Source: an uncultured bacterium
GTDB taxonomy: Bacteria; Fidelibacterota; Marinisomatia; Marinisomatales; UBA1611
Assembly: GCA_964001155.1 (NCBI GenBank)
Contig: CAXFCD010000180.1
Location: 1-39,096 of the forward strand
DNA: 39,096 nt
Direction of reading: 5' to 3'
In this document: positions 1 through 39,096 of the stretch, one piece after another
Numbering within the stretch: the stretch's first letter is position 1
How the letters are laid out: each line of letters starts with the position of its first letter
Position numbers and translations under genes: made by a program
Notes under the pieces: generated by a model
Seen by the model: the letters and a program-made list of their open reading frames with translations, nothing else
Told to the model about the DNA's origin: nothing
The model's database searches: none

Positions 1-771
1 AAACCGGATTTAATCATTAATGCATCAGGTGTCCCAAAACAAACCATACCGGACACAGCCACATTTTATCAACGTGAACTTGGGTTTGAAGGCATTCCAT
101 CTTTCAGTATCCATTGTACATGTCTTTCTTTTATAGTCGCATTGAATTCTGTCTCTTCTCTTATTCACTCTGGTACTTACAAACGGATTCTTATTATTTC
201 GTCAGATCGGGGAACAAGAGGACGAAATTTTGATGAACCTGAAAGTGCCTCCCTTTTAGGGGATGGCGCGGCAGCGGTGGTGGTTGAACCATCATCAGTA
301 AATGAGAATAGTGAACTTATTTATTTTGATATGAAAACATTTCCAAGTTGTGCAAATCTTACTGAAGTCCGTGGTGGCGGAACGAACAAACATCCCCAAG
401 ATTCAGACACAACTTTTGCTGATAATTTATTTACCATGGATGGTCCCGCGGTTTATAAAATAGCACGGAAAGAAGTGTATCGCATGATGTTGAAAACCAT
501 GAAAGCTACGGGCTTAAAACGAGAAGATGTGGACTGGGTCATTCCCCACCAAGCCTCAGGGAAGGCTGTAGATGCTTACATATCAACCGGTGGGTTTGCG
601 AAAGAAAAAGTTGTGAGCATCATTTCAGAATTTGGGAATTGTGTGGCAGCATCCGTCCCAATGGCATTTGCCACAGCAGTACAAGATGAACGAATCAAAC
701 GAGGGGATTTACTTTTGTTTATTGGAACAGGTGCAGGATTATCCGCTGCTTGTGCGTTAATTCGGTATTGA
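1..771 (+). CDS. 3-oxoacyl-ACP synthase III (FabH-like / KAS III family), 5'-truncated by the window edge
   Basis: Frame 1 is open from base 1 (KPDLIINASGVPKQTIPD...) to TGA at 769-771. The ORF-track start at 142 is an internal TTG. Thiolase-fold KAS III triad context is present: Cys in SIHCTCLSF, His in IPHQASGKAV, Asn in FGNCVAASVP, and a GTGAGLS C-terminus. Confidence 0.8.
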   Translation, partial: KPDLIINASGVPKQTIPDTATFYQRELGFEGIPSFSIHCTCLSFIVALNSVSSLIHSGTYKRILIISSDRGTRGRNFDEPESASLLGDGAAAVVVEPSSVNENSELIYFDMKTFPSCANLTEVRGGGTNKHPQDSDTTFADNLFTMDGPAVYKIARKEVYRMMLKTMKATGLKREDVDWVIPHQASGKAVDAYISTGGFAKEKVVSIISEFGNCVAASVPMAFATAVQDERIKRGDLLLFIGTGAGLSAACALIRY

Positions 772-1830
772 CTATTTGACTAAAACCATCTTCCTGATTT
801 TTATATCCATCCCATCATTGATCTTTAAAAAATAAACACCGGAAGAAAAGTCAACCCCATCCCACTGAATTTGATGATGTCCCGATTTATAAATTTCATT
901 TTTAGAAATCACATCCACTTCATTTCCCAATATATTATAAACTCGAATATCCATTATCCGATCAAACGGAATTTGCAATTCAAGTGTTGTGATTGGATTA
1001 AAAGGATTTGGAAAAGGTGGTGATAATTTGAATTCATACGGAAACGGATTTTTCACAATGGAAACACTATCGCATTCTTGCGGCGAATAAACCGGAAAAG
1101 AATAATAAAATTGATCCAGACTCAACTCAAAATGTTCACTTTCCGCTACGCAGGAATCCACGTCCTCACAGAGCATATTTGCGCCAATGGCGAAATAAGG
1201 ATAGCCACCATTGTCATCGTTATCCCAATCCAAGTCCAAATCACAAAAGCAATCCGGAAGTGATTCGAGATTATTATTAAATAACCAAAGATAGGTTAAG
1301 TTTGATAAACTGCAAATGGATTCAGGAATACTGCCTATTTCATTATAACCCAAATCCAAGAAATACAAATTTTCAATGTTTCCGATGCTGTCTGGTAAGG
1401 AGGTTAATACATTATTATTGATATAAAATGATTGCAGAGCTGTCAATTCACTGAAAGTTTCAGGAAGAGTTGAAATCCGGTTCCATTCCAAATACAGCGA
1501 AGCCAGACCGTTCCAATTACCCATATTTTCAGGAAGTGTGTAAATGGTATCATTGACCCCAGAACTATTGCCATAATTACCTGCAACTAAAAACCGCAAC
1601 CGACCATTGAACCATGTTTGCGTTCCCAGTTCCAATGGAGAATCATAGTCTAATCCATTTTGAGAGATGATGGAATCCAATACCGCTACATCATCATCAT
1701 AGAGGCACGAATCTCCAATGAGAATGGTTACATTGGAAGGCAAGTCTGGATAATAAGTATAGGCACTGTCACATTGACCAAAAATCACTTGGAATAAAAG
1801 TACAATTGTAACTGAAAATAATTTTTTCAT
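772..1830 (-). CDS. Secreted leucine-rich-repeat protein with a T9SS C-terminal sorting domain
   Basis: I prefer the internal ATG at 1828-1830 (MKKLFSVTIVLLFQVIFGQ signal peptide), which overlaps the upstream TGA (1827-1829) as ATGA. LRR units are visible (LPETFSELTALQSFYINNNVLTSLPDSIGNIENLYFLDLGYNEIGSIPESICSLSNLTYLWLFNNNLESLP). The C-terminal 80 aa are FPNPFNPITT...SGVYFLKI...RKMVLVK, a Por_Secre_tail-type domain. Confidence 0.75.
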   Translation of the reverse strand: MKKLFSVTIVLLFQVIFGQCDSAYTYYPDLPSNVTILIGDSCLYDDDVAVLDSIISQNGLDYDSPLELGTQTWFNGRLRFLVAGNYGNSSGVNDTIYTLPENMGNWNGLASLYLEWNRISTLPETFSELTALQSFYINNNVLTSLPDSIGNIENLYFLDLGYNEIGSIPESICSLSNLTYLWLFNNNLESLPDCFCDLDLDWDNDDNGGYPYFAIGANMLCEDVDSCVAESEHFELSLDQFYYSFPVYSPQECDSVSIVKNPFPYEFKLSPPFPNPFNPITTLELQIPFDRIMDIRVYNILGNEVDVISKNEIYKSGHHQIQWDGVDFSSGVYFLKINDGMDIKIRKMVLVK

Positions 1831-3875
1831 TTTAAAAGGACGATTTTTTTGGATTGAGACAAATGACCATTCGTTAATTTTACAAAATAAATACCGGAAG
1901 TTTGATTTCGTGCATCCCAATAAAATTGATGATGCCCAGTATTTGGATACCCATTTACAAATTCCTTCACCATCCGTCCGGAAATATCATAAACTTCTAA
2001 TATTAATTGTTTCTGATCTCCTGAAACTTCAATTGGAATTGTAATGGAAGGATTAAATGGATTTGGAAATGGATCATATAATTGGAATACTGTTGGCAAT
2101 GTCCCAGGTTTATTCCCAAGGGAGTAGGAGTGGCCATTAACCTGAACCAGTTTTTGCCGTTCCGGATGGTGAACCGGTGTTACAACTAACTCAATATTGC
2201 TCATATTATTCGTTTCAGGAATATCACCGGTAAATGAAAGTGTTTCTGTAGAATTTGGCTGAATAATTAAATTTCCTTCAGTCGGCTCAAACCATCCTAA
2301 TTGATCCGTGAATGTATAATGTAATTCCAATTCATAATTTCCTTCATTGATTAAATCGTAGGAGATAGACGATATTACTGGAGCTAAATACACACCCGGT
2401 TGATTATAAATCTCATGAAGATCATTTACCATCACACTGTATGCTGCCGGGAATAACCCGGGAATCCGATGGGCTCGGTACACAGCACCATTTGGCAAAC
2501 TCAAATTATAATTGGCTTCCCAAACAATCATTCCACTTGAATTCACTTCAAGACTTCTTCCGCCACCACCAACAGTTGTAACAATAACATTGCCATTAGC
2601 CAATTTCTGTGCATTTCCGGAAGCGAATCCGAAAAGATCATCAGGAAGTTCATAAGACCAAGCCAATTCTGCATTGTTGCCATTGACAGAAATTTCAATA
2701 GCTCTTGATTGAGGATCATTCGTTCCCCGGAAAATTTCCGAAAGGTTACCATTATCGAATGTTAGAAAATTTCCATTATCCAAAATTTGAATACTATGTT
2801 GAAAACTAAATCCAATGTCATGGCCCATTGTCACATCGCCGGAAGGCATTTCGTGTCCCATATTCCAAATCACATCTCCGGATGGATAATCAATTTTTGT
2901 CAGTCTGGATAAATGTCGTGTTGAGATATAAATAGCGCTGTCTTCTTCATCAAAAATAACAGCATTCACATGGGTCCAATCATAATGAAGGTCCAAATAT
3001 GCCTGGTTCCACGTACCGCCATATTGGTCATAATCCACCATATTGTAATGGTCAAAAACATTCCACTCCCAAACTACATTTCCAGATTCCACATCCCATT
3101 CCACTATCTTATCACCGATCCAGGGGAATTCAACGGTTACCCCATCTGCAATAAATCCCAGTGATTGGAATAGAGGTGTCCAACTACCGATAGGAATGGG
3201 ACCCAACGAACTTGTTTCTACGATACCAAGATAATTCCCGTTGGGAAGTTGAATGATATCATGGTGTAAAAACTCATCGTTCGGTTCTTCCCAAATTGTT
3301 TCGCCATCAAATGTGAATTCTTTCCCCGGAAGATTATTTTCCGCTCCGGAAACCAAGGTACAACCAAACACATTTCCAAAATCATCTGTGCTATAATAAA
3401 CTAAATTTTCATCACCGGAATTCCAGATCTCTTTCCCGGTCTCATCTACTGCAGCAGAAAAATAATTGAAAAAAGCACCAAAGACTGTCACGCCGTCCTG
3501 GATTTGATTGGCGTTTGAAATAGTAGTCGTAGTTTCGGATAAAGGTGATCCCGTAGAAAAAGAAAAGGAATCGGACCAAGAGCCTGTTGGGCCGGTATCA
3601 TACAAAGGACGAATCCGCCAATAATACGTTTTGTCCCAATCCAACGCTTCCTTTTCTACATATATCAAAGTGTTATCGTCCACTTGAACAACTATGTCTG
3701 AAAAATTTGAATTCTCTGAGATTTGTAACTCGTAATGGACTGCTTCAGGTACTTGCTCCCATTCAAATAAAACATGGATGTGGTTCAGGTTTGCTCCATT
3801 CTCTGGCGAGATCAGCCCGCCAAAGCAAATGCTAATCCCTAAGATGGCTAGAGTGATGATTTTTCTAAACTTCAT
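1827..3875 (-). CDS. Arylsulfotransferase (ASST)-like beta-propeller protein with an N-terminal Fn3-like module and a T9SS C-terminal sorting domain
   Basis: ATG at 3873-3875 and signal peptide MKFRKIITLAILGISICFG. ASST-family-like motifs are present: FLHHDIIQLPNGNYLG, DWTHVNAVIFDEEDSAIYISTRHLSRLTKIDYPSGDVIW, FQHSIQILDNGNFLTFDNGN. The CTD is FPNPFNPSITI...SGIYFVKL...KKIVLLK. The family call rests on motifs only. Confidence 0.6.
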   Translation of the reverse strand: MKFRKIITLAILGISICFGGLISPENGANLNHIHVLFEWEQVPEAVHYELQISENSNFSDIVVQVDDNTLIYVEKEALDWDKTYYWRIRPLYDTGPTGSWSDSFSFSTGSPLSETTTTISNANQIQDGVTVFGAFFNYFSAAVDETGKEIWNSGDENLVYYSTDDFGNVFGCTLVSGAENNLPGKEFTFDGETIWEEPNDEFLHHDIIQLPNGNYLGIVETSSLGPIPIGSWTPLFQSLGFIADGVTVEFPWIGDKIVEWDVESGNVVWEWNVFDHYNMVDYDQYGGTWNQAYLDLHYDWTHVNAVIFDEEDSAIYISTRHLSRLTKIDYPSGDVIWNMGHEMPSGDVTMGHDIGFSFQHSIQILDNGNFLTFDNGNLSEIFRGTNDPQSRAIEISVNGNNAELAWSYELPDDLFGFASGNAQKLANGNVIVTTVGGGGRSLEVNSSGMIVWEANYNLSLPNGAVYRAHRIPGLFPAAYSVMVNDLHEIYNQPGVYLAPVISSISYDLINEGNYELELHYTFTDQLGWFEPTEGNLIIQPNSTETLSFTGDIPETNNMSNIELVVTPVHHPERQKLVQVNGHSYSLGNKPGTLPTVFQLYDPFPNPFNPSITIPIEVSGDQKQLILEVYDISGRMVKEFVNGYPNTGHHQFYWDARNQTSGIYFVKLTNGHLSQSKKIVLLK

Positions 3876-3921
3876 AACTAATTAAAATTACTGACAATTT
3901 AATGGTGCTCATCCTGAAAGG

Positions 3922-4701
3922 TTAAATTTTTATCAAAAAAGATTCAGAGAAGATTTCATCTTTCAGGCCAATATCAGGTTTATAGGATTGGATTTCCATT
4001 ACTGTTTTATTTCCATTTTCTTTTTTCATGGTCATAAGACCCGGGGAAATGAAATTCCCTTTCTCAATAAAATTTGAAAGCGTCAGTATTTTTTCTTTTT
4101 CTGATTCACTACTATAAAATTCAATCTTACCGATTTGCCAATTTTGAGTATTCACCCAAATTTTCCTGGCAAAATAAGCACTTTCATTTTTTGGCCAAGC
4201 CATAATGACTTGGAATCGATTCCCGTCCATATAGTCCGTGCCGATGAGAGATAGACTGTCCACGCCCAATTTCCTGCTTTCCAAATCTTCATAAATAAAA
4301 TCTGTCCCCATAAATGATTTGGATTTCTCCTTGGCTTTCACTCTTTTGGCAGTTTTGAGTTTGGGCAGGAAAAACCATTGATCAGTCTGTCCATTCCTAT
4401 GAACCCAACTCAGCAATCCTGTCCCTTTCACCCGAAGTGGTTTATGAAACCTGACCAAGGATTTTGACCTGAAATTCCCGGATGCATAATTCTTTTGAAA
4501 TCGTGTGAATTCACGGGTCTTCACTTTTTCCTTTCCTCTTTTTACTCGCATTATTTCCAATTTTATTTCCGTGATCGATGATTTTGGCTTGGGTGTATTG
4601 TAAACCATTTCCATGATCTCACGGGCTGAGAAATCCTGGCCATTTAAAGGCAAAATAATGAAAATGGATATAAAAATTTTAGGAATCAGTTTGGTCTTCA
4701 T
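3922..4701 (-). CDS. LolA-like outer-membrane lipoprotein-sorting family protein (partner of the MMPL exporter)
   Basis: ATG at 4699-4701 with a signal peptide. Family-typical stretch: LVRFHKPLRVKGTGLLSWVHRNGQTDQWFFLPKLKTAKRVKAKEKSKSFMGTDFIYEDLE. It is the last gene of a three-gene minus-strand unit. Confidence 0.65.
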   Translation of the reverse strand: MKTKLIPKIFISIFIILPLNGQDFSAREIMEMVYNTPKPKSSITEIKLEIMRVKRGKEKVKTREFTRFQKNYASGNFRSKSLVRFHKPLRVKGTGLLSWVHRNGQTDQWFFLPKLKTAKRVKAKEKSKSFMGTDFIYEDLESRKLGVDSLSLIGTDYMDGNRFQVIMAWPKNESAYFARKIWVNTQNWQIGKIEFYSSESEKEKILTLSNFIEKGNFISPGLMTMKKENGNKTVMEIQSYKPDIGLKDEIFSESFLIKI

Positions 4702-4996
4702 TGCCTTTGATAAAAAATAGCGAAAAGGGTGTGAATAAAATGGAAATCAGGGAGACAGTCAAATAATCTTGGCTGTACTTTAATTCGAAATAACCGGCAA
4801 CTTGTAAACATATAAACACATACCCAATCAAAATGAAATCCAGGTAATTTTCCAAAATGTGAGATATAAACATCGTTAAAGTCCAATCCCGATAGGTGCC
4901 AATTCCTTCTGCTGACCCAATAACATACATGAGTAACAAAAAAGCAAGCAATAGCAACATACCGCTGAGCGTTTTATCTTGTTGTTCGGTTTTCAT
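4679..4996 (-). CDS. Small integral membrane protein (about 3 TM helices), function unknown
   Basis: ATG at 4994-4996 overlaps the MMPL stop (TGA 4993-4995) as ATGA. Hydrophobic segments are LSGMLLLLAFLLLMYVIG, LDFILIGYVFICLQVAGYF and LISILFTPFSLFFI. The 3' end overlaps the next gene by 23 nt. Confidence 0.45.
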   Translation of the reverse strand: MKTEQQDKTLSGMLLLLAFLLLMYVIGSAEGIGTYRDWTLTMFISHILENYLDFILIGYVFICLQVAGYFELKYSQDYLTVSLISILFTPFSLFFIKGNEDQTDS

Positions 4997-7281
4997 CGAT
5001 AAAGAAATTTAGGATTGATAAGGCTGGTTAGAGCAGGCAAAGTTGCCAAAGCGCCAAATAAACAAAAAGAAATTGATCCCATGACTAAAATGCCAAAAAT
5101 CTGGACAGGAACAAACACTGAAAACAGCAATGCTGAAAATCCAACCACCACAGACAATCCATTAAACAGAATGCCTTTTCCCGAAATCAGCAATGTGTTC
5201 GCGATAGCTTCATCCAAGGAATCGCCTTCTTTAATATGATCCCGCAAATGCCATAAAAAGTGAACGGTATAATCCACACCAACGCCCACTAAAATTCCCG
5301 TCAACATGGATGTTGTCATATTCAAGGGAATGTCCAGATAGCCCATTAGTCCAAACATCATAACCACAGAGGCCACCATGGGAAGGGTCGCTAAAAGGCC
5401 GCCTGTTATGGATCGAAAAACCAAAGTCATAATCAATAAAATCATGAAAATAGAAAAACAGAGACTCAAGAATTGTCCCCGTAATACCATTCGGGTTAAA
5501 ATGCCTAATAAGGTAGCTCCGCCGGTGAGTTCCATGGGAGATTCGTCATAAAAGTTAGCCATGATGAATTGATCCGTATCATCCACAATTTCAGCAATCG
5601 TGAAGGTCTGGACTTCATTGAGTCTTAAAAAAACTTGGGTAAATGAGGGCTCTTCCATGTCGTCCAGCATTAAGTCAAAATCATCACCATCACCAGTGAG
5701 AGAATACAAAAACATATACTGTGCAATCAGATCACGATCATCGGGAATGACTTCATACGCCGGGTCGCCTCCATGAAAACCTGCGTTCATTTTCTTAATA
5801 ACATCAACAATGGAAAATGATTTTGTAACAATTTCATGAGTCGCTTTCATATGGTTCGTGAGCATTTCGATATTGTGCAATGTTGCAGGATCAAAAATGT
5901 CTCCCTCCACCAGAATATGCATCTGCGTGGAACCGCCAAAGGCTTCACTGATTTTTGTATTGGCTACTCGTAACCGGGATTCCGGTGGGAAATAATGGTC
6001 AGGATTTGTATCCACTTTGAGTTCATTGATGCCCATGGACAACCAAGCACCTACCGTGGCCAAAAAGACAAGAATCGGAATTCTAAATCTCGTAAACCCT
6101 CGCCCCAGCCATACGAGAAAAATATTGATTCCCGGTAAAGTACGTTTTTTAGTTAAATAGGTTGGACGGGGAACCAATACCAGAACAGAAGGAATCAGAA
6201 AAACACTTAATAAAAATGCCACCAAAATCCCGAAGGAGATTAACAGGCTCATTTCCCGAACTCGGGGTAAAGTATGGGACAATAAACTTAAAAAACTGAT
6301 AATGGTCGTTAGTCCAGCTAAAAAAATCGGGATACCCAATTTTCGAATTGTTTTTCGCAGGATTTTGCCTCGAGTTGCTTCCGGCTCCATCGCTGTAAAT
6401 TCATAATAATGGGAAATAATATGGATGCCATAATTATTGGCAATGGCAATGAGCATCACCGGAATGAGTGTGCCAATAAATGCAACAGACTTATCCAGCC
6501 AACCCATGATGCCAAATGTCCAAAGGATGGAAAATCCCACCACAAAAAAAGGCAGAAAAACACCGGTCCAGCTTCGGAATGAAATCATCAAGAGCAATAT
6601 GCCTAACCCCAAAGCAATGGGAGTAAAGACGCGCAAATCACGCTGCATATTTTCAACCACTGTGGCTCGGGTGATAGGTAGGCTGGCTACATAAAAGTTT
6701 TCCGGCTGATTGAACCGGTTTACCAAACTGAACACACGGCGACGGAACTCAAACTCGTCATACTCAAAAGAGGTAATGATCTGGCCAATAAAACATAATG
6801 TTTTAAAATCATCCGACACCAAATTGCCAACCATACCGGAATCTTTAATTTTTTGAATCAATTCTACTTGGGCGACAGAATCTTTAGGGATATCTACCAA
6901 GAGCGGTTCAATTTCAAAACCACCCTCATCCGGTAAGATATGCTTCTGTGTAAAAATGGATGTGACTCTGCCAAGAACATCGAAGGACTCCAATGAATCT
7001 TGAAAGGCAGCTAATTTTATTAAAGTGTGGGATGAAAAGAGGCTGTCGGATTCAACCGCAACGATTATGATATCACTGCCTGAAAACAGATCGTCCACTT
7101 TTTCCATGGAATGAACAATCTCGTGATCCCGTGGCAGCATTGATTTAACACTGGGATCCAATTCCAGATTAAAGACCTTCCAACCAAGAATGACCGATAT
7201 AAATATTACACCGGAAATGATGGACCGCGGGTAGTGGGCATCGAAATTAAATAGTCGTCTTGAGAATTCTCTGAGATTCAT
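4993..7281 (-). CDS. RND-superfamily exporter, MMPL / COG1033-type (two 6-TM sterol-sensing-like bundles)
   Basis: 762 aa with ATG at 7279-7281. Two repeated halves each have a soluble loop followed by TM clusters. Typical motifs are IAIANNYGIHIISHYYE and GVGVDYTVHFLWHLRDHIKEG. Confidence 0.85.
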   Translation of the reverse strand: MNLREFSRRLFNFDAHYPRSIISGVIFISVILGWKVFNLELDPSVKSMLPRDHEIVHSMEKVDDLFSGSDIIIVAVESDSLFSSHTLIKLAAFQDSLESFDVLGRVTSIFTQKHILPDEGGFEIEPLLVDIPKDSVAQVELIQKIKDSGMVGNLVSDDFKTLCFIGQIITSFEYDEFEFRRRVFSLVNRFNQPENFYVASLPITRATVVENMQRDLRVFTPIALGLGILLLMISFRSWTGVFLPFFVVGFSILWTFGIMGWLDKSVAFIGTLIPVMLIAIANNYGIHIISHYYEFTAMEPEATRGKILRKTIRKLGIPIFLAGLTTIISFLSLLSHTLPRVREMSLLISFGILVAFLLSVFLIPSVLVLVPRPTYLTKKRTLPGINIFLVWLGRGFTRFRIPILVFLATVGAWLSMGINELKVDTNPDHYFPPESRLRVANTKISEAFGGSTQMHILVEGDIFDPATLHNIEMLTNHMKATHEIVTKSFSIVDVIKKMNAGFHGGDPAYEVIPDDRDLIAQYMFLYSLTGDGDDFDLMLDDMEEPSFTQVFLRLNEVQTFTIAEIVDDTDQFIMANFYDESPMELTGGATLLGILTRMVLRGQFLSLCFSIFMILLIMTLVFRSITGGLLATLPMVASVVMMFGLMGYLDIPLNMTTSMLTGILVGVGVDYTVHFLWHLRDHIKEGDSLDEAIANTLLISGKGILFNGLSVVVGFSALLFSVFVPVQIFGILVMGSISFCLFGALATLPALTSLINPKFLYR

Positions 7282-7363
7282 AGCATTAAAGACTAAAAAT
7301 TTACATGTTTAATAAACCGAATGGAATCCGTTCTCTACTGGAATTCATTTTGTAATTTTAATC

Positions 7364-7996
7364 ATGCCAATTGATGTTTCAAATCTGAAAGATCCATTTG
7401 TCCTTTTTGGAAATGGTGAAATTCCAACCCACCAAATTCCAATCCAAACCCTAAATAATGCAAGGTCAATCCTATGTGCAGACGGTGGCGCGGATAAATT
7501 GAACCAACTTGGATTTAAACCTAAACTCATTTTGGGTGACTTGGACTCTGCATCCACAGACTCTTTTGATTGTCCCACCATTGAATTGAAAGATCAGACT
7601 AAAACAGATTTACAAAAAAGTCTGGATTGGTGTATTGAGAATGGAATTTCTGAAATATCTCTTATTGGATTTTCGGGAGAAGATGATGACCATTGGATGG
7701 CAGCGCTTTGGACTCTTTTCACTTACCATGAAAAATTGGTTTTAGTTTTTTATTCCAACCATTCCAAAATTTTTTGCGTTGAGGGTGAGAAAACTATTTC
7801 TACCCATCCGGGACAAAAAATATCTATCATCCCAATCATGGAAAATGTCCAAATCACATCAACAGGATTAAAATATCCAATTGAAAACCATGTTTTGAAA
7901 CCACCTTCTTTTGGAACAAGAAATGAAGCACTGGGCGATTCGTTTTTTATTAAATCTTCCGGCCCTGTTTGGGCCTTTTTGAATTTTGAAAAGTAA
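7364..7996 (+). CDS. thiN: Thiamine pyrophosphokinase (thiamine diphosphokinase)
   Basis: 210 aa. TPK motifs are present: LCADGGADKL, LILGDLDS, DQTKTDLQKSLDW, and a C-terminal thiamine-binding beta domain (SIIP...TSTGLKYPI). Confidence 0.8.
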   Translation: MPIDVSNLKDPFVLFGNGEIPTHQIPIQTLNNARSILCADGGADKLNQLGFKPKLILGDLDSASTDSFDCPTIELKDQTKTDLQKSLDWCIENGISEISLIGFSGEDDDHWMAALWTLFTYHEKLVLVFYSNHSKIFCVEGEKTISTHPGQKISIIPIMENVQITSTGLKYPIENHVLKPPSFGTRNEALGDSFFIKSSGPVWAFLNFEK

Positions 7997-8013
7997 AATG
8001 GATTTTTAATCCA

Positions 8014-9402
8014 ATGACTCAATTTCATTACCTTGATTGGGCAATCCTATTCGCTTATTTCTTGGGACTGTTTTGGATTGGCATTTTCAAATTAAAAGAT
8101 CAATCTGAGTCGCAGGAAACATTTATCCTCAGCGGCAGAAAGTTGAGTTTGGGTGGATTTGTAGCAACGTTGGTAACTACTTGGTACGGTGCCATTTTGG
8201 GTGTAGGAGAAAACACATTTCTGTATGGTATCCAAACTTGGTTCATTTTTGCATTGCCCTACTATATTTTTGCTTTGGGATATGCCTTTTGGATAGCTCC
8301 CAAAATAAGAGAAAACAATTTTTTATCCATTCCAGATCATTTCCGATCTCATTACGGTGAATCTGCCGGGATTCTTTCTGCTTTACTGATCACATTCTTG
8401 GCAAGCCCTGCACCATACATTTTAAGTATGGGGATTTTGGTTCAATTCCTATTTGGAATAAATCTCGGTGCAGCCCTTTTGATCTCAACAATTTTCAGCG
8501 TTGTCTATGTCTGGAATGGGGGATTTTCTGCAGTCGTAAAAACAGACATTCTACAATTTATTCTAATGTTTGCTGGATTTTTTCTGCTGATCGGATTTTC
8601 TTGGAGTCAATTTGGTTCTCCTGGTGAACTTATAAAATCAACCCCAGAAACACATTTAGATCCATTGGGTGGAAACACTTTTCAATATGTTTTGGTTTGG
8701 TTTTTCATTGCCGCGTGGACATTCATTGATCCGGGATTTTACCAACGATGTGCAGCGGCAGATTCACCGGAAACAGCGAAAAAAGGTCTTCTCATTTCCA
8801 TCGGGTTTTGGGCTGTGTTTGATTTGCTCACCGTGTTAAGTGGACTCTATGCAGTTGCACTAATCCAAACGGACCAACCATTGTTATCTTTCCCACTTTT
8901 GGGTCAACATATTTTGCCTATTGGCATATTCGGATTATTTATCACAGGGATTTTGGCCACCATTATGTCCACCATTGATTCATTGAGTTTGATCAGCGCC
9001 ATCACATTTGGCCGCGATATTTTATGGCGAATCCACGGAAAACAGGTTGAATCAAATCCGGTCAAATTGATCCGGAAAGGATTGGTCATTATATCGTTCC
9101 TGTCACTTTTTTTAGCCTTTGCTGTTCCGTCTGTAGTGGTCCTTTTTTATACTATTGGTTCTGTTTTGATTCCCGGACTCATTTTTCCTTTTATTTTATC
9201 ATTATGGAATAAAAAAATATCTATTTCAGAAAAAGTTGCTAATCAATGGATTTTGATACCGGTTGCAGTGTCCTTCATTTGGTTTGGGCTTTCACAAGCG
9301 GGTGGAGATTCTTTCCTAGGAATCGAACCGTTTTATCCCGGAATGATTTTATCTTTTTTATATTTAGGTATGATTCGATACGGAAAAACGTATGGCAATT
9401 GA
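8014..9402 (+). CDS. Sodium:solute symporter family (SSS) transporter, substrate unknown
   Basis: 462 aa and polytopic (about 12-13 TM). SSS-like N-terminal region: ILSGRKLSLGGFVATLVTTWYGAILGVGE. It starts 18 nt after the TPK stop and overlaps the CYTH gene by 11 nt. Confidence 0.8.
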   Translation: MTQFHYLDWAILFAYFLGLFWIGIFKLKDQSESQETFILSGRKLSLGGFVATLVTTWYGAILGVGENTFLYGIQTWFIFALPYYIFALGYAFWIAPKIRENNFLSIPDHFRSHYGESAGILSALLITFLASPAPYILSMGILVQFLFGINLGAALLISTIFSVVYVWNGGFSAVVKTDILQFILMFAGFFLLIGFSWSQFGSPGELIKSTPETHLDPLGGNTFQYVLVWFFIAAWTFIDPGFYQRCAAADSPETAKKGLLISIGFWAVFDLLTVLSGLYAVALIQTDQPLLSFPLLGQHILPIGIFGLFITGILATIMSTIDSLSLISAITFGRDILWRIHGKQVESNPVKLIRKGLVIISFLSLFLAFAVPSVVVLFYTIGSVLIPGLIFPFILSLWNKKISISEKVANQWILIPVAVSFIWFGLSQAGGDSFLGIEPFYPGMILSFLYLGMIRYGKTYGN

Positions 9403-9859
9403 AATTGAACGAAAATTTCTAGTGAAAGAACCACCCTTTCATTTGGCAATAAAATCTCTACGGATTCGGCAAGGGTATATAGTGAATGATCAAAATCAAG
9501 TCATTCGCGTCCGGGAAAAAGGGGATGACTATTTTCTCACAATCAAGGGAAACAATATAGGAATCTCACGGCTGGAATACGATTTCCCAATTTCGAAAAA
9601 TGATGCTGAAGATTTATTAAAGCATTTCTGTGAAACTTCCATGATCGATAAAACCAGACATTATGTTGAGCATGAAGGGCACACTTGGGAGGTGGATGAA
9701 TTCCATGGTGAAAATGAAGGACTCATTGTTGCAGAAATTGAATTAGACTCAGTAGATGAACAATTTGTTATCCCTGATTGGGCAGGTGAGGAAGTCACTT
9801 CAGATGAGCGATATTATAATATGAATTTGGCAATATACCCTTTTAAAGATTGGAAATAA
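9392..9859 (+). CDS. CYTH-domain protein (triphosphate tunnel metalloenzyme; inorganic triphosphatase or class IV adenylate cyclase-like)
   Basis: 155 aa. The N-terminal signature EIERKFLV (ExExK) is present, followed by alternating charged beta strands (VRVREKGDDYFLTIKG, RLEYDFPI, WEVDEFHGENEGLIVAEIEL). Confidence 0.85.
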   Translation: MAIEIERKFLVKEPPFHLAIKSLRIRQGYIVNDQNQVIRVREKGDDYFLTIKGNNIGISRLEYDFPISKNDAEDLLKHFCETSMIDKTRHYVEHEGHTWEVDEFHGENEGLIVAEIELDSVDEQFVIPDWAGEEVTSDERYYNMNLAIYPFKDWK

Positions 9860-9867
9860 TATTCAGC

Positions 9868-10887
9868 TTATTCCATGTCTGATGAATAGTCACCCTTTGT
9901 GGCGAGGCTATTCAATTTAGCACGTTTGTAAAATGCATCTTGAGCCGCAGGTACATTTTCTGCACTTCCACCCCATGCTTTCAATGCTGGCGCTTGAAGT
10001 GCCCGGCCGTAAGAATACGTCAAATTCCAAGGGCTTGTTTCACCTAAAATTTGATTCATAGCATTGAGATGAGCTGATGCATCTTCATCACTTTGTCCTC
10101 CGGAAAGGAAAGCGATCCCAGGAACGGCTGCAGGCACACATCTTTTTAAGACCGTAACGGTCAAGTCCGCAACTTCTTCCACACTGGCTTGGTCAGGACA
10201 TTCATAACCAGACAAGACCATATTCGGTTTTAGAACCATGCCCTCCAGCTCAACATTTTGCCCGTACAATTCATAAAAAACTGTGTGAAGCACTTCTTCC
10301 GTTACGACAAAACTGTCTTCAATGGAGTGTGCACCATCCATGAGAATTTCCGGTTCCACAATTGGCACCAATCCGTTTTCCTGGCACAATGCTGCATACC
10401 TCGCCAAAGCATGGGCATTGGCTGCGACACAAGTACTGCTGGGTTCTGCATCGCCAATTGTGATGACAGCACGCCATTTTGCAAATCGTGCTCCCAATGA
10501 ATGATATTCCTTTAGTCGGTCACCGAGGCCATCTAAACCAGCGGTTACTTTTTCGCCATCTGTTCCTGCAAGGTCGTGGGCACCTTTGTCCACTTTAATG
10601 CCAGGAATCACATTGAGATTGGTTAAAAATTCAGGATAAGGTGTCCCATCCTTTAAAGTTGATTGACGAAGTGTTTCATCAAATAAAATAACACCACTGA
10701 TGAATTCTTCCATCCCCGGTGTGGTAAATAACATATCACGATAGGCATTCCGATTCGCTTCTGTACTTTCCACATCAATGGAATCAAATCGTTTGGTGCA
10801 GGTTGGTGTACTTTCATCAGCAGCAAGAATTCCACGACCTTTTTCTACCATTGTGTTTGCAATTTCAGTTAAACTATTCCAACTCAT
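9868..10887 (-). CDS. fba: Fructose-bisphosphate aldolase, class I
   Basis: 339 aa. GILAADES motif near the N-terminus, Schiff-base lysine context MVLKPNMV, and C-terminal LTYSYGRALQ. It lies 21 nt downstream of pfp on the same strand. Confidence 0.9.
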   Translation of the reverse strand: MSWNSLTEIANTMVEKGRGILAADESTPTCTKRFDSIDVESTEANRNAYRDMLFTTPGMEEFISGVILFDETLRQSTLKDGTPYPEFLTNLNVIPGIKVDKGAHDLAGTDGEKVTAGLDGLGDRLKEYHSLGARFAKWRAVITIGDAEPSSTCVAANAHALARYAALCQENGLVPIVEPEILMDGAHSIEDSFVVTEEVLHTVFYELYGQNVELEGMVLKPNMVLSGYECPDQASVEEVADLTVTVLKRCVPAAVPGIAFLSGGQSDEDASAHLNAMNQILGETSPWNLTYSYGRALQAPALKAWGGSAENVPAAQDAFYKRAKLNSLATKGDYSSDME

Positions 10888-10908
10888 GTTTTCTCCAAGA
10901 TAGTTGAG

Positions 10909-12099
10909 TTATTTTTGTCCAATTTCTTTTAACATAGATTGATACCAATCCACATTCACATCAAAAGGTTTACCACCTTTAATTCTTTCAAATTCTATCA
11001 ATCTTAATTTGCTTTCATAATCATCATCCAGCCCTGCAACACCACTTTTTCCTTCCAACGCTTGTTCCGCGCCAAAAAATGCAGATTGTTTAATGAGATC
11101 TAAATCTTGTTGATTCGGTTTGGCAGACCGACCAAAATATCCACTTTTTTGGACCAATGTTTTTTCAGCATCCAGCGCGGTGGCGAATTGTTTTGCAAAC
11201 CATTGCCCCGGATTTATCTCATCTAAACGAACATGGCCAAATGCATCTTGCGGAACCTCTTCACCCTTGATTTCCATTTCTCGAACGATTGTTTCTAATC
11301 CAGCGCCTTCGCTTAAGAATATATTGACACCATCTTTTTCATCCATCCGATTTCTCAATCGATCCACTTCAGATTGAAAATCAAAATCCTGTTCCGGAAC
11401 ATATATTGCATCCACGTCCCACCGAGCTTTATCAATTAACAATTCTGGCAAAAAGGATTTTCGGGCTAATCTTTTGCGATAATCAAAGGCAGTTTGTGCT
11501 GTGAGCCATCCACAGTTTCGGCCCATGACTTCATGTATAATCAGTTGTCGTGTGGATGTAGTATTTTCATTGGCAATATTTTCAAAAAAGATGGCCCCTT
11601 GTTCTGCTGCCGTCCACGCGCCCAATGTTTGGGTGATAGGGAACACATCATTGTCTACTGTTTTTGGAAGCCCTACAACCGTGAGATCATACCCATTTTC
11701 TTTTAAATAAAATGACAATTGTGCAGCCATTGTGTTGGTATCATCCCCGCCAATTGTGTGAAGAATATTGATACCATCTTTCGTGAGTTGATCCGCAGCA
11801 ACTTTCAGTGGATCATCGCCATCTTGAACGTAACCCCGTTTGATACAATCTTCTACATTGGTGAGTTTGACTCGACTGTTCCCAATGGGTGATCCGCCAT
11901 ATTGATATAAAATTTTAAAATTTGATTTAATAGAATCAGGAATGGAAATCGAATTCCCCAATAGCAATCCACGGTATCCATTCAGGTAGCCGATGATTTC
12001 AGCTTCGGGAGCAATTTCGTTATATTTTTCGATTAACGCACCAATGGCAGAAGACAGACAGGGCGCAATACCGCCGGCTGTTAAAAATGCAATTTTCAT
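10909..12099 (-). CDS. pfp: Pyrophosphate-dependent 6-phosphofructokinase
   Basis: 396 aa. PFK fold motifs are TAGGIAPCLS, IGGDDTNT (Asp where ATP-PFKs have GGDGS) and LPKTVDNDV (Lys where ATP-PFKs have Gly). These are the established PPi-specificity determinants. Confidence 0.85.
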   Translation of the reverse strand: MKIAFLTAGGIAPCLSSAIGALIEKYNEIAPEAEIIGYLNGYRGLLLGNSISIPDSIKSNFKILYQYGGSPIGNSRVKLTNVEDCIKRGYVQDGDDPLKVAADQLTKDGINILHTIGGDDTNTMAAQLSFYLKENGYDLTVVGLPKTVDNDVFPITQTLGAWTAAEQGAIFFENIANENTTSTRQLIIHEVMGRNCGWLTAQTAFDYRKRLARKSFLPELLIDKARWDVDAIYVPEQDFDFQSEVDRLRNRMDEKDGVNIFLSEGAGLETIVREMEIKGEEVPQDAFGHVRLDEINPGQWFAKQFATALDAEKTLVQKSGYFGRSAKPNQQDLDLIKQSAFFGAEQALEGKSGVAGLDDDYESKLRLIEFERIKGGKPFDVNVDWYQSMLKEIGQK

Positions 12100-12250
12100 A
12101 AAAGGGGTTTATGGTTTAAAAAAGTAGGGACGAAAATTAAAGTGGAAATAGCCTCTAACCTATGTGTTGTTATTCAATTTATTACTCATTTTTAAAAAAT
12201 CTTATCTTTAAAATTAGTCTGGGATTAAAAACAAATAATTAAAGAATATA

Positions 12251-14194
12251 ATGAAACCTATTCTCTGGACACCTCCTCATCCTGAAAAAACCCAAATGGG
12301 CCAATTCATTCGCCGGGTGAATGAAATTTACGAATTAGAAATTGGCAACTACGACGAATTATATAATTGGTCTGTGAACCATATCCCAGAATTTTGGAAA
12401 CAAATATGGGAATTTTGTGAGGTTAAATATTCCATACCCTTTACAAGCGTGGTAGATGATATCAAGCAAATGCCTGGAGCAAAATGGTTTGAAGGATCCA
12501 AATTAAATTTTGCGGAAAATTTGCTTCAATTCCGAGATGACCATCCGGCAATCCATTTTAAAGGCGAAGGTCAACCGGTTCGAACATTGACTTATGAAGA
12601 ACTATTCAATGAAGTAGAAAAATTGGCTCATTCCCTTCGTGAAATGGGTATTCAAAAAGGTGATAGAGTCGTTGGTTTCATTCCCAACATTCCAGAAGCA
12701 ATTATCGCAATGTTAGCAACATCATCTATTGGCGCGATTTGGAGTTCATCTTCTCCAGATTTTGGAATTAAAGGTGTTTTGGACCGTTTTACTCAAATCG
12801 AGCCAAAGGTAATCTTTGCTGCAAATGGATATTATTACAACGGTAAAACATTTGATTCCCTGGAAAAACTAAAAGGTATTTTATCCAACCTGCCCACTAT
12901 AGAAAAAGTCGTGGTGGTTGAATATGTTGATGGAGAAACTGGCATCAGTGATGTTGATAACGGTGTCCTTTATTCGGATTTTATATCCAAATCACCCTAC
13001 CCTCTCGAGTTTGAACATCTCCCTTTTGATCATCCGCTTTACATCATGTATTCCTCCGGAACAACAGGGCTTCCCAAGTCTATCGTTCACGGCGCCGGTG
13101 GAACACTGATCCAACATCTTAAAGAGCTATGTTTACATTGTGACATTAAACGATCTGACACAGTATTTTATTTTACCACCTGTGGATGGATGATGTGGAA
13201 TTGGTTAGTATCGTCCTTAGCAGTAGGTGCGACAGTTGTTTTATTTGATGGATCACCCTTTCATCCAAATGGAAATGCAATGTGGGAATTAACGGAAGAG
13301 CTCGGAATTACTTTATTTGGGACTAGCGCGAAGTTTATTGATGCCTGTAAAGAAGCAAATATCAAACCAAAAGACATTGCGGATTTAACATCTTTAAGGG
13401 CAGTTTTATCAACAGGATCTCCGCTTGTGGATGAAAGTTTTGATTATGTTTATGAACAAGTGAAAGAAGATCTATTACTTGGATCCATCTCTGGCGGGAC
13501 AGATATTATTTCCTGCTTTGCCCTCGCTAGCCCTATGCTACCTGTCACAAGAGGTGAATTACAATGTCGTGGATTGGGGATGGACATTCATGCTTTCGAT
13601 GCCACTGGACAATCCATGATCAATGAAAAAGGCGAGTTGGTGTGTACCTCAGCATTCCCATCAATGCCTGTTTATTTCTGGAATGACCCGGATGGTATTA
13701 ATTATCAAAACGCTTATTTCAATACCTTTCCAGGTATTTGGCACCATGGGGATTTTATTCGAATTTCTGAATATGGGAGTTTGAAGATCTATGGCCGCAG
13801 TGATGCTACCTTAAATCCCGGCGGAGTTCGAATCGGAACAGCAGAAATATACCGCGTTGTGGAGGCCATCGACGCTGTGGAGGATAGTCTGGTTATTGGT
13901 CAAGAATGGGAAGGAGACCAACGGATAATCTTATTTTTGAAAATGAAAAATGGATATGAACTAAGTGAAGACCTCATCAAAGGAATCAAATCACAGATTC
14001 GGACTAACTGCTCACCAAGGCACGTCCCGGCAAAGGTCTTGGAAACCATAGGCATTCCCTATACGATTAATTTGAAGAAAGTGGAAATCGCTGTGAAAAA
14101 AATCATCCAAGGCGAAGATGTGACCAACCGGGATGCCTTGGTGAATCCGGAAGTGTTGGAATATTATAAGGATATTGAGGAATTAAAATACTAA
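12251..14194 (+). CDS. Acetoacetyl-CoA synthetase (acetoacetate-CoA ligase, ANL superfamily)
   Basis: 647 aa. AMP-binding motif YSSGTTGLPKSIVHG. The N-terminal region (LWTP...F...YELE...YDELYNWSV...EFW) and the length are typical of acetoacetyl-CoA synthetases rather than acetyl-CoA synthetase. Confidence 0.8.
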   Translation: MKPILWTPPHPEKTQMGQFIRRVNEIYELEIGNYDELYNWSVNHIPEFWKQIWEFCEVKYSIPFTSVVDDIKQMPGAKWFEGSKLNFAENLLQFRDDHPAIHFKGEGQPVRTLTYEELFNEVEKLAHSLREMGIQKGDRVVGFIPNIPEAIIAMLATSSIGAIWSSSSPDFGIKGVLDRFTQIEPKVIFAANGYYYNGKTFDSLEKLKGILSNLPTIEKVVVVEYVDGETGISDVDNGVLYSDFISKSPYPLEFEHLPFDHPLYIMYSSGTTGLPKSIVHGAGGTLIQHLKELCLHCDIKRSDTVFYFTTCGWMMWNWLVSSLAVGATVVLFDGSPFHPNGNAMWELTEELGITLFGTSAKFIDACKEANIKPKDIADLTSLRAVLSTGSPLVDESFDYVYEQVKEDLLLGSISGGTDIISCFALASPMLPVTRGELQCRGLGMDIHAFDATGQSMINEKGELVCTSAFPSMPVYFWNDPDGINYQNAYFNTFPGIWHHGDFIRISEYGSLKIYGRSDATLNPGGVRIGTAEIYRVVEAIDAVEDSLVIGQEWEGDQRIILFLKMKNGYELSEDLIKGIKSQIRTNCSPRHVPAKVLETIGIPYTINLKKVEIAVKKIIQGEDVTNRDALVNPEVLEYYKDIEELKY

Positions 14195-15192
14195 TCCAAC
14201 CGATCCAAAACACTCAATAGATCAACAACTCTGTTTGAGTAACCCCATTCATTATCATACCAATTTAAAGTTTTAACGAAATTGCCTTCTACTACTCTGG
14301 TAAAGGGCGCATCAAAAATGGAAGAATGGGGATTCCCAATTATGTCGGTGGAAACCACCGGCAAGGTGGAATATTCCAACACATTTTTTAAAGGTCCATT
14401 ATCTGCTGCTGTTTTGACGGCATCATTCACTTCTTCAACAGTTACATCTATTTCTAACCGGACATTGAAATCCACCACAGAACCGTCCGGTACCGGAACA
14501 CGCATGGCGATACCATCTAATTTCCCATTCAATTCCGGGAGGACTTTTCCCACAGCGCGAGCTGCGCCGGTTGTGGTGGGTATGACATTTTCTGCGGCAG
14601 CCCTACTACGGCGCCAATCTGAATGAGGGACATCCGCCAATCGTTGATCGTTGGTATATGCATGAATCGTATTAATGACGCCTAATTCAATCCCAAATGC
14701 ATCATTCAATACTTTTGCCATTGGCGCTAAACAATTGGTGGTACAGGATGCATTGGACACAATTTTGTGTTCCGGTTTGAGACCATCATCATTCACACCT
14801 AAAACAACAGTATAATCAATGTTATCCTTCGCCGGGACGGTTAAAACCACTCGTTTTGCACCTGCTGAAATATGATTTTCCAATTGAGACTTTTGTCTAA
14901 AGATCCCCGTGGACTCAATGACAAAATCAATACCCATCTCTGTCCATGGAAGTGCCCCGGGATTCCGTTCTGCCAACAATTTAACAGATTGGCTTTCTGT
15001 TTTCATCACATCACCTTCTAAAATAACGGACTCAGGAAATCGTCCCATGACAGTATCATATTTCAATAAATAGGTTAATGCAGCCTTGTCAAAAATATCA
15101 TTGATTGCCACAACATCAACATTTTGTTTTGAATTCAAAATCCGAAAAACCGATCGTCCGATTCGTCCGAAACCATTTATTGCAACTCTCAT
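14191..15192 (-). CDS. gap: Glyceraldehyde-3-phosphate dehydrogenase, type I (canonical, catalytic Cys present)
   Basis: I prefer the ATG at 15190-15192 (MRVAINGFGRIGR), which overlaps the upstream TGA as ATGA. The 21-aa N-terminal extension in the ORF track is unlikely. Motifs present: SNASCTTNCLAP, IHAYTNDQ, TTTGAARAVGKVLPEL, AMRVPV, WYDNEWGYS. Confidence 0.9.
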   Translation of the reverse strand: MRVAINGFGRIGRSVFRILNSKQNVDVVAINDIFDKAALTYLLKYDTVMGRFPESVILEGDVMKTESQSVKLLAERNPGALPWTEMGIDFVIESTGIFRQKSQLENHISAGAKRVVLTVPAKDNIDYTVVLGVNDDGLKPEHKIVSNASCTTNCLAPMAKVLNDAFGIELGVINTIHAYTNDQRLADVPHSDWRRSRAAAENVIPTTTGAARAVGKVLPELNGKLDGIAMRVPVPDGSVVDFNVRLEIDVTVEEVNDAVKTAADNGPLKNVLEYSTLPVVSTDIIGNPHSSIFDAPFTRVVEGNFVKTLNWYDNEWGYSNRVVDLLSVLDRLD

Positions 15193-16208
15193 GCGGCACC
15201 TCCTAAAGCGGCATATGCATCTACCATGTCCAAGATTCTTTTGGAAAAACCCCAACCGTTATCATACCAGCAAATTGTTTTTAATAGTGCATCCTTAGTT
15301 ATCATGGTTGCCTTCGCGTCGTAAACCATGGTTTCTTCCCTACCGGTAACATCACTAGAAACGATGGGGTCATCTGTGTATCCTACAATCCCATTAAGGG
15401 AATTTTCAGAAAATTGTTTTACCATCGTATTTGCTTTTTCAATAGATGGCATCGTTTTGAGTTCAGTCGTTAAATCAACACAGGAGCCATTTGGCACAGG
15501 CACATTAAACGCAATTCCATCTATTTTCCCTTTGAATTGGGGCATGATTTCTTCTACGATTGTAGGGGCAAATGTTGTATTAGGAATAATATTTTCCACC
15601 GCAGACCGACTCCGCCTGAGATCTATCCCCACCGCATCTGCCAATGGTTGATCGGCTGTGTAGGCATGAACTGTGGTCATCATGGCTCGTTCAACACCAA
15701 AAGATTCATCCAACATTTTCAGCATCAATGCCAGGACTTGGGTTGTGGAAGAAGTGGTTGAAATTATTTGGTCTGAGGCTTCAATGGTGGATTCATTGAT
15801 TCCAGGAATCACATAGCGGTCGATGGTCTCCTGAGGATTGCGAGTGGTAAAAACACGCTTTGCACCCGCATCCAAATGCAGGGCTAATTCTGATTTTTTT
15901 AAAAAGCGGCCAGTGGCATCAATCACCACATCCACATCATAGGCATCCCAGGGAATCGTTCCTGGTTTTCCACCACTAATGACACGAACGCGTTGACCGT
16001 TTACAACCAAATGATTTCCGTCTAAGGTGACTTTATCCTTCATTGAACCGTGGACAGAATCCCGGACGAGCAAATAATGGAGTGTCTCCGATGAACCGAA
16101 ATCACTGAGAGCAACAAAATTATAATTGGAATTATTATAACCGAGTCGAAAAATATTCCGGCCGATACGGCCGAAACCAAATAAGGCAATATTTACGGGT
16201 TTACTCAT
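15189..16208 (-). CDS. GAPDH-like paralogue lacking the catalytic cysteine (Cys->Ser) and several phosphate-site residues
   Basis: 339 aa with ATG at 16206-16208. The Rossmann motif is intact (NIALFGFGRIGRNIF) and TVHAYTADQ is retained. The active-site stretch reads STTSSTTQVLAL where the neighbouring gene has SNASCTTNCLAP, TTFAPT replaces TTGAAR, and AFNVPV replaces AMRVPV. Confidence 0.85.
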   Translation of the reverse strand: MSKPVNIALFGFGRIGRNIFRLGYNNSNYNFVALSDFGSSETLHYLLVRDSVHGSMKDKVTLDGNHLVVNGQRVRVISGGKPGTIPWDAYDVDVVIDATGRFLKKSELALHLDAGAKRVFTTRNPQETIDRYVIPGINESTIEASDQIISTTSSTTQVLALMLKMLDESFGVERAMMTTVHAYTADQPLADAVGIDLRRSRSAVENIIPNTTFAPTIVEEIMPQFKGKIDGIAFNVPVPNGSCVDLTTELKTMPSIEKANTMVKQFSENSLNGIVGYTDDPIVSSDVTGREETMVYDAKATMITKDALLKTICWYDNGWGFSKRILDMVDAYAALGGAA

Positions 16209-16534
16209 AATTTAATTTTTTCTTTTTATATTCATGTTTCAAGTTAAAAAACAATTTTAAATTAATAAAAACCTTATAAGGTACTAATTCAATTATTTTT
16301 GAATTCGTATATGTTGTCACCCGTATTTGAGAAGGAGGAAAATAATAATAAAGGATAACAAGCGCACCCCCTAGTTTTATGTTTGTGGTAGGATATGTAG
16401 ATTTTGATATGCGTAATTACTACCGCTAATACTAGTTGATAAGGTAATTAGGAACAAAAATTTAATTCAGAAGACATTGCGTTGCCTAAACCATTTTTAG
16501 CAGTCCATTGCATAGCTTAGAAGCAGTTGATTAA

Positions 16535-17182
16535 TCAGTTTAATTTTAAACTATAAGTTAGTCCATAAATATTGATCTCTTCAGAACCCGAACTAGAAAA
16601 ATCTCCTTTTTTGAAAATATAAAATATTTTAATCGAATTTTTACGTGGAAGATTAAAAGTAAACCCCAAGGAAAATCGATACCCATCTAATGTTTGATTC
16701 TCAGCTTTTGGGAAGTGCATTAATTCTCCAGATAAAAAGGGTTCAATTTTCTTATCTAACATGTACTGAAATGTCAATTTGTTTCTTATCAAATTTTCAA
16801 TATCCTTCTCCTGTTCTTTCGTTCTTTGAAACCTTGAACGATACTTTACACTTATAGGGTTTAAATTAAATTTATATGTGCCTCCAAAACTAATTCGCTT
16901 TTTAATCTTCTCATCAAAAATGGCATAACGATATGGTATATGAATATTCAGTCTATCATTAATCTTATATGTTATGGATACTTCAGAAAAGGTTTGGTTA
17001 AATGTAGATAGCTGGTTTTTCAATCTTAATTCTTGCTCACATTCCAATTCAAGGGAGTATGGAAGTTGTTTTTCAAATTTTATACTAGTCCAAAATTGAT
17101 TATCATCTATTCCAAAAATTTTATTGAATAAAAGATATAAAAAACATAATCCATAAGAAATCCATTTACTATTAATAAACAT
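16535..17182 (-). CDS. Small predicted outer-membrane beta-barrel protein (DUF2490-like)
   Basis: 215 aa with an N-terminal hydrophobic signal (WISYGLCFLYLLFNKIFG). Amphipathic alternating strands run throughout (VSITYKI, LNIHIPYRYAIF, ISFGGTYKFNL, YRFSLGFTFNL, IYGLTYSLKLN). The family assignment is tentative. Confidence 0.4.
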   Translation of the reverse strand: MFINSKWISYGLCFLYLLFNKIFGIDDNQFWTSIKFEKQLPYSLELECEQELRLKNQLSTFNQTFSEVSITYKINDRLNIHIPYRYAIFDEKIKKRISFGGTYKFNLNPISVKYRSRFQRTKEQEKDIENLIRNKLTFQYMLDKKIEPFLSGELMHFPKAENQTLDGYRFSLGFTFNLPRKNSIKIFYIFKKGDFSSSGSEEINIYGLTYSLKLN

Positions 17183-17212
17183 CTTATTTAGAAAATTAAT
17201 AATGATTCTTTA

Positions 17213-17803
17213 TCAAATATTATTTGACTCATTATGCAAAATTCTAATTCGTACTGTGTCTCTCAAAAAATTCATTCTGCGGATTTCAAAATGTTGAATT
17301 TTCAATCCGGTCCTCTCTTGTAAGTCTGCTAATAACTTATTATGATTTTCTGGTTTGATATTATCAATTCTTTCATATTGAACTACAGTTTGTATCAATA
17401 AGTTTTTCCGCCAATATGCTTCAAGGCTATATGTTAAAACAACTAAGGCTACGTTTGAAAATAGTAGTTCTTCAATAGATATTTCTGCATGATTCAAAGC
17501 ATTTATCACACCGATGGTGATAACAATAAACAAATATGTCATTTCTTTAATTGGAATAGGGTCAGTCCTGTATCGAAGTATCGCAAAGACTGCAAATAGT
17601 CCAAATGCAAAACCAATATTGATTGTGAGATTTCCTAAAAGAAAGGCAAAAAAGAATATAAGTGAATTGAACATGAAATAAGTGAAAACAAAGTCATTAT
17701 TTGATGGATTACGATAATAGATTAATTTTATAATGATAAAAGCGATTAATAGATTAAATCCATATCGGAAGCATAAATTGGTTAATTCAGGTGTAATTTC
17801 CAT
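17213..17803 (-). CDS. DUF4956-like integral membrane protein (usual genomic partner of bacterial VTC-domain proteins)
   Basis: 196 aa with 4 TM helices, followed by a soluble C-terminal tail. The stretch FAVFAILRYRTDPIPIKEMTYLF resembles the conserved (I/L)RFRT segment of the family. It lies 12 nt downstream of the VTC gene. Confidence 0.55.
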   Translation of the reverse strand: MEITPELTNLCFRYGFNLLIAFIIIKLIYYRNPSNNDFVFTYFMFNSLIFFFAFLLGNLTINIGFAFGLFAVFAILRYRTDPIPIKEMTYLFIVITIGVINALNHAEISIEELLFSNVALVVLTYSLEAYWRKNLLIQTVVQYERIDNIKPENHNKLLADLQERTGLKIQHFEIRRMNFLRDTVRIRILHNESNNI

Positions 17804-17815
17804 AGAAAGCCTATT

Positions 17816-18586
17816 TTATTTTTTAGATAATATTTTATTAATTTGAAATATTCTTGGTTTAAATCGATTGTATTTTAAATGTTCATTAAGATGCAGGATA
17901 CCCATGCAATATTTACTAAATCTCATATCTTGAATTTTATGATTTTGTAAAATTCTAATAAAATTTGATTTTGGGTTAAATTTATTTTGTTTGATTTCTG
18001 CAATTACAAGTTCAGAAAACTTGGTATTATTTTGACTGTTTTTTATAATAAGATTTGTATCAATTGTAAGCCGTTCCTTAGAATCATTGTCTACCAAAGT
18101 AATTCGAAAAAATTTTAATTTTAATTTTTGAATGTATTTATCATCCTTAGTCCCAATTATATCTGAAATAAATTTTTGTTCTTTTTCGCCGATATCTATA
18201 ATTGCTTCATCTAATAATTGTCTTTTTTTTATTGTTCTATTTTTATTATTCTTAACCTTTATTTCAAAGAATGATTGGCCAGTATTTTGGTAGGTTCTGG
18301 ATCTTATTTTATATCGTTTTTTATTTCCATTATGATGTTGTTTATAAAACTGGAAATCGTGCGTATCAAAATAGATTGTGTCATAAATAAAGACACGTTC
18401 ATTATCAATCTCTAATATTTTATAAAAGGGTATTAATTGTTTTAAAATAGATGGTAATTGAAATTGATTAAAAACATACTTTGTATCCTTACGATCAAGA
18501 AGTTTTACTTTATCCAATTCATTTAAGTAGAGTGGCTTAAATGTGTTGACGATATCTAAACAAGCATAATCATCTTTTTTAATCAT
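17816..18586 (-). CDS. VTC-domain protein (polyphosphate polymerase-like triphosphate tunnel fold)
   Basis: I prefer the ATG at 18584-18586 (MIKKDD...); the track start at 18601 is a GTG. VTC-domain pattern: RKDTKYVF, IYDTIYFDTHDFQFYKQHHNGNKKRYKIRSRTYQNTGQSFFEIKVKNNKNRTIKKR, RLTIDTNL, VIAEIKQN. Confidence 0.75.
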   Translation of the reverse strand: MIKKDDYACLDIVNTFKPLYLNELDKVKLLDRKDTKYVFNQFQLPSILKQLIPFYKILEIDNERVFIYDTIYFDTHDFQFYKQHHNGNKKRYKIRSRTYQNTGQSFFEIKVKNNKNRTIKKRQLLDEAIIDIGEKEQKFISDIIGTKDDKYIQKLKLKFFRITLVDNDSKERLTIDTNLIIKNSQNNTKFSELVIAEIKQNKFNPKSNFIRILQNHKIQDMRFSKYCMGILHLNEHLKYNRFKPRIFQINKILSKK

Positions 18587-19193
18587 TGTCTGAATATACA
18601 CTATTTAATGTTCCAGGAGTACCGTTACCTTCAGAAGCAGACCAATTCTTGGAAATTGAATTATCTAAAAAGGGATTAATTAACTCAAGCGTTGCACCAT
18701 TGCCATCAGCTTGTATAGGCCAAGGTAAAGTATCGTCATATTCTACCATATCTACTAATAGGCCGTTGGAATCAAACAATCTTACTATATCACCACCTTT
18801 TCCTAGACCAAAGCCCAGATTTCCGTAATACGATTCTATATCGGGAAATAAAGCTGCGAATTTTAAAGTATCTGAGCAAAACACCAGATATTGACCTGGT
18901 AGTATTTCTGTGTGAGGTGCTATGATAAAAATATGTTCATCATTCTCATCTTTTAATACCCAAGAATCCATATTAACGGTATTATTACTATTGTTATAAA
19001 TTTCAATCCAATCATCGGAATCATAACTATCTGAAGAATGATAATTGATTTCGTTTATCACCAAACCAAAATCTGTGGTATCATTTATATCTGTATTTTC
19101 ATCTTCGCAACTATAAGAAATGAATCCAATAATCATGATGGTATTAGTAACTACCAGTTTATATTTTGATGTATATGTTTCGAAATTCTTCAC
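18579..19193 (-). CDS. Lamin-tail-domain (LTD) lipoprotein
   Basis: GTG start at 19191-19193. The signal peptide has a lipobox-like GFISYSC. LTD pattern: LVINEINYHS...DDWIEIYNNSNNTVNMDSWVLKD..., PGQYLVFC, GKGGDIVRLFDSNGLLVDMVEYDD, DGNGATLELINP. Confidence 0.7.
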   Translation of the reverse strand: MKNFETYTSKYKLVVTNTIMIIGFISYSCEDENTDINDTTDFGLVINEINYHSSDSYDSDDWIEIYNNSNNTVNMDSWVLKDENDEHIFIIAPHTEILPGQYLVFCSDTLKFAALFPDIESYYGNLGFGLGKGGDIVRLFDSNGLLVDMVEYDDTLPWPIQADGNGATLELINPFLDNSISKNWSASEGNGTPGTLNSVYSDND

Positions 19194-19226
19194 TTTATTG
19201 GTTATAATTTTTTATAAATACAGGGT

Positions 19227-21218
19227 CTACTTCATTAATATCATTTTCTTTGTTTGTCTAAACTTTCCTACCTCAATATTGTAGATATAAACTCCTGATG
19301 ACACTAGGTTACCCTCATTATTAGTGGCATCCCATTGGATTGATTTGTACCCTTTAGTTTGCTCTACACTCAATAGATCCCTCACCAAAATACCTAACAT
19401 GTTATATATTTGTACTTTGATAAATGAATCTTCTGGTAAAATATATTCAATAGTTATTACAGGGTTAAATGGATTAGGGTAGGGTTCACCTATTTTAAGC
19501 TGATCCGGATATATATTATCTGATATTTCCGCATTTATTTGTTCAAAGATGATTGACTCAATGTTGAAACCTCCTTGAACAATTTGAATTTTGAAAATGA
19601 TTTCTTCACTGTCTATCTCTACACTTGGTATAACCAAATCTTCCCAATTGTACCACCCGCCGGTGCTAGGAACATTCATTACGCCAATATTCTGCCCATC
19701 TATTTGAGCAAAAAAGATTCCACCAGAACTTGGCGCAGCTACACTAAAGTAAATTTCATAAGCCCCAGGATTTACATCTCCAATTGTATAGCTAAGCCAT
19801 TCTGTCGCATCTGTCCACCCAACATTATAAGGCATCCCATTGGCATCACCATTTGATTCTATATCAACACCGTCATTTCTGAAAGTCCAACCTTCATTAT
19901 AACTTCCGTCTCCATTATTATAGTAATCGCCGTCATGATATGATAAACCCCTAACCCCTATATCATACTCAACTGCTGGAATGATACCCGGTATAGAATG
20001 TAGGTTAAAAGGTTTTGAGACCTCTCCATACTCAGGATCAGTAAGAGAAGCAACTACACCAGGCAGTTGGATACAATTTTCAAGTTTTAAACTATTTGCA
20101 AAATTTAACAGCGCAGCTTGAGCATAAAGTTCAGACGGCTGCGTTCCATTCCCACTCCAATAATCAATGAGTGTTTGGTATTCTGTAGATACAAGAGCTG
20201 AATAAGGGCTTGAAATTTTTTCAACTTTTTTATGCGTCCAAAAATTCCAGCCTATATTATTATCTTCCAAAAGGTTGGAAACCTCATAATACCACTGATT
20301 TGAGTTTTCTCCATACTCACCCATCCAAAGAGGGGTATTGTGTGAATTCCGCATGGCAATATAAGGCTGAATGGTATTTAAAGAAGTTTCTGACCAATAT
20401 TTATGGAAGGAATAGGACATATTATCATCCCAGGGAGGGGTCAGTCCCGTAAAGTCAGTTCCGTACCAGTTGCCTTCAATAAAAATAATATGATTTGTAT
20501 CTACTTCTCGTATTGCATTTGTAATATCAATGTATAGCTGTCTTAAATCGTTTGTACTTATTCCTTCTGGTAAAACGGGTTCATTGATTAAATCATACCC
20601 ACCTATCAATGTTTCATCAGCATAATACTCTGCGATCTCCTGCCAGATCTGTATAGTAAGTTCTTTATACTCATCTTCTAACCACAATCTTGCTGTCCCA
20701 TCACTATCACTGATAGGGCCTCCATTCTGCCCACCGGGAGCACAATGCATATCTAAAATGATATACATATTATAAGTCTCACACCAAGATATGAGTGAAT
20801 CAATAATTGAATATCCAATCGGCATCATCTCATCTGTATGATGAAATTGTTTATAATGAAACGGCACCCTTATATGATTAAAGCCCCACTCTGCTATCTG
20901 ATCAATATCTGTTTGGGCTACATAATTTTCTCTGTATAGATCCCAAAATTCTTCTGCAAAATCATCGTCAACCAGATCAAGGACATGACCTTCGATTTGT
21001 GTTGGAGATTCAAATCCTTCTATCCATGCCTGATTATGTAACATGTAGCCTTCAGGAACAAGCCAACCTCCCAAGCCAAACCCTCTAAGTAATATCGGCT
21101 CACCATTCCCTTCAACAATTTCTGTTCCATCTGCATGTAAGAATCCCTGTGCTGATACAACATGCAGAGAAAGATTTAGAATAAATATCATTCGCATGGC
21201 ATACATTTTCCAAAACAT
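19227..21218 (-). CDS. GH5 glycoside hydrolase (beta-glucanase, exo-1,3-beta-glucanase-like motifs) + CBM6-like module + T9SS CTD
   Basis: GH5 motifs are FNHIRVPFHY, IILDMHCAPGGQNGG, the acid/base in DLINEP and the nucleophile in LWMGEYGE. The CBM6-like module reads GVDIE...VGWTDATEWLSYTIG...PSTGGWYNWEDL. The CTD is YPNPFNPVITIEY...SGVYIYNI...KKMILMK. The start is uncertain: ATGs at 21218, 21206, 21197 or 21191, the last giving an ATGA overlap with the upstream stop. Confidence 0.85.
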   Translation of the reverse strand: MFWKMYAMRMIFILNLSLHVVSAQGFLHADGTEIVEGNGEPILLRGFGLGGWLVPEGYMLHNQAWIEGFESPTQIEGHVLDLVDDDFAEEFWDLYRENYVAQTDIDQIAEWGFNHIRVPFHYKQFHHTDEMMPIGYSIIDSLISWCETYNMYIILDMHCAPGGQNGGPISDSDGTARLWLEDEYKELTIQIWQEIAEYYADETLIGGYDLINEPVLPEGISTNDLRQLYIDITNAIREVDTNHIIFIEGNWYGTDFTGLTPPWDDNMSYSFHKYWSETSLNTIQPYIAMRNSHNTPLWMGEYGENSNQWYYEVSNLLEDNNIGWNFWTHKKVEKISSPYSALVSTEYQTLIDYWSGNGTQPSELYAQAALLNFANSLKLENCIQLPGVVASLTDPEYGEVSKPFNLHSIPGIIPAVEYDIGVRGLSYHDGDYYNNGDGSYNEGWTFRNDGVDIESNGDANGMPYNVGWTDATEWLSYTIGDVNPGAYEIYFSVAAPSSGGIFFAQIDGQNIGVMNVPSTGGWYNWEDLVIPSVEIDSEEIIFKIQIVQGGFNIESIIFEQINAEISDNIYPDQLKIGEPYPNPFNPVITIEYILPEDSFIKVQIYNMLGILVRDLLSVEQTKGYKSIQWDATNNEGNLVSSGVYIYNIEVGKFRQTKKMILMK

Positions 21219-22396
21219 ACAGGATCAAGAATTAAGTCATTTACACCCACAGACAAGAATCTGTCATTATGCTCTCCTGTACTGCAGTCATTATCAGGTG
21301 TTTCCCAGCCATTGGCCCAACTATTCGGGAAATGTCCATTTCTAAACTTATAGGTGAACTCAGAATTAGGTGGTAGTGTTAAAGTAACTTCCCAAATATC
21401 TGAATTATTCTTTTGCTGCATTTTGTATCCTCCAGGCTGCCCGGAACTGATATTTCCTCCTGACAAATACAATCCCGCGCCATTTACATTTACATTTTCC
21501 ATGTCAACCTGAAATGTGACTTTTACATCATTATAATCCTGTGATTTTTTATAGACTCTGACATAATCTACCAGCATTTCCATTGGAAAAGCGCTAGGGT
21601 CAATGCCATTAACACCTCCCCAATCACCGCCAATTGCCAAATTTAAAATGATGTACTGGGGAGCATTGAATGGCCATTTTCCAATATCTTCATCACTGTC
21701 ATTGTAGACAAAGAAAAATGGTTCATTATCAATTAAATACCTCAAATAAGTTTCCGACCATTCTAAAGAATAGGTATGGAATGTATCGGTAGCAGTTGTA
21801 ATTATTTTACTTCCTGATTTTTGAGTATTGTACATATGGTTATAGTCTGCCGTGTGTATGGAGCCGTGGATATTCCCATCATCGAACCCAACATGCTCCA
21901 TGATATCAATCTCTCCACAATGTGGCCATCCAACAGAACTTATATTTTCACCCAACATCCAGATAGCAGGCCAAGAGCCATTTCCTTTTGGAAGTTTTGC
22001 ATGAATATCAAATCTACCATATATCCAGTTTGCTTTATTATCTGTATTTATCCTTCCCGATGTATAATCAGTTGCATATTCGGTACCGGTATAATCCACA
22101 CCATAAAAACCAGGTTCAATTAATCCTCGAATCACCAATTTTCCATCTCGAATAAACAGGTTTGTATCCCGATTTGTATAAGCCTGCGATTCATTATTCA
22201 CATGGCCCGGTTTCCAAAGTAGTTTATTCCACTTAGATTCGTCAATTTCAGATCCTTCAAATTCATCATTCCAAACCATTATCCATTCAGTTTGTTCAAT
22301 TTCTTGGACAGGTGTTGGCAAAGAATCACCACTTTCACATGCTAAAAATAAGGTTAGCATAATTGTCAAAAGTTGCAAATGGCTTAATCTATTCAC
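21188..22396 (-). CDS. GH16 endo-1,3-beta-glucanase (laminarinase-type, canonical strand order), lipoprotein, with a C-terminal beta-sandwich module
   Basis: The GTG at 22394-22396 overlaps the upstream TGA (GTGA). Lipobox LFLAC. Motifs present: VWNDEFEG...SKWN, YTSGRINT, YGRFDIHAKLP, WPAIWMLG, and the catalytic GEIDIMEH (ExDxxE). The C-terminal VTFQVDM...YKFRNG module ends in a Cys-rich tail and there is no T9SS CTD. Confidence 0.9.
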   Translation of the reverse strand: MNRLSHLQLLTIMLTLFLACESGDSLPTPVQEIEQTEWIMVWNDEFEGSEIDESKWNKLLWKPGHVNNESQAYTNRDTNLFIRDGKLVIRGLIEPGFYGVDYTGTEYATDYTSGRINTDNKANWIYGRFDIHAKLPKGNGSWPAIWMLGENISSVGWPHCGEIDIMEHVGFDDGNIHGSIHTADYNHMYNTQKSGSKIITTATDTFHTYSLEWSETYLRYLIDNEPFFFVYNDSDEDIGKWPFNAPQYIILNLAIGGDWGGVNGIDPSAFPMEMLVDYVRVYKKSQDYNDVKVTFQVDMENVNVNGAGLYLSGGNISSGQPGGYKMQQKNNSDIWEVTLTLPPNSEFTYKFRNGHFPNSWANGWETPDNDCSTGEHNDRFLSVGVNDLILDPVCFGKCMPCE

Positions 22397-23946
22397 TTTA
22401 ATAACATTATTTTTTGTACTTGGGAAAAATTCTTACTAGCAAGTTCTGCGAAATATATACCAGTTGGTAATTCGAACCCGGCATCATTTTTCCCATTCCA
22501 TTTAATCTGGTTTGTGCCCAATGAAAATTGGTCCTTTTTTATAGTTCTTACCGGTTGTCCCATCAAATTATAAATAGTAAGCAATGTTGGAAGATTATCT
22601 AAAACATCAAATGATATGGTCGTAATGTTATTAAAAGGATTCGGGAAAACTCTGAAGTTAAATTCGTAACTTGACACCGGCTCTAACATGGAACTTAAAT
22701 TACCAAGGAATAAAGACATATCATCAAAATATGCCGAACCACCGGCATCATTTTCCTGCTCGAAAATAATGGCAACATTCATATTTACTACACCTGTAGG
22801 TGCATTGCCTACAGCACTGATTTGAATCCACTGATCTGTAGGTGATGAACTGTTAATCGGAGATGAAACATATTGTTCGCCTAAAAGATTCCAATTCTCA
22901 TCAAAAAATGTTATTTCCAGAAAGGTACTATTTTCACCAAGTAAAGGGTCGTCAGACGAGACGTAACAGAACCCTGAAAAAACAAACTCTTCTCCCGTAG
23001 CTGGATTGAAGGTCTGATATATCGCAGTTGAATTTGTAATACCTGAATTCTGACCATTTAATTTTAATGATTTATACCCATGTAAAATTGGATCATTTAC
23101 GATTGAATAGTTTGTGAGATTTTCCGGCCAGACTGACCAATGATCAAAATTCGACTCAAAGCCCGCATTATTCAAAATATGCTCTGGCCCTTCCGGTTCA
23201 TAACCGGTATTATTGGGAGTTGTCATACAAAGAATCATCTCTCCTTCGTGGAAGACAACATTTTCTTCAATGAAATCAACATTATTGCCATCCCAGGTGT
23301 GGGTCGCTTTTTCCCACCGATCAGTATTCCAATTATTAAAATCGTCTTCCCAAAGCATGATAAAATTATTATCAGTGCCCGTATTTCCCGATCCAGGAAC
23401 AAAAGCATAATATTTAACCCAATCATAAAATGCATAGACCGGCAGAATATCAGGATTGAATTCACCTACCCAATCCACATAGGTCGGTTGCCAAATATTC
23501 ATCATTAATTTTTGGTAATGATAGAGCGAATCAACATAAAAATTGTCGTCATAACGGACGAGCTCATCATCTACGAAAAAAGCAACATAATCTGGTGTCC
23601 ACTCAAAAGCATAATTATGGTATTCTTCATGTGGATTATATTCTAAATCTATTAATTCAACATGGCTCCATTCATACTGTGTGATAAGGTTCGTCTGAGC
23701 CTTATCATCATAATTCCCGAGCCATTCCCAATCAATTTCATTCCAATGTTGTGATCCAGTATATCCATCTGCCCAATAATCTCTATATGTAAAAAAAGAA
23801 CTCACTACACCGTCACCCGCTGCAGATTTCATTCTTACTTCATATCTTCCATATCTATATGTATCTATTGTACGTAATTCACCTCCACGATAAGGTTTTG
23901 CCATTATTAATGAAATTAAAAAAACAAGTTTTGTGAAAGATTTCAA
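22393..23946 (-). CDS. GH16 beta-glucanase of the circularly permuted lichenase type + CBM4/9-like module + T9SS CTD
   Basis: TTG start at 23944-23946. The N-terminal region reads GGELRTIDTYRYGRYEVRMKSAAGDGVVSSFFTY, with catalytic WNEIDWEWLG (ExDxE). The normally N-terminal GH16 strands sit at the domain end (LWEDDFNNWNTDRWEK...ENVVFHEGEMILCMT). The CBM4_9-like module is NAGFESNFDHWSVW...AYFDDMSL. The CTD is FPNPFNNITT...TGIYFAEL...QKIMLLK. Confidence 0.85.
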   Translation of the reverse strand: MKSFTKLVFLISLIMAKPYRGGELRTIDTYRYGRYEVRMKSAAGDGVVSSFFTYRDYWADGYTGSQHWNEIDWEWLGNYDDKAQTNLITQYEWSHVELIDLEYNPHEEYHNYAFEWTPDYVAFFVDDELVRYDDNFYVDSLYHYQKLMMNIWQPTYVDWVGEFNPDILPVYAFYDWVKYYAFVPGSGNTGTDNNFIMLWEDDFNNWNTDRWEKATHTWDGNNVDFIEENVVFHEGEMILCMTTPNNTGYEPEGPEHILNNAGFESNFDHWSVWPENLTNYSIVNDPILHGYKSLKLNGQNSGITNSTAIYQTFNPATGEEFVFSGFCYVSSDDPLLGENSTFLEITFFDENWNLLGEQYVSSPINSSSPTDQWIQISAVGNAPTGVVNMNVAIIFEQENDAGGSAYFDDMSLFLGNLSSMLEPVSSYEFNFRVFPNPFNNITTISFDVLDNLPTLLTIYNLMGQPVRTIKKDQFSLGTNQIKWNGKNDAGFELPTGIYFAELASKNFSQVQKIMLLK

Positions 23947-23986
23947 TATATTATCCTTTATATTATTTGTAAACTGATTATCATAT

Positions 23987-25789
23987 TCATTTCACAAATA
24001 ATATTTTCTTTGTTATTACATTATTATTATGCAAAAGCCTAGTGATGTATAAACCACTGGATAATCCCCTGAAAGACCATTCAACCTTATGTTTGCCAGT
24101 TAAACTATACTTTTTATCAATTTGTGATATAATCTGACCATTTAAGTTATGTATAGTTATTTCTGTCATACCCGGCTCATTAACAAAATAATTAAAGGTT
24201 GTTATTTGATTAAAAGGGTTGGGATAATTTTGTAGAAACTGGACCTGATTACTGTGTGGCTGGGCATCAGTAAATGTTCCCAGATCAAATGTTGAATCTT
24301 GTTCTACAACCATACTGTTTATAAATGGCCCCGCATATTCATAACCACTGCCATAATCGACAGCAGAAAAATACAAATCTAAAATTCCATCCATGACAGT
24401 TATCCCATTTAATGTCGTGTCAAATGCATTAAACTGTCCAGCAAGATTAATAATATCTATGGCAGAAACCCACATTGAATCCTCTGCAAAAATATCAAAA
24501 GTACGTTGGTCCGGTTCAGAATAATGATTTTCTGAAAATTTAAATGTAACTGAATATTTTCCATTTGGGACCCTAACTTTATACGATACAACACGATTCA
24601 GAGAAGATATATATAAAGTATCCTGATCAGTATTACCTATACTCAGATCTGTAATCTGGTAGTTCCCATTCATGTGGCCATATTCTGTCGATGATGACCA
24701 CAATTGATCGGCATAAAAATCATCAAAAGCAGTACCTGCATTGTTAACCCTTAACGGAAAGCTCAGGGGCTCAGGCATATCAATAGATAGCCACTGACCC
24801 AACTGTGTATTGGGCGGCTGTGAATCATCATTAATACCTAATATCGTAAGGTTGTAAAAATTTTGCAAATCCATTCCATTGACCGTCAGTCTAACTGTTC
24901 GCTTATCCGGTTTAAGCATTGCCGAATGAACCGATGCTCCGCTAATGATAAAATTATTTGTATTCTGTGATGAAACAGAATCTAATTCTTCACTAAAACG
25001 TGCAATTACTGAATCACCTCTAGCTCTTGCCCATAATAAATATGGAATTGTTTCATCTTGATATCCAATATTTTCATCATCTGTTAAGCAAAGAATTAAT
25101 TTACCATCATTAAAAACTACATTTTCTTCAATAAAAATTGATTGGTTAGACGCCCAGGTATGGTTATCGCTTTTTTCCCATCTTGTTGAATCATAATAAT
25201 TGAAATCATCCTGCCATTCAAAAGTGAAATTATTATCTGTACCAGTATTTCCACTTCCAGGTGTATAAGAAGCGTATTTGACCCAATCGTAATAAGCAAA
25301 TCTCGGCAGAATCCTATCATCCCAAAACCCTACCCAGTCATCCCAGATTGGATTCCAAATATTCATCATTATTTTTGCAGATTGATCCAAATAGGATACC
25401 TGTTCTTCGGTTTGTCTATAAACTTCCGCCCCATTAATAAAAAAGGCTATGTAATCTGGCGTCCATTCAAAACCAACAATTAAATAGTCTAAATGAGTAT
25501 TTAAAGTAGTGAAATGGGTCCTCAACCGACTACTGACTGTTATGATGTTTAAATCCACAACATTTTCAAATCGTCCTAGTAATTCGACGTCAATTTCAAA
25601 CCATGGCGTGTTGGGATAATCATCATTATATACAAAAAAAGATGAAACCAACCCCTCCCCTTGTGCAGGTTTATACCTGGCTTCGAATTTTCCATATTGC
25701 ACCGGCTCCAGTGTTCGTAATTCGGCGCCACGTTCAGACCCGTAAGAAAATGAAAAAATAACAATTATGATTTGAATGAATCGACTCAA
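23987..25789 (-). CDS. GH16 beta-glucanase of the circularly permuted lichenase type + Ig-like + malectin-like module + T9SS CTD
   Basis: TTG start at 25787-25789. GAELRTLEPVQYGKFEARYKPAQGEGLVSSFFVY, WFEIDVELLG, FEWTPDYIAFFINGAEV and WQDDFNYYDSTRWEK...ENVVFNDGKLILCLT closely resemble the Fibrobacter succinogenes 1,3-1,4-beta-glucanase as I remember it. The malectin-like stretch is YKVRVPNGKYSVTFKFSENHY...RTFDIFAED...VMDGILDLYF. The CTD is YPNPFNQITT...SGLYITRL...KKILFVK. Confidence 0.85.
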   Translation of the reverse strand: MSRFIQIIIVIFSFSYGSERGAELRTLEPVQYGKFEARYKPAQGEGLVSSFFVYNDDYPNTPWFEIDVELLGRFENVVDLNIITVSSRLRTHFTTLNTHLDYLIVGFEWTPDYIAFFINGAEVYRQTEEQVSYLDQSAKIMMNIWNPIWDDWVGFWDDRILPRFAYYDWVKYASYTPGSGNTGTDNNFTFEWQDDFNYYDSTRWEKSDNHTWASNQSIFIEENVVFNDGKLILCLTDDENIGYQDETIPYLLWARARGDSVIARFSEELDSVSSQNTNNFIISGASVHSAMLKPDKRTVRLTVNGMDLQNFYNLTILGINDDSQPPNTQLGQWLSIDMPEPLSFPLRVNNAGTAFDDFYADQLWSSSTEYGHMNGNYQITDLSIGNTDQDTLYISSLNRVVSYKVRVPNGKYSVTFKFSENHYSEPDQRTFDIFAEDSMWVSAIDIINLAGQFNAFDTTLNGITVMDGILDLYFSAVDYGSGYEYAGPFINSMVVEQDSTFDLGTFTDAQPHSNQVQFLQNYPNPFNQITTFNYFVNEPGMTEITIHNLNGQIISQIDKKYSLTGKHKVEWSFRGLSSGLYITRLLHNNNVITKKILFVK

Positions 25790-27271
25790 TTAGGGATCCA
25801 TTTTTGTACCATAGTTTAAATAACTATCGGTTGTTATCACTGGGAAAGAAGGTACCACTATTGGGTAAGGAACTCCCCGCTGAGTAACAATCATGTCCGT
25901 TGATGTTAATTCAATTGACTCAAATGCATCCATATTAATTTCTATTTGATCCGAGTATATACCCTGCAGAGAATCAATAACCGGGTTCATGAATTCAAGC
26001 CATTTATCTTGGGTTTTCAAATCCTTATTTTCGGACTTTATTTTTGCCATGTACTCTCTGCTTAACATTGCATCTTTCCACATACTTACATTGGATTCAA
26101 CGATCCAGTTTTTATTGTAGCCGGATTGGTAACATTGATTGGTTATTTCTTCATCGCGAAACAAATCAGCAATTGCAAGCCGGAGTTGTTCTGGAAATTC
26201 ACTCCTATTCAATTTCCTCTTTCGAAAAACAAGAGGGTGCGATCTCAGTTTATCATTGAAATCCTTCACAGTCCACCCATTTCCATTGTATTGTAATAGA
26301 ATTGAATTGGGGTCTATTTCAAAATCATTGCTATCAATGGTAAATGTAGGTTGGTCTAATAATTCCGGCTCATTCCAAATTGCTTTATTCAAGGCACTCT
26401 TTTTTACAGAGTCTAATTTGAAGAAATGTTTTGAAGCCCTATCTGCATATTGATAGAAGATATCAGGATTAAACGATATCTCTTTACCCGACATCAATTC
26501 TTTCACCCATTTAAAATAGGATGATTTCGCTTTTTGTTCAGTAAGCCGTTCAGTCACATCATTCCACCTTTGTGCCTGACTTGCTTCAGAAATTTGAATC
26601 TCATCCTTCCAACCATTAATGACCATGACCAAATAAGAACTGTCTTCTGTTGCAATCGGGCCTATGAATTGTCCTTTCTTGATATCAGGGTCAAATAATG
26701 ATTTATGGAAAATGTCCTGCTCTCTTTCAAACCATGAAATTTCTCGTTTTGGCGCAGATCCTCCCCACAGGTTATCATGAATTGAATCCAGAGGAACATT
26801 CTGTATAACTAATTCTTTAATCTTGTCAACAAGTTCTAAATCTGGAAGATTAAGATACTGCACGAACACAGTCCGGCCAGCGAGTTTGTAAGCAGATTTT
26901 AATTCATGATCTTTAAGCTCTGTCCTATCATAAAATTCTTTCGCATAATGTACCTGCCTCATGGCCTGTTCCTTACGGCCGGTTAATGCTGAATTTAATT
27001 GGTCATCTAAACTTCCTGCATTTTGCGATTCGTACTCTATAGCAATTAACTTTTCACTAATCAGTGAATTGAGAATTATTTTTTTATGAATATAATTGGA
27101 TTGTCTGCAATAATCAGGACGGATAGTATATTCCGCTCTTCTGATAAAATCCTGTATAGTAATGCTACTGGAACCGACTTCAGCTAATATTTGGAGTTCA
27201 GGAATATCAGACTGAGTAGTACAACCCATAGAAAAAAATATGAGCAATAATGACAGTCGAAAGACTTTCAC
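25790..27271 (-). CDS. SurA/PpiC-like periplasmic chaperone lipoprotein (peptidyl-prolyl isomerase family, possibly degenerate)
   Basis: GTG start at 27269-27271. Lipobox FFSMGC. SurA-N-like start ILAEVGSSSITIQDFIRRAEY, a long helical body, and the rotamase-like remnant GQFIGPIATEDSSYLVMVING. The functional call is tentative. Confidence 0.45.
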   Translation of the reverse strand: MKVFRLSLLLIFFSMGCTTQSDIPELQILAEVGSSSITIQDFIRRAEYTIRPDYCRQSNYIHKKIILNSLISEKLIAIEYESQNAGSLDDQLNSALTGRKEQAMRQVHYAKEFYDRTELKDHELKSAYKLAGRTVFVQYLNLPDLELVDKIKELVIQNVPLDSIHDNLWGGSAPKREISWFEREQDIFHKSLFDPDIKKGQFIGPIATEDSSYLVMVINGWKDEIQISEASQAQRWNDVTERLTEQKAKSSYFKWVKELMSGKEISFNPDIFYQYADRASKHFFKLDSVKKSALNKAIWNEPELLDQPTFTIDSNDFEIDPNSILLQYNGNGWTVKDFNDKLRSHPLVFRKRKLNRSEFPEQLRLAIADLFRDEEITNQCYQSGYNKNWIVESNVSMWKDAMLSREYMAKIKSENKDLKTQDKWLEFMNPVIDSLQGIYSDQIEINMDAFESIELTSTDMIVTQRGVPYPIVVPSFPVITTDSYLNYGTKMDP

Positions 27272-27283
27272 AAATAGCTTTTA

Positions 27284-28354
27284 TTAAAATGTAGTTGTAA
27301 TTGTATAAATCTCAACATCTCCAAGTAGGCCCATTGTTTTGTAAGCATAATCTATGGAAATAGATTTATTACCTAAATAAAATAATTTTATTCCTAAACC
27401 AGTAGTAATCCCAACATCAGTCCCATCGGGCAATAATTTATTCATTCCGCTTTTAAGACCACCTTTTAAACTAAATATTCCTATTCCGGGGATTTTATTT
27501 TCTAAGGAAACCCCCAAGTTTACTGTTTCATTATTGTTGTTTGGATGGAGAGCATCAGCTGCTAATGTTAATGTAAAATAATTACTTATAATTGGTTGGA
27601 TTGAAAAACCAATCCGAAAAATTAATGGTAATTCCCACTCAGATGTTCGAAACTGTCCAGCAACATCTCCATAATTTCCGTCTTCAAACTCAGAAATATC
27701 AATTGGCTGATAATTATCAATACCATCAAACTTCATTCTAGTACCGTAATTAGAGATACTCATTCCGATGTTCATTCCGTTCTCTTTTTTACCCGTAAAG
27801 GAAAAAAAATCAGTATTGACAATAACGCCTAAATCCACTGCAAATGCATTAGCAGAGCTATGCCAAATATTAGATCTAATATATTTAAATGAAGAACCAA
27901 AAGAGAACCATGATACAATTTTTCTAGAAAAAGAGAATGTTGCAGCCAGATCATTTGCCATAAATTTCTCGCCCGTGCCATCTTGGTATTCCAAAGTTGT
28001 TACTTCCATTTCGCCATAGTCCACCTGTGTAATCCCAAGCCCAAAAACACCAACTCCAGGCATCACAAGTGCCCCACCGGTAAAAAGTAAATCTACATCA
28101 ACTACCCACGGTTGTACCATGAAAAGCGCTGAATTTCTATTTAAGTTAGATAGTCCTGCAGGATTCCAGTATATGGAGGAAACATCATTCACAACTGCTA
28201 CCTGAGCTTCACCCATTGCATTTGCACTGCTTCCAATACCAATTTCCAGAAAATTAGCTGCCGTGGTACCATAACGGTAGATAGTCTGTGCCGACATTTC
28301 CTGAAAATTATTCGTCATTAATATCAAGATTACTATTTTGATGAATCTTATCAT
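27284..28354 (-). CDS. PorV-like / FadL-like outer-membrane beta-barrel (T9SS shuttle protein family)
   Basis: The ATG at 28352-28354 overlaps the upstream TGA as ATGA. Signal peptide ...EMSAQ. The PorV-type N-terminal signature is GTTAANFLEIGIGSSANAMGEAQVAVVNDVSSIYWNPAGLS. Alternating beta strands run to the terminal ...IYTITTTF. Confidence 0.55.
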   Translation of the reverse strand: MIRFIKIVILILMTNNFQEMSAQTIYRYGTTAANFLEIGIGSSANAMGEAQVAVVNDVSSIYWNPAGLSNLNRNSALFMVQPWVVDVDLLFTGGALVMPGVGVFGLGITQVDYGEMEVTTLEYQDGTGEKFMANDLAATFSFSRKIVSWFSFGSSFKYIRSNIWHSSANAFAVDLGVIVNTDFFSFTGKKENGMNIGMSISNYGTRMKFDGIDNYQPIDISEFEDGNYGDVAGQFRTSEWELPLIFRIGFSIQPIISNYFTLTLAADALHPNNNNETVNLGVSLENKIPGIGIFSLKGGLKSGMNKLLPDGTDVGITTGLGIKLFYLGNKSISIDYAYKTMGLLGDVEIYTITTTF

Positions 28355-31300
28355 TTTATAATAGCAAATTTTCCTAATTTTTCATCACCCGTTTCCTGTG
28401 CTTCAATATGGTATAAATACATTCCAGCAGCAATTTCAAGGTTTTCTCTTGTAAGCATATCCCAGTGAATGATTCCACTTTCCGGTTGGTTATTAACAAT
28501 AATCTCATCAACCAAGACACCGCTCACCGTAAATATTTTTATTGTACAGTTAGCCGGGATATGGGTGAACATTAAACGTCTGCGCTGGTTTAAAAATTGA
28601 TTTGAAACAGCTGTTTCCATCATATTGGTCATCACATAGGGATTCGGAACCACTTTAATTTTTTTCATGTCATTTGCTATGGCAGATCTATCCAAATTAT
28701 CATTTGCACCAACAGAAAATCTTATGGTGTCTGTTTCATAAAATGGTCGTTTCCAATCAACTTGGTAAACATCCCCAGATTTAGGAAGATTACTTGAATC
28801 TGATGCAAGCTGAAAATCAATGACGAATGCTGTAATCTGCCAATTATACTCGCTATCAGTGGTATCCCAAGTGCTGGCACCCACAAAAAAACGATCTTCA
28901 AATATATTAACTGTATCATTATCATTCACATCATGAACCACAACATCCATTAATTCGTATTCTCCAGTGGATGTATCTATGAAAGATGTGTTCTGGACAT
29001 AAAAACTAACAGCTTGGTTCGTTAATATGTCTCTTTCAGTTTCATTATTTTCATCCCGAACTCTGCGTGGATCAGCCATGCCTATAAAAGCAGAATCATT
29101 ATCCGTAAATACTATATTATATTTCCAAGGTACCAGTGCACCTTTTACAGAATTGGGTGTAACTCTGAGGTTACCATTTCCATTGATCCAGCCTGATGTT
29201 TGATAATTATATTCACACGATTCTACACCAGCATCAATTTCTACCTGCATTCCATCAAAAATATCCGTGAAAATCGTACCGCCTGCATTCAAAGTCCAGT
29301 AATCCACCGTATCCTTGTAGATTAGATTTGTTCCGACGTACTTTGTACTGTCTTCTTTATAAACGAGGATGGTGCTGTCGGTATCATCATAGATAAAGAT
29401 CTCATTGGTCACGTACTGAAATCCATGGTCATAATTGCTTACGCTTTCAATAGTATCTACGCCAAACGTCATGAAATAACTATGGTTAGCTTCTAAGCTT
29501 CCACGAGCTCTTATTATAGGCGTGACTGAACCACTGCCTAGTAAATTGCCTTCTTCAACAACTAATTCAGGAGGAATATATCCAGCGGCTGGTTGATGAG
29601 GGGTTACAATGGCAATGTTTTTCCCTATTGACCTAATCTCTTCTGCTTCATCCAGTTCTATAACAGTATTGTTTTCACTCGGAGAAATTCCAGGTCCTAT
29701 ATTTGGTGCTCCAAAATCATACGCAACAACTGCATAGTAATAAGTCCGACCATTTTGTACTGTATTATCAACAAAAATGTGTGAAATACCATTGTTTGTT
29801 CCGAGATTATAACCTGCTCCATTGACCAGCCCGAAATCTGTAAATCCACTACATTGATGAATCATCCCATTTATTTGGTTTGGGTTATGAGGGCTTTGAT
29901 CTGGTAAATCACATTGATAAATAGGTTTTTTAAACATAGGTGTACCATAACCATCAGTAATTATCTCAGGATCAGATAAATATTTATCTGTAGAGCGGTA
30001 AACCTTATAACCTTCAAAATCATTAATATTACCCACGAACGGATCTCGAGTCCGTGTGTCAGCAACATCGTCCCAGGTTAAAATAACTTCACCATCTCCA
30101 GCTGTTGCAGTAACTGTTGGCATTTTTGGAGGTTGTGCAAACCTGTAGTCTTTTTCATAGATCACCTGTACGATTCGTTTTAATTCAAAAAGAGCTGGTG
30201 CACTATGTGTTTCATCATTTAGACCAGCCAGAGGATCATACGAATGAAGTTCAGACATGGAAATTCTTTCCACACGCCCTTGGAATAATGGGAAAGGACC
30301 AGAAGCAAATACTTCAACTAGATTTGAAATGTTACTGGTGTATTCTTCCAAGGAATCAATACCAATAACATTCCACATAGCTTCATCATTCTTAAACCAA
30401 GTTGTTGTATTAGATGGTGCATGGCTCGGTATAGGAAACATTCTAAATGATGTTAAACCCACCATATCAGATTCAGACACATCTGTTGTATTAAAATTAG
30501 GTTCACACCCGACACCTTCTTCAAAGTCTGGCCGGTGATTGCACTCAGTTCCATCTAAATCGGGCCCGAAATAGTTTAATTCTCCAGGTGCCACACCATC
30601 AATACCAATATCATCACCTGCGTATTCAGAAAGTTGATAGACACCGTCTCCGTTTAAATCTTCACCATCTTCCCAGTCTTGATCTTCATCTGCATCCCAA
30701 TGTTCCCTTAATTCATCAGCGGTTTTCTTATAGAATTCAAGGAAAGCATTTAAATCTGTGATACCATCAGTTGGACCAATAATTCCCGTGGGCTCATTAT
30801 CTCTTTTTTCATCTGTCAACCCATCATTGTCATTATCAATATAGTCATATGCAAGTCCAGGGCTTTCCAAATATGCAAATCCCATTACGCCAGACGGCAA
30901 ACCGCCAGCACCTATACCATTTATGTCCCAGGAATAGGCCATGTCTTCCTGTTTATTAAAAAATCCTAGATCATCATCTCCATCTCCACCAATGGAATTG
31001 TCCAGCCAATATCCAAAAGCAACGTCTCTTAAGTCATACTCTGAAACATTTGCAATGGAATATTCCCAGAAGATTGCATCCCTGGCCTGTGGATTATTCC
31101 ATTGAAACCCTCTGACTGAAACCCGTAAACCAAGTCCACCCCACGGTACACCAGGCTGGATCGTTACATCAGGCTTTAAATCTCCAACAAAATGACCAGG
31201 GCGTGGATAATATCTCACATTATCCTCTGGTCCTAAATTTTCCTGATCTTGAGCATCGTTCACCACATAATAGGATTCTTGATCTGCATAAATCACACCT

Positions 31301-31872
31301 CGACCAAATCGGCCATTCCATTCCCCTGGCCATTTTGTTTCAAATCCTGTCGAGGGCCAGCCAGCAATTGGCCATGAACTCTCTATATTTGATATAGCAG
31401 GATATTCTCCAGTCTCATTAAAATATCCAAATACAGGATAAAATCCCCATTCAACTGTACCCAAAGGATTCAAATCCATTTCTTCTCTATAACTTGTTTG
31501 GAGATAATAAAGCTTATGATGGTCTTTTGTGTAAATATCAGATAATTCTGTCAGAGGCAATGTATCTAATGTAGCCGGGTTACCATCGTCTTCTATGTAT
31601 ACTTTTGCACCCACCAGTAAGCCTATTCCATCGGTCATTTTTAAACCGTTTGGGTTGTTTGGCCATTTAGATACATTTACTCTGGGCCAGTCGGATAGTT
31701 CAGTTGTATTTCGGAAATAAATATAGACTCGATTTCCCGTCATATATCCTTCTCGTTCTGCAGCAACATCGCCAGCTGGGTCTTCAGGGCCACCATATTC
31801 TTTCCCTTGACCAAATAATGAACCGATTAAAAACAATAAAACTATAGGCTTATAATACTGCATCACTTTCAA
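28351..31872 (-). CDS. 1173-aa secreted protein of unknown function: Asp-rich Ca-binding-type loops, an Fn3 module and a variant T9SS/FlgD-Ig-like C-terminal domain
   Basis: The track start is a TTG at 31870-31872, overlapping the TBDT TGA. An alternative ATG at 31861-31863 gives MQYYKPIVLLFLIGSLFGQG. Visible elements are DYIDNDNDGLTDEKRDN, DADEDQDWEDGEDLNGDGV, the Fn3-like GEVILTWDDV...FEGYKVYRS, and a C-terminus VVPNPY...CTIKIFTVSGVLV...GMYLYHIEA...GKFAIIK. The ORF is long, uninterrupted and operon-embedded, so it is certainly coding; only its function is unknown. Confidence 0.6.
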   Translation of the reverse strand: MKVMQYYKPIVLLFLIGSLFGQGKEYGGPEDPAGDVAAEREGYMTGNRVYIYFRNTTELSDWPRVNVSKWPNNPNGLKMTDGIGLLVGAKVYIEDDGNPATLDTLPLTELSDIYTKDHHKLYYLQTSYREEMDLNPLGTVEWGFYPVFGYFNETGEYPAISNIESSWPIAGWPSTGFETKWPGEWNGRFGRGVIYADQESYYVVNDAQDQENLGPEDNVRYYPRPGHFVGDLKPDVTIQPGVPWGGLGLRVSVRGFQWNNPQARDAIFWEYSIANVSEYDLRDVAFGYWLDNSIGGDGDDDLGFFNKQEDMAYSWDINGIGAGGLPSGVMGFAYLESPGLAYDYIDNDNDGLTDEKRDNEPTGIIGPTDGITDLNAFLEFYKKTADELREHWDADEDQDWEDGEDLNGDGVYQLSEYAGDDIGIDGVAPGELNYFGPDLDGTECNHRPDFEEGVGCEPNFNTTDVSESDMVGLTSFRMFPIPSHAPSNTTTWFKNDEAMWNVIGIDSLEEYTSNISNLVEVFASGPFPLFQGRVERISMSELHSYDPLAGLNDETHSAPALFELKRIVQVIYEKDYRFAQPPKMPTVTATAGDGEVILTWDDVADTRTRDPFVGNINDFEGYKVYRSTDKYLSDPEIITDGYGTPMFKKPIYQCDLPDQSPHNPNQINGMIHQCSGFTDFGLVNGAGYNLGTNNGISHIFVDNTVQNGRTYYYAVVAYDFGAPNIGPGISPSENNTVIELDEAEEIRSIGKNIAIVTPHQPAAGYIPPELVVEEGNLLGSGSVTPIIRARGSLEANHSYFMTFGVDTIESVSNYDHGFQYVTNEIFIYDDTDSTILVYKEDSTKYVGTNLIYKDTVDYWTLNAGGTIFTDIFDGMQVEIDAGVESCEYNYQTSGWINGNGNLRVTPNSVKGALVPWKYNIVFTDNDSAFIGMADPRRVRDENNETERDILTNQAVSFYVQNTSFIDTSTGEYELMDVVVHDVNDNDTVNIFEDRFFVGASTWDTTDSEYNWQITAFVIDFQLASDSSNLPKSGDVYQVDWKRPFYETDTIRFSVGANDNLDRSAIANDMKKIKVVPNPYVMTNMMETAVSNQFLNQRRRLMFTHIPANCTIKIFTVSGVLVDEIIVNNQPESGIIHWDMLTRENLEIAAGMYLYHIEAQETGDEKLGKFAIIK

Positions 31873-34622
31873 AAATTGATACCTACTGCAAGTTTGATAT
31901 TTCTTGGCGCAGAAAACATGGAAGGGTTTTTTATCCTATCTTCATAAGTGTTATAGGTACTGCGATGACCAGCTAGATCTGTTTCTTGAATAACGGCAGT
32001 ATACGCGCGGCCGGTTTCGCTATTCACCCAATTTTCATTTAACCGATCAAAAAGATTATAAATAGTAAGGTCTATTTTTGCACTATAGTTGCTAAATAAT
32101 TTGAAATTGTAGTAAAGAGTTGCATCTGTAGTATAGGTTGCCGGTTTATAATCATTATTCGGATATAAATTGATCCTGGAAAGAACACTTTCAGACTGCG
32201 GAGTAAAAGTGTACGGAGAACCAGAATTGAAATATGCAGTTATGGTTCCACCAATCTTTTCTCCAAAATACATTAGCGATCCATTCAGAGTATGCCGCTG
32301 ATCCCAACTCATAGGTATAAAACGATTAACCGGATCCATGTTATTTCCAGCTCGAGTGAAACTCTGGGTAGGGTTATCTGCGTTTCCTCTTGTATACTGC
32401 AGTGTGTAATTCACCATCCCCTTTAGGGCTCCATATCCCATATCAAGCTTGACTTCCAATCCACGGGCATTCCCGTAATCTTTATTACTATATAATCCAT
32501 ATTCAATTTGATTATAAGTAGAAATAATTTTGGTACTAAGTAGATTGTAAATATCTCTGTAATACAATGCCACATCAATACCTAATCCTCGAGTAATTTC
32601 CTGCCAAAGTCCAATTTCATATGTAATTGTCTTTTCAGGTTTTAGGAGTGTATTGCCCATCGTGGTGCTATAATCGCTAGGCCCGACCAAAAAACTGCGG
32701 TTCTGATACATAGAGTATAAAGGGGGCATCTGGAAGAAATGTCCATAACTAAAGTGTAATACTGCTTGCGTACCAAGCTGATAAGCAAATCCAATCCTGG
32801 GGCTAGTCTGGTCGATTATAGGCGCATCTGGATATGTTGATGTCATGGAATCTGGAAGGTTTAATTGGTTCGCAGGATTACGTCTGTCAGATGGGTATGG
32901 GCTATTTGGATTAAAATAATCATATCTTAACCCGAGATTAATCACCATTTCATCAAATTCCATTTTATCCTGAATATAAAATGCAAATTCTTTTGGATTA
33001 ACCTTATAAATATCGGCATAAACTGTTGTATCGCCATAAACTACAGGTTTGTATAAATCACCTTCATTTGATTCCCCTTCATATTTATTTCTAATAGAGC
33101 GCCACTTTTGACTAACTCCGTGAGAAATGCCCATGAATCCCAGCTTAAAACTGTGATTATGGTTTGCTTGCCACGTTAAATCAAATTTTGCAGTGGAATC
33201 TATCATCCTAAGCATGCTATGATTTTTCTGCTGACCACCTGTAAAAAAACCAGAACCATAATTTTCGAGATATTTATCATGTATATATGAATATACAGTA
33301 TCACCCGGTAAATGCTCGTTCCCATCGGGGTAGATACCTGCAGTATCAGCTATGATATAATCAGTTGGATTTTTAAATAAATAATTTCCTGAAAAATTGT
33401 CTAAAAGAGAAATTTTGAGCTCATAAAATAGTTCCGGAGAAATCATATGATTTAGCTGGAAGGAACTATAAGTTGTCTCTTTGTGGGATGGGGCCCTACC
33501 ATCAGGGTTATATTTAAATGCATGATCATAACCAAACCAGGTATCATTTGTTTCAGACTGTAATAGAGAAACCCGGATTCCATCAAATAAATTGAAACTT
33601 AACTTAAATAAGGCTGAAAAGTTTTCACCCGTATTCATTGGTACATACGAACTATCCCCTGATTGTGAATATACCCAAGTTGTTGAATCATCTGAATAAA
33701 AATCACTCGTATCTGTAACCGTAAACATTCTGATCCCATTCAGGTGCCCCTTGTTATCCTGCACACGTATATTGGTAAAAAAAGTAATTTTTTCTCCAAG
33801 TAATGGACCACCTAAACTGAATTTTAAATCCTGGCTTCGATTAAGCTCCGGCTGAAGTGCATCATTTGATAATCCAATAAAAATATCTTCACCATCTTCA
33901 TGTTTATTATTGGTATTAAAAAAGGAAAAAGCACCAGATACAGATCCTTCAAATTTTGGCCCGCCATCTCGAGTAACAACATTTACAACCCCGCTCATCG
34001 CTCTGCCATATTCGGCATTAAAGGTTCCGGTTATTACTTCTAAATCCTGTACCGCTTCCGGTTGTATTTCCATTGCAGCACTACTCCCTCCAAAAGTTTC
34101 ATCTACCTGAACCCCGTCAATCATGTAGGTAACTTCCGTATTCCTTCCTCCACGGAAATGACCATTAACCACTCCCGCCTGCATATTGATCACTGAGCCT
34201 ACACTTTCCACTGGTAGTGCATTAATCTCATCGCCTGATATATTTTTTATGGTCCCGGTCTGGTCTTTTTTCTGAGACAACCGTGCTACTTCAACAGTAA
34301 TCACTTCCCCTTCAATTACCGTTTGTGTCATTTCAACCTCAATGGAGGATGTCCTGTTTACTGAAACAACCACTTCATCAACCCGCACAGAAATATAGCC
34401 TATCATATCTACCTTTAGGTCATATTTACCCGGTGGAATATTGATCATTGTAAATCTGCCCATCTCGTCCGCTGCTGTACCATAAGGTGTATTAATAAGA
34501 TATACATTTGCACCAATCAAGGGACTTGAACTGGATTGTTCTTTAACAACACCAGAAATTTTCCCCGTTGTTTGAGACAAGGGAAAGGAAATAATTAACG
34601 AATATATAAGCTTTTTAATCAT
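31869..34622 (-). CDS. TonB-dependent outer-membrane transporter with an N-terminal carboxypeptidase-regulatory-like domain
   Basis: 917 aa. The CarbopepD_reg-like domain is GKISGVVKE...PLIGANVYLINTPYGTAADEMGRFTMINIPPGKYDLKVDMIGY. The plug region is ISGDEINALPVESVGSVINMQAGVV...FRGGRNTEVTYMIDGVQV. A long beta barrel ends in ...KLAVGINF with a terminal Phe. Confidence 0.9.
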   Translation of the reverse strand: MIKKLIYSLIISFPLSQTTGKISGVVKEQSSSSPLIGANVYLINTPYGTAADEMGRFTMINIPPGKYDLKVDMIGYISVRVDEVVVSVNRTSSIEVEMTQTVIEGEVITVEVARLSQKKDQTGTIKNISGDEINALPVESVGSVINMQAGVVNGHFRGGRNTEVTYMIDGVQVDETFGGSSAAMEIQPEAVQDLEVITGTFNAEYGRAMSGVVNVVTRDGGPKFEGSVSGAFSFFNTNNKHEDGEDIFIGLSNDALQPELNRSQDLKFSLGGPLLGEKITFFTNIRVQDNKGHLNGIRMFTVTDTSDFYSDDSTTWVYSQSGDSSYVPMNTGENFSALFKLSFNLFDGIRVSLLQSETNDTWFGYDHAFKYNPDGRAPSHKETTYSSFQLNHMISPELFYELKISLLDNFSGNYLFKNPTDYIIADTAGIYPDGNEHLPGDTVYSYIHDKYLENYGSGFFTGGQQKNHSMLRMIDSTAKFDLTWQANHNHSFKLGFMGISHGVSQKWRSIRNKYEGESNEGDLYKPVVYGDTTVYADIYKVNPKEFAFYIQDKMEFDEMVINLGLRYDYFNPNSPYPSDRRNPANQLNLPDSMTSTYPDAPIIDQTSPRIGFAYQLGTQAVLHFSYGHFFQMPPLYSMYQNRSFLVGPSDYSTTMGNTLLKPEKTITYEIGLWQEITRGLGIDVALYYRDIYNLLSTKIISTYNQIEYGLYSNKDYGNARGLEVKLDMGYGALKGMVNYTLQYTRGNADNPTQSFTRAGNNMDPVNRFIPMSWDQRHTLNGSLMYFGEKIGGTITAYFNSGSPYTFTPQSESVLSRINLYPNNDYKPATYTTDATLYYNFKLFSNYSAKIDLTIYNLFDRLNENWVNSETGRAYTAVIQETDLAGHRSTYNTYEDRIKNPSMFSAPRNIKLAVGINF

Positions 34623-34673
34623 TTGGATTAAATAACATATTTTTTTATTGTAAATATTTTACTAAAAGATAAT

Positions 34674-34710
34674 TAAAAAAAGAGGGGCAATTAATTGCCC
34701 CTCTTTTTTG
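34674..34710 (-). terminator. Rho-independent terminator downstream of the 1146-aa gene (symmetrical, flanked by an A-run and a T-run)
   Basis: AGAGGGGCAAT (34681-34691) pairs perfectly with ATTGCCCCTCT (34694-34704). An A7 run lies on one side and T6 on the other, so the minus-strand transcript ends in hairpin + U-run 12 nt after the stop at 34723. Confidence 0.75.
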
Positions 34711-34722
34711 ACTTGTTATTAG

Positions 34723-37700
34723 TTATTTCACTAATAGCATTTTTTGGGTAATGGCACTACTCCCCGATATCAATTTATAAAAATATACTCCGGATGCCAT
34801 GTTCCCAGCATTCCATTTTGCAGTATGAAGACCTGCTTGTAATTCACGATCTATTAATGTCACAACTTCCTGTCCCACAATATTATACAGTTTAAGGGTA
34901 ACCTGCTGTGTTTCAGGAATTGAAAACTTAATCGTAGTCGCCGGATTGAATGGATTCGGATAATTCGGATATAGTGCAAACTCATATGCCACCATACCAT
35001 CTTCATGATCGATCGAAACCATCGATTGATCACCAATCCACGTTGTGGACCATACGCTGGGAGTTTGCCATGCGTTATCAGCATTTGTTGGAGAAGCAAC
35101 AAGATTTCCTTCCCAGCCATTCCCATCATTATCATGGAATGTAGGCTCTATGGGTATTCTCATACCGTTTAAAGCATTGAGTCTGATATCATCTCCAAAA
35201 GCAATATCATCTAAAGATAATCTTGCTTCTAATATGTAGTCAGGATCTAAACCTTCATGGAAATAATTACCATCTCCATTGACTGCTAATGTATCTTGGC
35301 TATTAAAATCATTTACTGCATGTGTTTCCAAGAAATAGAATTTATAATCAGGTTCGTCTCCACGTTCCATACCACCATGTTTTGCACCACGTTGATCATA
35401 AAAACCAATAAATAACTCAAATACATCATTCTCCCACCAACCATTGGTTCCATCTCCAGCTTGATATCCATCATAGACATCGTCAATTACATCTGCAGCA
35501 ATGTATAAATAGTCTTCATCAACTGCGAGCCAAATTTCACCTGATAGGTCATCATCACTATCTACATCTCCTACAATGCTTGGTGTACCCCAGGAATTAT
35601 CTTCGGTACCAAGAAAGAAAGGCTCAATGTCACTATCATACCATTCATCTAAATCTCCATCTGCAGCAAAATCAGCCGGCACTGAGAGTGATATTGTTGG
35701 AATTCCTTTGGCCATGTTACTAATTGAACCTTCGGATGAACCTGGTTCACCCACATTGTTTGACGCATCTTCACAAATAACTGCATAATGGTAAGAAACA
35801 TTTACATCTTCAAGTGGATTAAACAAATAATGTACTGCGGCCTGACTGCCTTCAAGTACACCGGTTGCTACCACATCTGCAGCCGCCAATGATAACGAAT
35901 CCGTTATCGGTTCCATGCTTGCGTAGACATTATAGGATTCACCACTTTCACCATCCACATCTGACCATGTGACTAGATTATAGTATGATGCAGGGGTAGC
36001 AGAAACATTTTCTACTGCTGCAGGAGGGACAACATCAAGAACTCCAACATTCATGAGAAACATGTCATCAAAGGCAAAATCACAGGGCACACCATCCCAG
36101 CGGGATGCTACAATTACTGCAGTCATTTGTACAGTGCCTTGAGGCATGACAAATTCAACAGTGTGATTTTCCCATTCATCTGTCATTGTTAAAGCAACAT
36201 CACCAGTCGATTCTAAAACATTGCCTGCGGCATCTTTTGCTTCAAGCTTAAAAAAGGCTCCAGCTTCTTCGCCATTTACACTTTTTCCAAATCCACTAAA
36301 ACTCCAAGTCTCACCATACGCAGCAGGGATACTGTCTTCAGTGTAATATACTGCCCAGTTATCTGTAACACCGATACTGAGATAATTATCGCCTGAGTAC
36401 GCCATAGATGCATCTGTAATCACTTCTGCATGTCCGCCGCCCATTGCAACGCCCCATCCAAAATCATCATCATTTTCATCTGCCAATTCAAAGCCTGGGT
36501 TGGTCAACACATTCTTTGAACCTGTCAATTTGAAATCATCTAGAACAATTGTGCCATTAGCATAGTCACCATCTCCACCACCACTGATTGAAAATTCTAA
36601 GTGAAAACCTGCAATAGCATCTTTATCCAATTCACCATTACCAGCTTCTCCCGCCCAACCAGTTAGATTAAATCCACCACCGTCCCAAGAATCATTTCTT
36701 TCAAGAGGCATTGTAATGGTATTCCAACCTGGTTCATTGTCTAAAATATAATGGAATGAATAGTAATATTCTCCAAGTCCAGTATAGTTATCGGGATCAG
36801 ATACATCACCAAAGTCACTAAGATTTAACCTTAAATGGACTCTATCTTGCAAGGATTGTGAAACTGAATTGTAGTAAGAAAATGAAATACTGTCATATCC
36901 TGACCAGTCCCATAGTTCACCATGGTTTCTGTTTTCAATGATTGACATCCAGTCCTCACTCCAATCGTCTCTTATAACCGCTGAACGATATTCTGTTACA
37001 GTCACGTCCGTTAATGTAACTGGAGCATCTGGAGTTGTTACGTACAGCAGGAATGAGCTAAAGGTATTTTCACCCTGTGCTGGAATCTCTACTGAGTAAG
37101 ATGATGTTTCTCCAGTATTTTCTTCATTAACGGTTACGGACTCTGTGTTAAAACTTGGCTCAGTGTCTGGGTATGGGTTATACTCAAACCTGAAATACAA
37201 TTCCACATCTGTCGTATAATTTGCACCTGTAAAAGTGATTAAACCACCGTTCGGGAAGGTAAATGGATAAAGACTCGTATCTTCGTTGGCAAAGCCTCCC
37301 CATGATTCAGCCCCTGTTGGAAATGTATAAGTATTCCCATCAACTATTGTACCACCAAATGCACCCGAGAATACGATTCCTGTATCCGTATCATCTCCAC
37401 CATAATCACTTACAAGTTTAAAAGTCCAGAATACGCCTGCACCTGATTCGATAACAAGCGTCATGGTTTGATTGTCATTTGATAATGTTACTTCATATGT
37501 AATTGATTCTGGAACGGCCACATCGGGTAATTGCCCTTCATTATTTGCTTTAGGAAGACCTAAATAAGCACCAACTCCACTAAGTGTCACCTGACCTGTG
37601 CCTGCATTAAACTCCCATGTAGCTGGATTTGAACCATCATGCGGCGCTACAGGTGCCCCACACTGATCTGCTTCTACACCCTGCCAAACTTCAAGCCAAG

Positions 37701-38163
37701 TCTCAGGCCCTTGAACATTCTGGAAGGATCCATCTGCACCAAATACATACTCATCATCAAAGTAGCATGCGCGCGTGGTAACATCTTCTTCTGTGTTGGA
37801 CCACCAGCTGCCATCGTTAGGAGCCGGACCAACCATTAATGCACCTGCTTCCGGAGCCATCATCCAGGTACCTTCAAGAGGAGAACTAGGTTCACCAGCC
37901 ATCATATGAAAAATTTTAGCATAACCACCCCATGCTTCTATATTGTGCGCACTGTAATCAAGCTGCATTGCCCCCGATCCTTCATACAATGGATCAACAA
38001 CATAACTCACATTAACATAACTAAGTGTAGTGTCGGCATTTTCAGAAATCTCATAGCCCCAATAGTCTGCAGCAGGCTCGGAATCAAAATTATCAATCGT
38101 CTGTCCGAAAATGAAAAAGGGAACGGCTAAAAAGACTAAAAATGATATCTTATTATTCATCAT
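34723..38163 (-). CDS. 1146-aa acidic multi-domain surface protein: several putative carbohydrate-binding modules (CBM4/9-like, CBM9-like), Fn3 and a T9SS CTD; no recognisable catalytic domain
   Basis: ATG at 38161-38163 is preceded by AAGGAGA 7 nt upstream. Signal peptide MMNNKISFLVFLAVPFFIFGQ. The CBM4_9-like module is NPGFELADENDDDFGWGV...FAFDDMFL. The Fn3-like module is VENVSATPASYYNLVTWSDV...YNVYAS. The CBM9-like module is DGDLDEWYDS...IWLAVDEDYLYIAADVIDD...NDVFELFIGFYD. The CTD is YPNPFNPATTIKF...SGVYFYKL...QKMLLVK. Confidence 0.8.
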   Translation of the reverse strand: MMNNKISFLVFLAVPFFIFGQTIDNFDSEPAADYWGYEISENADTTLSYVNVSYVVDPLYEGSGAMQLDYSAHNIEAWGGYAKIFHMMAGEPSSPLEGTWMMAPEAGALMVGPAPNDGSWWSNTEEDVTTRACYFDDEYVFGADGSFQNVQGPETWLEVWQGVEADQCGAPVAPHDGSNPATWEFNAGTGQVTLSGVGAYLGLPKANNEGQLPDVAVPESITYEVTLSNDNQTMTLVIESGAGVFWTFKLVSDYGGDDTDTGIVFSGAFGGTIVDGNTYTFPTGAESWGGFANEDTSLYPFTFPNGGLITFTGANYTTDVELYFRFEYNPYPDTEPSFNTESVTVNEENTGETSSYSVEIPAQGENTFSSFLLYVTTPDAPVTLTDVTVTEYRSAVIRDDWSEDWMSIIENRNHGELWDWSGYDSISFSYYNSVSQSLQDRVHLRLNLSDFGDVSDPDNYTGLGEYYYSFHYILDNEPGWNTITMPLERNDSWDGGGFNLTGWAGEAGNGELDKDAIAGFHLEFSISGGGDGDYANGTIVLDDFKLTGSKNVLTNPGFELADENDDDFGWGVAMGGGHAEVITDASMAYSGDNYLSIGVTDNWAVYYTEDSIPAAYGETWSFSGFGKSVNGEEAGAFFKLEAKDAAGNVLESTGDVALTMTDEWENHTVEFVMPQGTVQMTAVIVASRWDGVPCDFAFDDMFLMNVGVLDVVPPAAVENVSATPASYYNLVTWSDVDGESGESYNVYASMEPITDSLSLAAADVVATGVLEGSQAAVHYLFNPLEDVNVSYHYAVICEDASNNVGEPGSSEGSISNMAKGIPTISLSVPADFAADGDLDEWYDSDIEPFFLGTEDNSWGTPSIVGDVDSDDDLSGEIWLAVDEDYLYIAADVIDDVYDGYQAGDGTNGWWENDVFELFIGFYDQRGAKHGGMERGDEPDYKFYFLETHAVNDFNSQDTLAVNGDGNYFHEGLDPDYILEARLSLDDIAFGDDIRLNALNGMRIPIEPTFHDNDGNGWEGNLVASPTNADNAWQTPSVWSTTWIGDQSMVSIDHEDGMVAYEFALYPNYPNPFNPATTIKFSIPETQQVTLKLYNIVGQEVVTLIDRELQAGLHTAKWNAGNMASGVYFYKLISGSSAITQKMLLVK

Positions 38164-38505
38164 GATATCTCCTTGTTGTTTATTTTTCTGTTTTCACAGT
38201 TTTTTTCATCAAAAGCTACAATGCCTATCGTGAATAATTTTGAACCTAGATCATTTTGAATTACAGCTAATAGTGAAATTCCATATATAGGTTTTGACAC
38301 ATTTGGTGGCAATGACGCTAAAATATCTTAAAACAATATAAAACATAATGAAAATAAATGCAATAATTTTTCTTTTATTTTCATTAACATGCAAATTATA
38401 TGTAATTTATTTGCAAATATTGTGAATAATTTTTACTTTCCTGTGATTTTTTAGTTCTATTTATTCGTAATATGGGAACAATTTTAGTAGGATTTATTTG
38501 GTCAT
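38164..38505. promoter_or_regulatory. Divergent AT-rich control region between the 1146-aa glycan-binding gene and the LacI-family regulator; contains repeat elements
   Basis: 342 bp with no long ORF. There is an 11-bp perfect inverted repeat, ATGAAAATAAA (38348-38358) / TTTATTTTCAT (38374-38384). A 12-bp exact direct repeat GTGAATAATTTT occurs at 38230-38241 and 38422-38433. TGCAAAT is repeated at 38390 and 38412. I cannot place the promoters with confidence. Confidence 0.4.
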
Positions 38506-39096
38506 ATGAGAGTCACATTAAAACATATATCAGACGATACGGGCCTATCAATTGCCACAGTTTCTCGCGCATTAAGTCGCAAGGAAAGAACCCATAGTCC
38601 CAATGAAAAACAGATTTTAGAATCAGCAATGAAACTTGGGTACCCCATTTTCAATAATTCTATTGTCCAATACAAGACACCTATTGCCCTAGTTATAAAG
38701 CTTTTTGAGGGTGAGTTCTACGCATATTTATTAAATGGTTTTTACCAAGCTGCTCATGATTCCAATACTAAAATTAATTTACATGTTATAAAAGATGATT
38801 TAAATCCTGTTGATCAAATTATTCAACTTAGTAAAAATCACAGCGGTATCTGTTTGTTCTTGCCTTCGATGACTAATGATGATTATCTCAAAATCAAAGA
38901 AGGAGTAGGGCAGTATCCAATTATATCACTTTTACCATCAAAAAATCCAAAAATTGATACAGTATGTTTTGATTCCTATCGTGGTGGTTATATGATGGCT
39001 AAACATTTTGAAGAAAAAGGTTTTAAAAAGTTCGGTTTTATTTCTGGGCCATCTAAGCGAGCAGATGCGTTATATAGAAAAAATGGATTTTTAGAC
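38506..39096 (+). CDS. LacI-family transcriptional regulator, 3'-truncated by the window edge
   Basis: This gene is not in the ORF track because it has no stop in the window. It is open from the ATG at 38506 to the end (197 codons). The N-terminal HTH is MRVTLKHISDDTGLSIATVSRALSRKE. A periplasmic-binding-fold sugar-sensor body follows (VCFDSYRGGYMMAKHFEEKGFKKFGFISGP...ADALYRKNGF). Confidence 0.85.
   Translation, partial: MRVTLKHISDDTGLSIATVSRALSRKERTHSPNEKQILESAMKLGYPIFNNSIVQYKTPIALVIKLFEGEFYAYLLNGFYQAAHDSNTKINLHVIKDDLNPVDQIIQLSKNHSGICLFLPSMTNDDYLKIKEGVGQYPIISLLPSKNPKIDTVCFDSYRGGYMMAKHFEEKGFKKFGFISGPSKRADALYRKNGFLD

Follow-up and report, generated by a model that had tools for sequence, protein, structure and literature searches.

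A VTC–DUF4956 gene module in a marine Marinimicrobia genome: a candidate system for synthesis of a phosphate polymer and its passage across the envelope

The four genes described here are real and conserved, and they form a CotH-less, LTD-bearing version of a widespread bacterial module in a marine Marinimicrobia genome. The module, which in its general form consists of an exported CotH kinase and/or LTD protein, a VTC domain, DUF4956 and either DUF2490 or an OprO/OprP-type porin, may serve the cytoplasmic synthesis of polyphosphate (polyP) and its passage through both membranes, a reading to which we give slightly less than an even chance. We envisage that the VTC protein would convert the gamma-phosphate of NTP into inorganic polyP within a basic cytoplasmic tunnel, as yeast Vtc4 does, and that the chain would be handed to DUF4956, probably an oligomer, whose RYRT loop and small C-terminal domain would lie on the cytoplasmic side and whose role would be analogous to, not homologous with, that of the transmembrane channel of the yeast VTC complex. 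The basic DUF2490 barrel might then allow phosphate species to cross the outer membrane, or hold them there, and the acidic LTD lipoprotein would be an extracytoplasmic partner, possibly exposed at the surface; in relatives, a CotH kinase lipoprotein or a T9SS-secreted CotH would take the role of the LTD protein. We infer polymerase activity, physical coupling of VTC to DUF4956, the outward direction, a pore function of DUF2490 and the role of the LTD protein. The predicted features of all four proteins agree with the proposal of an earlier note on this DNA that each envelope compartment has one component, with VTC assigned to the cytoplasm, DUF4956 to the inner membrane, LTD to a lipid anchor and DUF2490 to the outer membrane.

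The cluster, its conservation and its base composition

The four ORFs lie on the minus strand between positions 16535 and 19193 of the window, i.e. the whole 39,096-nt stretch of DNA that was analysed, and the features of the locus are as follows.

16209..16534, no strand: AT-rich intergenic region of 326 nt (28% GC), from the cluster end to the GAPDH genes
16535..17182, minus strand: DUF2490 protein (PF10677, E 4e-21)
17213..17803, minus strand: DUF4956 protein, predicted in the inner membrane (PF16316, E 1e-48)
17816..18586, minus strand: VTC-domain protein (PF09359, E 9e-26), with the longest ORF extending to 18601
18579..19193, minus strand: LTD protein, predicted lipoprotein (PF00932, E 6e-18)
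19194..19226, no strand: spacer of 33 nt, from the stop of the GH5-CBM6/35-T9SS gene to the LTD start
19227..21218: GH5-CBM6/35-T9SS gene, upstream neighbour of the LTD gene

All four family assignments of the earlier note hold in HMM searches, and its coordinates and gene junctions (-8, 12 and 30 nt, with the VTC start taken as the ATG at 18586) agree with those recomputed here. Downstream, two tandem GAPDH genes follow the 326-nt gap, in which an ORF, an RNA family and a terminator were looked for and none was detected, and which has no similarity to the 323-nt gap ahead of CotH in a related locus (L002).

We surveyed 135 related loci (71 non-redundant DUF4956 clusters), finding the proteobacterial and Bacteroidota members through HMMs of the module genes alone. 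Where a locus is long enough to hold both VTC and DUF4956, the two are almost always neighbours, often with overlapping stop and start codons; the exceptions are L029, where 1.7 kb lies between them, L011 and L091. The claim that the bacterial VTC domain is typically found beside DUF4956 is thus borne out, in loci spanning Marinimicrobia, Bacteroidota, Verrucomicrobia, Chloroflexi, Deinococcus, Alphaproteobacteria and Pseudoalteromonas. The four-gene order with a small LTD lipoprotein recurs in several other Marinimicrobia lineages, so that the arrangement is co-conserved in the neighbourhood survey that the earlier note had proposed, and it is also present in eight near-identical contigs from different marine metagenomes. 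Further, the triad VTC–DUF4956–DUF2490 is kept in Bacteroidota and in one Verrucomicrobia MAG. Experiments on bacterial VTC, DUF4956 or DUF2490 proteins were not found in the searchable literature, in keeping with the earlier statement that no function had been demonstrated for the first two.

The base composition of the cluster is unlike that of its neighbours, as the earlier note had claimed from two hand counts that were exact on recount (8 G+C of 60 at 17821–17880 and 32 of 60 at 10081–10140). Its GC content is 0.278 (27.8%), against 0.384 ± 0.019 in 157 equally long sliding windows elsewhere (lowest value 0.345), which places it more than five standard deviations under the rest of the window, and the drop extends to all three codon positions (GC3 0.18–0.25 in the island, against 0.27–0.42). 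From such a composition horizontal acquisition had been suggested, and the low GC does favour a recent import of foreign DNA, for instance a defence or mobile cassette with no bearing on host physiology. This explanation is nevertheless largely refuted, and we give it almost no credence. Where the best matches of VTC and DUF4956 carry a name, it is Marinimicrobia, and these same loci hold the nearest LTD and DUF2490 copies, which argues against a recent import; moreover, the cluster almost always has a GC content 5–10 points under that of its flanks among Marinimicrobia loci, clusters of other phyla mostly show a drop as well, and synteny with the glycan locus is conserved in a relative whose VTC is only 64% identical. 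The richness of the four proteins in Phe, Tyr, Asn, Lys and Ile argues in the same direction, as does the lack of tRNAs, flanking repeats, an integrase or a PADLOC match at the island. Finally, a module gene occurs on 10 of 72,556 plasmids, all of them large and non-mobilizable, and on no phage.

The VTC protein and its candidate membrane partner

The VTC protein is basic (256 aa, pI 9.8) and consists of a stand-alone VTC domain, with a predicted triphosphate tunnel metalloenzyme (TTM) fold. The ATG at 18586 gives it the same length as its homologues and public gene calls, the longest ORF starting from a GTG at 18601. The match to PF09359 is full-length (91.2 bits against a cut-off of 23; profile positions 2–234 of 235), and a profile made from bacterial VTC sequences only matches yeast Vtc2 (3g3o) at E 9e-4. 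No signal peptide, TM segment or hydrophobic segment was seen in the protein, which is predicted to be the cytoplasmic catalytic subunit.

In particular, eight of nine residues essential in yeast Vtc4 are kept, and the ninth is changed from Tyr to Phe. According to the HMMER alignment with Vtc4 (3g3q), K200 corresponds to K36, R264 to R95, R266 to R97, K281 to K110, Y359 to F159, R361 to R161, E426 to E197, S457 to S224 and K458 to K225, so that the tunnel Lys and Arg residues singled out in the earlier note are conserved. Apart from position 159, none of these residues varies among 21 sequences taken from Marinimicrobia, Bacteroidota, Verrucomicrobia and Chloroflexi MAGs. In a yeast cryo-EM study K200, R264, R266, K281, R361, E426, S457 and K458 were required for polyP synthesis, and K458 was the single residue separating active Vtc4 from the inactive Vtc2 and Vtc3, which have Ile or Leu (10.1101/2023.01.27.525886). 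The motif FSKYCMG of the window protein, in which K225 occupies the Lys458 column, aligns to FSKFIHG of Vtc4 and FSLYLQG of Vtc3. The profiles used for the Vtc4 alignments were spiked with eukaryotic fragments, which was needed to pass the filters of HMMER, and the C-terminal stretch of the alignment (the Lys458 region) has a score of its own of just 3.7 bits; since the same alignment puts the Leu of Vtc3 at the Lys458 column, as published, we regard it as validated. One counterpoint to the polymerase reading is that all Marinimicrobia, the window protein included, have Phe at the Tyr359 position, where most other sequences have Tyr, and that Y359F lowered polyP in yeast (10.1101/2023.01.27.525886).

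DUF4956 is a candidate for the inner-membrane translocon or for a membrane partner of VTC. The protein (196 aa) has five predicted helices, at 5–29, 37–58, 63–78, 85–103 and 110–134, and a C-terminal beta-alpha-beta-beta soluble domain at 136–191 (AF2 model of low confidence, pLDDT 61.5). Within the RYRT motif at 77–80, in a predicted cytoplasmic loop, Y78, R79 and T80 are invariant and R77 is nearly so; identity among Marinimicrobia is 75–80%. No similarity to the transmembrane domain of yeast VTC (including Vtc1) or to any channel was detectable, a counterpoint to the proposed role, and family searches with DUF4956 members returned neither the VTC-type transmembrane family nor a known importer.

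Exported partners, the outer-membrane slot and the direction of transport

The LTD protein (204 aa, GTG start; PF00932 at 65.6 bits against a cut-off of 34.3) begins with a basic, K-rich n-region and a hydrophobic stretch, followed by Cys29 and EDENTD. Small LTD proteins from other Marinimicrobia likewise have a Cys where the hydrophobic stretch ends, with acidic residues after it; at -3 and -2 the lipobox departs from the canonical pattern (S, Y). The mature protein is strongly acidic (pI 4.05) with a net charge of -28, which is a counterpoint to the proposed role, since direct binding of a polyanion would require bridging cations. Beyond orthologues, its best matches (186–202 bits) are the C-terminal LTD of LTD-CotH-LTD proteins of 955–964 aa from other Marinimicrobia (L015, L016, L017) and an LTD ORF truncated by the contig end of L014. 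The earlier statement that CotH is missing is therefore correct within the 39-kb window, where neither a Pfam search of every ORF from 120 aa upwards nor a search of six-frame ORFs from 50 aa upwards with a CotH HMM found one, but it does not extend to the wider family: the LTD protein resembles part of CotH-containing proteins, and in the commonest Marinimicrobia arrangement a CotH lipoprotein fills the very gene position held by LTD in the window. Across the survey an exported CotH kinase is the commonest partner of the VTC–DUF4956 pair, and neither CotH nor LTD is present in 32 of the 71 clusters, within the stretch examined, which is a point against the main reading. Since every CotH neighbour carries a signal peptide, a lipobox or a T9SS tail, the predicted cytoplasmic enzyme is consistently encoded with exported partners.

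DUF2490 is predicted to be a small outer-membrane beta-barrel. The protein (215 aa, pI 9.4; PF10677 at 76 bits against a cut-off of 29.8) has a signal peptide probably cleaved after IFG24; the signal peptide is conserved and ends in YG or FG before DDNQxW, and Trp31, Arg53, Arg133, Glu153 and Gly173 are invariant. Members show weak but recurrent matches to DUF481 (8 of 19), OMP_b-brl, KdgM and Porin_4, and the best PDB profile match, to the KdgM porin, is not significant (E 0.38). A 2026 preprint describes barrel models and signal peptides for the family, and many of the barrels are reported there to hold a buried charge network (10.64898/2026.07.29.741452), which fits a closed small barrel more than an open pore; DUF2490 may thus lack an open pore.

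The gene slot after DUF4956 holds either DUF2490 or Porin_O_P (PF07396, the OprO/OprP family), and never both in any of the 135 loci. DUF4956 is directly followed by DUF2490 in 29 of the 71 clusters and by Porin_O_P in 16, the latter representing 26 loci of Pseudoalteromonas-like, presumably proteobacterial, origin; all six porins tested belong to PF07396 (E 1e-38 to 8e-54). An outer-membrane gene is absent after DUF4956 in 19 of the 71 clusters, and none is present at the Chloroflexi loci (L030, L033), at the Deinococcus locus (L052) or in the published Gram-positive clusters (10.1101/768473); the absence at these loci speaks for the envelope-spanning reading. OprP and OprO are characterized outer-membrane channels specific for phosphate and pyrophosphate (PMC9769906), and the alternation of DUF2490 with such a porin points to a phosphate anion as the cargo and to DUF2490 as the outer-membrane component.

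The porin link does not fix the direction of transport, because OprP and OprO, which phosphate starvation induces, are known to serve uptake (PMC9769906). It is conceivable, though in our view unlikely, that the module works inwards, with DUF2490, or in Proteobacteria the OprO/OprP-type porin, admitting external phosphate, pyrophosphate or polyP, DUF4956 carrying it across the inner membrane, and VTC hydrolysing short polyphosphates or trapping the phosphate as polyP. Phosphate is often scarce for marine heterotrophs, and many CYTH/TTM enzymes hydrolyse short polyphosphates. The alphaproteobacterial VTC–DUF4956 pair has a PHO4 phosphate transporter (E 2e-107) and Phytase-like esterases as neighbours, an association that also speaks for the main reading. 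The AF2 model of the VTC protein (pLDDT 72.6) has eight strands with conserved residues in i, i+2 patterns. Its top ten Foldseek matches are all CYTH/TTM proteins (probability 0.75–1.0), and the nearest, tripolyphosphatases and thiamine triphosphatases including YgiF, AtTTM3 and ThTPase, are consistent with uptake; the TM-scores of just 0.3–0.4 and the absence of Vtc4 among the matches listed are counterpoints to the main reading. By HMM, however, the protein belongs to the VTC family and not to CYTH, and it retains the counterpart of Lys458, a residue that marks the active polymerase subunit; moreover, uptake leaves the exported CotH kinases unexplained, and DUF4956 is unlike any known importer.

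A further alternative, which we regard as improbable, is that polyP is retained in the cytoplasm or at the inner-membrane face, that DUF4956 is an anchor or a ligand-sensing regulator acting through a small ACT-like domain, and that DUF2490 and LTD form no conduit but are co-regulated envelope proteins. A preprint on S. intermedius proposes cytoplasmic polyP and describes a DUF4956-type neighbour as having four TM segments and an ACT domain (10.1101/2024.04.20.589940); in agreement, the C-terminal domain of our DUF4956 model gives weak, non-significant matches to ACT domains. The clusters that have no outer-membrane gene and the possibly closed DUF2490 barrels also fit retention. Yet two different barrel families, one of them phosphate-selective, occupy the position after DUF4956, and this would be difficult to account for if nothing phosphate-like passed the outer membrane; the partners are consistently exported, and the barrel gene either overlaps DUF4956 or follows it closely.

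The glycan locus and related systems

Co-transcription of the cluster with the upstream glycan locus is possible, as the 33-nt spacer contains no terminator-like site in a simple scan, in line with the earlier description of this junction. The order GH16, GH16, GH5-CBM, GH12 and then LTD–VTC–DUF4956–DUF2490 recurs in a lineage with 64% VTC identity (L001/L004), where the LTD gene and the T9SS-tailed gene ahead of it share 4 nt. These observations, together with the Gram-positive version found beside Pel polysaccharide genes (10.1101/768473), favour the cluster being an accessory of the adjacent beta-glucan utilization locus (GH16, GH5, TonB-dependent receptor, T9SS cargo) that phosphorylates or tethers surface glycans or secreted enzymes, which we nonetheless consider quite improbable as an account of the module: in the arrangement most frequent among Marinimicrobia, the module is flanked by UvrD-like helicase and TonB-receptor genes, and glycoside hydrolases are absent. 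Since this is so, and since the proteobacterial and Bacteroidota loci were located by module-gene HMMs only, the glycan linkage may be lineage-specific.

The linkage of VTC, DUF4956 and CotH is already in the literature (10.1101/768473). The genes cotH, 'poly-phosphate polymerase' and DUF4956 (in some cases with DUF4832) stand beside Gram-positive pel loci as accessories left unexplained, with polyP suggested to be cytoplasmic (10.1101/768473; 10.1101/2024.04.20.589940). Those clusters share with the window the VTC–DUF4956 core pair (spaced by 12 nt here) and the tie to an exported CotH-type protein and a glycan locus; they differ in that the window has an LTD-only lipoprotein instead of CotH, adds the diderm-specific DUF2490, and has glycoside hydrolases, not Pel synthesis genes, alongside.

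The yeast VTC complex (Vtc4/Vtc3 or Vtc2/Vtc1) is a polyP polymerase coupled to membrane translocation (PMC9911596; 10.1101/2023.01.27.525886). The window module resembles it in its homologous catalytic domain (PF09359), with triphosphate- and Mn-binding residues kept, including Lys458, in the pairing of a predicted cytoplasm-facing enzyme with a multi-helix membrane protein, and in that the putative product would reach a compartment topologically equivalent to the vacuole lumen. In contrast to the yeast subunits, the window protein lacks both the SPX sensor domain and the fused three-helix transmembrane domain, it has Phe for Tyr359, and its membrane partner DUF4956 has no detectable homology to Vtc1; the bacterial module has two further parts, a predicted outer-membrane barrel and an exported LTD or CotH partner. 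PPK1 and PPK2, the canonical bacterial polyphosphate kinases, likewise make the proposed product, polyP, from a nucleoside triphosphate, but their folds are unrelated and they are cytoplasmic enzymes with no dedicated envelope apparatus.

Like OprP and OprO (PF07396), DUF2490 is a basic, Arg-rich predicted outer-membrane barrel encoded in exactly the same slot after DUF4956, but it belongs to a different and much smaller family (about 190 against about 340 mature residues). An adjacent DUF4956–DUF2490 pair also exists in a cultivable organism, Bacteroides thetaiotaomicron (BT3498–BT3499), where it is known from a transcriptome table only (PMC10434189).

The CYTH/TTM triphosphatases (E. coli YgiF, AtTTM3, thiamine triphosphatase) have an eight-stranded tunnel fold that the VTC protein, to judge from its model, may share; by HMM the window protein falls in the VTC branch, and it has the Ser-Lys pair of Vtc4, which is not known in those hydrolases. 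The window also has a separate gene for a true CYTH protein, at 9392–9859.

The VTC protein and its active site

The island at 16535–19193 is a real, conserved and intact module; as a Marinimicrobia variant with LTD only, it is new within a known, uncharacterised kind of cluster. ORF calls and Pfam matches bear out the four reading frames and the four families named for them in the earlier note:

Genes of the island, in order from DUF2490 to LTD
DUF2490 protein, minus strand, Pfam E 4e-21
DUF4956 protein, minus strand, Pfam E 1e-48
VTC protein, minus strand, Pfam E 9e-26, nearly full profile
LTD lipoprotein, minus strand, Pfam E 6e-18

The ATG at 18586 is the best choice of VTC start, since it yields a protein of 256 aa, as long as some 120 homologues and as the publicly called gene product. 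From this ATG the junctions come to -8, 12 and 30 nt and the spacer after the GH5 gene upstream to 33 nt, all as first reported; 326 nt separate the island from the GAPDH gene downstream. Searches of NCBIfam, PADLOC and Rfam gave no matches, and a sigma-70 promoter scan, using a model that is probably inapplicable to this phylum, returned 40 sites against 32 +/- 6 expected, i.e. no enrichment.

Built from 21 bacterial VTC proteins (Marinimicrobia, Bacteroidota, Verrucomicrobia and Chloroflexi MAGs), a profile matches yeast Vtc2 (3g3o) unaided, with an E-value of 9e-4; PDB searches with a single sequence or a narrow profile did not reach Vtc4, and the C-terminal sub-profile alone was also negative. 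Vtc4 (3g3q) was aligned only after Vtc2 and Vtc4 fragments had been added to the profile, a form of spiking that inflates E-values; a third Vtc2 fragment, misplaced by MAFFT, was left out. Vtc4 numbering is the 3g3q chain index plus 185, as checked on 8i6v_E.

Aligned residues of yeast Vtc4 and the window VTC protein
Vtc4 R196, window R32
Vtc4 K200, window K36
Vtc4 R264, window R95
Vtc4 R266, window R97
Vtc4 E279, window E108
Vtc4 K281, window K110
Vtc4 Y359, window F159
Vtc4 R361, window R161
Vtc4 R373, window R172
Vtc4 E426, window E197
Vtc4 K428, window K199
Vtc4 S457, window S224
Vtc4 K458, window K225

In the yeast cryo-EM structure K200, R264, R266, K281, Y359, R361, S457 and K458 contact triphosphate and E426 binds Mn2+; mutation of any of the eight triphosphate-binding residues reduces polyP, and K458 alone among these differs in the inactive paralogues, being Ile in Vtc2 and Leu in Vtc3 (10.1101/2023.01.27.525886). 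In the other yeast structure the catalytically impaired complex carries R264A/R266A/E426N (PMC9911596). Of these nine substrate and Mn residues the window protein has eight, and the eight do not vary in the bacterial set; at the Tyr359 position Marinimicrobia and some others have Phe, most Bacteroidota Tyr. The alignment is validated by its recovery of the published Vtc3 Leu in the K458 column; its C-terminal stretch scores 3.7 bits only. The AF2 model, moderate in quality (pLDDT 72.6), shows eight strands. In a Foldseek search its top matches were CYTH/TTM proteins throughout, at TM 0.3–0.4, with Vtc4 absent among the matches listed.

Outer-membrane and exported partners, and the direction of transport

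We annotated 135 related loci with purpose-built HMMs, with Pfam spot checks, and found VTC adjoining DUF4956 in nearly every locus of sufficient length. Among 71 non-redundant DUF4956 clusters the gene after DUF4956 encodes DUF2490 in 29 and Porin_O_P (PF07396) in 16; it is another gene, or none was detected, in 19, the order is reversed in two alphaproteobacterial clusters, and five contigs are too short to decide. DUF2490 and Porin_O_P occur together in none of the 71, and all six porins tested belong to PF07396 (E 1e-38 to 8e-54). The porin class, which includes a Pseudoalteromonas megaplasmid, has the order (LTD-)CotH – VTC – DUF4956 – Porin_O_P with tight junctions, and the characterized Porin_O_P members, OprP and OprO, form channels in the outer membrane that are specific for phosphate and pyrophosphate (PMC9769906). 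Chloroflexi and Deinococcus loci have no outer-membrane gene, nor do the published Gram-positive VTC–DUF4956 clusters (10.1101/768473), and in Alphaproteobacteria the pair adjoins a PHO4 phosphate transporter and Phytase-like esterases. The alternation of the two barrels, the absence of an outer-membrane gene from the Chloroflexi, Deinococcus and Gram-positive loci and the phosphate-related neighbours provide the strongest evidence that the fourth gene probably encodes an outer-membrane component and that the cargo would be a phosphate species. A purely cytoplasmic role for polyP, as suggested for Streptococcus (10.1101/2024.04.20.589940), leaves these alternating outer-membrane genes unexplained. 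The main rival is inward salvage of phosphate, pyrophosphate or polyP, which fits the porin and the PHO4 and phytase-like neighbours, but is at odds with a polymerase-type active site and with CotH.

CotH, an exported kinase family, is encoded by 33 of the 71 clusters, among them 14 of the 16 that have a porin, and every neighbouring CotH protein carries a signal peptide, a lipobox or a T9SS tail. The commonest Marinimicrobia arrangement has a 465-aa CotH lipoprotein directly upstream of VTC, in the slot of the window's LTD lipoprotein; other Marinimicrobia combine a small LTD lipoprotein with large LTD-CotH-LTD(-dockerin) proteins. Scores of the window LTD are 186–202 bits for the C-terminal LTD of the latter and for an LTD ORF cut off by the contig end in the related locus L014, more than for several other small LTD proteins, and LTD-only loci make up only 2 of the 71 clusters. 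Given this likeness and this rarity, we regard the window as a rare CotH-less variant and not as a different system.

Within the related loci L014, L016, L017, L015 and L020 the large exported proteins read LTD – CHB_HEX_C/Fn3_assoc – CotH – LTD, some ending in a dockerin, a domain unusual outside cellulosome-forming Firmicutes, and a second protein with two LTDs and a dockerin adjoins the module in Marinimicrobia. The locus L051 (4273–4969; Pseudoalteromonas sp. CuT4-3 megaplasmid NZ_CP142031) was considered as an LTD-only relative and rejected: it is a deletion derivative in which only the N-terminal LTD of LTD-CotH and the final third of VTC were spared, DUF4956 and Porin_O_P being intact, and intact versions carry LTD-CotH. 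Since metagenome relatives 97–98% identical (L056, L057) keep the full genes, the module is decaying in this strain.

The idea of an envelope-spanning polyP system, which the earlier note put forward together with its own grounds for refutation (missing VTC or DUF4956 matches, missing tunnel residues, no co-conservation elsewhere), came through those tests and gains support. According to the outward model a cytoplasmic Vtc4-like polymerase would make polyP, DUF4956 would move it over the inner membrane, DUF2490 would convey it over the outer membrane or display it there, and LTD or CotH proteins would hold or use it outside. This four-step model accounts for most of the data, and we prefer it because it alone explains why a phosphoanhydride-forming cytoplasmic enzyme is so consistently paired with exported kinases. 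In its fullest form, which we offer tentatively and consider rather unlikely, diderms would possess a trans-envelope machine for an inorganic polymer, with a Vtc4-like polymerase, DUF4956 as a new type of inner-membrane translocon and exit via a phosphate-selective barrel (DUF2490 or OprO/OprP-type), the surface polyP being held by LTD or serving as phosphoryl donor for CotH where ATP is absent; it would be the bacterial counterpart of the eukaryotic VTC complex, and possibly the evolutionary source of its catalytic core.

Bacterial polyP is thought to be made by PPK and to be cytoplasmic. The module joins a Vtc4-like enzyme whose active site appears intact to a membrane protein, a candidate phosphate-type outer-membrane channel and exported kinase or LTD partners, and is a testable candidate for the origin of surface or extracellular polyP and for the phosphoryl donor of secreted CotH-type kinases; it spans Marinimicrobia to Bacteroides and Pseudoalteromonas, so that cultivable hosts exist. 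NCBI already names such proteins 'polyphosphate polymerase domain-containing protein', the cotH/polyP-polymerase/DUF4956 trio has been described as accessory genes next to Gram-positive pel loci (10.1101/768473), and DUF4956–DUF2490 adjacency appears in a B. thetaiotaomicron transcriptome table (PMC10434189). The searchable literature yielded no experimental work on bacterial members, and we met neither the envelope-spanning idea nor the Porin_O_P alternation in print there.

The membrane proteins and the lipoprotein

DUF4956 is the most conserved of the four proteins. Its model (five helices and a C-terminal beta-alpha-beta-beta domain) stays at low confidence (pLDDT 61.5) because a homologue search with a diverse profile returned mostly near-identical Marinimicrobia proteins. 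The RYRT motif occupies residues 77–80, with Y78, R79 and T80 invariant and R77 nearly so; by the positive-inside rule we infer that this motif, the Lys/Arg-bearing loops and the C-terminal domain are probably cytoplasmic. No significant similarity to the yeast VTC transmembrane domain, ACT domains or any channel was found, and a Foldseek search with the model gave nothing significant and no VTC transmembrane match. JGI calls the Marinimicrobia DUF4956 proteins P0143, P0152, P0220, P0232 and P0284 'vacuolar-type H+-ATPase subunit I/STV1' and P0191 'LrgA', names without backing in Pfam scans. In the related locus L108 (1525–2907) DUF4956 and DUF2490 share one 460-aa ORF; this may be a real fusion, which would be odd between an inner- and an outer-membrane protein, and is more likely a sequencing or assembly error that deleted a stop codon.

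In DUF2490 proteins the signal peptide is conserved, the pI is basic and one Trp, two Arg, one Glu and one Gly are invariant; matches to outer-membrane barrel families are weak but recur. A 2026 preprint models the family as outer-membrane barrels, finds a signal peptide in 51 of 60 members and describes in many members a buried charge network (10.64898/2026.07.29.741452); the network argues against a wide open pore. The N-terminus of the LTD protein (a Lys-rich n-region, a hydrophobic stretch, then Cys followed by acidic residues) is kept in orthologues; it resembles the Bacteroidota lipoprotein export signal, an analogy that suggests surface exposure. Direct charge-based binding of polyP by this acidic protein is ruled out by its net charge of -28.

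Composition, origin and genomic setting of the island

Island GC is 27.8% against 38.4 +/- 1.9% in equal-sized windows elsewhere (minimum 34.5%), the drop is present at codon positions 1, 2 and 3, and the proteins are enriched in Phe, Tyr, Asn, Lys and Ile. The atypical composition reported in the earlier note, whose hand counts of G+C were exact on recount, thus holds; the horizontal acquisition drawn from it does not stand as a recent transfer, as no other sign fits. Where named, the best matches are from Marinimicrobia for VTC (54–64% identity) and DUF4956 (75–80%), and the closest LTD and DUF2490 copies (DUF2490 45–61% identical) lie in the same Marinimicrobia loci. Cluster genes are 5–10 GC points under their flanks in nearly every Marinimicrobia locus examined, and other phyla usually have a smaller deficit. 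A lineage with 64% VTC identity keeps the same neighbourhood (GH16, GH16, GH5-CBM, GH12, T9SS-tailed protein, LTD-VTC-DUF4956-DUF2490). We looked for tRNAs, flanking repeats, an integrase and defence-family matches and found none; of 72,556 plasmids only 10 carry DUF4956, each of them large and non-mobilizable, and no phage does. From the Marinimicrobia relatives, the common GC deficit, the synteny and the lack of mobility marks, low GC is best read as an old, family-wide property of the module genes; an ancient transfer of the module is still conceivable. A 20-nt inverted repeat, 95% complementary, with arms at 16452–16471 (intergenic, past DUF2490) and 18162–18181 (within VTC), is probably due to chance in AT-rich DNA.

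The source lineage is marine Marinimicrobia (Neomarinimicrobiota), and the closest VTC loci in the genome collection are named Marinimicrobia or uncultured-bacterium MAGs. At least eight contigs, out of Tara Oceans and further marine metagenomes, encode an identical DUF4956 protein in the same gene order; among eight near-identical metagenome copies, synonymous and non-synonymous differences are too few to inform. Upstream, on the same strand, lies a locus of the beta-glucan utilization type, several genes of which carry type IX secretion tails, and downstream are two GAPDH genes, an acetyl-CoA-synthetase-type (ACS-type) gene, a phosphofructokinase and an aldolase.

Genes around the island
TonB-dependent receptor, minus strand, glycan locus
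28351–31872, minus strand, 1173-aa protein of the glycan locus directly after the TonB-dependent receptor, no Pfam match
PorV-like protein, minus strand, glycan locus
25790–27271, minus strand, 493-aa protein after the PorV-like gene, sub-threshold SurA_N_2 match only
three GH16 enzymes, minus strand, glycan locus
GH5-CBM6/35 enzyme, minus strand, glycan locus
14191–15255 and 15189–16208, minus strand, tandem GAPDH paralogues directly downstream of the island
9392–9859, plus strand, CYTH-domain protein of 155 aa (PF01928, E 3e-12), second triphosphate-tunnel protein of the window

The module lies where a beta-glucan degradation locus ends, in an uncultured lineage that is abundant in the ocean, which hints that particle degradation and phosphorus handling may be linked. 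In this lineage the module may have a function tied to the adjoining glycan locus, but most Marinimicrobia relatives lack the linkage. The 1173-aa and 493-aa proteins are at the positions of SusD-like or surface glycan-binding proteins in Bacteroidota PUL.

Downstream, the two GAPDH proteins are 333 and 339 aa long in the public gene calls, their genes overlapping by 4 nt; taken as its longest ORF, the second gene reaches 67 nt into the first. In the related locus L002 (3495–3646; also in L003, where CotH likewise follows DUF2490) the gap before CotH contains remnants of two genes that the window has complete: of its second GAPDH gene the final 28 codons are left, with an in-frame stop, and of the ACS-type gene, on the opposite strand, the final 21. 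This lineage has therefore lost the GAPDH/ACS block, and the window order is the older. No CotH remnant was found in the window's 326-nt gap.

The CYTH gene comes after genes for a sodium:solute symporter (8014–9402) and a thiamine pyrophosphokinase (7364–7996), an arrangement suggestive of a thiamine salvage/triphosphatase trio; the CYTH gene is lacking from L040, L041 and L043, three metagenome contigs that are nearly identical in other respects. Further T9SS cargo, an LRR protein and an arylsulfotransferase-like protein, is encoded at 772–3875 and 3922–7281 (minus strand), and the window also has a LolA-like and MMPL pair, both sets being unrelated to the island. At the position of the window's class I fructose-bisphosphate aldolase (9868–10887, minus strand) the closely related contig L038 has a class II aldolase (PF01116; 16913–17986), so that analogous enzymes have been exchanged in place.

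What the first reader, a model, noticed from the sequence alone, without database searches (positions are those of the whole stretch)
19227..39096. SusD-less, T9SS-dependent beta-glucan utilisation locus under a LacI-type regulator
About 20 kb of co-directional genes. A 1146-aa multi-CBM protein forms its own unit with its own SD and terminator. Eight genes then run from 34622 to 19227 with no gap above 40 nt: TBDT, 1173-aa unknown, PorV-like, SurA-like, GH16, GH16, GH16, GH5. A divergent LacI regulator closes the locus. The enzyme set is one ExDxxE laminarinase, two ExDxE lichenase-type GH16s and a GH5 with exo-1,3-beta-glucanase-like motifs, together with CBM6, CBM4/9, malectin-like and CBM9-like modules. 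This argues for laminarin and/or mixed-linkage beta-glucan as substrate. Unlike Bacteroidetes PULs there is no SusD lipoprotein and no SusC-type pairing. Three of the four enzymes and the big binding protein are instead routed to the surface by Por-type C-terminal domains. Functionally this is a PUL, but it is built from different parts.
Basis: partly seen in the sequence, partly recalled or inferred. Interest (0 to 1): 0.75.

Follow-up and report, generated by a model that had tools for sequence, protein, structure and literature searches.

The report
SusD-less beta-glucan locus with TBDT–PorV-like triad
A marine Marinimicrobia (SAR406) genome carries a real beta-glucan/laminarin utilisation operon whose outer-membrane importer is paired not with a SusD lipoprotein but with an unannotated 1173-residue surface protein and its own PorV-like barrel, a three-gene module that recurs next to many different sugar-degrading genes in several non-Bacteroidota phyla.

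Summary
The substrate call holds. There is one GH16 laminarinase (a lipoprotein), two GH16 lichenases circularly permuted like the Fibrobacter succinogenes enzyme, and one GH5 of unresolved subfamily. No SusD or SusC/RagA signature was found. The two candidate hidden SusDs are an all-beta multidomain protein and a SurA/PrsA-fold lipoprotein.

New here: TBDT, the 1173-aa protein ("BIG") and the PorV/PorQ-family barrel form a tightly coupled triad. It is conserved in 66/67 and 65/71 related loci from Marinimicrobia, Calditrichota, KSB1/Zhuqueibacterota and Ignavibacteriota. It also flanks 11 distant BIG homologues that sit next to GH130, GH125, GH13, GH18/GH85 and GH2/GH3/GH92 genes. BIG has no Pfam, NCBIfam or PDB sequence match. 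Its family spans 3,391 clusters at 50% identity. Its conserved C-terminus is a divergent T9SS sorting domain, and its best fold matches are PorZ and PorU, which keep their sorting domains and dock on PorQ/PorV.

Best model (inferred): a T9SS-exported surface partner, tethered by a cognate PorV-like barrel, replaces SusD. I found no publication describing this.

The parts
38506..39096 (+). LacI-family transcriptional regulator, N-terminal 197 aa only (cut by the window end), divergent from the locus
   Evidence: NCBIfam LacI-family models match at E 5.7e-13 to 1e-5. The Pfam LacI HTH scores 19 bits, below its cut-off of 27. Full-length orthologues of 329-342 aa hold the same divergent position in L013, L014, L015, L022, L062, L065, L070 and L076.
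38164..38505 (.). Divergent intergenic control region. It holds the AAGGAG ribosome-binding site of the 1146-aa gene and a weak candidate LacI operator (TGCAAA/TTTGCA half-sites at 38390-38426).
   Evidence: Read directly from the sequence. The half-sites cluster here. Related palindromes lie in the same intergenic region of L015, L023, L026 and L062. The window-wide count of the motif is not above chance, so this part is tentative.
34723..38163 (-). 1146-aa secreted multi-CBM surface glycan-binding protein (CBM4_9, CBM9, type-A T9SS sorting domain); its own transcription unit
   Evidence: Pfam hits are CBM9_1 at 6.5e-11, CBM_4_9 at 8.9e-6 and Por_Secre_tail at 2.7e-10, with TIGR04183 at 2e-12. 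A homologue sits just upstream of the TBDT in 40/47 related loci.
34676..34709 (-). Intrinsic terminator after the 1146-aa gene
   Evidence: It has a 15-bp stem with 6 GC pairs followed by a T-run, and is the only strong terminator-like site in 18900-38600.
31869..34622 (-). TonB-dependent transporter, 917 aa, with an N-terminal CarboxypepD_reg extension, plug and barrel; not SusC/RagA family
   Evidence: Pfam hits are PF00593 at 5e-30, PF13715 at 7.3e-15 and PF07715 at 3.2e-9. No TIGR04056 SusC/RagA hit appears in NCBIfam. No PDB sequence match at E<=1e-3.
28351..31872 (-). 'BIG': 1173-aa unannotated secreted protein. It is an all-beta multidomain protein built from an N-terminal beta-sandwich with acidic Ca-binding-type loops, an FN3-like domain, variable beta domains and a divergent T9SS sorting domain. 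Proposed surface partner of the TBDT.
   Evidence: - No Pfam, NCBIfam or PDB sequence hit.
- AlphaFold2 model: pLDDT 88.3, pTM 0.77.
- Foldseek top matches: PorZ 5M11 at E 1.7e-7 and PorU 6ZA2 at 3.8e-5.
- C-terminal domain against type-A sorting domains by hhalign: probability 97.8%, E 7.8e-13.
- Family size: 3,391 clusters at 50% identity.
- Its start overlaps the TBDT stop by 4 nt.
27284..28354 (-). PorV/PorQ-family 14-strand-type outer-membrane barrel, a locus-specific paralogue; proposed anchor for BIG
   Evidence: NF033709 scores 189 bits against a cut-off of 90. It fails the PorV equivalog (86 against 250) and the PorQ equivalog (78 against 220). It matches PDB PorV 6H3I at 7.9e-8. Its start overlaps the BIG stop by 4 nt. 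A homologue lies directly downstream of BIG in 65/71 related loci, with a modal gap of -4.
25790..27271 (-). 493-aa SurA/PrsA-fold lipoprotein (chaperone domain plus parvulin-like domain)
   Evidence: - The lipobox cysteine C17 is invariant.
- AlphaFold2 model: pLDDT 82.5, pTM 0.80.
- Foldseek matches LIC12922, SurA in the BAM complex and PrsA proteins, all at probability ~1.0. No SusD or TPR match appears.
- A homologue lies within 6 kb downstream of BIG in 49/53 related loci.
23987..25789 (-). GH16 lichenase-type (EIDVE) enzyme with a malectin-like domain and a type-A T9SS sorting domain
   Evidence: Pfam hits are GH16 at 6.8e-17, Malectin at 1.5e-14 and Por_Secre_tail at 2.1e-8. It matches the F. 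succinogenes 1,3-1,4-beta-glucanase 2R49/1MVE at 1.4e-43, residues 20-238 against 6-229.
22393..23946 (-). GH16 lichenase-type (EIDWE) enzyme with a type-A T9SS sorting domain, circularly permuted like the Fibrobacter enzyme
   Evidence: It matches 3AXD at 8e-46, residues 14-251 against 2-238, collinear over the full length. It is 44% identical to its neighbour's catalytic domain. Por_Secre_tail hits at 1.2e-8.
21188..22396 (-). GH16 laminarinase-type (EIDIME) enzyme. It is a lipoprotein (LFLAC|ESGDS), has no T9SS sorting domain, and carries a C-terminal beta domain with a weak CBM20-like hit.
   Evidence: It matches the Rhodothermus laminarinase 3ILN at 8.1e-61 and many further endo-1,3-beta-glucanases. 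Pfam GH16 hits at 5.1e-23. The lipobox was read from the translation.
19227..21218 (-). GH5 enzyme with CBM6/35 and a type-A T9SS sorting domain; last gene of the operon
   Evidence: Pfam hits are Cellulase at 6.1e-30, CBM_6 at 1.4e-10 and Por_Secre_tail at 2.7e-8. PDB matches are 9KU5 at 1.5e-33, CelC at 7.6e-25 and exo-1,3-beta-glucanases at 1e-13 to 3e-18. The CBM6 resembles the laminarin-binding CBM6s 5FUI and 1W9S.

Best explanation
This is the beta-glucan (laminarin and mixed-linkage 1,3-1,4-glucan) utilisation locus of a Marinimicrobia bacterium.

**At the cell surface.**
- The multi-CBM protein, two permuted lichenases and the GH5 carry type-A sorting domains. They are exported and displayed by the type IX secretion system. 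This step is inferred.
- The laminarinase is lipid-anchored.
- Together these enzymes cut the polymer into oligosaccharides.

**Uptake.** The oligosaccharides are taken up by a TonB-dependent transporter that works as a three-protein unit, proposed as follows (all inferred):
- The 1173-aa protein BIG is exported by the T9SS.
- BIG keeps its unusually conserved, divergent sorting domain.
- Through that domain BIG stays docked on the PorV/PorQ-family barrel encoded next to it. PorZ on PorQ, PorU on PorV, and type-B cargo on PorP/SprF barrels are anchored in the same way.
- The barrel sits beside the TBDT and holds BIG over it, as a SusD-like lid or glycan-capture partner.

**Accessory parts.**
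- The SurA/PrsA-fold lipoprotein chaperones these large outer-membrane and surface components in the periplasm (inferred).
- A divergent LacI-family repressor probably controls the locus in response to a beta-gluco-oligosaccharide (inferred).

**What is shown and what is inferred.**
- Shown: the gene content, the predicted folds, the synteny, the coupling between genes and the portability of the triad.
- Inferred: the physical complex, retention of the sorting domain, glycan binding by BIG, and the regulation.
For: **Enzyme specificities.** Orthologous loci add GH3, GH30, an SSF symporter and a ROK kinase.

**The triad in related loci.**
- The stop and start codons overlap by 4 nt at both junctions.
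- In 80 related loci a TBDT lies directly upstream of BIG in 66/67.
- A PorV-like gene lies downstream in 65/71, with a modal gap of -4 nt.

**The triad at distant BIG homologues (30-40% identity).**
- All 11 have a PorV-like gene immediately downstream.
- Ten of 11 have a recognisable TBDT upstream. The eleventh upstream gene is cut by the contig end.
- These loci carry GH130 with an ABC transporter, GH125 with MFS and ROK, GH13 with CBM20/X25, GH18/GH85 with NamZ, or GH16/GH2/GH3/GH92.

**Copy number.** The triad occurs in several copies per genome: L005 and L011 come from one MAG, L027 and L028 come from one MAG, and L082 has two tandem triads.

**BIG itself.**
- The model is confident and all-beta.
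- Its best fold matches are PorZ and PorU.
- Its C-terminal domain is homologous to type-A sorting domains (hhalign 97.8%).
- That domain is among the best conserved parts of the family, unlike an ordinary cleaved signal.

**Precedents from the literature.**
- PorU and PorZ retain their sorting domains and are held on PorV and PorQ (PMC5562754).
- Cognate PorV-like barrels are proposed to protect sorting domains from cleavage (PMC10202324).
- In the Bacteroides BAM complex, the FadL/PorV-like barrel BamG binds the back of BamA and holds a surface protein (PMC12578637).

**No SusD.**
Against: - No direct evidence exists for a physical TBDT-BIG-barrel complex, for retention of the sorting domain, or for glycan binding by BIG.
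- BIG is the most conserved protein of the locus across phyla: 51-63% identity, against 46-60% for the TBDT and 34-41% for the chaperone. That is unlike SusD proteins and hints at a more constrained role, possibly mechanical or enzymatic.
- The least conserved region of BIG (781-1060) is not especially conserved among beta-glucan orthologues. So there is no signal of a substrate-specificity module.
- Foldseek TM-scores are low (0.06-0.18). The matches are to individual domains, not to the whole architecture.
- The T9SS core genes are not in the window.
- The GH5 subfamily is unresolved.
- The LacI operator is not established.
- The locus lacks an inner-membrane transporter and a GH3 within the window.
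Confidence: 0.6

Rival explanations
1. BIG and the PorV-like barrel form a locus-specific T9SS attachment or sorting module, a PorZ/PorQ-like pair. It would process or anchor the sorting-domain-bearing enzymes encoded nearby, and would not be a partner of the TBDT in uptake.
For: The best fold matches of BIG are PorZ and PorU, both components of the T9SS attachment complex. The adjacent barrel belongs to the PorV/PorQ family. Four T9SS cargo proteins are encoded in the same locus.
Against: - The pair is almost never separated from a TBDT: 66/67 related loci and 10/11 distant ones.
- It is translationally coupled to that TBDT.
- Triads occur in loci with no visible sorting-domain cargo. L082 has two triads with MFS, ROK and GH125. 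L081 has GH130 with an ABC transporter.
- BIG has none of the beta-propeller or protease features that define PorZ and PorU. The similarity is carried by Ig/FN3-like and sorting-domain-like parts, with low TM-scores.
Confidence: 0.15
2. BIG is itself a new surface enzyme, such as a glycanase or an oligosaccharide-processing enzyme. It would act upstream of the TBDT, and the PorV-like barrel would merely anchor it.
For: - BIG is unusually well conserved across phyla, with many invariant Asp, Glu, Trp and Tyr residues.
- Its N-terminal beta-sandwich resembles the N-terminal domains of GH116 and GH94 enzymes (TxGH116 probability 0.99, laminaribiose phosphorylase 0.84).
Against: - The same conserved N-terminal two thirds occurs in loci for chemically unrelated glycans: alpha-glucan, mannosides, and chitin or peptidoglycan. 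That argues against a substrate-specific catalytic site.
- The invariant acidic residues fall in DxDxDG-type loops, which are typical of structural calcium sites.
- The GH116 and GH94 similarity is to their non-catalytic sandwich domains.
Confidence: 0.1
3. The transporter is an Oar-like exporter rather than an importer, and the triad serves secretion or envelope biogenesis. The link to CAZymes would then reflect export of those enzymes.
For: The TBDT has the Oar-type architecture, with an N-terminal CarboxypepD_reg domain and a hit to PF25183 OMP_b-brl_4. A SurA-like chaperone is co-encoded. From my own knowledge, Myxococcus Oar is a TBDT needed for protein secretion.
Against: Neighbouring genes are uptake and catabolic genes: SSF, MFS and ABC sugar transporters, ROK kinases, and periplasmic-type GH3, GH130 and GH125 enzymes. 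The enzymes already carry T9SS signals or lipoboxes for export.
Confidence: 0.05
4. The gene neighbourhood is a conserved but functionally loose cluster. The TBDT, BIG, the barrel and the chaperone would act independently of one another.
For: No experimental data exist for any member of the family. No publication was found that describes it.
Against: The order is kept, with 4-nt overlaps, across at least four phyla, at 30-85% identity and in many substrate contexts. That is hard to explain without a shared function and balanced stoichiometry.
Confidence: 0.05

Closest known systems
Bacteroidota polysaccharide utilisation loci (SusC/SusD type), e.g. laminarin PULs of marine Flavobacteriia
   Same: - CAZymes, surface glycan-binding proteins, a TonB-dependent transporter and a regulator are co-localised and co-directional.
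- The TBDT carries an N-terminal CarboxypepD_reg-type extension.
- The enzyme set across orthologous loci (GH16, GH3, GH30) matches laminarin PULs.
- Many enzymes are routed by the T9SS, as in Flavobacteriia and Cytophagia.
   Different: - There is no SusD-like lipoprotein, and the TBDT is not of the SusC/RagA family.
- The gene after the TBDT encodes a 1173-aa all-beta protein with a T9SS-type C-terminus, followed by a PorV-like barrel and a SurA-like lipoprotein.
- The regulator is LacI-type rather than HTCS, ECF or SusR.
CUT loci (carbohydrate utilisation loci containing TBDTs) of Xanthomonas, Caulobacter and Alteromonadales (from my own knowledge)
   Same: These are SusD-less loci that combine a TBDT with CAZymes, often under LacI-family repressors and with an inner-membrane symporter nearby.
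   Different: They have no T9SS, no sorting-domain-bearing enzymes and no PorV-like barrel. They also lack a large conserved surface protein coupled to the transporter.
T9SS cargo-barrel pairs: PorZ-PorQ, PorU-PorV, and type-B sorting-domain proteins with PorP/SprF-like barrels
   Same: A secreted protein with an uncleaved C-terminal sorting domain is held on the cell surface by a cognate PorV-like barrel. For type-B cargo the barrel is encoded next to it (PMC5562754, PMC10202324). BIG's best fold matches are PorZ and PorU, and its neighbour is a PorV/PorQ-family barrel.
   Different: - Here the pair is fused into an operon with a TonB-dependent transporter.
- The pair is multiplied per genome in nutrient-uptake loci.
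- BIG shares no recognisable sequence family with PorZ, PorU or SprB.
- Its barrel meets neither the PorV nor the PorQ equivalog threshold.
Bacteroidota BAM complex, BamA-BamG-BamH (PMC12578637)
   Same: A 14-stranded FadL/PorV-like barrel binds the wall of a larger barrel and holds a surface-exposed protein through its extracellular loops. This is a structural precedent for the proposed TBDT-barrel-BIG arrangement.
   Different: The function is different (outer-membrane protein assembly) and the proteins are different. The resemblance is architectural only and was not tested here.
Clostridium thermocellum celC-glyR3-licA operon (from my own knowledge)
   Same: It combines a GH5 (CelC, the second-best solved relative of the GH5 here), a GH16 beta-1,3/1,4-glucanase and a LacI-family repressor that responds to laminaribiose.
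   Different: It belongs to a Gram-positive organism, so there is no outer membrane, TBDT or T9SS.

Membership tests
Bacteroidota PUL (SusC/SusD pair) | A SusD-like (RagB/SusD, TPR-rich all-alpha) lipoprotein encoded next to the transporter | tested here: not met
   No SusD Pfam family (PF07980, PF12741, PF12771, PF14322) hit any ORF of the window at E<=0.01 or 0.001. The model of the 1173-aa protein is all-beta. The 493-aa lipoprotein has a SurA/PrsA fold.
Bacteroidota PUL (SusC/SusD pair) | Transporter of the SusC/RagA family (TIGR04056) | tested here: not met
   The NCBIfam scan of the TBDT lists 13 TonB-receptor models but not TIGR04056. No PDB SusC-like sequence matches at E<=1e-3.
Bacteroidota PUL (SusC/SusD pair) | Co-localised CAZymes, glycan-binding proteins and a regulator in one co-directional cluster | tested here: met
   
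T9SS type-A cargo | C-terminal sorting domain matching PF18962/TIGR04183 above threshold | tested here: met
   GH5, both lichenase-type GH16s and the 1146-aa CBM protein score 34-41 bits (Pfam cut-off 27) and 37-47 bits (TIGR04183 cut-off 23).
T9SS type-A cargo | The same criterion applied to the 1173-aa protein BIG | tested here: inconclusive
   No Pfam or NCBIfam hit. However, a profile-profile comparison of its C-terminal 108 residues with the type-A domains of this and related loci gives probability 97.8% and E 7.8e-13 over 56 columns. The domain carries an insertion of about 20 residues after the PNPY motif.
T9SS-dependent secretion | The organism encodes the T9SS core (SprA/Sov, PorK/L/M/N, PorU) | not testable with these tools
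   These genes are not in the window. There is only indirect support, from six type-A sorting-domain proteins in 39 kb.
PorV/PorQ family outer-membrane barrels | Match to NF033709 above its cut-off | tested here: met
   189.1 bits against a cut-off of 90, covering 326/326 profile positions. It matches PDB PorV 6H3I at 7.9e-8.
PorV proper / PorQ proper | Match to the equivalog models NF033710 (PorV) or NF033711 (PorQ) above cut-off | tested here: not met
   86.1 bits against 250 and 78.1 bits against 220. It is therefore a distinct paralogue.
Cognate cargo-barrel pairs (PorZ-PorQ type) | The sorting domain is retained and bound non-covalently to the barrel | not testable with these tools
   Only adjacency, 4-nt coupling and high conservation of the domain are shown.
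GH16 laminarinase (endo-1,3-beta-glucanase type) | ExDxxE catalytic motif and closest relatives that are characterised laminarinases | tested here: met
   EIDIME was read from the translation. It matches 3ILN at 8.1e-61 and more than 20 further endo-1,3-beta-glucanase structures. Activity was not tested.
GH16 lichenase (1,3-1,4-beta-glucanase type) | ExDxE motif and collinear similarity to characterised lichenases | tested here: met
   The motifs are EIDWE and EIDVE. Both proteins match the naturally permuted F. succinogenes enzyme over its full length (8e-46 and 1.4e-43). Bacillus-type enzymes match only over the permuted half.
GH5 | Family membership, and a subfamily that predicts specificity | tested here: inconclusive
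   Family membership is clear (PF00150, 105 bits). The subfamily is not. The best solved relatives are 9KU5 (annotated as a putative beta-xylosidase), CelC, then exo-1,3-beta-glucanases. No dbCAN subfamily models were available.
SurA/PrsA/PpiD chaperones | N-terminal helical chaperone domain plus a parvulin domain | tested here: met
   Foldseek gives probability ~1.0 to LIC12922, SurA (9HGA, 1M5Y) and many PrsA structures, plus isolated parvulins. Pfam SurA_N_2 scores only 20 bits, below its cut-off of 28.5. PPIase activity residues were not examined.
LacI-family repressors | N-terminal HTH plus a periplasmic-binding-protein-like sugar-binding core | tested here: inconclusive
   Only 197 residues lie in the window. 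LacI-family NCBIfam models align over residues 2-196 at up to 5.7e-13. The Pfam HTH is below cut-off. Orthologues elsewhere are full length.

The most novel reading that the evidence does not exclude
TBDT, BIG and the PorV-like barrel form a previously undescribed class of outer-membrane glycan-import complex. In it, a T9SS-exported protein that retains its sorting domain is tethered to a dedicated PorV-family barrel and takes the place of the SusD lipoprotein. This module would be the general, substrate-independent counterpart of SusC/SusD in Marinimicrobia, Calditrichota, KSB1/Zhuqueibacterota and Ignavibacteriota. That would link type IX secretion mechanically to nutrient uptake.
Probability: 0.45. 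Interest if true: 0.88.

Novelty: new variant of a known kind. Interest (0 to 1): 0.78.

Why it matters
- **Carbon cycle.** Laminarin is one of the largest carbon fluxes in the ocean. Marinimicrobia (SAR406) are abundant, uncultured and poorly understood. This locus gives them a concrete and apparently common route to algal beta-glucans: homologues of its proteins appear in hundreds of marine metagenome contigs.
- **PUL prediction.** Current PUL prediction relies on SusC/SusD pairs. It is therefore blind to whole phyla of the FCB group.
- **A usable marker.** The triad of TBDT, BIG and PorV-like barrel would serve as a marker for polysaccharide loci in those phyla.
- **A testable mechanism.** If the proposed docking is right, it shows a second evolutionary solution to capping a glycan transporter, built from T9SS parts. 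Caldithrix abyssi and Melioribacter roseus carry orthologues and are cultured, so this can be tested directly.

Tried and rejected
1. **SusD hidden in an unknown protein: rejected.** This follows from the Pfam/NCBIfam scans and from the two AlphaFold2 models with Foldseek.
I repeated it with database homologues.
3. **PDB sequence searches.** BIG, the TBDT and the 1146-aa protein gave nothing.
4. **Rfam scan of the window.** No hits. In particular there is no TPP riboswitch near the thiamin pyrophosphokinase and SSF pair.
5. **LacI operator hunt.** TGCAAA/TTTGCA half-sites cluster at 38390-38426, and related palindromes occur in orthologous intergenic regions. The window-wide count is not above chance (10 found, 4.7 expected; 2 of 100 shuffles reach 10). 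I left this as tentative.
6. **Variable region of BIG (781-1060) as a substrate-specificity module.**
   - It is the least conserved region both among beta-glucan orthologues and family-wide.
   - Its ratio between the two sets is no different from that of the other regions.
   - The test therefore gives no support.
7. **Sigma-70 promoter scan.** Not informative: 72 sites found against 81 expected.
8. **Literature searches for a prior description of the cassette.**
   - Search terms covered Marinimicrobia, Caldithrix, Melioribacter, KSB1, PorV with TonB, and PorV-like.
   - None was found.
   - The library omits most subscription journals, so absence is not proof.
9. **Look-up of the Caldithrix abyssi orthologue's contig by exact sequence.** It failed.

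Full report
**1. Observation**

Nine minus-strand genes run from 38163 down to 19227, and a plus-strand ORF starts at 38506 and is cut by the window end. Within the eight-gene block from 34622 to 19227 the junctions are -4, -4, 12, 0, 40, -4 and -31 nt.

The 1146-aa gene is a separate unit. It has AAGGAG 5 nt upstream of its ATG. It is followed by a 15-bp-stem, T-tailed hairpin at 34676-34709, the only strong terminator-like site in the 20 kb.

Best homologues of the proteins are labelled Candidatus Marinimicrobia/Neomarinimicrobiota and come largely from marine metagenomes. The rest of the window is ordinary chromosome: FabH, MMPL, glycolysis genes and acetyl-CoA synthetase.

**2. Enzymes and binding modules**

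Pfam and NCBIfam give the following.

- The GH5 carries CBM6/35 and a type-A T9SS sorting domain.
- A 402-aa GH16 has the motif EIDIME. Its best solved relative is the Rhodothermus laminarinase 3ILN (8.1e-61), followed by more than 20 endo-1,3-beta-glucanases.
- Two GH16s have the motifs EIDWE and EIDVE. Their catalytic domains are 44% identical to each other.
- Both of these match the Fibrobacter succinogenes 1,3-1,4-beta-glucanase collinearly over its full length (8e-46 and 1.4e-43). Bacillus-type lichenases match only over the second half. So both share the natural circular permutation of the Fibrobacter enzyme.
- The GH5 is clearly GH5, but its specificity is open. Its best matches are 9KU5, then CelC, then exo-1,3-beta-glucanases. 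Its CBM6 resembles laminarin-binding CBM6s.
- The laminarinase has no sorting domain. It has a lipobox instead (LFLAC|ESGDS).

Orthologous loci add GH3, GH30, an SSF symporter and a ROK kinase. In some lineages a sigma-54 response regulator stands in the position of LacI. This completes a laminarin/beta-glucan pathway. The substrate reading is therefore well supported, although no enzyme was assayed.

**3. Is a SusD hidden?**

No SusD family and no SusC/RagA model hit anything in the window.

- **The 1173-aa protein (BIG).** I modelled it from a 66-sequence alignment. The model has pLDDT 88.3 and pTM 0.77, and is almost entirely beta. Foldseek against the PDB ranks PorZ (5M11, E 1.7e-7, probability 1.0) and PorU (6ZA2, 3.8e-5) first. 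FN3 arrays and the N-terminal sandwich of GH116 follow.
- **The 493-aa protein.** It is a lipoprotein with an invariant Cys17. Its model (pLDDT 82.5, pTM 0.80) matches SurA, PrsA and the leptospiral SurA-like protein LIC12922 at probability ~1.0. It contains a parvulin-like domain.

Neither protein is SusD-like.

**4. The unexpected part: a portable triad**

BIG has no Pfam, NCBIfam or PDB sequence match. Yet it belongs to a large family. An exhaustive search found 3,391 clusters at 50% identity with E<=1e-3, and 386 with E<=1e-30. [quoted passage not shown] One named member is Caldithrix abyssi Calab_3088.

In 80 genome loci from Marinimicrobia, Calditrichota, KSB1/Zhuqueibacterota and Ignavibacteriota (including Melioribacter roseus) the gene order is kept. 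It runs CBM protein, TBDT, BIG, PorV-like barrel, SurA-like lipoprotein, then GH16 and GH5 genes. The counts are:

| Feature | Loci with the feature |
|---|---|
| TBDT directly upstream of BIG | 66/67 |
| PorV-like gene downstream of BIG (modal spacing -4 nt) | 65/71 |
| Chaperone within 6 kb downstream | 49/53 |
| CBM protein just upstream of the TBDT | 40/47 |

I also looked up ten loci holding eleven distant BIG homologues (30-40% identity). All eleven have a PorV-like gene immediately downstream. Ten have a recognisable TBDT upstream. The neighbouring genes differ from locus to locus:

- GH130 with an ABC transporter
- two tandem triads with MFS, ROK and GH125
- a CBM20/X25 protein with GH13
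- GH18/GH85 with NamZ, an S66 peptidase and SSF
- GH16, GH2, GH3 and GH92 with a rotamase-containing chaperone

The triad is thus a substrate-independent module, present in several copies per genome. It plays the positional role that SusC/SusD plays in Bacteroidota.

**5. Anatomy of BIG**

After a signal peptide, the alignments and the model define these regions:

- a beta-sandwich region (about 31-340 and 471-580)
- an inserted acidic segment (341-470) rich in invariant DxDxDG-type motifs (D346/D348/D350/E355, D421/G423/D425/G426, D464/E467/D469), typical of structural calcium sites
- an FN3-like domain (about 581-780)
- a poorly conserved set of beta domains (781-1060)
- a well conserved C-terminal domain (1061-1173)

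A profile-profile comparison shows that the C-terminal domain is homologous to the type-A T9SS sorting domains of this and related loci. The probability is 97.8% and the E-value 7.8e-13. The domain carries an insertion of about 20 residues.

Ordinary sorting domains are cleaved signals and evolve fast. This one is among the most conserved parts of the family. The adjacent barrel passes the PorV/PorQ family model (189 bits against 90) but fails both the PorV and the PorQ equivalogs. It is therefore a dedicated paralogue.

**6. Mechanism proposed**

Published work provides three precedents.

- PorU and PorZ keep their sorting domains and are held on the surface by PorV and PorQ (PMC5562754).
- Cognate PorV-like barrels are proposed to protect sorting domains from cleavage, as for type-B cargo with PorP/SprF barrels (PMC10202324).
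- In the Bacteroides BAM complex, a FadL/PorV-like barrel binds the wall of BamA and holds a surface protein (PMC12578637).

By analogy, I propose that BIG is exported by the T9SS and remains docked through its sorting domain on the adjacent barrel. That barrel would pack against the TBDT, so that BIG covers or feeds the transporter. The SurA/PrsA-like lipoprotein would assist biogenesis of these large components.

The sorting-domain-bearing enzymes and the CBM protein, together with the lipid-anchored laminarinase, would generate oligosaccharides at the surface. A LacI-type repressor would control expression.

The shown steps are the gene content, the folds, the homology of the sorting domain, the coupling and the portability. 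The inferred steps are the complex, retention of the domain, binding by BIG, and the regulation.

**7. Points against, and rival readings**

- BIG is the most conserved protein of the locus across phyla. That is unlike SusD and leaves room for an enzymatic or mechanical role.
- Its variable region shows no orthologue-specific conservation.
- Foldseek TM-scores are low, because the matches are to single domains.

The rival readings are a locus-specific T9SS attachment module, a new surface enzyme, an Oar-like exporter, and mere adjacency. I weigh them in the rival section of this report. The invariant coupling to a TBDT argues against the first and third, and so do the triads in loci with no visible T9SS cargo and the catabolic and uptake neighbours.

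**8. Comparison with known systems, and novelty**

- As a SusD-less locus combining a TBDT and CAZymes under a LacI regulator, it belongs to a known kind (CUT loci; from my own knowledge).
- It fails two defining tests for a Bacteroidota PUL: there is no SusD, and the TBDT is not SusC/RagA.
- The pairing of BIG with its barrel works like PorZ-PorQ or like type-B cargo with PorP. It is not a member of those families.
- I found no paper that describes the triad. The searchable library is incomplete, so this is not proof of absence.

I rate the finding as a new variant of a known kind. It has a substantial chance of marking a new class of outer-membrane uptake complex.

**9. Verdict**

Noticed in passing
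window 16000-19200: This stretch has low GC (0.275-0.32, against about 0.38-0.42 elsewhere). It holds DUF2490 (16535-17182), DUF4956 (17213-17803), a VTC-domain protein (17816-18601) and a lamin-tail-domain protein (18579-19193), directly downstream of the GH5 gene. It could be a polyphosphate-related or horizontally acquired cassette.
   Followed up: no
window 9868-16208: A cluster of glycolysis genes lies next to the glucan locus. It comprises a class-I aldolase, a PFK, and two tandem GAPDH paralogues whose ORFs overlap (14191-15255 and 15189-16208). An acetyl-CoA synthetase lies between them on the other strand.
   Followed up: no
window 7364-9402: A thiamin pyrophosphokinase and an SSF symporter sit side by side. 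The same pairing is described for a TPP-riboswitch-controlled locus in Caldithrix abyssi (PMC5317091). No riboswitch or any other Rfam family was detected in the window at gathering thresholds.
   Followed up: partly
window 772-3875: Two further proteins carry type-A T9SS sorting domains: a leucine-rich-repeat protein (772-1920) and an arylsulfotransferase-like protein (1827-3875). That makes six such cargo proteins in 39 kb.
   Followed up: no
window 38390-38426; L015, L023, L026, L062 LacI-CBM intergenic regions: TGCAAA/TTTGCA-type half-sites recur here, for example TGCAAAAAATTTGCA and ATTGCAT(N)TGCAAT. They could be the LacI operator. In the window they are imperfect, and the motif count is not above chance.
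   Followed up: partly
L082 265-14297: This metagenome contig carries two complete triads (TBDT, BIG homologue, PorV-like barrel) in tandem, followed by MFS, ROK and GH125 genes. This shows that the module duplicates within a locus.
   Followed up: partly
L084 20941-22806: In a distant locus the chaperone position is filled by a 621-aa protein with detectable rotamase (parvulin) Pfam domains. This suggests that the 493-aa protein in the window is a derived member of a true PPIase-chaperone lineage.
   Followed up: no
L033, L036, L045, L048, L055 (record titles): Some loci with the same cassette come from MAGs labelled Cytophagia, Lentisphaeria or Caldisericaceae. These labels may be binning or labelling errors, or they may mean a wider distribution of the module, possibly including Bacteroidota.
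   Followed up: no

What the first reader, a model, noticed from the sequence alone, without database searches (positions are those of the whole stretch)
27284..34622. TonB-dependent transporter chained to a 1173-aa unknown protein and a dedicated PorV/FadL-like barrel: a candidate new outer-membrane glycan-capture complex
Where Bacteroidetes place SusD immediately after SusC, this locus has a different arrangement. A 1173-aa secreted protein is predicted to be beta-rich, with Asp-rich Ca-loop repeats (DNDNDGLTDEKRDN, DADEDQDWEDGEDLNGDGV) and an Fn3 module. Its start overlaps or nearly abuts the TBDT stop (TTG at 31870-31872 against TGA at 31869-31871, or ATG at 31861-31863). Its stop overlaps the start of a PorV-like barrel as ATGA (28351-28354). 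In characterised T9SS, PorV shuttles or anchors CTD-bearing cargo, and type-B cargo genes are followed by cognate PorP/SprF-like barrel genes. By analogy, this PorV-like protein could be the private outer-membrane anchor that holds the 1173-aa protein next to the TBDT as a lid or glycan-delivery subunit. I cannot assign the body of the 1173-aa protein to any characterised family. The tight coupling of all three genes suggests fixed stoichiometry.
Basis: inference. Interest (0 to 1): 0.8.

Follow-up and report, generated by a model that had tools for sequence, protein, structure and literature searches.

The report
SusD-less glycan-uptake core using T9SS
In a marine Marinimicrobia genome, a TonB-dependent transporter, an unannotated 1,170-aa surface protein with a type IX secretion tail and its own PorV-like barrel form a gene trio found at sugar-degradation loci across several phyla lacking SusD here; it may be an undescribed way to build a glycan-uptake complex.

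Summary
All genes lie on the minus strand: TBDT (31869-34622), a 1170/1173-aa protein I call BIG (28351-31863/31872) and a PorV/PorQ-family barrel (27284-28354), with overlapping junctions.

The trio is not a chance adjacency. In 80 related loci from genome assemblies labelled Neomarinimicrobiota, Calditrichota, KSB1, Ignavibacteriota and Rhodothermales:
- the TBDT lies directly upstream in 62/65 loci;
- the barrel lies directly downstream in 65/72;
- this holds down to about 31% BIG identity.

Several assemblies hold more than one BIG locus. The three proteins diverge in step (r = 0.90-0.97).

The trio sits beside different enzyme sets (GH16/GH5 here; GH125, GH92, GH18/GH85, alpha-amylase and GH130 elsewhere), so it looks like a substrate-independent core.

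BIG has no Pfam or NCBIfam family and no whole-fold match in the PDB. Its C-terminus is a divergent T9SS type-A sorting domain. The closest solved relatives are the retained CTDs of PorU and PorZ, which bind PorV and PorQ.

Most likely BIG is secreted by the T9SS, handled or held by its cognate barrel, and works with the TBDT. The physical complex and any lid or glycan-binding role are untested. I found no published description.

The parts
31869..34622 (-). TonB-dependent transporter, 917 aa: N-terminal carboxypeptidase-regulatory-like domain, plug, and 22-strand-type barrel. It is not in the SusC/RagA family.
   Evidence: Pfam CarbopepD_reg_2, Plug, TonB_dep_Rec_b-barrel and OMP_b-brl_4. No TIGR04056 SusC/RagA hit even at E<=10. 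A homologous TBDT lies directly upstream of BIG in 62/65 related loci.
28351..31872 (-). BIG: a secreted 1170-aa protein (ATG 31863) or 1173-aa protein (TTG 31872) of an unannotated family. Layout: signal peptide, beta-rich core, Ca-loop-like Asp-rich insert, Fn3, variable beta-sandwiches, T9SS-type CTD.
   Evidence: No Pfam or NCBIfam hit. 3391 cluster representatives at E<=1e-3 and 386 at E<=1e-30. AF2 pLDDT 86.4, pTM 0.78. No whole-fold PDB match.
30454..30858 (-). BIG residues 336-470: Asp-rich DxDxDG-type loops, putative Ca2+ sites, among the best conserved parts of the family.
   Evidence: Invariant D343, D345, D347, E352, D418, G420, D422, G423, D461, E464 and D466. Almost no regular secondary structure, yet block pLDDT of 83-92. 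Mean pairwise column identity 0.45. Ca binding is inferred. No Pfam family, TSP_3 included, was reported.
29674..30123 (-). BIG residues 581-730: Fn3-like beta-sandwich with a disordered insert (about 657-668).
   Evidence: AF2 strands. Weak profile hit to the Fn3-like protein 3mpc. Foldseek hits to FnIII arrays. Column identity 0.48.
28699..29673 (-). BIG residues 731-1055: beta-sandwich region, the most variable part of the family and a candidate specificity region (inference).
   Evidence: Column identity 0.20-0.24, against 0.42-0.48 in the core, Fn3 and CTD. All-beta in the model.
28354..28668 (-). BIG residues 1066-1170: divergent T9SS type-A-like C-terminal sorting domain ending in GKFAIIK.
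   Evidence: Scanned alone it hits the PorZ C-terminus (E 1.5e-6), the PorU C-terminus (2.3e-5) and TIGR04183 (20.5 bits vs cut-off 23). The family profile's best PDB sequence hits are the PorU and PorZ CTDs. hhalign against local type-A CTDs gives probability 96.2%, E 2.5e-9. A GKF[AGS][VI]IK-type end is present in essentially all 79 full-length homologues.
27284..28354 (-). Dedicated PorV/PorQ-family outer-membrane barrel, 356 aa. Its start overlaps the BIG stop (ATGA).
   Evidence: NF033709 at 189 bits (cut-off 90), covering model positions 1-326 of 326. PorV equivalog 86 vs 250, PorQ 78 vs 220. No PorP/SprF hit. PDB PorV 6h3i at E 7.9e-8. Directly downstream of BIG in 65/72 loci.
25790..27271 (-). 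493-aa lipoprotein with a SurA/PrsA/PEB4-like chaperone fold. It starts 12 nt after the barrel stop and is a frequent fourth member of the module.
   Evidence: Weak SurA_N_2 hit. AF2 pLDDT 75.8. Foldseek top hits are SurA in BAM-SurA (9hg7_F), LIC12922, PrsA and PEB4. A Cys at residues 11-32, consistent with a lipobox, in 34/41 homologues. Present downstream of the barrel in 35 of the loci analysed, within about 270 nt in 28.
34676..34709 (.). Strong terminator-like hairpin (15 pairs) that separates the upstream CBM9 gene from the TBDT operon.
   Evidence: and the sequence read. The other terminator-like sites in the region are weak and within chance expectation.
34723..38163 (-). 1146-aa T9SS type-A cargo with CBM9 and CBM4_9. 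It is a likely surface glycan-binding protein and often lies just upstream of the TBDT in relatives.
   Evidence: Pfam CBM9_1, CBM_4_9 and Por_Secre_tail. TIGR04183 at 46.9 bits. Homologues lie upstream of the TBDT in many loci.
19227..25789 (-). Downstream enzymes of the same gene string. There are three GH16 proteins (23987-25789, 22393-23946, 21188-22396) and one GH5 with CBM6/35 (19227-21218). The first two GH16 and the GH5 carry T9SS CTDs. The set suggests a beta-glucan (laminarin-type) substrate.
   Evidence: Pfam hits. Same gene order in relatives L001, L002 and others.

Best explanation
The region is the core of a SusD-less polysaccharide-utilisation locus of a Marinimicrobia (SAR406) bacterium. 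One gene string encodes, in order:
- a TonB-dependent transporter;
- BIG, a 1170-aa secreted protein of an unannotated but very large family;
- a dedicated PorV/PorQ-family barrel;
- a SurA/PrsA-like lipoprotein chaperone;
- GH16 and GH5 enzymes, most of them T9SS-secreted.

Shown here:
- The TBDT-BIG-barrel trio is a conserved unit in assemblies labelled as several non-Bacteroidia FCB phyla.
- It occurs more than once in some assemblies.
- Its three proteins diverge in step.
- It sits next to different CAZyme sets.
- BIG ends in a divergent type-A T9SS sorting domain most like the retained CTDs of PorU and PorZ.

Inferred mechanism:
1. BIG is exported by Sec and crosses the outer membrane through the T9SS.
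2. Its CTD is taken over by the cognate barrel encoded next to it, rather than by the housekeeping PorV.
3. BIG stays bound to that barrel, as PorU stays on PorV and PorZ on PorQ, so it is displayed on the surface next to the co-expressed TBDT.
4. There it helps capture oligosaccharides released by the secreted glycanases and pass them to the transporter. This role is filled in Bacteroidia by the lipid-anchored SusD and SGBP proteins.

The conserved N-terminal core, Ca-loop region and Fn3 would be the scaffold or docking part. The variable beta-sandwiches (residues 731-1055) would be the substrate-specific part. The SurA-like lipoprotein would assist periplasmic folding or assembly of these large outer-membrane components.
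For: Gene structure and junctions.

Organism: homologues are named Candidatus Marinimicrobia or Neomarinimicrobiota.

Synteny over 80 loci from species-representative genome assemblies:
- TBDT adjacent upstream in 62/65, barrel adjacent downstream in 65/72, both in 54/61.
- This holds down to 31-33% BIG identity, in assemblies labelled Ignavibacteriota, Calditrichota, KSB1 and Rhodothermales.

Duplication as a unit:
- Two complete tandem trios in L083, with BIG 56% and barrels 74% identical.
- Two trios in MAG DAOQAG01 that have diverged in all three proteins (38/34/42% identity).

Co-divergence: distance-matrix correlations are 0.90-0.97, and nearest-neighbour concordance is 58-75% against 2% expected at random.

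Substrate independence, from the neighbouring genes:
- GH16/GH5 here.
- GH125.
- GH16/GH2/GH3/GH92.
- GH18/GH85/NamZ.
- CBM20 and alpha-amylase.
- ABC sugar transporter and GH130 in the cultured Rosettibacter firmus.

BIG's CTD.

The barrel is a full-length PorV/PorQ-family member but neither the PorV nor the PorQ equivalog.

Precedent from the literature:
- PorU and PorZ keep their CTDs, which stay bound to PorV and PorQ. Cognate PorV-like barrels have been proposed to protect CTDs (PMC10202324).
- Type-B substrates depend on a shuttle barrel encoded by the gene directly downstream, and the CTD-shuttle pair targets the substrate to its final location (PMC12618676).

T9SS use by this organism: six proteins in the window carry Por_Secre_tail domains.

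The SurA/PrsA fold of the fourth gene.
Against: - There is no direct evidence that BIG touches the TBDT or the barrel. Everything rests on gene order, co-divergence and analogy.
- Co-divergence is confounded by species phylogeny. Only one within-genome pair of complete trios could be scored.
- BIG has no recognisable carbohydrate-binding module. The CBM9/CBM4_9 cargo upstream is a better candidate glycan binder.
- The CTD scores just under the TIGR04183 cut-off (20.5 vs 23).
- CTD conservation does not set BIG apart from ordinary cargo.
- Variants exist. L019 has three BIG genes with one barrel, L077 has the order BIG-BIG-TBDT-barrel, and some loci have 1.4-2.8 kb inserted between BIG and the barrel. 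One-to-one stoichiometry is therefore not universal.
- The 80 loci are the best-scoring of at least 514, so more distant members may have other contexts.
- MAG taxon labels are uneven.
Confidence: 0.55

Rival explanations
1. Secretion helper only. The barrel is a specialised T9SS shuttle needed to extract BIG from the translocon, as SprF is for SprB. BIG is then released or attached elsewhere, for example as an adhesin or a matrix or particle-binding protein. Its link to the TBDT would be co-regulation within a nutrient-acquisition operon, not a physical complex.
For: Cognate shuttles encoded directly downstream of their substrates are required for secretion, and substrates of that class are mostly adhesins (PMC12618676). 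BIG is a multi-domain Ig/Fn3-rich beta protein with Ca-loop motifs, a typical adhesin make-up. L019 has three BIG genes sharing one barrel.
Against: The TBDT is as tightly linked to BIG as the barrel is (62/65 loci). It shows the highest distance correlation with BIG (r = 0.967). The trio recurs with different CAZyme sets as if it were one unit.
Confidence: 0.22
2. BIG is a new surface enzyme, such as an unrecognised glycoside hydrolase, lyase or esterase, that pre-processes the substrate for the TBDT.
For: Foldseek gives probability-1.0 but low-TM matches to GH116 beta-glucosidases (TM 0.16-0.25). There are many invariant Asp and Glu residues.
Against: The same family accompanies loci for chemically different glycans: beta-glucan, mannan, starch and GlcNAc-type. 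The model has almost no helices, so it cannot contain the GH116 (alpha/alpha)6 catalytic domain. The invariant acidic residues lie in DxDxDG loop motifs typical of Ca sites. There is no enzyme family hit by HMM or PDB profile.
Confidence: 0.08
3. The TBDT acts outward or in assembly. It would be an Oar-like transporter that helps export or install BIG or other cargo, rather than importing glycans.
For: The TBDT shares the CarboxypepD_reg N-terminus and a PF25183 barrel match. By recollection these are shared with Oar-type TBDTs; this was not checked here. A TBDT (Oar) has been reported as required for secretion of a protease in Myxococcus (PMC6434023, title and abstract seen).
Against: BIG carries its own T9SS signal. 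The loci hold inner-membrane sugar importers and periplasmic or cytoplasmic glycosidases, consistent with import.
Confidence: 0.04
4. The barrel is a FadL-type substrate channel unrelated to BIG, or the adjacency is fortuitous.
For: A weak Toluene_X (FadL) match, E 0.0011 and below the cut-off.
Against: A full-length match to the PorV/PorQ family, well above its cut-off. Adjacency is conserved in 65/72 loci, with co-divergence. BIG carries a CTD of the kind these barrels bind.
Confidence: 0.03

Closest known systems
SusC/SusD (and RagAB, BtuB-BtuG) transporter-plus-surface-partner pairs of Bacteroidia
   Same: A TonB-dependent transporter with an N-terminal carboxypeptidase-regulatory-like domain is encoded directly next to a large extracytoplasmic partner protein. 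The pair is the invariant core of loci whose enzymes vary with the substrate.
   Different: The TBDT is not in the SusC/RagA family. The partner is not a SusD-like helical lipoprotein. It is a roughly 1100-aa all-beta protein with a Sec signal, no lipobox in 75 of 79 homologues, and a T9SS CTD. A third gene, a PorV-family barrel, is part of the unit. Whether a complex forms is untested.
PorU-PorV and PorZ-PorQ pairs of the T9SS attachment complex (Porphyromonas gingivalis)
   Same: A CTD-bearing protein is paired with a PorV/PorQ-family barrel. BIG's CTD is most similar, among solved structures and NCBIfam models, to the CTDs of PorZ and PorU. Those CTDs are retained and bind PorQ and PorV (PMC10202324).
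   Different: BIG's body shows no match to the PorU sortase or to PorZ outside the CTD and Ig-like parts. The barrel fails both the PorV and the PorQ equivalog cut-offs. The pair can occur more than once per assembly and is tied to a TBDT and to CAZyme loci, not to the secretion machinery.
Type-B CTD substrates with cognate PorP/SprF shuttles (SprB-SprF, Fjoh_3952-Fjoh_3951) of Flavobacterium johnsoniae
   Same: The shuttle or anchor barrel is encoded immediately downstream of its substrate. There are several specialised pairs per genome. The CTD-barrel pair is thought to direct the substrate to its final location (PMC12618676).
   Different: Here the barrel is of the PorV/PorQ family, with no PorP/SprF hit. 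The CTD is type-A-like: hhalign gives 96% to type-A CTDs, and CHU_C hits only 2 of 39 members. That paper states that type-A CTDs are all handled by PorV. A TBDT is part of the unit.
SurA / PrsA / PEB4 periplasmic chaperones (for the fourth gene, 25790-27271)
   Same: The predicted fold matches SurA in the BAM-SurA complex, PrsA foldases, PEB4 and LIC12922. There is a weak SurA_N_2 sequence match. A distant locus has a true Rotamase-domain protein in the equivalent neighbourhood.
   Different: It is a lipoprotein, encoded inside a nutrient-uptake operon. No parvulin Pfam hit was found in the window protein. TM-scores are low (0.2-0.5) because of domain arrangement.

Membership tests
PorV/PorQ family outer-membrane barrels (NCBIfam NF033709) | Whole-protein score above the curated cut-off, with full-length coverage of the model | tested here: met
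   189.1 bits against a cut-off of 90; model positions 1-326 of 326.
PorV proper (NF033710 equivalog) or PorQ proper (NF033711 equivalog) | Score above the equivalog cut-off | tested here: not met
   PorV 86.1 vs 250, N-terminal 220 positions only. PorQ 78.1 vs 220. PorV2 59.1 vs 325.
PorP/SprF type-B shuttles | Match to PorP/SprF models | tested here: not met
   No PorP/SprF family was listed for the barrel in Pfam at E<=0.01 or in NCBIfam at E<=10.
PorV/PorQ family (functional definition) | 14-strand FadL-like barrel that binds a T9SS CTD through its loops | not testable with these tools
The only support is sequence similarity to the solved PorV 6h3i (E 7.9e-8).
T9SS type-A CTD cargo (TIGR04183 / PF18962) | C-terminal Ig-like sorting domain that matches the family model | tested here: inconclusive
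   Within the whole protein there is no hit. The last 104 aa alone give TIGR04183 20.5 bits vs cut-off 23, PorZ C-terminus E 1.5e-6 and PorU C-terminus E 2.3e-5. hhalign of the family CTD profile against local type-A CTDs gives probability 96.2%, E 2.5e-9. The best PDB profile hits are the PorU and PorZ CTDs. Homology is well supported, but the curated cut-off is not reached.
T9SS type-A CTD cargo | N-terminal Sec signal peptide, and a T9SS present in the organism | tested here: inconclusive
   A hydrophobic N-terminal helix at residues 5-17, without a lipobox. Six other proteins in the window carry Por_Secre_tail. The core T9SS genes are not in the window, so they could not be checked.
SusC/SusD polysaccharide-utilisation core | TBDT belongs to the SusC/RagA family (TIGR04056) | tested here: not met
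   No TIGR04056 hit at E<=10. The domain order CarboxypepD_reg-Plug-barrel is shared.
SusC/SusD polysaccharide-utilisation core | SusD-like (SusD_RagB) lipoprotein encoded next to the TBDT | tested here: not met
   No SusD family was found in any of the nine ORFs from 19227 to 38163. The only lipoprotein has a SurA/PrsA fold.
SusC/SusD polysaccharide-utilisation core | Co-localisation with substrate-specific CAZymes, the core being constant while the enzymes vary | tested here: met
   GH16 x3 and GH5 here. GH125, GH92/GH2/GH3, GH18/GH85, alpha-amylase and GH130 beside homologous trios.
Calcium-binding thrombospondin type-3-like repeats (BIG residues 336-470) | Match to a curated Ca-repeat model (such as Pfam TSP_3), or demonstrated Ca sites | tested here: not met
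   No Pfam family, TSP_3 included, was reported for BIG at E<=10 or for the 39 homologues at E<=0.01. Only DxDxDG-type motifs with invariant Asp/Gly and a confident loop-only model. Ca binding is an inference.
SurA/PrsA chaperones (fourth gene) | SurA-like N/C chaperone module plus parvulin-like domain | tested here: inconclusive
   Foldseek probability 1.0 to SurA, PrsA, PEB4 and LIC12922, with TM only 0.15-0.5. SurA_N_2 at 20.1 bits, below the cut-off of 28.5, and no Rotamase Pfam hit.

The most novel reading that the evidence does not exclude
TBDT, BIG and the PorV-family barrel form a stable three-protein outer-membrane machine. It would be the counterpart of SusCD in Marinimicrobia, Calditrichota, Ignavibacteriota and KSB1. 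The surface-exposed partner of the transporter is delivered by the T9SS and held by a dedicated barrel through its uncleaved CTD, instead of by a lipid anchor. This would be a direct functional coupling of type IX secretion to TonB-dependent glycan import. It would also be a new class of type-A-like CTD with its own PorV-family shuttle or anchor.
Probability: 0.35. Interest if true: 0.85.

Novelty: new variant of a known kind. Interest (0 to 1): 0.7.

Why it matters
Marinimicrobia (SAR406), Calditrichota and Ignavibacteriota are abundant, mostly uncultured degraders of marine and sediment organic matter. How they take up glycans without SusD is not explained in any of the literature I could search.

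A conserved, unannotated protein family always sits between a TBDT and a private PorV-like barrel. It has at least 386 clusters at 50% identity with strong matches, and thousands with weaker ones. This gives three things:
- A marker for finding polysaccharide-utilisation loci outside Bacteroidia.
- A concrete, testable hypothesis for a second way of building a surface glycan-capture complex.
- A possible new use of the T9SS shuttle principle, namely targeting a substrate to a transporter.

Cultured carriers exist (Rosettibacter firmus and Melioribacteraceae strain 4301-Me), so the idea can be tested directly.

Tried and rejected
Searches for a known family for BIG, all negative apart from its CTD and Fn3 parts:
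- Pfam and NCBIfam on the whole protein, down to E<=10 in Pfam.
- Pfam on 39 diverse homologues: only CHU_C in 2 and FlgD_ig in 2.
- phmmer and a family profile against PDB sequences: only the PorU and PorZ CTDs and an Fn3-like protein, all marginal.

Whole-chain Foldseek of the AF2 model against the PDB gave only low-TM matches (<=0.25): PorZ, PorU, FnIII arrays, complement-type Ig arrays and GH116. I do not read these as a fold assignment. Domain-wise fold search was not possible with the tools.

SusD analogue. I tested whether the 493-aa lipoprotein could be a hidden SusD analogue. This is rejected, because its fold is SurA/PrsA-like.

CTD conservation. I tested whether BIG's CTD is unusually conserved relative to its body, compared with ordinary cargo. 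The result does not discriminate: BIG 0.53 vs 0.45, but the CBM9 cargo also 0.46 vs 0.37.

Structure job. 

Literature. Ten full-text searches found no description of this trio or of the BIG family. The genome papers for Melioribacter roseus and Caldithrix abyssi do not mention it.

Not possible: counting PorV paralogues in the source genome, because only this 39-kb window is available.

Full report
**1. What is in the sequence**

Between 19.2 and 38.2 kb every long ORF lies on the minus strand.

| Coordinates | Product | Evidence |
|---|---|---|
| 34723-38163 | 1146-aa protein with CBM9, CBM4_9 and a T9SS type-A sorting domain | |
| 34676-34709 | 15-bp-stem terminator-like hairpin | |
| 31869-34622 | 917-aa TonB-dependent transporter (CarboxypepD_reg-like N-terminus, plug, barrel) | |
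| 28351-31872 | 1173-aa ORF, here called BIG | |
| 27284-28354 | 356-aa PorV/PorQ-family barrel | |
| 25790-27271 | 493-aa lipoprotein | |
| 23987-25789, 22393-23946, 21188-22396 | three GH16 proteins | |
| 19227-21218 | GH5 with CBM6/35 | |

The TBDT stop overlaps a TTG, and an ATG follows nine bases later. The BIG stop and the barrel start form ATGA.
- Public gene calls use the ATG and give 1170 aa. Protein positions below use that numbering.
- The lipoprotein gene starts 12 nt after the barrel stop.
- No ORF of the string matches a SusD family.
- Named homologues of BIG come from Candidatus Marinimicrobia/Neomarinimicrobiota (SAR406).

**2. The barrel**

- It covers the whole NCBIfam 'PorV/PorQ family protein' model, 189 bits against a cut-off of 90.
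- It is far below the equivalog cut-offs for PorV (86 vs 250), PorQ (78 vs 220) and PorV2.
- It has no PorP/SprF hit.
- Its only convincing solved relative by sequence is PorV (6h3i, E 7.9e-8).
- It is therefore a distinct member of the PorV/PorQ family, not the housekeeping PorV.

**3. BIG**

Family size and annotation:
- BIG has no Pfam or NCBIfam family and no solved relative by sequence.
- The family is very large. There are 1661 hits among the 90%-identity clusters scored. There are 3391 representatives of 50%-identity clusters at E<=1e-3, and 386 at E<=1e-30.
- Every named hit listed, including those from cultured Melioribacteraceae, is called 'hypothetical protein'.

An alignment of 39 diverse members (A1) gave a confident AlphaFold2 model (pLDDT 86.4, pTM 0.78):

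| Residues | Feature |
|---|---|
| 5-17 | signal-peptide helix |
| about 30-580 | beta-rich core |
| about 336-470 | insert with almost no secondary structure but high confidence; carries invariant DxDxDG-type motifs (putative Ca sites, inferred) |
| 584-725 | Fn3-like sandwich |
| 735-1050 | further beta-sandwiches |
| 1059-1068 | short helix |
| 1097-1170 | C-terminal sandwich |

- Conservation is highest in the core and Ca-loop region (0.42-0.45), the Fn3 (0.48) and the C-terminal domain (0.48). It is lowest in residues 731-1055 (0.20-0.24).
- Foldseek of the whole chain against the PDB found nothing with a meaningful TM-score. The top E-values were PorZ and PorU, then FnIII arrays and the beta-glucosidase GH116.

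**4. BIG is a T9SS substrate with a PorU/PorZ-like tail**

- The last 104 residues, scanned alone, hit the C-termini of the PorZ model (E 1.5e-6) and the PorU model (2.3e-5). They also hit the generic type-A model TIGR04183 (20.5 bits, just under the cut-off of 23).
- The best PDB hits of the family profile are again the CTDs of PorU (6za2) and PorZ (5m11), followed by an Fn3-like protein; all three are marginal.
- A profile of the BIG C-termini aligns to a profile of ordinary type-A CTDs from this window and its relatives with 96.2% probability (E 2.5e-9).
- All 79 full-length homologues recovered end in a GKF[AGS][VI]IK-type motif.
- The organism evidently uses a T9SS, since six other proteins in the window carry Por_Secre_tail domains.
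- PorU and PorZ are the two T9SS substrates known to keep their CTDs, which stay bound to PorV and PorQ. A review has proposed that cognate PorV-like barrels protect such CTDs (PMC10202324).
- For type-B substrates, a shuttle barrel encoded directly downstream is required. The CTD-shuttle pair is thought to direct the substrate to its destination (PMC12618676).

**5. The trio is a conserved, duplicating unit**

A scan of one genome per GTDB species found at least 514 loci that encode a BIG relative. The best 80 were fetched. Their record titles name Neomarinimicrobiota, Calditrichota/Caldithrix, KSB1, Ignavibacteriota/Melioribacteraceae, Rhodothermales, Chlorobiota and some loosely labelled MAGs.

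I classified stop-to-stop ORFs with phmmer, with these results:
- The TBDT lies directly upstream of BIG in 62 of 65 loci with enough flank.
- The barrel lies directly downstream in 65 of 72. In most of the exceptions it lies 1.4-2.8 kb further on.
- Both hold in 54 of 61 loci.
- The spacers vary from a 4-nt overlap to about 100 nt or more. The codon overlaps seen here are therefore not a conserved feature.

Evidence that the unit duplicates and diverges together:
- Several assemblies hold two BIG loci on separate contigs (L017/L019, L028/L034, L063/L070, L074/L075, L029/L069), and L083 has two complete trios in tandem.
- In L083 the two BIGs are 56% identical and the two barrels 74% identical.
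- In MAG DAOQAG01 all three proteins of the two trios have diverged (38/34/42% identity).
- Across 55 complete trios the pairwise distances correlate at r = 0.90-0.97. Nearest neighbours coincide in 58-75% of cases, against 2% at random. Species phylogeny contributes to this, so it is supportive rather than decisive.

Variants exist:
- Three tandem BIG genes with one barrel in L019.
- The order BIG-BIG-TBDT-barrel in L077.

**6. The trio is independent of the substrate**

| Locus | Neighbouring genes |
|---|---|
| window | GH16 x3, GH5 (laminarin-type) |
| L083 | MFS transporter, ROK kinase, GH125 |
| L085 | CBM9 cargo, GH16, GH2, GH3, a Rotamase-domain protein, GH92 |
| L087 | GH18/GH85, NamZ |
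| L088 | CBM20 cargo, alpha-amylase |
| L090 (cultured Rosettibacter firmus) | LacI, a T9SS cargo, ABC sugar transporter, two GH130 |

This is the behaviour of a generic uptake core, as SusCD is in Bacteroidia. But the TBDT does not match the SusC/RagA model, and no SusD is present.

**7. The fourth gene**

- The 493-aa protein has a Cys at residues 11-32 in 34 of 41 homologues, consistent with a lipobox.
- It has a weak SurA_N_2 match.
- Its predicted fold (pLDDT 75.8) has as best PDB matches SurA in the BAM-SurA complex, LIC12922, PrsA foldases and PEB4.
- It follows the barrel in most Marinimicrobia and many Calditrichia loci.
- It is a chaperone-like lipoprotein, not a SusD analogue.

**8. 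Interpretation**

Shown:
- The conserved trio, its duplication and divergence as a unit, and its varied CAZyme context.
- The T9SS-type tail of BIG.
- The barrel's membership of the PorV/PorQ family, but not of the PorV or PorQ orthologue groups.

Inferred:
- After T9SS export, BIG's CTD is taken by its own barrel and stays there, as with PorU-PorV and PorZ-PorQ. This would place BIG at the surface beside the TBDT, where it takes part in capturing or handing over oligosaccharides.
- The conserved core, Ca-loops and Fn3 would be the scaffold, and residues 731-1055 the specificity region.
- The SurA-like lipoprotein would help assemble these large outer-membrane proteins.

I put about 0.55 on this overall, broken down roughly as follows:

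| Claim | Rough probability |
|---|---|
| The trio is a conserved module | 0.95 |
| BIG is a T9SS substrate | 0.8 |
| The barrel is BIG's cognate shuttle or anchor | 0.7 |
| A stable complex with the TBDT forms | 0.35-0.4 |
| BIG is a SusD-like lid in the strict sense | 0.25 or less |

The main rival is that the barrel only helps secrete BIG, which then acts as an adhesin, with the TBDT merely co-regulated. The other rivals are less likely, for the reasons given with each of them: BIG as an enzyme, an Oar-like outward-acting TBDT, and a FadL-type channel.

**9. Novelty**

- Ten full-text searches and two genome papers gave no description of the family or the trio. The library does not cover most papers in subscription journals.
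- The parts and principles are already known: TBDT plus surface partner, CTD-barrel cognate pairs, and the T9SS.
- What appears new is their combination: a type-A-like CTD with its own PorV-family barrel, tied to a TBDT as the core of SusD-less utilisation loci in several phyla.
- I therefore rate it a new variant of a known kind, of clear interest to people working on glycan uptake, the T9SS and marine carbon turnover.

Noticed in passing
window 25790-27271 (-): A 493-aa lipoprotein with a SurA/PrsA/PEB4-like predicted fold starts 12 nt after the barrel gene. It recurs downstream of the barrel in most Marinimicrobia and Calditrichia loci.
   Followed up: yes
window 34723-38163 (-) and hairpin 34676-34709: A 1146-aa CBM9/CBM4_9 protein with a T9SS type-A CTD often lies just upstream of the TBDT in relatives. 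It is a likely surface glycan binder. Here a strong 15-bp-stem terminator-like hairpin separates it from the TBDT.
   Followed up: partly
L019 (KSB1 MAG JADHVV01), 300-12260: Three tandem BIG paralogues, all with the CTD, are followed by a single PorV-family barrel. One barrel may serve several BIG proteins, which argues against strict 1:1 pairing.
   Followed up: partly
L083, 265-14297; L077, 622-10247: L083 has two trios in tandem; the TBDT of the first is cut off by the contig end (BIG 56% identical, barrels 74% identical). L077 has the variant order BIG-BIG-TBDT-barrel.
   Followed up: partly
L090 (Rosettibacter firmus GCA_036860695.1, contig JAYKGJ010000002.1, 370703-393942): A cultured Melioribacteraceae isolate carries the trio. 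Its locus reads LacI, a T9SS cargo, TBDT, BIG, PorV, a 489-aa protein, an ABC sugar transporter and two GH130 genes. This makes it a possible experimental host.
   Followed up: partly
window 14191-15255 and 15189-16208 (-): Two tandem, slightly overlapping GAPDH paralogues. They lie next to phosphofructokinase (10909-12099), class-I fructose-bisphosphate aldolase (9868-10887) and acetyl-CoA synthetase (12251-14194).
   Followed up: no
window 16001-20000: A low-GC stretch (0.28-0.32, against about 0.39 elsewhere). It holds a DUF2490 protein (16535-17182), a VTC-domain protein (17816-18601) and small unassigned ORFs.
   Followed up: no
window 1827-3875 (-): An arylsulfotransferase-like (ASST) protein with a T9SS type-A CTD. 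This is another secreted enzyme of the same organism.
   Followed up: no
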